Below, one piece after another: positions 1 through 24,000 of a stretch of 24,000 nucleotides of DNA. The translations under genes were made by a program, and so were the position numbers. The stretch spans positions 10,605-34,604 of the forward strand of contig JANPRD010000012.1 of the NCBI GenBank assembly GCA_024699715.1, read 5' to 3'. Numbering within the stretch: position 1 is the stretch's first letter; each line of letters opens with the position of its first letter. The notes under the pieces are model-generated. The model did no database searches. It was not told where the DNA came from and saw only the letters and a program-made list of their open reading frames with translations. Origin of the DNA: Candidatus Methanophagales archaeon. GTDB taxonomy: Archaea; Halobacteriota; Syntropharchaeia; Alkanophagales; Methanospirareceae.

Positions 1-1148
1 TAAGTTTCATTTGGCATCAGAATAACTGTTCTGTTGAATGAAATATTTTTCCAATCGCCTGCATATCCATCCCATTCAGCATAAGCACACCATGTTTCAT
101 TCCAAATAAGAGCATATTCGGTATGACCGCCTGTCCCTTCACACGCATAAGTGTATAATTTTGTCGCAATGATTGTTTTGTTAGGGATGATTTCACCGAT
201 GAAAGTGCCTGCTATTGAAGGATATGGCTTCTCAGGAGGCTCAAAGTCAAATTGACAGAGAATATCTAAAGGCTCATAAATCCAATCATAAGGACTGAAT
301 TCGTTATAGTAGTCTGAAATTTCAGCATATCCTTCTTTCAAAAGCATCTGATTCAAATTAACGAAGCATTCATTGCCGTAAGGTGCATAAACGACAGCAA
401 TTATACGACCATACTTTCCTGTTATGCAAAAATCGTCAATATCTAAATATACTTTCTTCCCTAAAGTCAAGTTCTCAACAAATTCCTTCGCTTCTTCATA
501 ACCTTCTTCCCATTTTTCAGGCGTATCTATGTCTGCGAGTCTTACCCTTCCTATGCCTGAAACATCTATCGTGTCGCCATCTATCACAGCAGATACAATC
601 CCACTTTCACCAAATTTCGTCGTGTTCAGATGCTCCTTCCAAACATAAGGATTTGGAGAAGGTGGCGGATAGCATGTTGGCGTCGGTGTCGGGCTTGGTG
701 TCGGGCTTGGTGTCGGGCTTGGTGTCGGGCAATTATTCTCTTTTCCTTCTGTTTCATAAGCGAATATCCAAGAATCATCGCATCTTTGCCATGTGTAAGC
801 ATCATTATCATCATCAGAAAGCAAAGGAGTTCTGTCAATTTCAAAACCATAAGGGTCTTTCAGCACAACGGATTCATCTTCATTATCAAGCCATTGCTTC
901 CCTCGCTTATAAACATAATATCCGTGAGATTTTATCACGCCAGAAAGATAAACAGTCACAGTTTTACCGTGTGTTGTTGATAAAGTCCATCCACTTAAAT
1001 CCATATCTTCGTCTGTTGGATTGTATAATTCAACCCATTCATAAACATCTGAATGCAAATCATTACCATATGGATTCAATTCAACCTCATTTATCACAAT
1101 ATTTCCACTTTTAGATGTTATGTTTGGCACACACACGCATATATACAT
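1..1148 (-). CDS. Partial secreted-type nuclease (C-terminus beyond left edge): lamin-tail domain (LTD), Pro/Thr/Ser linker, staphylococcal-nuclease (SNase/thermonuclease) domain, then an uncharacterised C-terminal domain
   Basis: Absent from the ORF track because it has no stop inside the window. My own minus-strand translation is open from 1148 to 1. It reads GNIVINEVELNPYGND..YEWVELYNPTDEDMDLSGWTL (LTD-like), a (PTPS)x4 linker, then VIDGDTIDVSGIGRVRLADIDTPE..GKKVYLDID..GKYGRIIAVVY..NLNQMLLKEGYAE (classic SNase pattern). The first in-frame ATG (1148) leaves no signal peptide. Confidence 0.8.
   Translation of the reverse strand, partial: MYICVCVPNITSKSGNIVINEVELNPYGNDLHSDVYEWVELYNPTDEDMDLSGWTLSTTHGKTVTVYLSGVIKSHGYYVYKRGKQWLDNEDESVVLKDPYGFEIDRTPLLSDDDNDAYTWQRCDDSWIFAYETEGKENNCPTPSPTPSPTPSPTPTPTCYPPPSPNPYVWKEHLNTTKFGESGIVSAVIDGDTIDVSGIGRVRLADIDTPEKWEEGYEEAKEFVENLTLGKKVYLDIDDFCITGKYGRIIAVVYAPYGNECFVNLNQMLLKEGYAEISDYYNEFSPYDWIYEPLDILCQFDFEPPEKPYPSIAGTFIGEIIPNKTIIATKLYTYACEGTGGHTEYALIWNETWCAYAEWDGYAGDWKNISFNRTVILMPNET
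685..730. repeat. 12-bp tandem repeat (ggtgtcgggctt, about 3.8 units) encoding the PTPS linker of the minus-strand nuclease gene
   Basis: Units seen directly at 685-696, 697-708 and 709-720, with a partial unit at 721-730. It is in frame with the flanking LTD and SNase domains. Confidence 0.9.
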
Positions 1149-1316
1149 ATCACGAATGCAACACACGCAATCAAAACATTCCTATTCATCCCCCATTCAC
1201 CTCATGGAGAGCGAGGACATAAGAGATGTCTAATTTCACATATAAAAATCTTTATGTTTTCTTTCCTGTTCATTTTTCACTATGCCTTTCATTAGCGTTT
1301 GCACATACAAATAGAC

Positions 1317-1949
1317 ATGTGCGGAGCGATTTACCGCTTCAAGCGTTTTGGTCGTGGCGAGGGGATTGTGAAGTTTTTTGTTGGCGGGCTTCACGGCGAG
1401 GAATGCGAGCAGACAAGACCCATTTTGGAGCGACTTGCTCGTGAGTGTGCAGCATCGCATCTCTCATTCTTTGGAGATGCTGTGATTCTGCCGTGTCTTG
1501 TGGAGAGAGGTCAGCATGTGAGCGTTTTGCGTGAGGAATACTACCGAATGGAAGCGGGAAGGCGTCTTCTCTCGCTCGTCCGTTTTTTGCATCCGAGATT
1601 CTACTTTGAAATTCATTCTTACGGCATGCACTCGCTTTCAAGGCTGACATCTGCGAAGCGTTTTGAAATTGAGGGTGTCCCTCCGTTTGTTGAGTTGGAG
1701 CGAGGCATCCTGATTGGCTCAATATCTCCCATTCTACGCAAAGAGTTCCGAAGGGATGCTTTCTGCCTCACCGTTGAGATTCCGAAATGGCGTGGCGTGA
1801 AAGAGCGTGTTTTGGCGATTTTGCGTGCATGTTTGGCGGCAGAAAGCAGAGATGCCCTGCTGAAAGCCCTGCGAAGAATGTATCCTGAGCAAATGCGTAA
1901 GGCTGAAGAACTCTTCCGAATGTTTTATACTGAGATTGAGCCGTTTTGA
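1317..1949 (+). CDS. Conserved hypothetical protein with a GGLHGEE motif; possibly an AstE/AspA- or M14-like zinc hydrolase fold, possibly archaeal DUF2119
   Basis: ORF 1299..1949 opens on TTG; the first ATG is at 1317. Amino-acid composition looks normal for a real protein. GGLHGEE resembles the GGxHGxE metal-binding motif of succinylglutamate desuccinylase/aspartoacylase-type enzymes. The family assignment is from memory only. Confidence 0.55.
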   Translation: MCGAIYRFKRFGRGEGIVKFFVGGLHGEECEQTRPILERLARECAASHLSFFGDAVILPCLVERGQHVSVLREEYYRMEAGRRLLSLVRFLHPRFYFEIHSYGMHSLSRLTSAKRFEIEGVPPFVELERGILIGSISPILRKEFRRDAFCLTVEIPKWRGVKERVLAILRACLAAESRDALLKALRRMYPEQMRKAEELFRMFYTEIEPF

Positions 1950-3001
1950 GAGCCATTTTGAATGCTCTTCTCCAAATTTTCCAAATCTTCAGGGCGGAAA
2001 ACGCCTTTTTCGGTGACGAAAGCGGAGACAAAGCGAAGGGGCGTGAAGTCAAACGCAGGATTCCTGACATCAACATTCAGAGGTGCAATCTGCTCTCTGC
2101 CTACAAAAATAAGTTCCTCTTTCCCTCTTTCCTCCACTTTCACATCCTTCTCGCTCCTACGAAGGTCAAAAGAAGAAAGAGGAGCAGCGACATAGAAAGG
2201 AATTGAATGCTCTTTTGCGATGACCGCATGCATGTAAGTGCCTATTTTGTTGAAAAAACCGTCTTTAACGACTCTATCCGCACCGACAAGAACGCAATCA
2301 ACGACACCATCTCGCATAAGTTTTGCGGATGCGCTGTCTGCGATGAGTGTTACAGGTATTCCATCCTTGAGAAGTTCCCAAGCGGTGAGCCTTGAGCCTT
2401 GGTTCAGCGGTCTCGTCTCGCATGCGAAGACATGAATGCGTTTCCCTTCCTTCAGCACAGCAGTGCGGATGATGCCGAGAGCAGTCCCCCAACCGACGCA
2501 TGCGAGCCTTCCTGCGTTGCAGTGCGTAAGCACAACATCTCCATCTTTGAGCAGCTTCGCACCGTTCTCGCCGATTTTCTTATTCACTTCTAAGTCCTCC
2601 GCAAGCATTTTCTTCGCTTCTTTCAACGCCTCCTCAAACATTTCTTCCGCAGTTCCGCCTCGCAACGCAGCAGAGAAAGCACGCTGAACGCCGTAAGAGA
2701 GATTTACCGCCGTCGGTCTCAAATTAGCAAGCTCAGCAACCGCCTTTTTCAACGCTTCCTGCGACTGCGAAGATGCTGCAATTTCCTTGCACGCAAGGAC
2801 AACGCCGAAAGCACCCGCTACCGCAAGAGCTGGCGCACCTCTCACTCGCATCTTAAGAATCGCTTCCTTCAACGCAGAAAGCGTCCTGCATTCAATCACC
2901 TTGAACTCACGAGGTAATAGCGTCTGGTCTATCATCTTAACGCATTCCGCCTCTTCATCCCACCAAATCGTCAGTTCTTCCTCGCACTGCTCCGTATTCA
3001 T
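1925..3001 (-). CDS. mtnA: Methylthioribose-1-phosphate isomerase / eIF-2B alpha-beta-delta family protein
   Basis: 358-aa ORF. The N-terminus WWDEE..VKMIDQTLLPREFKVIECRT..AILKMRVRGAPALAVAGAFG and C-terminus VLVGADRV..NKIGTY..A are typical of MtnA/aIF-2B-like isomerases. The 3' end overlaps the convergent gene by 25 nt. Confidence 0.85.
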   Translation of the reverse strand: MNTEQCEEELTIWWDEEAECVKMIDQTLLPREFKVIECRTLSALKEAILKMRVRGAPALAVAGAFGVVLACKEIAASSQSQEALKKAVAELANLRPTAVNLSYGVQRAFSAALRGGTAEEMFEEALKEAKKMLAEDLEVNKKIGENGAKLLKDGDVVLTHCNAGRLACVGWGTALGIIRTAVLKEGKRIHVFACETRPLNQGSRLTAWELLKDGIPVTLIADSASAKLMRDGVVDCVLVGADRVVKDGFFNKIGTYMHAVIAKEHSIPFYVAAPLSSFDLRRSEKDVKVEERGKEELIFVGREQIAPLNVDVRNPAFDFTPLRFVSAFVTEKGVFRPEDLENLEKSIQNGSQNGSISV

Positions 3002-3139
3002 TTTATAATGATGTGAATAAGAAGGAGAAAATAAAATAGGAGAGAAATCACAAATGCGAGGGAAAGATTGCGAGCAGACGAAAGCTTAAGCGTGGAAAGC
3101 ATCGTAATCAAATGAAGGGACAGGGGGGAGGGCGAAGAA

Positions 3140-6100
3140 ATGCAGATTGATGTTGATAAAGTTTTGGCGGGAATAAAGCAGGCTGCATTAACTGCAAGAA
3201 ATGAAGAAGAACTTCGGATAAGAGTATCAAGTATTATAGAGAATGAAGTTGTTTCAAAACTTGAAGATATTCCACTTGCGAAGTATGAATACACATTCAT
3301 TTCAGGCGGTAGAGCGGATGCTTTATATGGGCATCTCATTATAGAATACAAGGTTCCGGGCAAACTTTCAACAGAAAGAGATATTGCGAAGGCGAAAGAG
3401 CAGCTCATCGGATACATAAAAAAGGAGGCGGGATATGAAGGTAGGTTCAAGAAGTTCTTAGGTGTAATTATTTCAGATAAGATTGCTTTTGTCAGATATG
3501 ATGAGCATGCAAAAAATTGGGTTCTAAGAGGACCTTATGACATCAGCAGAGAGACTATAATCAGGTTAATAGAGGCTATAAGAGGTCTGAGGAGGAAAAA
3601 ACTTGCTGTTGATGAATTGCTTGAGGATTTCGGTCCCGAGAGCGGAGTTGCGAAGCGAGCAGTCAGAACTTTCTACATGAAAATTTTGAATTCAAGGAGC
3701 GAGAAGGTCAATGTGTTGTTTGAAGATTGGAAGCGTCTCTTCTCTCAGGTCTGCGCTTACAGTCCTGATAAACTCAAGGGGTTAGAAAAGGCGTATAATT
3801 TGGCAGATAAGGATGCGTTGCTTTTCGCAATTCACACGTATTATGCGTTGCTCATGAAGCTGCTTGCCGCAGAGATAACTTATCTCTTCGGAACGGGTAA
3901 GTGGCTGAAATCGTATGTTTTGGAGCTGGAAGATGCGCACATGCGAGGTTTAAGCGCATTAATGGAGGCATTAGAGGATTTGGAGAGTGGAGGGACATTC
4001 AGAAGAATACTCAATATCAAAAACTTCGTTGAGGGCGATTACTTCTCATGGTATCTTGATGAATTTGATGAAGATATTGCGGAAGTCATATCCGAAATTG
4101 CGAAGAAATTATCTGATTATGAGCCTGCAACGCCTGTTCTTGAGCCTGAATATGCGAAGGACATGCTCAAAAGGTTGTATCAACACTTAGTTCCGAGGAA
4201 GGTGAGGCATGATTTGGGCGAGTTTTACACGCCTGACTGGCTTGCTGAGCTTGTTTTGGATGAAGTGGGCTTCACAATTGAGCATTTTGAGGAGATTGCG
4301 AGGCAGAAAGAAGACCCAACCGCTCCTCTTCAGCTCAAACTACTTGACCCCGCATGCGGTTCAGGCACTTTTCTCGTTTCGGCGATTAAGAGATTGAAGG
4401 AGTATGCTGAAAAGCATTATTTGAAGGATGTTTTGGGCGATTATGTGCTCAAAAACATCGTTGGCTACGACCTGAACCCGCTTGCTGTGCTTGCGGCGAG
4501 AACGAATTACCTGCTCGCAATCCGCAGATGTGCTCAGTTACACAAGACATGTTGAGATTCCTGTTTACCTTGCGGATGCACTGCTCGTTGAGACGAACAC
4601 GACAATAACCGGAACCACATATGTCATCAGGACATCAGTCGGAAAGTTTGAGATACCGAAAGATGTCGTTGACAAAGGCACGCTCGGCGAACTGCTGTTC
4701 CACATTGAAGACAGAATTAAATACGATTACTCGCCACCACAATTCATTCAATATCTTAAAGAACGGGGTTTTAATGAGGATTTGCACTTGATTGAGAGCC
4801 TTTATGCCACCTTTTATGAACTTGAGAAGGCTAAAAAGAACAAAATATGGACTTCAATTATCAGAAATGCGTTCGCTCCGCTGCTGAAAGGTGAATTCGT
4901 ATATGTTATTGGGAATCCGCCGTGGATAAACTGGGAGAGTTTGCCTGAAGATTACAGGAAGAGGTCAAAGAGTTTGTGGGAACAATATGGACTGCTTAAG
5001 GGTAAAGGAAAGGGAATGGGAAGGGTCAAGAGGGAAATCGCAGCGCTTTTCGTCGCAAGGTCGCTTGACAAATATGTGAAGGAGGGCGGTAAATTGGCAT
5101 TCCTCGTCCCTTTCACGCTGTTTAAGACACAGGCAGGTGCGGGATTCAGGGAATTCATCGCTAAAGGTGCCAACGGGAAGAATAGAGGAGTCGCATGTAA
5201 AGTGCTTAAAATTCACGATTTGGTGACGCTTTACCCGTTTGAAGGTGCTGTTAACAGGACTGCGATGATTGTCGTTGCGAAAGAAAGAGAGGGAAAAACA
5301 GAATTTCCGATACCTTGCGTTGTCTGGTATAATCCGAGAAGTGGAGGAATAAGCACAGAACTGAAATTGAACGAGGTCAAGGCTATTACGAGAAGATTTG
5401 AAATTGCCTTTCTGCCTGTTGAGAGGGAGAAGTATGAAAGTCCATGGATGCAAATCACCGAAAAGGCTTACGAAGGCATTAAAAAAGTGCTGGGTGAAAG
5501 TGAATACAGGGCTTACGCAGGCGTTTACACAGGATTAAACCAAGTTTATTGGGTTGAGGTTTTGGAAGAAATGCCCGATGACTCGCTTTTAATCAGAAAT
5601 TCCGAGCTGGCAGGTCAGAAAAAGAAAGTGAAAACGGTTGAAGAAACTATTGAGAAGGAATTAGTTTACCCACTCGTGAGAGGAAGAAATGTGAAGAAAT
5701 GGTATGTTGAGAGAGATTTCAGATGGATTATTGTTCCGCACAACCCAGAAACGGGAAAACCTATTCCCGAAAACGAAATTAAATCAAAATATCCTAAAAC
5801 TTACAGTTATCTCTTTAAATTCAAGAAGGAATTGGAAGACCGCTCTATTCACAAGTTATGGGGTAAAGATAACCCTTTCTACGCCGTTTACGCCATCGGG
5901 AAATATTCCTTTTACCCTTACAGAGTTGTTTGGAAATACATTTCAGGGAAAATATCGGGAAAAGCTGATTTTTCAACAGCAGTAATTAAGCCGTTTAATG
6001 GGGACTCTGAAATGAAGACAGTTATTCCGAATGAGAAATTAATGTTAGTTCCTTTAAAGAGTGAGGATGAGGCTTATTATCTTTCTGCAGTTTTAAACTC

Positions 6101-6416
6101 ATCAGTGATTCGGTTATTCGTAGCATCTTATGTGATTGAGACAGAGATTTCAACGCATATACTCGGCAGGGTGAGAATTTCAAAATTTGACGCAAAAAAT
6201 GAAATTCACAGGGAGCTTGCAAGGCTTTCAAAGCGAGCGCATGAAATAGCGAGGGAAATTTACGAGGGGAATAGAGAAGACCTGAAAGCGGATTTGGCTG
6301 AAATAGAGGAGGAGATAGACGAGAAAGTTGCCGAGCTCTACGGAATCACGGGAGAGGAGTTGAGGGAAATAAAGAGATGCCTCAAGATTTTAGAGGAAGG
6401 TGTGGTAGAAGAGTAG
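3140..6416 (+). pseudogene. Type IIG restriction-modification enzyme (fused PD-(D/E)xK nuclease, gamma-class N6-adenine methyltransferase and target-recognition region), split by a +1 frameshift near 4523
   Basis: ORFs 3140..4555 and 4482..6416 overlap in different frames and join as ..ARTNYLLAI|ADVLSYTRHVEIPVYLADAL.. (about 1090 aa). Nuclease motif: D60..E69-x-K71 (RADALYGHLIIEYK, 3317-3352). SAM motif I: LLDPACGSGTF (about 4340-4372). Catalytic motif IV: NPPW (4914-4925). The region is AT-rich compared with its neighbours. Confidence 0.8.
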
Positions 6417-6547
6417 AAGAAAGGGGCGACAAAGGGGTGCGCTGGGAGAGATTCCAAAGAAGAGGTTTGAGTAGGCTTAAGTTAGTCGGATGTGCGGACA
6501 CGCACTAATCGGGAGAGAAAATTTATGTTTCAGCGTGTAAAATAAAT

Positions 6548-6826
6548 ATGCTTGACGAGTTAGAATCTTGGCTCCTCGTAGACGAAAATGCAATTTCAAA
6601 ACGCTTGGGGAAAAATGTGAGAGCAGTTCCGAATCCTGAAAGCATACACGACGCAAAGGAATATTTGGAGGAATTATTTGAAGAAGCGTGTGAGAAATAC
6701 TTGACGAAATTTGGAGGGGAGATTGCGAAGTATGTGGATGTGGAGAAATTGAAAGGTAAGTGTGCATCTTTTGCGGATTTTGAGGGGATGGTAAGGAATG
6801 GTAATGTCAGAAGAAGAGATGCATGA
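6548..6826 (+). pseudogene. 5'-truncated relic of a DUF4276/Toprim-like gene (C-terminal 88 residues only)
   Basis: The 92-aa ORF aligns with residues about 95-184 of ORF 18191..18745 (ELESWLL.DENAIS..NPESIHDAKEYLE..KCASFADFE.MVRNGNVRRRDA), about 78% identical by hand count. The N-terminal part carrying the acidic E and DxD motifs is missing. Confidence 0.7.
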
Positions 6827-7268
6827 GCAGCAGCAAGAGTGGGAGAAGAGCAGGAGGCGAGAGTCGCTGCTTGAGGAATTTTTGCGACCTTCGCATGTGT
6901 TTGCGGTAGTCGGTGCGACGCCGAAGCGAGAGAAATACGGCTACAAGATTTTCAAGAGCCTGAAGGAGGCGGGCTACAAGGTGTATGCGGTGAATCCGAA
7001 CCACGAGGAGATTGAGGGAGAGCGTTGCTACGCATCCTTGAGCGAGCTGCCTGAGAAGCCGGATGTCGTTGACATCGTTGTTCCTCCAGCGGTAACAGAG
7101 CAAATTGTGCGTGAGGCTCACCGCCTCGGCATCAAAAAAATATGGATGCAGCCCGGTGCGGAGAGCGAAGAAGCGATAAAATTCTGCGAAGAGCATGGAA
7201 TATCCGTCATTCACGGTCTCTGCGTCATGCTTGAATCCTTGCGTGCAGCGAGAAAGCGAGAGATATGA
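6798..7268 (+). CDS. CoA-binding domain protein (YccU/YneT-like, CoA_binding_2), copy 1
   Basis: 156 aa. HVFAVVGATPKREKYGYKIFKSLKEAGYKVYAVNPNHEEIEG..CY.SL.ELPEKPDVVDIVVPP is the typical pattern of this family. Confidence 0.85.
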   Translation: MVMSEEEMHEQQQEWEKSRRRESLLEEFLRPSHVFAVVGATPKREKYGYKIFKSLKEAGYKVYAVNPNHEEIEGERCYASLSELPEKPDVVDIVVPPAVTEQIVREAHRLGIKKIWMQPGAESEEAIKFCEEHGISVIHGLCVMLESLRAARKREI

Positions 7269-7292
7269 AAGGCAAAATTGCAACGAAAAGAA

Positions 7293-7565
7293 ATGCGAAA
7301 TGCAGTGGATGAGAAAGAAAAAATGGAAGCACGAGTGAAGAAGGACATCGCCCTTTTTGAGGAGAACTTTTCAAAGATTGAGCGGGTGAGAGCCCCTGAA
7401 GACGCAAAAACGATTGAACTTGCGAGGGCATACTGCGAAGATGCGAAGTTTTACCTTGAAAAAGGCGACTTATTCACCGCTTTCGGTTGCATTAACTACG
7501 CTCACGGTCTTTTAGACGCTGTGAGAATGCGTAAGGAATTCGCTGGTGAGAATAGAAGAGAGTAG
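7293..7565 (+). CDS. Small helical protein, DUF357-like, copy 1
   Basis: ORF 7278..7565 opens on TTG; the first ATG is at 7293. The motif AR.Y.EDAKFYLEKGDLFTAFGCINYAHGLLDA matches my recollection of archaeal DUF357 proteins. Confidence 0.6.
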   Translation: MRNAVDEKEKMEARVKKDIALFEENFSKIERVRAPEDAKTIELARAYCEDAKFYLEKGDLFTAFGCINYAHGLLDAVRMRKEFAGENRRE

Positions 7566-7588
7566 AGGAGCAGCGAGGAGATTAAAAG

Positions 7589-8597
7589 TTAAGAGCAGAG
7601 TGAGATGCCGAGAAGGAATCCGAGAATCGCCCCTGAGTTCAGGAACGGGAGACCTGCGTGGGGTTTTCCCCTGCCTGCGAAAGTGCAAAGGAGAGCGTAA
7701 CCCGCAAGCGTGCCTGCGACAGAACCGATGGCAGAAGCGAAGGATGCGTAGCGGTATGCGGAGACAGCGAGAATCGCAGGAATAATCGCATCGCCGAGAC
7801 CCATGAAAAATGCTTCTCCACCTCCTAACTCCTGCTGCTCCTTCCCGCTTTCCTGCCCCGCTTTCTCCGCTTTTTCCGCTCTTTCTGCTCTTCCTGCTCG
7901 CCCTTTTGCAGCAAGCAGAGAGAACTTGCGTCTGCGAGGCAAGACGAAAAGTAGGGGGACACGCATCTCCACAACGCTTGATGCGAGCGAGACCATGTGC
8001 TTCGTGCCGTAGACGGAGACAGCGTCGTAGACTGCGAGTATGACAAGTAGGACAATTACAGGTAGAACATTTCAGGGAGATGCCGAAAATTGATGCCACT
8101 CCAGAGGCAACAAGCAATCCAACAGCATCAATAATATACCACTCCGGACGAAAGTAGAGCAGAGCGGTGAGAGCAAGCGCTACAATCAAAGGAAATATTT
8201 GAAGCGATGGAACAAAAGCAACATGGAAAATATTGAGAATGATTGGGATAAGGGCGGAAAGCACCCAATATATTGTTGCAGCGACTGCAAATAGCATGAA
8301 AAGATGCACGAACTTCATGCCGCCGAATTTCAAAATCACGAGAATCGCAGCGGTGAAGCCGAGAACGAGGGCGAAGAAGAAGACTGCGTTAGATACGGAT
8401 TCTGGATTTTCAAACGCCTTCATTCCCGCAGTTTCAAACGGTGCTGCGAGAAGCAACGCAAATACATGCGTGAGAAGCAGGAGCAAGCCCATACCCGCAA
8501 ACGCAAAAACATTCCCACGAGATTCTTCCTCCATATCCTTACCTGAACTTTCCTCAAACGCTTGCATGCGCCTCACACGCCCTCTATTTTTGTCCAT
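7589..8597 (-). pseudogene. Presenilin/signal-peptide-peptidase homologue (A22 intramembrane aspartyl protease), copy 1, frameshifted upstream of the YD motif
   Basis: The N-terminal TM region in ORF 7512..8597 is sensible up to ..ASIFGISL and then turns into Arg/Cys-rich nonsense. The rest (..PVIVLLVILAVYDAVSVYGTKHMVSLASS..EAFFMGLGDAIIPAIL..GLPFLNSGAILGF) lies in the frame of ORF 7589..7996. Copy 2 reads GISLQVLPVIVLLVILAVYD without a break. Confidence 0.8.
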
Positions 8598-8639
8598 CGC
8601 CCGAAGGTGGTGCCCGCTCCCTCCGCCCGCTTCTACCGT

Positions 8640-9554
8640 TTAGATTTTGTTGAAGAAGTGTTTGAGGGTTTTTGCGAGTTCAACGCTGTCCGCCTCTGAA
8701 CGCATCAAAATCTTCGCCTTTAATATTTTGCAACTGCTACTGTGGCGGCATTCGTCCTGCTCGTCAATGACTAAAGCGTCAAGGAAATCCTCGTAGCACT
8801 TCAGAACGCCTTCCGCAGAGACTTCAAAGCCGCATGCTCGCATCAGTGCGGCAGCGGGACCGCTCACGGGTCTTCCACCAATAATTGGCGAGACAGCAAG
8901 CACTTTCTTCTCTTTCAAACGCTCTCTTACGCCTCTGAGGCTCAAAATCGGAGAAATGCTTGTTATCGGATTGCTCGGACCGATAAGCACGAAATCCTCC
9001 TCCTCAAGCAGCTCTTTAAATCTCTCAGAAGGCTGAACACGCTCAACGCCTTCAAATCTGACGCCTCGCACAGAAGGCTTTCCTCTCCGCAGGACCCAGA
9101 AATCCTGAAAGTGCATCTCTCCCTCATCCGTGAGGATTTTCGTTTTCACCGCAGCAGGCTCGTCTGTCATCGGAATGACCTCCGCAGAGATGCCGAAGCG
9201 AGAGGCGAGCATAGAAGTCGCTTCACTCAGCGTCAAACCCCTGCGAAGCATCTCAGAACGAAATATGTGCGTCGCCCTGTCCAAGTCTCCGATTTTCAAT
9301 TTCTCGTCGCATCCGAGCCTCAACAACGCCTCATGCGTTTTGAATGTGTCGTTTCGGATGCCCCACCATCTCTCCTCGTCAATCACGCCTGCGAGAGCGT
9401 AAATCACCGCATCTATGTCTGGGCAGACAAGATTTCCTGAAATCCAAACATCTTCAGCCGTATTTACAACAATCTTTAACTCGCTTTCGGGAAAAATCTT
9501 CTTCATTCCAACAAGCAATTTCGGCGTCCCCGTCCCTCCCGATAGAATTATCAT
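8640..9554 (-). CDS. cofD: 2-phospho-L-lactate transferase (F420 biosynthesis), copy 1
   Basis: 304 aa. MIILSGGTGTPKLL..VVNTAEDVW.SG..VCPD.D.V.YALAG is characteristic of CofD. The start overlaps the stop of the upstream GT4 gene by 4 nt (ATGA). Confidence 0.9.
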   Translation of the reverse strand: MIILSGGTGTPKLLVGMKKIFPESELKIVVNTAEDVWISGNLVCPDIDAVIYALAGVIDEERWWGIRNDTFKTHEALLRLGCDEKLKIGDLDRATHIFRSEMLRRGLTLSEATSMLASRFGISAEVIPMTDEPAAVKTKILTDEGEMHFQDFWVLRRGKPSVRGVRFEGVERVQPSERFKELLEEEDFVLIGPSNPITSISPILSLRGVRERLKEKKVLAVSPIIGGRPVSGPAAALMRACGFEVSAEGVLKCYEDFLDALVIDEQDECRHSSSCKILKAKILMRSEADSVELAKTLKHFFNKI

Positions 9555-10624
9555 CTCAACACACTCTCATAAACATCTAAAGTTTGCTCCGCAACCTTAT
9601 CCCATGTGAAATTCTTCGCCTTCTCTCTCGATAAGCGGCCCATTCGCTCCAAATCCTCCTTCAATATCTCCTCTATTGCCTCCTTTATCTCACGAGCGGA
9701 AGTCCCGCAGAGTATTCCGTTTCCTTGCACATAATATCTGTTGTCGCTCACATCAGACGCAATTATCGGCAGTCCTGATGCCATCGCCTCAAGTATTGTG
9801 ATTGGCTGTGCCTCAAGTTTTGACGGCAAAATGAAAATATCAATACTGCGGTAGAAGGAAGGGGCATCATCTACATATCCCAACACCCTTATCCTCTCAT
9901 TTTCCGCCTTTTTAAGTCGCTTTAACAGCGGACCCGTCCCCGCAATCTTTAAATTTATCCGCCTCCCCTCCAAAATCAGCTTCTTTACCGCTCTCACCAT
10001 GTTCAGCACATTCTTCTCGTGTGAGAGCCTGCCGAGGTAGCCGATGCATATCTCTCTTTCTTCACGACGACCCCCGCAGCAGCCTTCCTCCGCTCCTTCC
10101 TCCGCCGTCTCAAGTTCCCATCTCGGCTTGAATCTCTCAATATCAACGCCGTTCGGAATGACGACCGTCTCTGTCTCGTTGTTGCAATATCGCCGTATTT
10201 CCTCCGCAATCGTCCTCGCTACGGAAATAAATTTCTTTGAGCGTCCTGCGTAGAGAGATGCCAGCGTTCCTATCAAAACACGGGCAAGTTCCCCCTCAAA
10301 ACCCTCCCCTATTTGAATGTGGAATGTGTTGATGACGCTTATTTCGCTGCAAATAGACGAGAATGGCATGAGGAATTCAGAAAATGTCGCCGCATGATGA
10401 ATATGAAGGATGTCAAATCCCCCAATCTCTCGCCTTATTTTCTTCAGAGCGATGTCAAATCCGTATGAGATGCCGCCTTTGTGGTTCCCTACCATTAGGG
10501 AATCAAGCGAGAATTGGTTTATTTTCTTCACCTCGTGTCCCCTGCGTTCAAATTCTTTTGAGAGCGCTTCAACATGCGTTTTTATACCTCCATGCACATT
10601 TCGGTAGTAAAATGCAATTCGCAT
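9551..10624 (-). CDS. Glycosyltransferase family 4 (GT-B fold), copy 1
   Basis: ORF 9551..10672 opens on TTG. The likely start is the ATG at 10624 (MRIAFYYRNVHGGI..), which is shared with copy 2. The C-terminal PSKLEAQPITILEAMASGLPIIASDV is the E-x7-E motif of GT4 enzymes. Confidence 0.85.
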   Translation of the reverse strand: MRIAFYYRNVHGGIKTHVEALSKEFERRGHEVKKINQFSLDSLMVGNHKGGISYGFDIALKKIRREIGGFDILHIHHAATFSEFLMPFSSICSEISVINTFHIQIGEGFEGELARVLIGTLASLYAGRSKKFISVARTIAEEIRRYCNNETETVVIPNGVDIERFKPRWELETAEEGAEEGCCGGRREEREICIGYLGRLSHEKNVLNMVRAVKKLILEGRRINLKIAGTGPLLKRLKKAENERIRVLGYVDDAPSFYRSIDIFILPSKLEAQPITILEAMASGLPIIASDVSDNRYYVQGNGILCGTSAREIKEAIEEILKEDLERMGRLSREKAKNFTWDKVAEQTLDVYESVLR

Positions 10625-10743
10625 TGCACACTCCCACCTCACACACGCTCTCCTTGAATTCAAAACGCTCAACGCTTTTTAAAACTTGCGGGAGTAGAAG
10701 GGCAGAGAAGGGCAAAGAAGAGCAAAAGGTGAGCAAGGGGTAG

Positions 10744-12622
10744 ATGGATATGAGGACTTGGAGCAAGAACCGTGAATTTCTCGCCGTTTCCACGCTTACT
10801 CTCGCATTCTTCTGCCTCGCAGTATTCAATTTAGGCTCTCTCCACATTCCCGATTCATGCTGGCAACCCTCCGCTTTTGCGCATGCCGTCGGGCTTAAGT
10901 GGGACGAGAAGATTGAGGTAATTGTCGCTCTTAATAGCACGCTCAACAGCACGGAGAACGCCGAGAAACTTCACAAAAAACGCACTTAACGGCACTTCTA
11001 CAACACAAGTGGGAGCGATTTACATCTTTCTGAACGATGCGAACACGACAAAATTTGAAGTTTTCGGCAAAGGAGACGGCGTCCAATGGCGGAAACTCCA
11101 CACATACGACAACTCAAAGAGCGTTCATTTCTGCAATTGGGAGCGGATTGCGTTGAACACGAATGCATCCTTCTTGAAGTTCGTTTTTGAGCCTACAGAC
11201 GGGAAAGTAGGGGAGATATTTGTGATTTCGCCGAGAGGCGAGAAGATTAACGCAAGCGTTCGCTATTTCGGTGTCAGCAGCAGTCGCAAAAGCAATAGCA
11301 GAAACGGAAGCGGGGAGTGGAATTTGAGCGGAGTTGCGGACCCGAGAAGGCTTTTTGACGAGCAAGCGCTGGATGTGCCTCTGACGCAAGAGAGCGGTGC
11401 ATATTTTGACGAGATGTATTTTGTGCGAACCGCATGGGAACACATTCACTTCAAAGAGCCTTACGAGTGGACGCATCCCCCGCTCGCCAAGTTAATAATC
11501 GCTGCGGGCATTCTGCTCTTCGGAATGAACCCTTTTGGGTGGCGAATTTTCGGCGTTATTGCGGCGACTGCGATGATTCCTCTCGTATTCGTCCTTGCGA
11601 AGCGCATATTCAGGAGCTCTGCGGGGGCTTTCTTCGCATCCTTCCTGCTCACTTTTGACTTCATGCACTTCACCCTCGCAAGGCTTGCAACAGGCGAAAT
11701 CTTCATCATGCTCTTCTCACTCTTAATGTTCTTTTTCGCTGCATCTTTCATTTTCACCGACAGAGGCATGCGGATATTCAGAAGGAATAATAGTGATTTC
11801 TGCCTGTTCTTAAGCACTGTCTCTTTCGGTTTGTGCTTTGCAGTGAAATGGACAGCATTTTACGGCTTCATCTCTGTTATTGTTCTCGTGCTTCTCACGA
11901 ATTTTTTGCGTCGTGAGCAAATCTTGAATGGCTTCAGAGGTATTTTCGCAGGTTTGCTCGTCTCTTCCGCAATATATATCGCTTCTTACATACCTTATAT
12001 GCTTTGCGGTCATTCCCTCTTTGATGTTTTTCTGCTGCAATTCACGATGTTCGGCTACCACGCAGGCTTAAGAGCGACGCATCCTTTCGCATCGGCGTGG
12101 TGGTCCTGGCCTCTAATGCTGAAGCCGCTTTGGCTCTTCGTGAATCCGCTTGACAGCAAGGTCTCAACAGTGGTTCTGCTCGGAAATCCTGCGATTTGGT
12201 GGGGTGGTCTCGCAGCCATCGCTGCGATTTCTGTCTCTTTCGTTAAAACAAGAAGAGAAAGGAGAAGTGCAGATGCGGGTATTGGCGGGATTGAGTTTGA
12301 AGGGATTGAGTTTGAGGGGAACAAGCGGGAAGTAAAACTCTTCATTTTGCTCCCATTTTTCTTGCAGTGGCTCCCTTTTGCGGCGGTCACGAGAATCCTT
12401 TTCATTTACCACTTCGCCCCGAATGTGCTTTTCTTAGTTCTCGCCCTCGCTTACTGGCTTGACGCCCTCTGGCGAGATTCAACAGCGTCAAAAGGAATAG
12501 TCGTTGCGTTCCTCGTCCTTACAGCGTCGCTCTTCGTCCTTTTCTACCCCGTGATTTCAGGCTTTCCGATTGAAGAGGCATACAGAGAGAGCCTGAAGTG
12601 GCTTCCCAGCTGGATTTTCTGA
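10744..12622 (+). pseudogene. PMT/GT39-family dolichyl-phosphate-mannose protein mannosyltransferase with an N-terminal TM anchor and an extracytoplasmic beta-rich domain, copy 1, frameshifted near 10960
   Basis: ORF 10744..10989 (TM anchor, ..NSTLNSTENAEKLHKKRT*) and ORF 10922..12622 (..NFTKNALNGTSTTQVGAIYIF..DEMYFVRTAWEHIHFKEPYEWTHPPLAKL.., multi-TM) are in different frames. Copy 2 reads ..NSTENARNFTKNALNSTSTTQVGAIYIF.. in one frame. The copy offset changes from 11932 to 11931 across this site. Confidence 0.8.
12287..12316. repeat. 2 x 15-bp tandem repeat (gggattgagtttgaR) encoding GIEFEGIEFEG in a PMT loop
   Basis: Seen directly in the sequence and in the translation ..GIGGIEFEGIEFEGNKRE.. 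Confidence 0.8.
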
Positions 12623-12728
12623 GAGAGAGCGAGGGTTGCGTGATGTCGTCTCACTGTCTCACTTTGTCCCCATTTCATTCGCACCTTAAATCTTATAGTG
12701 GGGGTTATGCATGCTAAATGCAATAGTA

Positions 12729-12738
12729 TTTATATAAA
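12729..12738 (+). promoter_or_regulatory. Candidate archaeal TATA box (tttatataaa) for the 12773 gene
   Basis: Near-consensus TTTATATA sits about 35 nt upstream of the ATG at 12773. A purine-rich aggagggtgaggggg stretch (SD-like) lies between them. Confidence 0.4.
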
Positions 12739-12772
12739 GAATGTGGAATAAGGAGGGTGAGGGGGTGGTAGT

Positions 12773-13057
12773 ATGGCGAAGATAAGTATAGAGGCGGATT
12801 CGTTGGAGGAGGTTCGGGAGATATTGAGGGAGAAGCCGAGATTTCCGGAGGGTTTAGTCCCGCTGGTGCAGGACATAGAGCGGGTGCTTGAGGCGGTTGA
12901 GCGTGCGAAGTCAGAAGACCCGAGGGGGCGTGCGAAGCGTAAGATAGCGGAATATGCTGGTATTAGGGATGCTGCAAAGGTCGGCGAGATTCTGCGTTTG
13001 CTTGAGCGACACCGCATCGTTCAGCGAGAATCCAGAGGCAGATGGAAAACGATTTGA
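12773..13057 (+). CDS. Small putative winged-helix DNA-binding protein (94 aa)
   Basis: The ORF has an ATG start, a TATA box and an SD-like element. The C-terminal IAEYAGIRDAAKVGEILRLLERHRIVQRESRGRW looks like helix-turn-helix plus wing. I recognise no family. Confidence 0.55.
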   Translation: MAKISIEADSLEEVREILREKPRFPEGLVPLVQDIERVLEAVERAKSEDPRGRAKRKIAEYAGIRDAAKVGEILRLLERHRIVQRESRGRWKTI

Positions 13058-13065
13058 GCGCCGCT

Positions 13066-13113
13066 CTCTTTTATTTTTTCCAATTTTTCCGTTTCCAATT
13101 TTTCCGATTTTTT
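13066..13113 (+). terminator. Oligo-T terminator region containing a 15-bp-period direct repeat (ttccaatttttccg x2)
   Basis: T-runs sit directly after the stop at 13057 (cttttatttttt, then T5, T5, T6). Repeat units are at 13078-13091 and 13093-13106. Archaeal termination typically uses oligo-T tracts. Confidence 0.4.
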
Positions 13114-13130
13114 GCTCGCAGAAGCGAAGG

Positions 13131-13139
13131 TTTATTTTT
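13131..13139 (+). promoter_or_regulatory. Candidate TATA-like box (tttattttt) for the 13169 gene
   Basis: An A/T box lies 30 nt upstream of the ATG at 13169. Confidence 0.3.
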
Positions 13140-13168
13140 GAGGGGTGTGAATAAAAGAAGAGGATAGA

Positions 13169-13744
13169 ATGGCGGAGGAAGAAGGAGGATTCTTTGCGAT
13201 TGAAAACGACGATGTGGCGACGCAGGCGCAGATTAAAAAGATTTATGCCCTTTTACATCGGCTCGGAAAGGACCCGCAGAAATTCAAGGAGGAAAGAGGT
13301 TTCACGAACTACGCAAAACTGACGAAGAGGCAGGCATCAGAGCTTATTGACGAGCTTGAGCGGGAGGAGTTCAGAAAAATAGAGGAGGAAGTGAAGGCAA
13401 AAGCGGAACAAACCTCTGTGGTAGAAACGCAGCAGGCACCGTCCCAACCGATACAACAGATACAACAGACACAACAGGCACAACAGGCACAACAGACCAC
13501 GAATGCAAGGGAGAGCGTGGCACAGGAAGCAGTTGAGCTTCGGCGAGAAGCGTTGGTAAAGGAGGCGGAGGAGGTTGCTCGTGCTGCGAGATTAATGCGT
13601 AGGTGCGTGAGCGAGGCGAAGCGGATTGTGGAGGAGGAGATGCCTTTCGTCGTGAGCGAGGCGATAAAGGCAAAAACTATCGGCTCAATCGCCGCAACTC
13701 TATTCATTCAACTTGAAAGCAGGAGCTATCGGTGGGAAGAGTAA
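13169..13744 (+). CDS. Hypothetical protein (191 aa) with an N-terminal ATQAQIKKIYALL..LTKRQASELIDEL module, a Q-rich repeat and a charged helical C-terminus
   Basis: The ORF has an ATG start. The N-terminal module resembles small DUF3072-type domains (assignment from memory, low certainty). The central IQQIQQTQQAQQAQQ is encoded by the 9-bp repeat. Confidence 0.55.
   Translation: MAEEEGGFFAIENDDVATQAQIKKIYALLHRLGKDPQKFKEERGFTNYAKLTKRQASELIDELEREEFRKIEEEVKAKAEQTSVVETQQAPSQPIQQIQQTQQAQQAQQTTNARESVAQEAVELRREALVKEAEEVARAARLMRRCVSEAKRIVEEEMPFVVSEAIKAKTIGSIAATLFIQLESRSYRWEE
13451..13495. repeat. 5 x 9-bp imperfect tandem repeat (RyAcaacag) encoding (I/T/A)QQ
   Basis: Units atacaacag, atacaacag, acacaacag, gcacaacag, gcacaacag read directly from the sequence. 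Confidence 0.85.
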
Positions 13745-13892
13745 GCGAAGCGAGGTAGGCGTATAGGGTAGTTGCAGAGGAAAGGATATGGCTGTCTATA
13801 AAGAGACAGACACTAATGCATTTGAAAAGAGATAAAGCGCTGTGAGATAGAAGAGCGGAATGGGCTTTTTAGGGCGAATAAATTATTCGCAC

Positions 13893-15272
13893 TTACGAAA
13901 CAATTTGCATTTTCGCCACCAGAATCGTCGGAGAGGCAATATTGTAAATCTGTCTGCTGTCTTTTGCGACGATTTCAACACGCTTCAGCATCTCAACCGA
14001 GTTTCCTACAAGCATAACCTCACGCAGCGGCTTCAATTCACCTCTTTTCACTGAAAATGCGTTTTGAGCGACAACAGAAAATGCGCCTGATGTTGCGTCT
14101 GCGGTGTGCGCACCAATCACATCGCTCACAAGTATGCCCTCGTTCAACTCACGCAAAATTTCTTCACGAGTGGCATCGCCTCGCTCAATGATGAAGTTCG
14201 TTGCTCCCACTGAAGGTGGCTGGTCGTAGCCCCTGACTGCGTTTCCCGTGCTTTCAACACCGTCCTTTGATGCGGTGTATGTGTCGTATAGGAAATTTTT
14301 GAGGATGCCCCGCTCAATAAGCACCGTTCTTTGCGAAGGAACGCCCTCTCCATCCATTTTTCTCGTGTTCAAGCGACCTTCTGCAGTGCCGTCGTCAACA
14401 ATTGTGAGCATTTCAGATGCAATTTCTTCGCCCAACCGACCTTTGTAAGGTGAGCGGTTCCGCTGCACATTCTCCGCACTGAAATGTCTGACGGTTGTGT
14501 AAGCGAGTATGCTCTGCACCGCTCTCGGCGAGAGAACAACAGGCATTTCCTTCGTCTCCGCTTTCTGACCACCGAGGCTCCTCAACGCAAGCAGTGTTGC
14601 CTCCTCAGAAATCCAACGCAAATTCAAATCGCTCAAACGCCTTTTTGCCTCCCCTTCGCTGCCTGCGATTTCCTCTGCAGAACCTCCCTCTGCTGTTTTG
14701 CTGCGTGCAACGACAGTTATGCCTGCGGATGCGAAAGTCCCGCTGTCCTCCGCAGAAACGCCTTCTGAGTTCAAAATGAAAATATGGTCGTAAGCAACGG
14801 AGAAGCCGCCTTCAGTAGGCTCGCAGGAGACGCCTCCCCCTCCGCTTCCGCTCTCATCCTCGCAAGCTCCTCTGACGCCTTCAAGCAGTTCAGACGCAAT
14901 ATCTAAAGCATCTTCAGGCGAATTGCAGAGCTCAACGATGCGTTTGTCGTAAGCACCTGCGGTTCGGTAGCGTTCTGGTGAAACTGCGGGAAGCCCGCAG
15001 AACTCCTCATCCGCTTCAGACGCCTTCGCCCTCCTTACCGCCTCTTCAACGCACCTGCGCAACGCATCATCGCTCAAGTCAGTCGTGTAAGAGAAGCCAA
15101 CTTTATTTGCGACGACCGCTCTGATGCCAACACCCCTGCTCCTGAATCTTTTCACTTGCTTCACGCTCCAACGCTCAAAATCTATGCTTAATCCTTCCGC
15201 ATGCTCACCGTAGATCTCAACCTGCTCGCAAGAATCTGCAAAACGCAGCGCCCTCTCCAAAATCTCGTGCAT
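13893..15272 (-). CDS. TldD/PmbA family protein (peptidase U62-type)
   Basis: 459 aa. The N-terminus ..VEIYGEHAEGLSIDFERWSVKQVKRFRSRGVGIRAVVANKVGFSYT.. and C-terminus ..GILVSDVIGAHTADATSGAFSVVAQNAFSVKRGEL are typical of the family. A GGAGG SD sits just upstream. I saw no HExxxGH motif, so it is more PmbA/TldE-like. Confidence 0.85.
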   Translation of the reverse strand: MHEILERALRFADSCEQVEIYGEHAEGLSIDFERWSVKQVKRFRSRGVGIRAVVANKVGFSYTTDLSDDALRRCVEEAVRRAKASEADEEFCGLPAVSPERYRTAGAYDKRIVELCNSPEDALDIASELLEGVRGACEDESGSGGGGVSCEPTEGGFSVAYDHIFILNSEGVSAEDSGTFASAGITVVARSKTAEGGSAEEIAGSEGEAKRRLSDLNLRWISEEATLLALRSLGGQKAETKEMPVVLSPRAVQSILAYTTVRHFSAENVQRNRSPYKGRLGEEIASEMLTIVDDGTAEGRLNTRKMDGEGVPSQRTVLIERGILKNFLYDTYTASKDGVESTGNAVRGYDQPPSVGATNFIIERGDATREEILRELNEGILVSDVIGAHTADATSGAFSVVAQNAFSVKRGELKPLREVMLVGNSVEMLKRVEIVAKDSRQIYNIASPTILVAKMQIVS

Positions 15273-15353
15273 TTCCTCCAGCGAAGAAAATGAGAAGAAA
15301 AGAGGAGAAAAAGAGAAGCAAGGAGCAAAGGAGGAATAGGAGCGAATAGCCGC

Positions 15354-17015
15354 TCACATTCCGCCTACGCCTGGATACCCGCCTCCTTCTGGCATGCCTC
15401 CCTCCCCTGGTGCAGGAGGCTTGAACTCCTCACGCTTTGAAGCGATCACATCGTCTATGCGAAGAATCATCGTTGCTGCTTCCACTGCGGATGAGACCGC
15501 CTGCTTCTTCGTTCTCAAGGGTTCAATCACGCCTCGCTCCCACATGTCCACGATTTCTCCCGTGTAGACATCCAAACCAGCGTTCTTATTTCCTGCTTCG
15601 TGAGCTGCCTTCAACTCAACCAACTTGTCAATGGGGTCAAGTCCTGAATTCTCCGCAAGCGTTCTCGGAATGATTTCAAGCGCCTCGGCAAACTTCTCTA
15701 CTGCGAGCTGCTCCCTCCCCTTCAGCGTCGTGCTGAATTCTTTGAGGCGTAGTGCGAGCTCTGTCTCAACTGCGGCGCCGCCTGCAACCGCCTTACCGTC
15801 CTCAAGAATGGATGAAGCCACCTTTAAAGCGTCGTTAAGCGAGCGCTCAATCTCGTCAACGACATGCTCCTCTCCGCCACGAACGACAATTGAAATTGAG
15901 CGTGGGTTCTCACATTCTTCAACGAAAACCATGCGGTCGCCTGCAATTTTCCGCTCACGAACGAGACCTGCATGACCCAACTCAGCTTCGCTCAACTCTT
16001 CAATGTTGTTCACGATTTTACCGCCTGTCGCCCTCGCAAGTCGCTCCATGTCGCTCTTTTTCACCCTGCGAACCGCAAGAATGCCCTCTTTTGCGAGGTA
16101 ATGCTGCACAACATCGTCTATTCCCTTCTGACAGAATACGACATTCGCACCACTCGCCTTTATTTTCTCTACCATTTTACGCATCATTCGCTCCTCTTCG
16201 TCCAAGAATGCCTTCATCTGCTCCGCTGAACGAATGCGAATCTCAGCATCCGTCTCCGTCTTCTTGACCTCTAAAGAGCAGTTAAGCAGCGCAATCTTCG
16301 CATTCTCAACCCTCTTCGGCATCCCTGGGTGAACAACTTCCTTGTCAATTGCGACGCCGTTCACAAGAATCGTGTCTGCGATTTTACCACCCGTCTTCTT
16401 TTCAATGTTCAAGTTGTCAAGGTCAACGGAGAAGCCACCATCCGTTTTTTCAGCGATGCTCTTCACAGCAGATACGGCGATGTCTGCGAGGAAGTCCCCT
16501 GCTGCTTCCGCAAATTTCCCAGTGATTGAAGTCTTCGCAACCTTACGCATCACATCCTCACGCACGCTCTCTTCACTGACATCCACAGCGACGCCATCAA
16601 GTATTTCTTTCGCCTTCTCAGCAGCCATCCGGTAGCCTGAGGCAATCACCGTCGGATGCAATTCCTGCTCAAGCAGTTCTTCAGCCTTCTTAAGCAGTTC
16701 GCCTGCGAGAACAACCGCTGTCGTCGTGCCGTCACCAGCTTCTTCGTCCATCGTTTTCGCAACCTCCACCATCATTTTCGCCGCTGGATGCTCTATGTCC
16801 ATCTCCTTCAGAATCGTGACGCCGTCGTTCGTTACGACAACATCGCCGAGCGTGTCAACGAGCATCTTGTCCATCCCTTTCGGTCCGAGCGTCGTCCTCA
16901 CCGCAGATGCGACCGCCTTCGCCGCATTTATGTTGTTCGCCTGCGCATCCCTGCCTCTCGTCCTTGATGTGCCTTCCCTCAAAATAAGCACAGGAATTCC
17001 TCCCATTCCAGCCAT
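15354..17015 (-). CDS. ths: Thermosome subunit (group II chaperonin)
   Basis: 553 aa. [43 protein letters not shown] and [15 protein letters not shown] match the family, as does the Gly/Met-rich tail ..[15 protein letters not shown]. Confidence 0.95.
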
Positions 17016-17098
17016 TTTCTCACCCCCGCTTCTCTCGCTCTCTTCTCTTGCTACCCCCTTTTAACTTTCCCTCTGCCACCCATACATTTCTCCTTCTA

Positions 17099-17108
17099 CT
17101 TATAATTT
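17099..17108 (+). promoter_or_regulatory. A/T-rich TATA-like element (ttataattta) in the thermosome/ATPase divergent intergenic region
   Basis: This is the only strong A/T box between 17016 and 17114. It lies only about 7-16 nt from the TTG start at 17115, so either the true start or TSS is further downstream or this box serves another purpose. Confidence 0.25.
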
Positions 17109-17114
17109 AAGCGT

Positions 17115-18194
17115 TTGGAAGTGCGAAACTACAAGAGTTTGAGGGCTGTCAAAGTGCGATTTGAGCAGTTTAATGTCCTCGTCGGCTTGAACGCAAGCGG
17201 AAAGAGCAACATCATTGACTGCCTCTCGCTTGTCTCCGAAAGTCTGCAAGTTTTCGGCAACATCTCGCAAATCCTTAAGCGAAGAGGAGGATTTAAGCAT
17301 GTAGTATTTCAAGGCGAGGAGGAATTTGATGTGAAAGTGGCTTTCTCTGTCGGGAAAAATAAGTGCGAATATTACATGAAAGCAACAGAGGAAGAAATAG
17401 AAGAAAGATGGTTGAAAATTAATGGGAAGAATTTCATTCAACAGCAGAAAGGAGATGGAAAGTATCTTACAGAGGACTATTCGGAGGTTAAATTAGATAG
17501 GGAATGGGAAAGACTTGCTGCCAGACGACATCTTAAGTGTGCGAAAGAAATTTCGGAATGCTTGGATTACTTGAGCAAGTGGCATTTTTACAGTTTTTCA
17601 ACGCCTGAAATCCGAAGGACGCTGCCTGCGAAGAAGAGTTTTGCTCTCAAGCGGGACGGAAGCAACTTGGCTCAAGTCTTACTTTCACTGCGGACGGAGA
17701 GACCGAAGATTTTCGCTGAAATTGAAGAGATGTTGAAACTCGCAATTCCTGATGTGGAGGAGCTTTTGACGCCTCTTACTGAGGGAGGAGAAACATTTGT
17801 GGCAGTAAGGGAGAAGGGTTTTGAGCATCCTTTTGACTACTACCAACTTTCAGATGGCACTTTGAGACTGCTCGCACACATAACTGCGTTGAATTTGGAT
17901 GCGGAATTGGTGTGTTTTGAGGAGCCGGAGAATTTTGTGCATCCTTATTTACTGCGTTTACTCGTTGAAGTCTTAAAGAAGAGCGGGAAACAGGTGATTC
18001 TCTCAACGCATTCTCCATATTTCTTGGATTTCGTGGAGCCAGAGGATTTAATAATCGTGGAAAAGAAGCGAGGAGAGACGAAAGTGAGGAGGATAGAGGA
18101 TGAAGAAGAGAAGAATAGGGTAAGAAAGCTTTTAGAAGATGGAATACCGCTTGGGGAAGTATATTATAGTGGTGCGTTGAGTGGTGAAGAATGA
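17115..18194 (+). CDS. ABC/SMC-type AAA ATPase (AAA_21 / OLD-N-terminal-like), no transporter partner
   Basis: 359 aa. Walker A: GLNASGKS (17184-17207). Signature-like: YQLSDGTLRLL. Walker B: LVCFEEPE (17907-17930). Also QVILSTHSP. The start codon is uncertain (TTG at 17115, GTG at 17121). The gene is AT-rich. Confidence 0.85.
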   Translation: MEVRNYKSLRAVKVRFEQFNVLVGLNASGKSNIIDCLSLVSESLQVFGNISQILKRRGGFKHVVFQGEEEFDVKVAFSVGKNKCEYYMKATEEEIEERWLKINGKNFIQQQKGDGKYLTEDYSEVKLDREWERLAARRHLKCAKEISECLDYLSKWHFYSFSTPEIRRTLPAKKSFALKRDGSNLAQVLLSLRTERPKIFAEIEEMLKLAIPDVEELLTPLTEGGETFVAVREKGFEHPFDYYQLSDGTLRLLAHITALNLDAELVCFEEPENFVHPYLLRLLVEVLKKSGKQVILSTHSPYFLDFVEPEDLIIVEKKRGETKVRRIEDEEEKNRVRKLLEDGIPLGEVYYSGALSGEE

Positions 18195-18745
18195 AGAAAG
18201 TGGGGTTAGTTGTTGAAGATAAGCATACAGAAGCGATAAAAGAGATAGGCAAAAAGCTCGGTATTAAGCCTATAATTAGGAGGCAAAGAGGTAGAATAAA
18301 TGTGCGGAAGGCATCTGCTTTTGCGAATGAATTACTTAGAAGTTGCGAGAAAGTGATAATTCTTGGGGATGCTGACTGCAACGAGGAGGGGGAGCGAGAG
18401 AGACTTCAGAGAATCTACGAGCATCTTCCTGAAGGGTTGAGAGAGCGTGTTCACATTTGCATTATTGTTCACGAATTGGAATCTTGGCTCCTCGCAGACG
18501 AAAATGCAATTTCAAGAGTCTTAGGGAAAAATGTGAAACCGGTACAGAATCCTGAAAGCATACACGACGCAAAGGAATATTTGGAGGGATTGTTTGAAGA
18601 AGGAGGCGAGAAAAACTTAACGAACTTGCTGGCAGGGGAGATTGCGAAGCATGTGAATGTGGAGAAATTGAGGGAAAAGTGTGCATCTTTTGCGGATTTT
18701 GAGAGGATGGTAAGGAATGGTAATGTCAGAAGAAGAGATGCATGA
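18191..18745 (+). CDS. Toprim-like protein, DUF4276-type (putative nuclease partner of the ATPase)
   Basis: 184 aa. The ATG overlaps the ATPase stop (ATGA). Motifs are GLVVED (acidic strand), VIILGDADC (DxD) and IIVHELESWLLADE. The DUF4276 assignment is from memory of that family's ELESW-type motif. Confidence 0.75.
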   Translation: MKKVGLVVEDKHTEAIKEIGKKLGIKPIIRRQRGRINVRKASAFANELLRSCEKVIILGDADCNEEGERERLQRIYEHLPEGLRERVHICIIVHELESWLLADENAISRVLGKNVKPVQNPESIHDAKEYLEGLFEEGGEKNLTNLLAGEIAKHVNVEKLREKCASFADFERMVRNGNVRRRDA

Positions 18746-19187
18746 GCAGCAGCAAGAGTGGGAGAAGAGTAGGAGGCGAGAATCACTGCTTGAGGAATTT
18801 TTGCGACCTTCGCATGTGTTTGCGGTAGTCGGTGCGACGCCGAAGCGAGAGAAATACGGCTACAAGATTTTCAAGAGCCTGAAGGAGGCGGGCTACAAGG
18901 TGTATGCGGTGAATCCGAACCACGAGGAGATTGAGGGTGAGCGTTGCTACGCATCCTTGAGCGAGCTGCCTGAGAAGCCGGATGTCGTTGACATCGTTGT
19001 TCCTCCAGCGGTAACAGAGCAAATTGTGCGTGAGGCTCACCGCCTCGGCATCAAAAGAATATGGATGCAGCCCGGTGCGGAGAGCGAAGAAGCGATAAAA
19101 TTCTGCGAAGAGCATGGAATATCTGTCATTCACGGTCTCTGCGTCATGCTTGAATCCTTGCGTGCAGCGAGAAAGCGAGAGATATGA
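18717..19187 (+). CDS. CoA-binding domain protein, copy 2
   Basis: 156 aa, differing from copy 1 at one residue (GIKKIW versus GIKRIW). Confidence 0.85.
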   Translation: MVMSEEEMHEQQQEWEKSRRRESLLEEFLRPSHVFAVVGATPKREKYGYKIFKSLKEAGYKVYAVNPNHEEIEGERCYASLSELPEKPDVVDIVVPPAVTEQIVREAHRLGIKRIWMQPGAESEEAIKFCEEHGISVIHGLCVMLESLRAARKREI

Positions 19188-19211
19188 GAGGCAAAATTGC
19201 AACGAAAAGAA

Positions 19212-19511
19212 ATGCGAAATGCGGTGGATGAGAAAGAAAAAACGGAAGCACGGGTGAAGAAGGACATCGCTCTTTTTGAGGAGAACTTTTCAAAGATTGA
19301 GCAAGTGAGAGACCCTGCAGACGCAAAAACGATTGAACTTGCGAGGGCATACTGCGAAGATGCGAAGTTTTACCTTGAAAAAGGCGACTTATTCACCGCT
19401 TTCGGTTGCATTAACTACGCTCACGGTCTTTTAGACGCTGTGAGAATGCGTAAGGAATTCGCTGGGGAGAATAGAAGAGAGCAGAGGAGCAGCAAGAAGC
19501 TTAAAAGTTAA
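19212..19511 (+). CDS. DUF357-like small protein, copy 2 (C-terminal extension of 9 aa)
   Basis: Same as copy 1 with about 4 substitutions. Copy 1 stops after ..ENRRE, whereas copy 2 reads on as ..ENRREQRSSKKLKS. Its 3' end therefore overlaps the convergent presenilin-like gene. Confidence 0.6.
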   Translation: MRNAVDEKEKTEARVKKDIALFEENFSKIEQVRDPADAKTIELARAYCEDAKFYLEKGDLFTAFGCINYAHGLLDAVRMRKEFAGENRREQRSSKKLKS

Positions 19512-20528
19512 GAGCCGAGTGAGACGCCGAGAAGGAATCCGAGAATCGCCCCTGAGTTCAGGAAAGGGAGACCTGCGTGGGGCTTTCCCCTGCCTGCGAA
19601 AGTGCAAAGGAGAGCGTAACCCGCAAGCGTGCCTGCGACAGAACCGATGGCAGAAGCAAAGGATGCGTAGCGGTATGCTGAGACTGCGAGAATCGCAGGA
19701 ATAATCGCATCGCCGAGACCCATGAAAAATGCTTCTCCACCTCCTAACTCCTGCTGCTCCTTTCCGCCTTCCTGCCCCGCTTTCTCCGCTTTTTCCGCCC
19801 GCTCTTTCTGCTCTTCCTGCTCGCCCTTTTGCAGCACCCACTTTAAGCAGAGAGAACTTGCGTCTGCGAGGCAAGACGAAAAGTAGGGGAACACGCATCT
19901 CCACAACGCTTGATGCGAGCGAGACCATGTGCTTCGTGCCGTAGACGGAGACAGCGTCGTAGACTGCGAGTATGACAAGTAGGACAATTACAGGCAGAAC
20001 TTGCAGGGAGATGCCGAAAATTGATGCCACTCCAGAGGCAACAAGCAATCCAACAGCATCAATAACATACCACTCCGGACGAAAGTAGAGCAGAGCGGTG
20101 AGAGCAAGCGCCACAATCAAAGGAAATATATCAAGCGCTGGAACGAAAGCAACATGGAAAATATTGAGAATGATTGGAACGAAGGCGGAAAGCACCCAAT
20201 ATATTGTCGCAGCGACTGCAAATAGCATGAAAAGATGCACGAACTTCATGCCGCCGAATTTCAAAATCACGAGAATCGCAGCGGTGAAGCAGAGAACGAG
20301 GGCGAAGAAGAAGACTGCGTTAAATACGGATTCTGGATTTTCAAACGCCTTCATTCCCGCAGTTTCAAACGGTGCTGCGAGAAGCAACGCAAAGACATGC
20401 GTGAGAAGCAGGAGCAAGCCCATACCCGCAAACGCAAAAACATTCCCACGAGATTCTTCCTCCACATCCTTACCTGAACTTTCCTCAAACGCTTGCATGC
20501 GCCTCACACGCCCTCTATTTTTGTCCAT
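19508..20528 (-). pseudogene. Presenilin/SPP homologue, copy 2, frameshifted in the cytosolic loop between the YD and GLGD motifs
   Basis: ORF 19431..20528 carries the N-terminus through ..AVYDAVSVYGTKHMVSLASS..RRRKFSLLKVGAAKGRAGRAERA and then becomes nonsense. The segment ..ELGGGEAFFMGLGDAIIPAIL.. lies in the frame of ORF 19508..19987. Relative to copy 1 there is a roughly 4-nt insertion near 19796-19801 and an in-frame 9-nt insertion near 19837-19845. Confidence 0.8.
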
Positions 20529-20571
20529 CGCCCGAAGGTGGTGCCCGCTCCCTCCGCCCGCTCGCTACCGC

Positions 20572-21486
20572 TTAGATTTTGTTGAAGAATTGTTTGAGGG
20601 TTTTTGCGAGTTCAACGCTGTCCGCCTCTGAACGCATCAAAATCTTCGCCTTTAATATTTTGCAACTGCTACTGTGGCAGCATTCGTCCTGCTCGTCAAT
20701 GACTAAAGCGTCAAGGAAATCCTCGTAGCACTTCAGAACGCCTTCCGCAGAGACTTCAAAGCCGCATGCTCGCATCAGTGCAGCAGCGGGACCGCTCACG
20801 GGTCTTCCACCAATAATTGGCGATATTGCAATAACTTTCTTCTCTTTCAAACGCTCTCTTACGCCTCTGAGGCTCAAAATCGGAGAAATGCTTGTTATCG
20901 GATTGCTCGGACCGATAAGCACGAAATCCTCCTCCTCAAGCAGCTCTTTAAATCTCTCAGAAGGCTGAACACGCTCAACGCCTTCAAATCTGACGCCTCG
21001 CACAGAAGGCTTTCCTCTCCGCAGGACCCAGAAATCCTGAAAGTGCATCTCCCCCTCATCCGTGAGGATTTTCGTTTTCACCGCAGCAGGCTCGTCTGTC
21101 ATCGGAATGACCTCCGCAGAGATGCCGAAGCGAGAGGCGAGCATAGAAGTCGCTTCACTCAGCGTCAAACCCCTGCGAAGCATTTCAGAACGAAATATGT
21201 GCGTCGCCCTGTCCAAGTCGCCAATTTTCAGTTTCTCGTCGCATCCAAGCCTTAACAAAGCGGAATGCGTTTTGAATGTGTCGTTTCGGATGCCCCACCA
21301 TCTCTCCTCGTCAATCACGCCTGCGAGAGCGTAAATCACCGCATCTATGTCTGGGCAGACAAGATTGCCTGAAATCCAAACATCTTCAGCCGTATTTACA
21401 ACAATCTTTAACTCGCTTTCGGGAAAAATCTTCTTCATTCCAATAAGCAATTTCGGCGTTCCCGTCCCTCCCGATAGAATTATCAT
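20572..21486 (-). CDS. cofD: 2-phospho-L-lactate transferase, copy 2
   Basis: 304 aa, with about 6 substitutions relative to copy 1. Confidence 0.9.
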   Translation of the reverse strand: MIILSGGTGTPKLLIGMKKIFPESELKIVVNTAEDVWISGNLVCPDIDAVIYALAGVIDEERWWGIRNDTFKTHSALLRLGCDEKLKIGDLDRATHIFRSEMLRRGLTLSEATSMLASRFGISAEVIPMTDEPAAVKTKILTDEGEMHFQDFWVLRRGKPSVRGVRFEGVERVQPSERFKELLEEEDFVLIGPSNPITSISPILSLRGVRERLKEKKVIAISPIIGGRPVSGPAAALMRACGFEVSAEGVLKCYEDFLDALVIDEQDECCHSSSCKILKAKILMRSEADSVELAKTLKQFFNKI

Positions 21487-22556
21487 CTCAACACACTCTC
21501 ATAAACATCTAAAGTTTGCTCCGCAACTTTATCCCATGTGAAATTCTTCGCCTTCTCTCTTGATAAGCGACCCATTCGCTCCAAATCCTCCTTCAATATC
21601 TCCTCTATTGCCTCCTTTATCTCACGAGCGGAAGTCCCGCAGAGTATTCCGTTCCCTTGCACATAATATCTGTTGTCGCTCACATCTGAAGCAATTATCG
21701 GCAGTCCTGATGCCATCGCCTCAAGTATTGTGATTGGCTGTGCCTCAAGTTTTGACGGCAAAATGAAAATATCAATACTGCGGTAGAATGAAGGTGCATC
21801 ATCTACATATCCCAACACCCTTATCCTCTCATTTTCCGCCCTTTTAAGTCGCTTGAACAGCGGACCTGTCCCCGCAATCCTTAAATTTATCCGCTTCCCC
21901 TCCAAAATCAGCTTCTTTACCGCTCTCACCATGTTCAGCACATTCTTCTCGTGTGAGAGCCTGCCGAGGTAGCCGATGCATATCTCTCCTTCTTCACGAC
22001 GCCCCCCGCAGCAGCCTTCCTCCGCTCCTTCCTCCGCCGTCTCAAGTTCCCATCTCGGCTTGAATCTCTCAATATCAACGCCGTTCGGAATGACGACCGT
22101 CTCTGTCTCGTTGTTGCAATATCGCCGTATTTCCTCCGCAATCGTCCTCGCCACGGAAATAAATTTCTTTGAGCGTCCTGCGTAGAGAGATGCGAGCGTT
22201 CCTATCAAAACACGGGCAAGTTCCCCCTCAAAACCCTCCCCTATTTGAATGTGGAATGTGTTGATTACGCTTATTTCACTGCAAATAGATGAGAATGGCA
22301 TGAGAAATTCTGAAAATGTCGCCGCATGATGAATATGAAGGATGTCAAAACCCTCAATCTCACGCCTTATTTTCTTCAGAGCGATGTCAAATCCGTATGA
22401 GATGCCGCCTTTGTGGTTTCCTACCATTAAGGAATCAAGCGAGAATTGGTTTATTTTCTTCACCTCGTGTCCTCTGCGTTCAAATTCTTTTGAGAGCGCT
22501 TCAACATGCGTTTTTATACCTCCATGCACATTTCGGTAGTAAAATGCAATTCGCAT
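21483..22556 (-). CDS. Glycosyltransferase family 4, copy 2
   Basis: ORF 21483..22724 is open further upstream, but the conserved start MRIAFYY maps to 22556. It has about 7 substitutions relative to copy 1. Confidence 0.85.
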   Translation of the reverse strand: MRIAFYYRNVHGGIKTHVEALSKEFERRGHEVKKINQFSLDSLMVGNHKGGISYGFDIALKKIRREIEGFDILHIHHAATFSEFLMPFSSICSEISVINTFHIQIGEGFEGELARVLIGTLASLYAGRSKKFISVARTIAEEIRRYCNNETETVVIPNGVDIERFKPRWELETAEEGAEEGCCGGRREEGEICIGYLGRLSHEKNVLNMVRAVKKLILEGKRINLRIAGTGPLFKRLKRAENERIRVLGYVDDAPSFYRSIDIFILPSKLEAQPITILEAMASGLPIIASDVSDNRYYVQGNGILCGTSAREIKEAIEEILKEDLERMGRLSREKAKNFTWDKVAEQTLDVYESVLR

Positions 22557-22675
22557 TGCACACTCCCACCCACACACGCTCTCCTTGAATTCAAAACGCT
22601 CAACGCTTTTTAAAACTTGCGGGAGTAGAAGGGCAGAGAAGGACAGAGAAGAGCAGAAGGTGAGGCAAGGGGTAG

Positions 22676-24000
22676 ATGGATATGAGGACTTGGAGCAAGA
22701 ACCGTGAATTTCTCGCCGTTTCAACGCTCACTCTCGCATTCTTCTGCCTCGCAGTATTCAATTTGGGCTCTCTCCACATTCCTGACTCATGCTGGCAACC
22801 CTCCGCTTTTGCGCATGCCGTCGGGCTTAAGTGGGACGAGAAGATTGAGGTAATTGTCGCTCTTAACAGCACGCTCAACAGCACGGAGAACGCCAGAAAC
22901 TTCACAAAAAACGCACTTAACAGCACTTCTACAACACAAGTGGGAGCGATTTACATCTTTCTGAGCGATGCGAACACGACAAAATTTGAAGTTTTCGGCA
23001 AAGGAGACGGCGCCCAATGGCGGAAACTCCACACATACGACAACTCAAAGAGCGTTCATTTCTGCAATTGGGAGCGGATTGCGTTGAACACGAACGCATC
23101 CTTCTTGAAGTTCGTTTTTGAGCCTACAGACGGGAAAGTAGGGGAAATATTTGTGATTTCGCCGAGAGGCGAGAAGATTAACGCAAGCGTTCGCTATTTC
23201 GGTGTCAGCAGCAGTCGCAAAAACAGCAAAAACGAGAGCAAGGAGGAGTGGAATTTGAGCGGAGTTGCGGACCCGAGAAGGCTTTTTGACGAGCAAGCGC
23301 TGGATGTGCCTCTGACGCAAGAGAGCGGTGCGTATTTTGACGAGATGTATTTTGTGCGAACCGCATGGGAGCATATTCACTTTAAAGAGCCTTACGAGTG
23401 GACGCATCCTCCGCTCGCCAAGTTAATAATCGCTGCGGGCATTCTGCTCTTCGGAATGAACCCTTTTGGGTGGCGAATTTTTGGCGTTATTGCGGCGACT
23501 GCGATGATTCCTCTCGTATTCATCCTTGCGAAGCGCATATTCAGGAGCTCTGCGGGAGCTTTCTTCGCTTCCTTCCTGCTCACTTTTGACTTCATGCACT
23601 TCACGCTCGCAAGACTTGCAACAGGCGAAATCTTCATCATGCTCTTCTCACTCTTAATGTTCTTTTTCGCTGCATCTTTCATTTTCGCCGACAAAGGCAT
23701 GCGGATATTCGGAAGGAATAATAGTGATTTCTGCCTGTTCTTAAGCACTGTCTCTTTCGGTTTGTGCTTTGCAGTGAAATGGACAGCATTTTACGGCTTC
23801 ATCTCTGTTATTGTTCTCGTGCTTCTCACGAATTTTTTGCGTCGTGAGCAAATCTTAAGAGGCTTCAGAGGTATTTTCGCAGGTTTGCTCGTCTCTTCCG
23901 CAATATATATCGCTTCTTACATACCTTATATGCTTTGCGGTCATTCCCTCTTTGATGTTTTTCTGCTGCAATTCACGATGTTCGGCTACCACGCAGGCTT
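22676..24000 (+). CDS. PMT/GT39-family mannosyltransferase with N-terminal anchor and beta-rich domain, copy 2, intact as far as the window edge (partial)
   Basis: My translation from the ATG at 22676 stays open to 24000: MDMRTWSKNREFLAVSTLTLAFFCLAVF..NSTENARNFTKNALNSTSTTQVGAIYIFLSDANTTKFEVFG..DEMYFVRTAWEHIHF... The ORF track lists no counterpart of the 81-aa stub seen in copy 1, as expected for an open frame running off the edge. Confidence 0.8.
   Translation, partial: MDMRTWSKNREFLAVSTLTLAFFCLAVFNLGSLHIPDSCWQPSAFAHAVGLKWDEKIEVIVALNSTLNSTENARNFTKNALNSTSTTQVGAIYIFLSDANTTKFEVFGKGDGAQWRKLHTYDNSKSVHFCNWERIALNTNASFLKFVFEPTDGKVGEIFVISPRGEKINASVRYFGVSSSRKNSKNESKEEWNLSGVADPRRLFDEQALDVPLTQESGAYFDEMYFVRTAWEHIHFKEPYEWTHPPLAKLIIAAGILLFGMNPFGWRIFGVIAATAMIPLVFILAKRIFRSSAGAFFASFLLTFDFMHFTLARLATGEIFIMLFSLLMFFFAASFIFADKGMRIFGRNNSDFCLFLSTVSFGLCFAVKWTAFYGFISVIVLVLLTNFLRREQILRGFRGIFAGLLVSSAIYIASYIPYMLCGHSLFDVFLLQFTMFGYHAG

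What the first reader, a model, noticed from the sequence alone, without database searches (positions are those of the whole stretch)
3140..6826. Different accessory cassettes at the same site of the two block copies: type IIG RM plus a diverged DUF4276 relic versus the intact ATPase-DUF4276 operon
The cassette immediately upstream of the CoA-binding gene differs between the two copies.

- **Copy 2:** it has the complete ATPase plus DUF4276 pair.
- **Copy 1:** it keeps only the last 88 codons or so of a DUF4276 gene (6548-6826), with the acidic E and DxD motifs gone. This relic is preceded by an unrelated AT-rich 3.3-kb RM gene.
- **Divergence step:** the relic is only about 78% identical in protein to the intact gene, whereas everything from about 6760 onward is about 98-99% identical. 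Relaxed selection on one recent duplicate is unlikely to produce such a sharp step. More likely the two loci carried different alleles of the system, and the 5' part of one was replaced by the RM gene.
- **Why the relic survives:** in both copies the DUF4276 3' end overlaps the annotated CoA-binding start by 29 nt. That overlap may explain why the relic has been retained.

Together this looks like a defence-gene turnover hotspot.
Basis: partly seen in the sequence, partly recalled or inferred. Interest (0 to 1): 0.68.

Follow-up and report, generated by a model that had tools for sequence, protein, structure and literature searches.

The report
Defence-gene remnant made by a deletion
In a methane-oxidising archaeon (probably ANME-1c), a candidate two-gene defence system was reduced to a short remnant by a 1.36-kb deletion beside a newly gained restriction enzyme gene; this is an ordinary case of defence-gene gain and loss, and the "second copy" in the window may be an assembly artefact.

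Summary
The sequence observations hold: a 5.5-kb repeated block, a 92-codon DUF4276 remnant, an identity step (about 85% to 98%) near 6760, and 29-nt overlaps.

The RM gene did not replace the 5' part.
- Two independent contigs carry RM followed by an intact ATPase-DUF4276 pair.
- The remnant's ATG and upstream DNA are the ATPase gene's own. A 1,361-nt deletion fused them to DUF4276 codon 95.
- The same junction and an identical remnant occur in four other assemblies.

The identity step is a population-wide boundary. DUF4276 is hypervariable and the CoA-binding gene is conserved. Intact genes carry the remnant's allele class, and dS is 0.35 against 0.05-0.11 in block genes.

- The window's RM gene is frameshifted (+C at 4522).
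- Copy 2's ATPase lacks its native start codon.
- Copy 2 begins at the same nucleotide where copy 1's deletion begins.

Copy 2's left junction is unique to this window. The duplication is therefore either one insertional event or two strain alleles joined during scaffolding. This is unresolved.

The parts
2981..6540 (+). RM cassette: present in some strains and absent in others. It replaces the 67-nt intergenic spacer and the first ~7 codons of the IF-2B-family (MtnA-like) gene found in RM-less loci.
   Evidence: Homology to RM-less loci (L005, L006) stops at window 2980 and resumes within ~10 nt of the ATPase ATG. GC is 42.6%.
3140..4555 (+). Type IIG RM gene, N-terminal ORF (endonuclease plus the start of the methyltransferase), ended prematurely by a frameshift.
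   Evidence: PADLOC REase_MTase_IIG PDLC03630 positions 8-471 of 1100, E=2.7e-154. Pfam N6_Mtase.
4522..4522 (+). Extra C (AATCGC to AATCCGC) that frameshifts the RM gene.
   Evidence: It is the only indel against the intact 1091-aa RM genes of L010 and L011.
4482..6416 (+). Type IIG RM gene, C-terminal ORF (rest of the methyltransferase plus the specificity domain), in another frame.
   Evidence: PDLC03630 positions 471-1099 of 1100, E=1.6e-191. Pfam Eco57I.
6548..6826 (+). Relic ORF (92 codons): ATPase start codon and codon 2 fused to DUF4276 codons 95-184. It has no Toprim E or DxD residues.
   Evidence: An identical 279-nt ORF occurs in L010-L013.
6554..6555 (+). Junction J1, ATGCTTG(A)CGAG: the deletion joint, with 1 nt of microhomology.
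   Evidence: Compared with the native ATPase start in 12 contigs and with the L109 DUF4276 allele.
6555..6759 (+). Divergent segment of the relic, carrying a 'class B' DUF4276 allele.
   Evidence: 83% identical to copy 2 but 94% to the intact genes of L005 and L008. dS 0.35.
6798..7268 (+). CoA-binding gene, copy 1. Its start overlaps the relic stop by 29 nt.
   Evidence: Pfam CoA_binding_2, E=3.3e-40. Coordinates.
6555..17109 (+). Segment b' (10,555 nt): DUF4276 3' part through to the thermosome upstream region. It lies between the ATPase gene's first 7 nt and the rest of that gene.
   Evidence: Junction mapping. The thermosome-PmbA adjacency and the native continuation beyond 17109 are seen in L014 and L015.
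17109..17110 (+). Junction J2, TATAATTTA|AGCGTTTGG: thermosome upstream region joined to nt 8 of the ATPase ORF. Seen only in this window.
   Evidence: The 22-mer spanning it is absent from JGI metagenome contigs. None of 12 contigs with the ATPase 5' end has it.
17110..18194 (+). ABC (AAA_21) ATPase, HEC-01A-like, lacking its native ATG and 5' region. The first possible start is TTG 17115.
   Evidence: Pfam AAA_21, 2e-32. PADLOC HEC-01A, 7.9e-62. Start analysis.
18191..18745 (+). Intact DUF4276 (Toprim-like, HEC-01B-like) gene with E9 and D60-x-D62. It overlaps the ATPase stop by 4 nt.
   Evidence: Pfam DUF4276, 1.7e-14. PADLOC HEC-01B, 6.4e-13. Sequence.
17110..18470 (+). Segment a (1,361 nt): exactly the DNA that is missing from copy 1.
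18471..24000 (+). Block copy 2 (DUF4276 3' part, CoA-binding, DUF357, SPP, CofD, GT4, PMT), cut off by the window end.

Best explanation
This is one polymorphic locus of a recombining archaeal population, probably the ANME-1c species Candidatus Methanospirare jalkutatii. It is seen here in two allelic states.

The ancestral and commonest state is: IF-2B-family gene | 67-nt spacer | ABC-ATPase - DUF4276 (Toprim) - CoA-binding - DUF357. The three upstream ORFs overlap, so they look like one operon.

Step 1 (shown by comparison). A 3.56-kb cassette carrying a type IIG restriction-modification gene entered upstream of the ATPase ATG. It probably arrived by homologous recombination in the flanks, because it also swaps the first ~7 codons of the IF-2B-family gene.

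Step 2 (shown). In an RM-carrying lineage with a 'class B' DUF4276 allele, 1,361 nt were lost, with 1 nt of microhomology at the joint. The loss joins nt 7/8 of the ATPase ORF to DUF4276 codon 95. The result is a 92-codon ORF that keeps the ATPase promoter and ATG, reads in the DUF4276 frame, and ends at the native stop overlapping the CoA-binding start. It has no Toprim catalytic residues, so the ATPase-Toprim system is dead in this allele.

Step 3 (shown, unless it is a sequencing error). In the window the RM gene is itself inactivated by a +1 frameshift.

The identity step at about 6760 is the population-wide boundary between the hypervariable ATPase/DUF4276 genes and the conserved CoA-binding gene.

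The relic most likely persists because the RM-relic haplotype is young (inferred). Preserved translation into the CoA-binding start may add to this (inferred).

Whether the second block copy lies in the same genome is unresolved; see the rival explanations.
For: - **RM with intact pair:** L001 and L101 carry RM followed directly by an intact ATPase-DUF4276 pair.
- **RM-less state:** ten contigs have the IF-2B-family gene directly upstream of the pair.
- **Relic start:** the relic ORF starts with the ATPase ATG and upstream DNA.
- **Junction J1:** ATGCTTG(A)CGAG matches the L109-type allele CACGAGTTAGAA.
- **Independent confirmation:** the same junction and an identical 279-nt ORF occur in four assemblies from four samples.
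- **RM intact elsewhere:** L010 and L011 have a single 1091-aa RM ORF. The window differs from them by one extra C.
- **Allele classes:** the relic segment is 94% identical to L005 and L008 but 79-83% to class A alleles.
- **Divergence:** dS is 0.35 against 0.05-0.11 in block genes, with dN/dS 0.37.
- **Population diversity:** pi is 0.07-0.18 in DUF4276 and 0.003-0.03 in the CoA-binding gene.
- **Young haplotype:** the window and L010 are at least 99% identical over about 3900-6900, while their flanks are 90-97% identical.
- **Relic-private changes:** only two, both nonsynonymous, at sites invariant in 25-26 intact alleles.
- **Family assignments:**
- **Literature:** DUF4276 is assigned to the Toprim superfamily in PMC12065111. 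HEC-01 is described in bioRxiv 10.1101/2024.01.29.577857.
Against: - The direct parent (RM + intact pair with a class B DUF4276 allele) was not found. L001 is class A in the relic segment; L101's allele class was not measured.
- All comparison sequences are metagenome contigs and may themselves be strain mosaics.
- The single-base frameshifts may be assembly errors rather than mutations.
- Operon structure, promoter use and translational coupling are inferred from ORF overlaps only.
- No defence activity is known for this system. The one published HEC-01 test was negative.
Confidence: 0.85

Rival explanations
1. The two-copy structure is an assembly artefact. Copy 1 (RM-relic...thermosome) and copy 2 (ATPase-DUF4276-CoA...) are alternative alleles of one locus from two co-occurring strains, joined end to end during long-read scaffolding. 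Copy 2 starts where the alleles diverge, which explains why its left edge coincides with the deletion breakpoint.
For: - J2 occurs only in the window. The 22-mer spanning it is absent from JGI contigs, including the sample that holds J1 (L010) and a thermosome contig running on into unrelated DNA (L014).
- None of 12 ATPase 5' ends lies next to the thermosome gene.
- The two copies differ as much as different strains do, and they carry exactly the two allelic states seen at one locus.
- The window's source appears to be the masked species representative, because one search found no hit above 71%.
- The type genome of the likely species is short-read contigs scaffolded by LRScaf with Nanopore reads from MDA-amplified DNA (PMC9894754).
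- LRScaf merges contigs without Ns when the estimated gap is negative (PMC6902338).
Against: - The junction is clean to the nucleotide, with no k-mer remnant of the upstream sequence and no Ns.
- PMT is broken only in copy 1, as might be expected for a redundant copy.
- That the window comes from that particular genome is inferred, not shown.
Confidence: 0.5
2. The duplication is real and arose in one event. A 10,555-nt copy of the segment from mid-DUF4276 to the thermosome upstream region, taken from a class B strain or sister chromosome, was inserted between nt 7 and 8 of the ATPase ORF, for example by templated break repair. This made J1 and J2 together. Later recombination between the two direct repeats would yield the simple RM-relic genomes seen elsewhere.
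For: - J1's left breakpoint and J2's right breakpoint coincide within 1 nt, with no bases lost or gained.
- There is no native ATPase start anywhere in the window.
- PMT is frameshifted only in copy 1.
Against: - J1 is found without J2 in other samples.
- 10.5-kb direct repeats should be unstable, yet the copies are about 3% diverged.
- SPP shows a frame switch in both copies.
- The right end of copy 2 lies outside the window.
Confidence: 0.4
3. One reading: the RM gene replaced the ATPase and the 5' half of DUF4276 in one locus.
For: In the window the RM gene lies directly upstream of the relic.
Against: - RM and the intact pair coexist in L001 and L101.
- The RM cassette ends before the ATPase ATG, and the relic still carries that ATG.
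Confidence: 0.04
4. The relic's divergence is decay under relaxed selection after a recent duplication.
For: There are two relic-private nonsynonymous changes at otherwise invariant sites.
Against: - dS in the segment is 3-7 times that of the block genes, and dN/dS is 0.37.
- Nearly all of the 'divergent' positions are shared with intact class B genes.
Confidence: 0.03

Closest known systems
HEC-01 (PADLOC candidate system: ABC ATPase HEC-01A plus TOPRIM/DUF4276 protein HEC-01B; Payne et al., bioRxiv 10.1101/2024.01.29.577857)
   Same: Both genes hit the HEC-01A and HEC-01B profiles (7.9e-62 and 6.4e-13). They are adjacent, in the same order and overlapping. E and DxD residues are present in the DUF4276 protein.
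   Different: It is not embedded in an Hma system. Here it sits in an apparent operon with core genes (CoA-binding, DUF357) and is near-universal at that site in one archaeal species. HEC-01 itself gave no phage protection when tested.
PARIS (AriA/AriB), OLD nucleases and Gabija: ABC ATPase plus Toprim nuclease defence systems (PMC11464382)
   Same: Same general architecture of an AAA_15/21 ABC ATPase with a Toprim-type partner. DUF4276 is listed among such partners.
   Different: The AriA profile scores much lower than HEC-01A (6.3e-32). The partner is DUF4276, not DUF4435 or Toprim_Old. These are two separate small genes, not a fusion.
MADS (methylation-associated defence system) MAD3/MAD4
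   Same: They are the best NCBIfam hits, and DUF4276 is called a MAD4 homologue in PMC12065111.
   Different: Scores are far below the curated cut-offs (129.8 against 420 bits; 31.1 against 160 bits). No other MADS genes are adjacent.
Type IIG restriction-modification enzymes (single-chain endonuclease-methyltransferase-specificity proteins, Eco57I/MmeI-like)
   Same: End-to-end coverage of PADLOC REase_MTase_IIG PDLC03630, plus Pfam N6_Mtase and Eco57I and sub-threshold MmeI_Mtase and TaqI_C matches. It is a single 1091-aa ORF in L010 and L011.
   Different: It is frameshifted in this window. The recognition site and activity are unknown.
Defence islands and variable hotspots flanked by conserved core genes
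   Same: Presence/absence polymorphism of an RM gene, loss of a neighbouring system, and elevated diversity confined between conserved flanks.
   Different: The scale is very small (two systems). No integrase or mobile-element genes were identified among the ORFs scanned. One system is resident rather than sporadic.

Membership tests
HEC-01 (PADLOC candidate) | ABC-type ATPase matching the HEC-01A profile over its full length | tested here: met
   PDLC04182, E=7.9e-62, protein residues 2-356 against profile 8-401 of 406.
HEC-01 (PADLOC candidate) | Adjacent TOPRIM/DUF4276 protein matching the HEC-01B profile | tested here: met
   PDLC04194, E=6.4e-13. Pfam DUF4276, E=1.7e-14. The gene overlaps the ATPase stop by 4 nt.
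HEC-01 (PADLOC candidate) | Both genes intact and expressible in this window | tested here: not met
   Copy 1 has only a catalytic-residue-less relic. Copy 2's ATPase lacks its native ATG and 5' region.
HEC-01 (PADLOC candidate) | Anti-phage activity | not testable with these tools
   The published heterologous test of HEC-01 detected no defence.
Toprim superfamily (for DUF4276) | Conserved Glu after strand 1 and a DxD motif after strand 3 | tested here: met
   E9 (VVED) and D60-A-D62 (LGDAD) are present in the intact protein and absent from the relic. The family assignment comes from PMC12065111.
Toprim superfamily (for DUF4276) | Three-layer alpha/beta fold with a four-stranded sheet | tested here: inconclusive
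   The single-sequence AlphaFold model has pLDDT 50. Its strand-helix alternation over residues 3-93 is compatible but not reliable. No PDB sequence match was found.
Type IIG restriction-modification enzyme | Endonuclease, gamma-class N6-adenine methyltransferase and specificity domain in one polypeptide | tested here: not met
   All profile regions are present, but they are split over two frames by +C at 4522. The feature is met in L010 and L011, which have a single 1091-aa ORF.
MADS (MAD3/MAD4) | Scores above the NCBIfam equivalog cut-offs | tested here: not met
   129.8 against 420 bits, and 31.1 against 160 bits.
PARIS (AriA/AriB) | AriB-type DUF4435 Toprim partner | tested here: not met
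   The partner is DUF4276, with no DUF4435 hit. AriA is only a secondary hit.
Segmental duplication within one genome | Novel junction confirmed independently of this assembly | tested here: not met
   J2 is absent from JGI contigs and from all 12 contigs that carry the ATPase 5' end. L014 and L015 continue into different DNA at 17109.

The most novel reading that the evidence does not exclude
The break between nt 7 and 8 of the ATPase ORF is a real, reused or single-event breakpoint. One possibility is that a double-strand break there, conceivably made by the adjacent type IIG enzyme on its own chromosome, was repaired by copying 10.5 kb from a sister or foreign chromosome. That would simultaneously kill the ATPase-Toprim system and duplicate a block of core genes. 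Collapse of the repeats would then leave the RM-relic haplotype that is now spreading through the population. A second unusual point would hold as well: a HEC-01-type ATPase-Toprim pair that is species-wide, hypervariable, and translationally linked to core metabolic genes.
Probability: 0.12. Interest if true: 0.55.

Novelty: new member of a known kind. Interest (0 to 1): 0.3.

Why it matters
It gives a nucleotide-resolved example of how defence genes are gained and lost in an uncultured methane-oxidising archaeon. A restriction gene arrives by flank recombination. A neighbouring ATPase-Toprim system is then removed by a short microhomology deletion, and the new haplotype moves between strain backgrounds.

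It also shows that a sharp identity step next to a 'relic' can simply mark the edge of a hypervariable gene. Finally, it flags a likely problem in the source assembly: two alleles of one locus may have been placed in series.

None of this changes current understanding of defence systems.

Tried and rejected
- **J2 in other assemblies:** the exact 22-mer search of JGI metagenome contigs found nothing. Exact-protein look-ups of copy 2's ATPase and DUF4276, and of PmbA and the 191-aa ORF, found nothing on record. The right-hand extension of copy 2 and the native link from PMT to PmbA therefore could not be checked.
- **Genome-level synteny:** the single genome-contig scan did not return the window's own genome. 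The nearest species (Ca. Methanoxibalbensis ujae, 71% aa) shares no neighbouring genes.
- **Origin of the two block copies from similarity:** the population is a mosaic. Neither copy has a consistent nearest relative.
- **'Copy 1 is decaying' as proof of a real duplication:** only PMT supports this. SPP has frame switches in both copies, in a region that is indel-rich across the population.
- **Structure-based Toprim test:** the single-sequence model was too poor (pLDDT 50) to search with. A PDB sequence search gave only noise.
- **Phase variation as the cause of the RM frameshift:** rejected, because the site is C to CC and not a long homopolymer.
- **Large protein-database searches:** not spent, because the family assignments were already clear from the profile libraries and the literature.
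Full report
**WHAT IS IN THE WINDOW**

The genes are archaeal: thermosome, DUF2119, CofD, an MtnA/IF-2B-family isomerase, PmbA/TldD, a GT4 glycosyltransferase and a PMT-type mannosyltransferase.

A direct repeat joins 6552-12069 to 18468-24000 at 96.6% identity. The window end cuts it off.

- Upstream of copy 2 lie an AAA_21 ABC ATPase (17115-18194) and a DUF4276 gene (18191-18745).
- Upstream of copy 1 lie a type IIG RM gene and a 92-codon ORF (6548-6826) that matches only the C-terminal half of DUF4276.
- Both DUF4276 reading frames overlap the longest CoA-binding ORF by 29 nt.

**CHECKING THE OBSERVATION**

The identity step is real. Identity is 83-88% over 6552-6750 and 95-100% from about 6760. 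Beyond the step the block averages about 97%, and it has other divergent patches, for example 11229-11328 at 86%.

The relic aligns to residues 95-184 of the intact protein. It lacks E9 and D60-x-D62, the Toprim-type acidic residues.

Two details were missed:
- The RM 'gene' is two ORFs in different frames. Compared with intact 1091-aa versions in two other assemblies, the window has a single extra C at 4522.
- Copy 2's ATPase has no native start. All 12 related contigs that reach the ATPase 5' end begin ATGCTT[G/A]AGCG. The window has no such motif. Its homology begins at nt 8 of the ORF, just after an in-frame TAA.

**RELATED SEQUENCES**

Exact-protein look-ups and one metagenome scan recovered about 35 contigs at 90-99% nucleotide identity. 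The nearest named species is the ANME-1c archaeon Ca. Methanoxibalbensis ujae, at only 71% aa and with no shared neighbours. L005 belongs to an assembly in the same accession series. The population is therefore probably the sister genus Ca. Methanospirare (PMC9894754). This identification is inferred.

The site between the IF-2B-family gene and the CoA-binding gene has three states:

| State | Arrangement | Seen in |
|---|---|---|
| 0 | 67-nt spacer, then ATPase-DUF4276 | 10 contigs |
| 1 | RM, then intact ATPase-DUF4276 | L001, L101 |
| 2 | RM, then relic | window, L010-L013 |

**HOW THE RELIC AROSE**

- In L001 the RM 3' flank runs into ...AAATAAATATGCTTGA|GCGTTTGGAAG, which is the ATPase start.
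- In the window and in L010-L013 the same flank reads ...AAATAAATATGCTTGA|CGAGTTAGAATCTTGG, which is mid-DUF4276.
- L109's intact allele reads CACGAGTTAGAATCTTGG. The joint is therefore ATGCTTG(A)CGAG, with one shared A.

So 1,361 nt are missing, equivalent to window 17110-18470. The ATPase ATG now heads an ORF in the DUF4276 frame. The RM gene did not replace anything at this joint. Its cassette (about 2981-6540) ends upstream of the ATG.

**WHY THERE IS AN IDENTITY STEP**

In the 210-nt divergent segment the population has two allele classes:
- Class B: the relic, plus the intact genes of L005 and L008. The relic is 94% identical to each, and the two intact genes are 97% identical to each other.
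- Class A: copy 2, L001, L002, L003, L006 and L007.

Identity between the classes is 79-89%.

Synonymous divergence between the relic segment and copy 2 is 0.35, against 0.05-0.11 for CoA, DUF357, CofD, GT4 and PMT. dN/dS is 0.37.

Nucleotide diversity across all contigs is 0.07-0.18 in DUF4276 and up to 0.21 in one ATPase segment. It falls to 0.003-0.03 in the CoA-binding gene.

The step is therefore the edge of a hypervariable gene pair. It is not a property of this duplication.

**AGE AND SELECTION**

The relic ORF is identical at every nucleotide in five assemblies. The window and L010 are at least 99% identical over about 3900-6900, while their flanks are 90-97% identical. The RM-relic haplotype is therefore young and sits on different backgrounds.

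The relic has only two private changes, A11V and G48C. Both are nonsynonymous and lie at sites invariant in 25-26 intact alleles. This fits loss of constraint, but the numbers are too small to test.

Youth is a sufficient reason for the relic's survival. Preservation of translation into the overlapping CoA-binding start is possible but untested.

**THE SECOND COPY**

Copy 2's left junction (J2) reads ...CTTATAATTTA|AGCGTTTGG. In two independent assemblies the thermosome flank continues ...CTTATAATTTA|CGCATCAG instead.

J2's right breakpoint (ATPase nt 8) coincides, within 1 nt, with J1's left breakpoint. The window therefore reads x - b' - a - b:
- b' = 6555-17109, lying exactly between nt 7 and 8 of the ATPase ORF;
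- a = 17110-18470.

Two readings fit this.

1. **One real insertional duplication.**
2. **Two strain alleles joined during scaffolding,** with the second allele starting where the alleles diverge.

Evidence for reading 2:
- J2 is found nowhere else, including a sample that has J1.
- The copies differ as much as strains do.
- The window's source behaves like the masked species representative.
- The type genome of the likely species was scaffolded with LRScaf using Nanopore reads from MDA-amplified DNA. LRScaf merges contigs without Ns when the estimated gap is negative.

Evidence for reading 1:
- The joint is clean to the nucleotide.
- PMT is broken only in copy 1.

I cannot decide between them. 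Read mapping would settle it.

**COMPARISON WITH KNOWN SYSTEMS**

- **ATPase-DUF4276 pair:** it matches PADLOC's HEC-01A and HEC-01B profiles. HEC-01 is an ABC ATPase plus TOPRIM candidate that showed no defence in its only published test.
- **DUF4276:** it is assigned to the Toprim superfamily and is listed among the partners of AAA15/21 ATPases alongside PARIS and OLD systems.
- **MADS:** MAD3 and MAD4 are the best NCBIfam hits, but they score far below the cut-offs.
- **RM gene:** it is a standard single-chain type IIG enzyme.

**VERDICT**

'Different alleles' and 'polymorphic defence site' are supported. 'Replacement by the RM gene' is not.

What is there is an ordinary sequence of defence-gene gain, deletion and inactivation at one locus of a recombining archaeal population. 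The duplication is of doubtful authenticity.

Noticed in passing
window 10744-12622 (frameshift near 10963): Copy 1's PMT-type mannosyltransferase gene is split by an extra G at about 10963. Copy 2, L005 and L010 are intact there. This could be a real pseudogene or an assembly indel.
   Followed up: partly
window 7512-8597 and 19431-20528: The SPP (signal-peptide peptidase) gene shows a frame switch in both copies relative to four reference proteins, at about 8069 and about 19800. Its 3' half is rich in 9-nt indels, and its called length varies from 321 to 365 aa across contigs.
   Followed up: partly
window 17410-17530: A short internal segment of the ATPase is the most variable stretch in the population (pi 0.15-0.21). 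It may be a specificity-determining insert.
   Followed up: no
window 2981-3001: The RM cassette brings a different first ~7 codons for the IF-2B-family (MtnA-like) gene. This suggests entry by recombination inside flanking genes rather than by a mobile element.
   Followed up: partly
L001 beyond 4710 (equivalent to window about 8525 / 20456): In L001 the genes after SPP are different (SSO2105_N, an ABC ATPase, His_biosynth, CobN) instead of CofD-GT4-PMT. A second rearrangement breakpoint therefore exists in the population.
   Followed up: no
window 1-1136, minus strand (breakpoint about 675-701): The homologue of a 922-aa LTD/NosD/beta-helix/SNase protein of L005 lacks about residues 157-640. 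The break is at a GGTGTCGGGCTT tandem repeat and stays in frame. L107 has a similar short form.
   Followed up: partly
L098, L102, L105, L112, L113 (DUF4276 genes): Several population DUF4276 genes give split translated hits, which suggests frameshifts or indels. The gene may often be inactivated in other strains too.
   Followed up: no
window 11229-11328: This patch inside PMT is only 86% identical between the two copies. In the surrounding 500-nt window (11260-11759) L010 matches copy 2 (98.4%) rather than copy 1 (94.4%), another sign of mosaic recombination.
   Followed up: partly
L005 and L010 contig ends (equivalent to window 11817 and 11997): Two independent contigs both end inside PMT within 200 nt of each other. 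This hints at a repeat or strain-variable boundary just beyond.
   Followed up: no
window 17098-17109: CTTATAATTTA, at the edge of the thermosome upstream region, looks like an archaeal TATA element. It now lies 6 nt from the first possible start codon of copy 2's ATPase.
   Followed up: no

Follow-up and report, generated by a model that had tools for sequence, protein, structure and literature searches.

A stretch of 24,000 nucleotides (the window) from an 82,742-bp metagenome-derived contig of the methane-oxidising archaeon Candidatus Methanospirare jalkutatii (ANME-1c) contains two copies, each of approximately 10.55 kb and separated by 1.36 kb, of a segment extending from the 3' half of a DUF4276 gene to the thermosome gene, and the first copy sits as an insertion within a hypervariable RM/defence hotspot. 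We favor, with evenly balanced confidence, the explanation that the contig represents a real merodiploid state of one Ca. M. jalkutatii chromosome.

Anatomy and extent of the repeat

Self-BLAST aligned positions 6552-12069 with 18468-24000 as a single colinear direct repeat of 96.55% identity (one HSP of 5,539 alignment columns, with 164 mismatches and 11 gaps), a similarity far beyond chance. The original prediction of two copies in direct orientation is thus borne out, and its finer observations also hold, including the offsets between paired ORFs (11,919-11,932), the small number of protein differences (1 in the CoA-binding protein, about 6 in CofD and about 6 nonsynonymous in GT4), the differing left flanks of the two copies, and the continuation of copy 2 past the window. 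The right end of the alignment, 12069/24000, is simply the window edge (24000-11931) and marks no true repeat boundary. Outside the window, the same contig encodes further copies of TldD (P0141, differing at 2 of 459 aa), of the Q-rich protein (P0156) and of PMT (P0194, full length), and the copies must therefore span at least about 10.5 kb on either side of a spacer of 1,361 nt (17111-18471), a near-tandem layout with a period of about 11.9 kb. The earlier views that the copies are not in tandem and that the 5.9 kb of DNA between them is unique were both artefacts of the window edge. Similarly, the label of a cofD/membrane-glycosylation cluster misses the key anatomy, namely a precise insertion of 10,555 nt after nucleotide 8 of an ATPase gene. 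The start of the repeat is intragenic, with DUF4276 full-length only at copy 2 (Table 1).

Table 1. Features of the window, in order of position
Feature	Position	Strand	Basis or remark
Conserved left flank 'A'	1299..3001		DUF2119 1299-1949 (+), IF-2B-family 1925-3001 (-); Pfam, synteny
Type IIG RM gene	3140..6416	+	Pfam N6_Mtase/Eco57I
HEC-01A-type ATPase, first 8 nt	6548..6555	+	ATGCTTGA; left side of junction J1 (6555/6556)
Copy 1, inserted block of 10,555 nt	6556..17110		Self-BLAST, Pfam, in-silico deletion
DUF4276 3' half, copy 1	6556-6826	+	In-frame fusion to 8-nt ATPase stub
CoA-binding, copy 1	6798-7268	+	Pfam
DUF357, copy 1	7278-7565	+	Pfam
SPP/presenilin, copy 1	7589-8597	-	+1 frameshift near 8069
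CofD, copy 1	8640-9554	-	Pfam
GT4, copy 1	9551-10624	-	Pfam
PMT/GT39, copy 1	10744-12622	+	+1 G frameshift at 10963
94-aa gene, copy 1	12773-13057	+
Q-rich gene, copy 1	13169-13744	+
TldD/PmbA, copy 1	13893-15272	-
Thermosome, copy 1	15354-17015	-	Upstream region reaches 17109
Junction J2	17109..17111		Thermosome upstream DNA ends ...CTTATAATTTA at 17109
HEC-01A-type AAA_21 ATPase gene without first 8 nt	17111..18194	+	Pfam AAA_21/AAA_15
Full-length DUF4276 (HEC-01B-type)	18191..18745	+	Pfam DUF4276 profile positions 34-189
Copy 2, visible part	18472..24000		Begins with DUF4276 3' half (from 18472)
CoA-binding, copy 2	18717-19187	+
DUF357, copy 2	19197-19511	+
SPP, copy 2	19508-20528	-	-5 nt frameshift near 19800
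CofD, copy 2	20572-21486	-
GT4, copy 2	21483-22556	-
PMT-2, copy 2	from 22676	+	Runs off window; intact 625 aa on contig

Comparison of the copied genes against six relatives revealed frameshifts in both copies. SPP carries one in each copy. The PMT of copy 1 is frameshifted and that of copy 2 intact, and Q-rich shows the reverse, with a frameshifted form of 118 aa in copy 2 that lies beyond the window between the intact PMT-2 and TldD-2; of DUF4276, copy 1 has a truncated form and copy 2 the intact gene. The approximately six single-copy relatives are in frame at every lesion site compared, and the contig carries five private frameshifts in all. Whichever reading of the contig holds, there is nothing unusual in the biology of the duplicated genes.

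Junctions of the inserted block

In related contigs the ATPase gene begins with ATGCTTGA followed directly by GCGTTTGGAAG, the intact junction sequence without insertion being ATGCTTGAGCGTTTGG. Here the gene is divided: at J2, the thermosome upstream DNA gives way to an ambiguous A at 17110 and then to the ATPase gene from its nucleotide 9 (GCGTTTGG...) at 17111, with no Ns, gap, overlap scar or duplicated k-mer overlap in the J2 sequence. At the same thermosome-upstream position, contigs L170 and L171 run ...TTATAATTTA and then CGCATCAGTGG in place of J2. The longest remaining ATPase ORF uses a TTG start at 17115, and the N-terminus MLERLEVRNYK, kept in all 23 related ATPase proteins, is truncated solely in this contig's gene. 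When 6556-17110 is deleted in silico, the ATPase gene becomes an intact 363-aa ORF and the sequence aligns colinearly in one piece with haplotype L161, an arrangement that occurs in other contigs; J1 and J2 are consequently the two sides of one conservative insertion. The junctions differ in their distribution: J1 is a common population allele, present in four independent contigs from four samples (L082, L175-177), while J2 was found in this contig alone, being absent from the 23 related ATPases and from the two independent thermosome-upstream contigs. The ATPase-side boundary of the block also falls exactly on the base where haplotypes that contain the 1.36 kb ATPase/DUF4276 segment begin to differ from those that lack it; the end of copy 2 lies outside the window.

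The interrupted ATPase and the adjacent DUF4276 gene, which overlap by 4 nt, match HEC-01A (3e-63) and HEC-01B (6e-13), respectively, in PADLOC, and on these profile matches the pair qualifies as a HEC-01 candidate defence system of putative defence function. Upstream lies an RM gene in which a +1 (C) frameshift close to 4510, seen relative to L082, separates ORFs 3140-4555 and 4482-6416. The gene is intact in other contigs (1091-1100 aa), where the intact allele scores 1164 bits over the whole REase_MTase_IIG profile (PADLOC), and its predicted product is of Type IIG, a single polypeptide with REase, N6-MTase and specificity domains. The 628-aa RM fragment is identical, with the same start codon, on an independent JGI contig, which suggests that the contig's frameshifts are real alleles rather than consensus noise. 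Additionally, the tract 3005-7200 shows almost no difference from L082, against about 3% divergence in its flanks, which shows that the RM+J1 allele moves by recombination. In relatives lacking the RM gene, flank 'A' abuts the ATPase gene directly (synteny compared in L165, L172/L173, L178 and L179).

Divergence of the copies and population haplotypes

The two copies (R1 and R2) differ from one another as co-occurring strains of the species do, and both haplotypes exist separately in other samples: the full type in L161, and the J1 type in L082 and L175-177. Private differences in a three-way comparison of L082, R1 and R2 number 84/101/73, a star-like pattern in which neither copy is nearer to the other than to a third strain; copies made recently in place should be nearest to one another. 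Consistent with this pattern, the DUF4276 parts fall into different population allele classes (88% versus 94-100% identity), the 3' halves being 12% different where neighbouring genes differ by 2.4%, and the dN/dS of 0.19 between copies (dS 0.067) reflects purifying selection during divergence. Together these three observations oppose a recent in-place duplication and trace the two copies to two strains. Of the alternatives originally offered, the recent segmental duplication is thus not supported, while the proposal of two closely related strains was right as to the source of the copies.

Variation at the locus is not confined to this contig. The RM gene between IF-2B and the ATPase is present or absent by strain, ATPase/DUF4276 deletion alleles and two DUF4276 classes circulate, and every other long contig of the species has a single local copy. 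Private coding changes number 42 in copy 1 and 10 in copy 2, and the case for relaxed constraint on copy 1 is weak, with p = 0.027 within R1 and p = 0.19 versus other lineages.

Origin of the duplication

According to the merodiploid explanation, the ancestral locus would have run IF-2B, Type IIG RM, ATPase, DUF4276 and CoA-binding, and onward to PMT, the 94-aa gene, Q-rich, TldD and thermosome. The ATPase gene would have been broken behind its nucleotide 8, and 10,555 nt copied from the adjoining DNA, between mid-DUF4276 and a point immediately upstream of the thermosome gene, would have been inserted there, possibly by DNA fragment capture or by microhomology-mediated template switching that returned to the break. 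This single event would generate both J1 (ATPase nucleotides 1-8 joined to the DUF4276 3' half) and J2 (thermosome upstream DNA joined to ATPase nucleotide 9), leaving two direct copies of about 10.55 kb lying 1.36 kb apart and disabling the ATPase start. The 3.5% difference may have arrived with an insert from another strain, or may reflect later independent recombination of each copy with the population pool. Homologous pop-out between the copies would leave the very J1 deletion allele that the population commonly carries, and redundancy would account for the breakage of PMT in copy 1 only and of Q-rich in copy 2 only. The layout of the copies, the exact junctions, the haplotypes of the population and the allele-like divergence are shown by the sequences; we infer, with the same reserve as for the merodiploid, that J2 exists in a cell, that a break followed by insertion produced it, and that the duplication came first and the J1 allele second.

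Support for a merodiploid comes from the sharing of one ATPase boundary (nucleotides 8 and 9) by J1 and J2, which would be an unexplained coincidence had the junctions arisen separately, and from J2 being a clean join with 1 nt of ambiguity. Furthermore, R1 and R2 have seven identical runs of at least 127 nt in common, so that their de Bruijn graph would be not one simple bubble and would contain no edge from the thermosome end to the ATPase; standard assemblers would therefore need J2-containing reads. Copy 2 carries on through PMT-2, Q-rich-2 and TldD-2 as the model predicts, the lesions of the two copies are complementary, and J1 is real and widespread. Set against these points are the restriction of J2 to one contig, the single-copy state of other long contigs, and copies that are diverged like co-occurring strains. 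The junction coordinates are also the points at which haplotypes diverge, such that an artefact would look equally precise; the breakage of SPP in both copies is unexplained by redundancy; the support for relaxed constraint on copy 1 is weak; and one other assembly of the species, discussed below, has the region twice.

The strongest rival, to which we assign a probability clearly short of even, is a false (heterotype) duplication made during assembly, in which two strain branches were written in series, J2 was never in a cell and each strain has a single copy. One strain would carry the RM gene, the 8 nt and the DUF4276 3' half onward, the other the RM gene, ATPase and DUF4276 onward, and an assembly, scaffolding or curation step would have produced the shared RM side, both branches in turn and the shared downstream DNA. 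The equality of inter-copy and inter-strain divergence, the independent occurrence of both component haplotypes in other samples, the position of the ATPase-side boundary at the first base separating them, and the uniqueness of J2 are all as expected of such an artefact, as is its location in a strain-variable defence hotspot, where assembly graphs break; five private frameshifts would likewise suit a noisy mixed-strain consensus. MAGs of the species were built by 11-50 map-and-reassemble rounds, or by LRScaf with MDA-Nanopore reads (PMC9894754), and one genome scaffolded with MDA-Nanopore reads, FWG175 (CP110382.1, 1.63 Mb; PMC9894754), has the region twice, at 68-89 kb and 1,069-1,090 kb. 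The same genes are present twice in that assembly, in a region running from DUF498 via IF-2B, ATPase, DUF4276, CofD and PMT as far as the thermosome; however, the FWG175 copies are inverted, at least 21 kb long, 1 Mb apart and 99.54% identical, and both have the simple arrangement with no RM, J1 or J2. This double region hints at a hotspot that assemblies tend to duplicate; if the present contig is an artefact, the 'complete' reference genome of the species, which has the same region twice, merits the same check.

Against an assembly origin, standard de Bruijn or overlap assemblers do not make a blunt join of two graph branches without reads, J2 has none of the Ns, k-mer overlap scar or gap that might betray one, and a random chimeric read or MDA chimera would miss the exact ATPase nucleotide 9. 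The first strain would, in addition, have to be a viable single-copy strain with PMT and SPP both frameshifted, and the second would have to carry broken SPP and Q-rich, although all other sampled haplotypes are in frame there. Complementary gene lesions are not predicted by an artefact, and the RM fragment matching an independent contig argues against a generally poor consensus.

Returning to the merodiploid, a more ambitious form of it can be put forward only tentatively, as a proposal we doubt more than we believe: a live duplication-resolution cycle at the defence hotspot, in which a one-step insertion of a 10.6 kb allelic block, possibly from another strain, at a break in the ATPase gene is followed by recombination between the copies to give the J1 allele that circulates with the RM gene in at least four samples. 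If so, strain exchange and illegitimate recombination would inactivate defence genes and transiently double housekeeping genes such as cofD and thermosome in ANME-1.

An old in-place tandem duplication within one lineage, which mutated to 3.5% before its first unit lost the ATPase/DUF4276 5' part through homologous import of the circulating RM+J1 allele, appears improbable. The near-tandem layout with its 11.9 kb period, the mobility of the RM and J1 allele seen in the L082-like tract, and the long private branch of copy 1 (42 coding changes versus 10) fit this history. It requires, however, two independent illegitimate events at the same ATPase nucleotide, and initially identical 10 kb direct repeats would be lost quickly, long before reaching a dS of 0.067. 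Among other strains diverged by that much or less, none has the duplication, the copies are not mutual closest relatives, and the DUF4276 difference of 12% beside neighbours at 2.4% is one of allele class rather than clock-like decay; the data lean, moreover, to related genomes less than 3% diverged that lack J2, with R1 and R2 in different population clades.

Duplication by a mobile element (a composite transposon, integrating element or IS-driven event) is essentially refuted by the lack of element ends or a recombinase at J1 and J2, notwithstanding TnpB/IS605-OrfB-type insertions inside the locus in another strain (L081/L101) and a left side formed by a defence island whose RM gene moves between strains: the window has no inverted repeats of at least 40 nt, no tRNA genes found and no integrase or transposase domains in its ORFs (Pfam), the L081 IS elements have no homology to the window and target sites unlike the junctions, and the block ends show no target-site duplication beyond 1 nt.

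Implications and comparison with known systems

If real, the contig is a rare nucleotide-resolved large merodiploid in an uncultured ANME-1 archaeon, one in which the turnover of a defence island would be coupled to a temporary doubling of core genes (cofD of F420 biosynthesis, thermosome, glycosylation genes) and which would suggest that strains exchange DNA. As an artefact, it would warn that strain-variable defence hotspots can yield seamless false duplications in MAGs, with gene counts, CheckM 'contamination' and the extent of apparent paralogy all raised as a result.

Heterotype (haplotype) false duplications, in which divergent or structurally heterozygous alleles are both kept in series, are known from vertebrate assemblies. 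The present case resembles them in its allele-level divergence, in a block that starts at the 1.36 kb indel where haplotypes part, and in a strain-variable locus whose linking junction is without independent support; it differs in deriving from a microbial population rather than a diploid, in its seamless join and in its complementary lesions. Bacterial tandem duplications and merodiploids, as studied in Salmonella and E. coli, form by illegitimate or microhomology joins and are lost by RecA-type recombination. Shared with these are direct, near-tandem copies of about 10 kb, a single novel join with 0-1 nt of microhomology, and a predicted instability whose predicted collapse product, the J1 allele, is seen in the population. 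The contig is not, however, a simple head-to-tail repeat, in that its first unit lacks the 1.36 kb ATPase/DUF4276 5' part and a more apt description is a conservative insertion that placed a copy 1.36 kb upstream of the source segment. Its copies are 3.5% diverged, in contrast to the identity expected of new duplicates.

Templated or captured insertions at double-strand breaks, which arise by MMBIR, synthesis-dependent end joining or fragment capture, similarly involve one target point, no loss or gain of target bases, 1 nt of microhomology and copying of nearby DNA. The insert here is, in contrast, very large (10.6 kb) and was probably derived from, or converted by, another strain's allele; we know of no insertion of this kind documented for ANME archaea. 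Lastly, Zhou et al. (2026; PMC13385816) describe structural variants at the strain level in ANME-1, in defence genes of the R-M and toxin-antitoxin types. Although that work concerns R-M/TA in cold-seep ANME-1 and includes neither this locus nor a HEC-01-like pair or 10 kb housekeeping duplication, the variants it describes, like those of the hotspot analysed here, involve RM and other defence genes.

Extent of the repeat

Self-comparison of the window returned a single colinear direct match between 6552-12069 and 18468-24000, 5,539 alignment columns long and 96.55% identical (164 mismatches, 11 gaps); the similarity is far above chance and the repeat is real. The ORF offsets and protein-difference counts of the original prediction are correct, while other parts of its description require revision. 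Specifically, the right end at 12069/24000 is only the window edge, the left end falls within the DUF4276 gene rather than between genes, and the 5.9 kb described as unique DNA is not unique, as the same contig encodes second TldD, Q-rich and PMT (GT39) proteins outside the window. The latter were recognized in cluster listings, which hide the proteins encoded in the window and display others of the 82,742-bp NCBI contig, whose proteins include MCU4140706.1 and MCU4140708.1 (locus tags MW690_...); these listings also place two GT4 proteins on it. Because of these additional proteins, the duplicated unit includes all of 6556-17110 (copy 1), with copy 2 starting at 18472 and running past the window end. 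The gap between the copies consists solely of a 1,361-nt segment holding the ATPase gene and the 5' part of DUF4276 (17111-18471), and the layout is near-tandem, with a period of ~11.9 kb.

L083, considered as a copy-2-type contig that might reveal the DNA past copy 2, is uninformative, because within PMT it resembles neither copy more than the other. The minus-strand 'wHTH gene' proposed at 12730-13017 lacks a Pfam hit and is absent from the protein collection; the ORF annotated in relatives is an overlapping plus-strand ORF of 94 aa (12773-13057), and a 94-aa member of its cluster is located on this contig.

Duplicated genes, frameshifts, insertions and related duplicates (L-numbers, related contigs or loci; P-numbers, proteins from cluster listings)
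Feature	Location	Detail
Second TldD	P0141, same contig, outside window	2/459 residues differ
Second Q-rich protein (copy 2)	P0156, same contig, outside window	frameshift within Q repeat (CAA/CAG), cut to 118 aa
Second PMT, full-length	P0194, same contig	625 aa; listed beside two fragments of frameshifted PMT-1
PMT copy 1 frameshift		+1 G, at 10963
RM frameshift	window 3140-6416, near 4510	+1 C
SPP copy 1 frameshift	window 7589-8597	+1, near 8069, before YD motif
SPP copy 2 frameshift	window 19508-20528	-5 nt, loop repeats between YD and GLGD catalytic motifs
TnpB-type insertions	L081 174-1456, 3490-4886; L101 111-1379	window equivalents ~10678, ~12703
FWG175 copies	L172, CP110382.1 68,293-89,420; L173, 1,069,267-1,090,394	inverted, ~1 Mb apart

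Structure of the junctions

In every relative, the ATPase gene starts ATGCTTGA|GCGTTTGGAAGTGCGAAAC. At the left junction (J1, 6555|6556), ATGCTTGA (6548-6555) is joined in frame with the 3' half of DUF4276 (CGAGTTAGAATCTTGG...), and at the right junction (J2, ~17110) thermosome-upstream DNA ends ...CTTATAATTTA at 17109 and, following one ambiguous A, the ATPase picks up at 17111 (GCGTTTGG...). In two independent contigs whose thermosome is identical to that of the window (L170, L171), ...TTATAATTTA is followed by unrelated DNA, CGCATCAGTGG... In-silico removal of 6556-17110 (10,555 nt) yields both an intact 363-aa ATPase ORF (MLERLEVRNYK...) and one colinear alignment with the haplotype of the related contig L161; copy 1 therefore acts as a perfectly conservative insertion after ATPase nucleotide 8, and copy 2 sits in the native context. 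The ORF at 6548-6826 aligns to DUF4276 profile positions 99-188 only, and the full-length DUF4276 gene (18191-18745) spans the copy-2 boundary, its partner AAA_21 ATPase lying directly before it.

The same 92-aa J1 fusion ORF, without any difference, is found in four contigs from four samples, which makes J1 a genuine and common allele; the two of these contigs that reach upstream (L174, L175) both have an intact Type IIG restriction-modification (RM) gene before the fusion ORF. J2 was found nowhere else: all 23 of 23 related ATPase sequences have a full N-terminus, the truncation occurring only in this contig.

Population context and the defence hotspot

Relatives at 92-98% nucleotide identity are plentiful in hydrothermal metagenomes and MAGs, and the proteins of close relatives carry the name Candidatus Methanospirare jalkutatii, an ANME-1c archaeon. 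In the long contigs of this species the gene order is DUF2119, IF-2B, ATPase, DUF4276, CoA-binding, DUF357, SPP (a presenilin-type signal peptide peptidase), CofD, GT4, PMT, the 94-aa gene, Q-rich, TldD and thermosome. One local arrangement is present in each of L165 (57 kb contig), L178 (173 kb contig), L179 and L172/L173, the called genes of L178 and L179 having the expected full lengths.

The left side of the block is a variable defence hotspot; structural variants in restriction-modification and toxin-antitoxin defence genes have been reported for ANME-1 (PMC13385816). In some contigs (L161, and those with N-terminally extended ATPase calls) an RM gene of 1091 aa lies between IF-2B and ATPase, and the ATPase/DUF4276 pair matches the HEC-01 candidate system (PADLOC). 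The 3' half of DUF4276 (6556-6826 / 18472-18745; L161-L168) falls into two allele classes ~15% apart, the adjacent CoA-binding gene differing by only 2-3%, a split resembling the outcome of diversifying or balancing selection acting on a gene for defence.

Further variation is seen nearby. L161 (3766-13445; ERZ1742239 NODE_3291) matches the window at 97-98% identity from the RM 3' end through ATPase, DUF4276, CoA-binding and DUF357 to SPP, where homology stops inside the 5' end (window equivalent 8525/20456) and unrelated genes follow (SSO2105_N, ABC ATPase, His_biosynth, CobN, Mg-chelatase); the switch marks a further rearrangement, or a further chimera, at the locus. Window 1-692 and 697-2980 match L172 4784-5475 and 7682-9963, and therefore ~2.2 kb of an LTD/NosD/beta-helix/SNase surface-protein gene, repeat-rich and of strain-variable length (922 vs 1163 aa), is missing from the window relative to CP110382.1. 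That genome, the single-scaffold 'complete' Ca. Methanospirare jalkutatii FWG175, holds at least 21 kb of this region twice, the two copies differing by 67 mismatches and 9 gaps (99.54% identity); since it was built by LRScaf with MDA-amplified Nanopore reads (PMC9894754), its second copy may be a scaffolding duplication.

Gene lesions

When this contig was compared with six relatives, the frameshifts listed in the table were private to it. The RM gene, inactivated here by its +1 C, is carried whole (1091-1101 aa) by over 10 other contigs, and the 628-aa RM fragment recurs identically on an independent 2,270-bp JGI contig (P0253), which suggests that the RM lesion is real and also a circulating allele. 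SPP is in frame in 6/6 relatives compared; in copy 2 its N- and C-terminal halves are now separate ORFs, and the loop between the motifs is variable. The window's Q-rich copy has 191 aa, as in relatives. One intact copy thus remains of PMT, one of Q-rich and none of SPP.

Private coding changes number 42 in copy 1 and 10 in copy 2. Relaxed selection on copy 1 was considered as proof of redundancy and rejected: the shift towards nonsynonymous change in SPP and PMT, with 8 S / 12 N as opposed to 17 S / 5 N in the other genes, is suggestive within R1, the compared part of copy 1 (p = 0.027), but falls short of significance when these two genes are compared with those of other lineages (p = 0.19).

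Origin of the two copies

For the ATPase position 8|9 shared by J1 and J2, only two kinds of explanation fit, an insertion event and serial assembly. We favor the former, at roughly even chances: a single biological insertion event would have produced J1 and J2 together, and the J1 allele would have arisen afterwards through recombination between the copies. Consistent with such an event, J2 is seamless, copy 2 extends in the predicted way, the lesions in the two copies complement each other and the RM lesion is independently corroborated. Additionally, seven stretches of 127 nt or more are identical between R1 and R2 (the compared parts of the two copies), and there is no edge from the thermosome-side end of the block to the ATPase, such that no assembly-graph path could make J2. 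A k-1 'bubble scar' test, based on the distance from the last population variant to J2, was set aside: variants lie ~35 nt from J2, a distance matching no standard k, and the test is valid only with the end of copy 2, which lies beyond the window.

A serious possibility, if short of an even chance, is that an assembly or scaffolding step placed two alternative strain branches in series. ATPase position 8|9 is the exact start of the difference between haplotypes lacking the ATPase and DUF4276 5' part (J1-type) and those with the full pair; each type exists separately, J2 is unique to this contig, and the locus is a hotspot (PMC13385816). Genomes of the species were assembled by 11-50 map-and-reassemble rounds, or with LRScaf and MDA-Nanopore reads (PMC9894754), and FWG175 (CP110382.1) also holds the region twice. 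The divergence of the copies points the same way. L082 (a contig from a different sample with IF-2B, RM, J1 and repeat in colinear order), R1 and R2 are about equidistant from one another across the repeat (private differences 84/101/73 for L082/R1/R2). The R1 DUF4276 half is of the alpha class, 100% identical to that of L082, the R2 half is beta-like or mosaic, and dN/dS between R1 and R2 is 0.19 (0.05-0.13 for CoA-binding, CofD and GT4). Together these data make the 3.5% divergence allele-like; it did not build up neutrally following an in-place duplication, and an old duplication of this kind is improbable. Between 3005 and 7200 hardly any differences separate L082 from the window, against ~3% divergence on either side, and the RM and J1 tract therefore spreads by recombination.

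Mobile-element mediation is the least credible account, as inverted repeats, tRNAs, recombinases and target-site duplications are all absent. Integrases were likewise not found in the window, discounting a mobile-element or provirus origin; the IS elements of L081 use other target sites and left no trace in the window, and a common 'TTNA' cleavage motif at three breakpoints was judged post hoc. A further strain has two unrelated insertions of TnpB/IS605-OrfB type (ORFs of 391 and 383 aa), the first separating GT4 from PMT and the second immediately downstream of PMT; the contigs with the first (L081, L101) come from a single common sample.

Comparison with known systems

The duplicated genes (cofD, GT4, PMT/GT39, presenilin-type SPP, TldD, thermosome) are ordinary. 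What is neat about the structure is its exact junction logic and its link with a circulating defence-gene deletion allele. A real structure would behave in the manner of the classical merodiploids of bacteria or of a templated insertion, and an artefactual one in that of a heterotype false duplication; both kinds are already known.

Follow-up and report, generated by a model that had tools for sequence, protein, structure and literature searches.

HEC-01 (Hma-embedded candidate 01) is a candidate system of PADLOC-DB v2 that was found first within Hma (helicase-methylase-ATPase) loci, and its HEC-01B protein is reported to have a conserved metal-binding site (Payne et al., bioRxiv 10.1101/2024.01.29.577857). 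Published work calls DUF4276 and HEC-01B proteins Toprim (PMC12065111; bioRxiv 10.1101/2024.01.29.577857). In the MADS system, defense requires both MAD3 and MAD4 (bioRxiv 10.1101/2023.03.30.534895), and the PARIS paper counts MADS3-4 among the systems that combine an ABC ATPase with a Toprim protein. The first HEC-01 tested did not protect Escherichia coli MG1655, and a representative from a cold seep gave E. coli protection from one or more of T4, T5, and T7. Among cold-seep microbes, HEC-01 is one of the most abundant candidate defense types.

ANME-1 archaea are globally important, uncultured methane oxidizers with a large virome. Here, we studied a gene pair in 24,000 nucleotides of an ANME-1 contig (JANPRD010000012.1; this whole stretch is called the window below), for which a preliminary description had proposed an ABC ATPase followed by a Toprim-like DUF4276 candidate nuclease. 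That observation is confirmed. The pair is not new, and opens no new category, because it corresponds to HEC-01 of PADLOC, because its relatives MAD3 and MAD4 are needed in MADS, and because HEC-01 has already been tested twice; its architecture, Toprim assignment, and defense hypothesis were all published before. The earlier statement that no experimental characterization of such a pair was known is superseded by those two tests, one negative and one positive. Our preferred reading, to which we give a probability of roughly 0.6, is that the pair belongs to the HEC-01 family, a catalogued candidate antivirus system, as a representative from an archaeon (ANME-1, Methanospirare-like), and that it forms an accessory, horizontally moving cassette that often lies beside restriction-modification (RM) genes and is frequently lost or broken.

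Identity of the two genes

The pair and its downstream neighbor occupy the following positions of the window:

17115..18194, + strand: gene 1, ABC ATPase (AAA_21/AAA_15) of the HEC-01A type, 359 aa counted from a TTG codon (Pfam, PADLOC)
18191..18745, + strand: gene 2, Toprim-like DUF4276 protein of the HEC-01B type, 184 aa (Pfam DUF4276, PADLOC, hhalign)
18191..18194, + strand: stop/start overlap ATGA, preceded at a distance of 3 nt by the Shine-Dalgarno-like motif GGTGA
18717..19187, + strand: CoA-binding protein gene, which begins within gene 2 and shares its last 29 nt

Both reading frames and their overlap lie where the preliminary description had placed them, and the ATGA overlap with its GGTGA motif suggests that translation of the two genes may be coupled. 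The profile searches that it had proposed returned the expected families: Pfam matches lie far beyond chance for both proteins (AAA_21 at 2e-32 for gene 1, DUF4276 at 1.7e-14 for gene 2), and PADLOC matches gene 1 to HEC-01A (PDLC04182) at 7.9e-62 over residues 2-356 of 359, and gene 2 to HEC-01B (PDLC04194) at 6.4e-13, its best PADLOC match. Nine of the 15 top PADLOC matches of gene 1, including the top five, are HEC-01A models, and HEC-01B models account for 17 of the 21 matches of gene 2. The HEC-01 architecture, a HEC-01A-type ATPase with an adjoining HEC-01B gene on the same strand, is present. Gene 1 also matches the PADLOC models for Old and GajA, as well as AbiLi at 1.4e-26.

Gene 1 is a coiled-coil-less, SMC/Rad50/OLD-like ABC ATPase. 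Its Walker A (G24-x4-G29-K30-S31), signature (S246-D247-G248), Walker B (E269-E270), and H-loop histidine (H299) occupy columns that are invariant or nearly so in an alignment of 68 sequences, and alignment and model together show the motifs, the H-loop, and the fold of an ABC ATPase. The predicted structure (pLDDT 92) has no long helical segment, and Foldseek places it closest to Rad50 (5.7e-13), followed by the retron/Septu ATPase PtuA, SMC heads, and OLD (6p74); similarity at the sequence level likewise reaches Rad50, SMC heads, and RecF. The motifs named in the preliminary description, and its view of an SMC/OLD-type ATPase without a transporter partner, are thus borne out.

For gene 2, the candidate metal-binding residues are E9 and D60/D62, and the DUF4276 hallmark is E97-x-W99...D103. 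Across 128 DUF4276 cluster representatives, E9 is kept in 112, D60 in 127, E97 in 126, W99 in all 128, and D103 in 126. The preliminary description was right about the family and about the ELESWLL-type motif as its hallmark (each hallmark residue kept in at least 126 of 128); of the acidic residues that it named, E9 and D60 are each kept in at least 87%, and D62 in 75 of 128. At this second position of the DxD, about 40% of the family carry H, N, or E instead (D 75, H 24, E 19, N 7).

The model of gene 2 (pLDDT 92) has a b1-a1-b2-a2-b3-a3-b4 core followed by a helical half, with E9 directly after b1 (residues 2-8) and b3 (54-60) ending at D60-A-D62. When DUF4276 was aligned by hhalign to a nine-sequence alignment of OLD Toprim domains, the match had 82% probability (E 1.1e-5) and the motifs fell in register, LVVED on LLVEG and ILGDADC on ILADCDF, which sets E9 and D60-x-D62 on the catalytic Glu and DxD. 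The comparison is informative only with the nine OLD sequences; against P2 Old alone the register is right at a probability of only 2%. Foldseek returned no significant Toprim match for the model; the BFVD structure matches, none of them significant, include an RloB-like protein (TM 0.49) and topoisomerase Toprim domains. Gene 2 has no direct Pfam Toprim_Old match, searches of its sequence and of its 73-sequence profile against the sequences of solved structures gave nothing meaningful (best an NtrC-type HTH, E 0.19), and plasmid sequences gave no tblastn match to the C-terminal region of P2 Old. The conserved Glu and DxD, in the positions that the fold predicts, support a Toprim-type reading of gene 2, as the preliminary description had proposed from the E...DxD layout.

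Conservation and surroundings of the pair

The pairing is nearly universal. In the genome loci, which were searched with a nine-sequence alignment (A4), the ATPase lies directly upstream of DUF4276 at all 12 that could be evaluated, and an automatic test recovered the same order at 59 of 67 metagenome loci; six of its eight misses also carry an upstream ATPase, hidden from the test by frameshifts or by ORFs called too long. A 4-nt overlap joins the genes in 42 of the 59 metagenome pairs and at most genome loci. Archaea and Bacteria alike keep the pairing and the stop/start overlap. The distribution itself is patchy: a search recovered only 532 clusters at 50% identity among 1.84 billion representatives, and a motif scan found 13 loci among 185,579 species genomes. 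Values of dN/dS are 0.11-0.24 for gene 1 and 0.29-0.40 for gene 2.

At 13 genome loci and 28 metagenome loci, housekeeping genes make up most of the neighbors. The window pair lies among thermosome, CoA-binding, DUF357, SPP, CofD, and similar genes, and synteny of the pair with housekeeping genes is seen both in the Methanospirare lineage and at three Chloroflexota loci (L029, L031, L033); the CoA-binding gene is conserved as downstream neighbor only in the Methanospirare-like lineage. No tRNA or Rfam feature was found in the window. Such surroundings could indicate a housekeeping module for DNA repair or chromosome maintenance, unrelated to viruses and working in the manner of the ABC ATPase RecF and its Toprim partner RecR. 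The resemblance of gene 1 to Rad50, SMC heads, and RecF in both fold and sequence, the synteny just described, and the purifying selection on both genes all fit such a module. However, we regard it as very improbable, given the patchy distribution, best profile matches to families of defense candidates, and relatives that are needed for MADS defense. The pair is also lower in GC and much higher in dS than the genes that flank it: GC is 43.2% for the pair, compared with 52.8% for the thermosome gene, 50-53% for flanking genes, and 47.6% for the window, and dS relative to the related locus L003 is 0.19-0.20 for the pair versus 0.01 for the adjacent CoA-binding gene. (The values of 33% for the cassette and about 58% for the thermosome gene in the preliminary description need correction; the former describes only the single lowest 60-nt line, which measures 31.7%.) Its position varies among related archaeal contigs, and it has been lost or disrupted repeatedly by deletion, IS insertion, and frameshift, as in a remnant within the window (copy A, below), another at L082, a TnpB insertion at L036, and a split DUF4276 in four contigs.

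Gene 2 has no relatives in collections of plasmids, phages, and viral contigs, and no PHROG family; the idea that known mobile elements or viruses carry the pair was dropped for this reason.

Rearrangement of the locus

The window holds two copies of a long repeated block, and the following features record how the pair relates to them:

3140..6416, + strand: type IIG restriction enzyme-methyltransferase, split by a frameshift into two ORFs (3140-4555, 4482-6416)
6485..6826, + strand: copy-A remnant, ATPase upstream region and ATG CTT GA fused in frame to DUF4276 from codon 95 onward
17099..17114, break at about 17108-17112: junction (J2), located by alignments to ATPase orthologue loci and to thermosome loci L034 and L035
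18463..24000: second copy (B) of the repeated block, which corresponds to 6547-12069 and, apart from the DUF4276 part, is 95-98% identical to it

Contrary to the preliminary description, the cassette does not lie exactly at the edge of the duplicated block, since the repeat begins inside gene 2, at about 18463, in the ELESWLL codons. At the junction, the upstream region of the thermosome gene, with its conserved TAAATTATAAG element, is joined to codon 4 of the ATPase, and the native ATPase promoter and ATG are absent. Copy A is the counterpart: it keeps the ATPase promoter and three codons, and its fusion ORF (6548-6826, 92 aa, MLDELESWLL...) encodes the C-terminal half of DUF4276, which still matches PADLOC HEC-01B at 1.8e-7. 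The preliminary description had seen here a decayed paralogue of gene 2 beside a type IIG RM gene; the adjacency stands, and the decay does not, the remnant being a clean in-frame fusion free of point-mutation decay. Its DUF4276 allele is 95% identical to that of Ca. Methanospirare jalkutatii and 88.5% identical to that of copy B. The type IIG gene, between IF-2B and the copy-A ATPase promoter and on the same strand as the pair, matches PADLOC REase_MTase_IIG (PDLC03630) over profile positions 8-471 (2.7e-154) and 471-1099 (1.6e-191), as well as Pfam N6_Mtase, MmeI_Mtase, and Eco57I; it is absent from the orthologous loci L001, L003, and L011.

This arrangement would be explained if illegitimate recombination had split the ATPase gene after codon 3 by inserting a copy of the 10.6 kb that lie downstream, an insertion that probably deprived the pair at 17115-18745 of its promoter and first four codons. 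Gene 1 lacks those four codons by comparison with orthologues of 362-363 aa, which begin MLERLEVRNY, and its first possible starts are TTG or GTG with no obvious Shine-Dalgarno motif. The idea that the TTG arose as a compensatory start was rejected, because the nearest intact orthologue (L011) carries TTG at the same Leu codon. The present activity of the window pair is uncertain, because gene 1 would have to start from a TTG or GTG beside the promoter of the thermosome gene.

The window copy might accordingly be an unexpressed relic whose reading frames are intact only because the event was recent, or even the product of a chimeric assembly of two strains, and we take this as a real possibility that falls short of even odds. 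The missing MLER start and native upstream region and the weak start codons would fit a relic, as would the low identity of the two DUF4276 alleles, 88.5% compared with 95-98% for the remaining block. Frameshifts interrupt several genes of the window, namely the RM gene and both copies of the SPP gene, where the sites differ, and broken versions of the pair occur in close relatives too. However, neither a stop codon nor a frameshift interrupts the 1.63 kb of the pair, dN/dS of gene 1 is 0.11 relative to its nearest relative, and all catalytic residues are kept. Further, gene 1 borders directly on a conserved TATA-like, AT-rich element that is part of the divergent thermosome promoter and could drive its transcription, and the microhomology at both junctions spans just 2-4 nt, probably too little for erroneous bridging by a k-mer assembler.

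Association with restriction-modification genes

An RM or methyltransferase gene immediately adjoins the pair at several loci, as it does the copy-A remnant in the window. A type IIG gene adjoins it at L004, L005, and L055 and overlaps the ATPase start in the L102 group and L111; at L022, the pair lies within a type I RM locus in which HsdR overlaps the DUF4276 stop; and at L021, a type III methyltransferase is adjacent. At L008, the distance to such a gene is about 6 kb. The type IIG enzymes beside these pairs match the PADLOC mad2 model. Because tblastn found no match at 1e-3 between the type IIG genes of the window and of L005, these two RM neighbors are independent acquisitions. Of the association with defense genes that the preliminary description had raised, the recurrent link to type IIG, I, and III RM or methyltransferase genes is upheld, and a general link to defense islands is weak.

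These loci raise the question of whether the pair is autonomous. It could instead be the nuclease and motor accessory of a methylation-based restriction system, in which the marking or reading of DNA falls to a type IIG (MAD2-like) enzyme and the ATPase-DUF4276 pair executes or amplifies cleavage, in the way of the mad2-mad3-mad4 core or of Rlo genes in type I RM loci; the ancestral order here would then have been type IIG RM, ATPase, DUF4276, before the rearrangement. The type IIG gene directly upstream of window copy A on the same strand, the overlapping or adjoining RM genes elsewhere, and their mad2 matches agree with such a role, as does the discovery of HEC-01 inside Hma loci. In MADS, moreover, mad5 can be deleted only when mad2 or mad3 is deleted as well, and mad3 and mad4 are needed for defense (bioRxiv 10.1101/2023.03.30.534895). 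However, we judge such an accessory role unlikely: the closest orthologous loci (L001, L002, L003, L011, L038) carry the pair without an RM gene, most bacterial loci have no RM neighbor, and NCBIfam scores (130 bits against a cut-off of 420 for MAD3, 31 against 160 for MAD4) show that the proteins are not MADS orthologues. The adjoining type IIG enzymes also belong to different subfamilies in different orientations and, therefore, co-localization fits better than a fixed complex.

A looser connection, which we hold to be a doubtful proposition of about the same standing, is that the pair serves as a portable add-on to restriction, functionally coupled to any methyltransferase-bearing enzyme of type IIG, I, or III beside which it lands, as a minimal module like mad2-mad3-mad4. 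If so, it might act as a nuclease that depends on methylation status, or as a PARIS-like guard fired when viral anti-restriction proteins disable the neighboring RM system, and the window would record the dismantling of an archaeal three-gene unit of type IIG RM, ATPase, and DUF4276.

Proposed role in defense

Under the preferred reading of an accessory HEC-01 cassette, a most likely mechanism can be proposed by analogy, with the sensing and release step borrowed from PARIS. The ATPase would dimerize or oligomerize through its nucleotide-binding sites, bind the DUF4276 subunit, and serve as sensor; a cue from a virus or foreign DNA would, through ATP binding or hydrolysis, free or activate the Toprim subunit; and the metal site of DUF4276 (E9, D60, and D62, perhaps helped by the E97/D103 motif) would then cleave nucleic acid, either DNA or RNA.

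Several observations weigh on the other side: the mainly housekeeping neighbors, the negative first test of HEC-01, and the variable D62, along with a gene 1 without ATG, native promoter, or obvious Shine-Dalgarno motif and a search of mobile elements that found no relatives.

The ANME-1 member supplies a clean sequence set for biochemistry, with conserved residues available for mutation in the ATPase (K30, E269/E270, H299) and in DUF4276 (E9, D60, E97, W99, D103), and the repeated occurrence of RM genes of types IIG, I, and III beside the pair gives a lead that can be tested.

Comparison with known systems

The architecture is that of a "split OLD" and belongs to a broad group with OLD, Gabija, PARIS, AbiL, and MADS MAD3/MAD4. 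Within this group, OLD proteins (P2 Old of class 1, and GajA of Gabija, class 2) and HEC-04 combine, as here, an ABC ATPase with an E...DxD Toprim domain. However, they fuse the domains in one polypeptide, whereas the window pair is two genes, and DUF4276 is set apart by a helical C-terminal half and by the ExW...D hallmark. Membership of OLD classes 1-2 was set aside: there are two ORFs, no Toprim_Old match, and only remote profile-profile similarity.

PARIS likewise has a separate AAA_15/21 ABC ATPase and a free-standing Toprim effector, and its logic of sensor and release is plausible for the pair. Membership was rejected, because Pfam and PADLOC searches with gene 2 at E <= 1 brought up neither DUF4435 nor AriB, which agrees with the preliminary description in assigning a different Toprim family. 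AriA of PARIS forms a propeller-shaped hexamer, whereas the gene 1 model has no long helical segment, and PARIS, unlike the window pair, has a known trigger (Ocr) and target (tRNA-Lys). AbiL (AbiLi/AbiLii) and RloA/RloB resemble the pair in joining an ATPase to a small protein of the Toprim superfamily, often in RM loci, and an RloB-like protein is the best named BFVD structural match of gene 2; however, gene 2 is DUF4276 rather than RloB or AbiLii, and no PADLOC AbiLii match was found.

In MADS of Pseudomonas aeruginosa, an AAA_21-type ATPase (MAD3) is followed by DUF4276 (MAD4), as here (bioRxiv 10.1101/2023.03.30.534895); E-values of the window proteins are 9.8e-34 with the PADLOC mad3 model and 4.5e-3 with mad4, and a MAD2-like type IIG enzyme lies beside window copy A. 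However, MADS is an eight-gene system whose mandatory MAD6-8 are absent from the window locus, and membership was rejected on this ground and because the scores (129.8 bits for MAD3, 31.1 bits for MAD4) are far below the NCBIfam equivalog cut-offs. With HEC-01, the window pair shares an ABC ATPase with a beta-rich insert 1 (HEC-01A) and a TOPRIM-like partner (HEC-01B); it differs from the HEC-01 type in being archaeal, in lying outside an Hma locus, between thermosome and CoA-binding genes, and in the 5' truncation of its ATPase.

An overlapping ATPase and DUF4276 gene pair

The pair consists of two plus-strand open reading frames joined by an ATGA overlap, as the preliminary description had observed:

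17115-18194, + strand: gene 1, ABC ATPase, 359 aa, TTG start
18191-18745, + strand: gene 2, DUF4276 protein, 184 aa, ATG start

The stop/start overlap suggests that the two genes are translationally coupled, and a Shine-Dalgarno-like GGTGA lies 3 nt 5' of the gene 2 start. The GC content of the pair is 43.2%, compared with 50-53% in flanking housekeeping genes and 47.6% in the whole window; the value of 33% first given for the cassette corresponds to its single lowest 60-nt line (31.7% measured). The downstream CoA-binding gene starts 29 nt ahead of the gene 2 stop (18717-18745), and the same overlap in the related loci L001, L003, and L011 suggests that this housekeeping gene shares a transcript with the pair in the lineage.

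In Pfam, gene 1 is recognized by AAA_21 (2e-32) and by AAA_15, and its AlphaFold model (pLDDT 92) retrieves Rad50 (5.7e-13), retron/Septu PtuA, SMC heads, and OLD (6p74) in Foldseek, in agreement with the ABC-type, SMC/OLD-like ATPase originally proposed. A beta-rich insert occupies residues 70-127 of the model, which lacks a long helical segment. The residues of the Walker A, signature, Walker B, and H-loop motifs do not vary among 68 homologues.

Evidence for a Toprim-type protein

The assignment of gene 2 to DUF4276 was confirmed by profile search (Pfam, 1.7e-14), and in its model (pLDDT 92) a helical half comes after a b1-a1-b2-a2-b3-a3-b4 core. Foldseek comparison of this model with the PDB gave no significant match and no Toprim protein among the top 50, and the BFVD matches were an RloB-like protein (E 3e-3, TM 0.49) and, with weak scores, topoisomerase Toprim domains. 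Because these structural matches were weak, we built an alignment of the OLD Toprim domain (P2 Old plus eight plasmid homologues) and compared it by hhalign with a 73-sequence DUF4276 alignment. The two profiles align over 60 columns with 82% probability (E 1.1e-5), in a register that pairs LVVED with LLVEG, RGR with DGK, and ILGDADC with ILADCDF (DUF4276 and OLD, respectively). Residue conservation was counted over 128 DUF4276 cluster representatives:

E9: conserved in 112/128
D60: conserved in 127/128
D62 position: D in 75, H in 24, E in 19, N in 7
E97: conserved in 126/128
W99: conserved in 128/128
D103: conserved in 126/128

Thus, the Toprim fold suggested for gene 2 is supported by the aligned acidic motifs, and the PDB search gave it no significant counterpart. 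The Menshen paper places DUF4276 and RloB in Toprim and equates Mad4 with DUF4276; a Toprim-type identity is supported by this published work together with the sequence profiles.

The top PDB match of the gene 2 model was an archaeal riboflavin synthase (E 1e-3, TM 0.36-0.44), and DMRL_synthase genes of the riboflavin synthase family lie on both sides of, or adjoin, the pair in other archaeal contigs (L006/L007, 7424-10057; L008, 1683-2111). Chance resemblance between generic alpha/beta folds is the probable explanation.

Conservation of the pairing

The closest proteins, 85-98% identical, come from Guaymas-type metagenomes and MAGs of "Candidatus Methanospirare jalkutatii" (ANME-1). The orthologous locus reads IF-2B(-), ATPase, DUF4276, CoA-binding, DUF357, SPP, CofD, GT, PMT, two unannotated ORFs, TldD(-), thermosome(-). 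In the complete M. jalkutatii genome this region, pair included, occurs in two inverted copies, each >20 kb and ~1 Mb apart (L001 and L002; CP110382.1 69417-89968 and 1068719-1089270), and the chromosomal segment is therefore duplication-prone in the lineage.

All 12 evaluable GTDB genome loci have an ATPase homologue as the same-strand gene just upstream, with stop and start overlapping or abutting; these loci cover Elusimicrobia, Deltaproteobacteria, Nitrospinota, Thermoguttaceae, Pandoraea, Chloroflexota, Treponema, and a Methanosarcinales MAG. By automatic test the upstream ATPase was found in 59/67 metagenome loci, 42 of these 59 with a 4-nt overlap. The ATPase and DUF4276 thus form an obligate pair. 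The eight misses comprise two ORF-calling artefacts and the following:

L047, L057, L059, L081: DUF4276 gene split by frameshift
L036, 330-1622, - strand: TnpB/Cas12f-like gene (PF07282, 2.5e-15), IS200/IS605-type, separating the ATPase 3' end from the start of a DUF4276 gene 91% identical to gene 2
L082, 1704-1961: DUF4276 C-terminal remnant without ATPase, independent of the remnant in copy A of the window's repeated block

If the frameshifts do not stem from sequencing errors, the pair seems to be inactivated frequently across these archaeal populations. Both genes are under purifying selection (dN/dS 0.11-0.24 for gene 1 and 0.29-0.40 for gene 2), and the pair behaves as accessory genes: dS relative to L003 is 0.19-0.20 for the pair against 0.01 for the adjoining CoA-binding gene, which suggests that the pair has evolved separately, faster or with recombination.

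At L009 (8001-9584), DUF4276 is replaced downstream of an ATPase homologue (P0208, 41% identical) by a 132-aa ORF without annotation, so the ATPase evidently changes effector partners. NTP_transf_2, PIN, and PaREP1 genes and a second AAA_21 ATPase surround it.

Local rearrangement

Orthologous ATPases start MLERLEVRNY, and the homology of gene 1 begins only at codon 4 (~17110), where the junction reads TAA TTT AAG and then CGT TTG GAA. Sequence 5' of this junction is thermosome 5' region, identical to that of related loci L034 and L035 up to a TAAATTATAAG element. The window has the segment order S0-S2-S1-S2':

6485-6826 and 17099-17114: rearrangement sites
6548-6826, + strand: copy A fusion ORF, 92 aa (MLDELESWLL...), ATPase start fused in frame to DUF4276 codon 95
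S0: ATPase promoter and 3 codons
S1: ATPase codon 4 to DUF4276 codon 94
S2: DUF4276 codon 95 to thermosome upstream region

In the fusion, the ATPase upstream region and ATG CTT GA precede DUF4276 codon 95. The two novel junctions share a breakpoint at ATPase codon 3/4 and have microhomology of just 2-4 nt; the simplest reading is that template switching placed a duplicate of the 10.6-kb S2 within the ATPase gene, at its 5' end, in a single insertion event. The DUF4276 alleles of copies A and B are 88.5% identical, that of copy A sharing 95% identity with the M. jalkutatii allele, whereas the remaining block is 95-98% identical between copies, so inter-strain recombination or chimeric assembly is possible.

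The fusion ORF still carries the start codon and promoter of the ATPase gene. It could yield the C-terminal helical half of DUF4276 as a free product, which might, for example, compete for the ATPase. Expression of the 5'-truncated pair at 17115-18745 is uncertain in this genome.

Assembly quality bears on two further genes:

3140-6416, + strand: type IIG restriction enzyme-methyltransferase (PADLOC PDLC03630), GC 42.4%, in two ORFs with a frameshift near 4482-4555
7604-8627 and 19523-20564, - strand: signal-peptide-peptidase (SPP) gene, frameshifted in both repeat copies

The type IIG gene sits between IF-2B and the ATPase promoter; given its low GC and its absence at this locus in close relatives, it was inserted beside the pair in this lineage. 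The SPP frameshifts fall at different sites (~8067-8071 and ~19800-19819), reflecting either decay of both copies or an indel-prone assembly. Assembly errors are therefore a real possibility, and would cast doubt on the restriction-modification (RM) frameshift too.

Genomic neighborhood

Neighboring ORFs (109 and 140, searched with Pfam and PADLOC) match mainly housekeeping genes. General defense-island association is therefore weak, as also reported for HEC-01, a PADLOC candidate defense system (Payne et al., bioRxiv 10.1101/2024.01.29.577857), and the expected enrichment reduces to recurrent RM or methyltransferase genes, directly adjacent in every case but L008:

Window copy A: type IIG enzyme directly upstream of the ATPase region, same strand
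L102 group, L111: type IIG genes overlapping the ATPase start
L004, L005, L055: type IIG gene adjoining the pair
L022: pair inside a type I RM locus
L021: type III methyltransferase and NsnB-like ATPase beside the pair
L008: RM gene 6 kb away

By a rough count, ~6 of ~25 distinct contexts have such a gene, which we infer to be far above chance for a gene class of ~1% frequency. Searches of plasmid, phage, and viral-contig collections gave no relatives, and no PHROG family matched gene 2.

In three Chloroflexota genomes (L029, 4384-6222; L031, 8390-10228; L033, 8347-10077), the DUF4276 stop overlaps the start of a bifunctional NAD(P)H-hydrate repair enzyme gene (YjeF_N + Carb_kinase), a further instance of the pair built into a housekeeping operon.

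Comparison with known systems

The preliminary description was correct in kind in seeing a defense pair, and its claim of novelty does not stand: PADLOC names gene 1 HEC-01A (7.9e-62) and gene 2 HEC-01B (6.4e-13), and HEC-01, with the same two-gene make-up, was discovered embedded in helicase-methylase-ATPase (Hma) loci and described as pairing an ABC ATPase with a TOPRIM protein that has a conserved metal site, the tested representative being non-protective (Payne et al., bioRxiv 10.1101/2024.01.29.577857). A 2026 cold-seep study placed HEC-01 in the twelve most abundant system types and observed protection against one or more of T4, T5, and T7.

PARIS membership is ruled out because gene 2 has no DUF4435 match. 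The PARIS paper lists "AbiL and MADS3-4" as ABC ATPase + TOPRIM systems. The window proteins are not equivalogs of the methylation-associated defense system (MADS). Since the PADLOC mad2 model also matches the adjacent type IIG enzymes, the trio of type IIG enzyme, ATPase, and DUF4276 resembles mad2-mad3-mad4. MADS defense requires mad3 and mad4, and its methyltransferase gene mad5 is deletable only along with mad2 or mad3 (bioRxiv 10.1101/2023.03.30.534895).

Our comparisons establish the family identity of the pair and its intact catalytic motifs. If the pair works like PARIS, OLD, Gabija, and MADS, the ATPase would sense a cue and control the putative Toprim nuclease, DUF4276, which would then cut nucleic acid. 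The pair is an archaeal addition to an already known candidate family, and this member brings an informative local history and a testable connection to RM genes.
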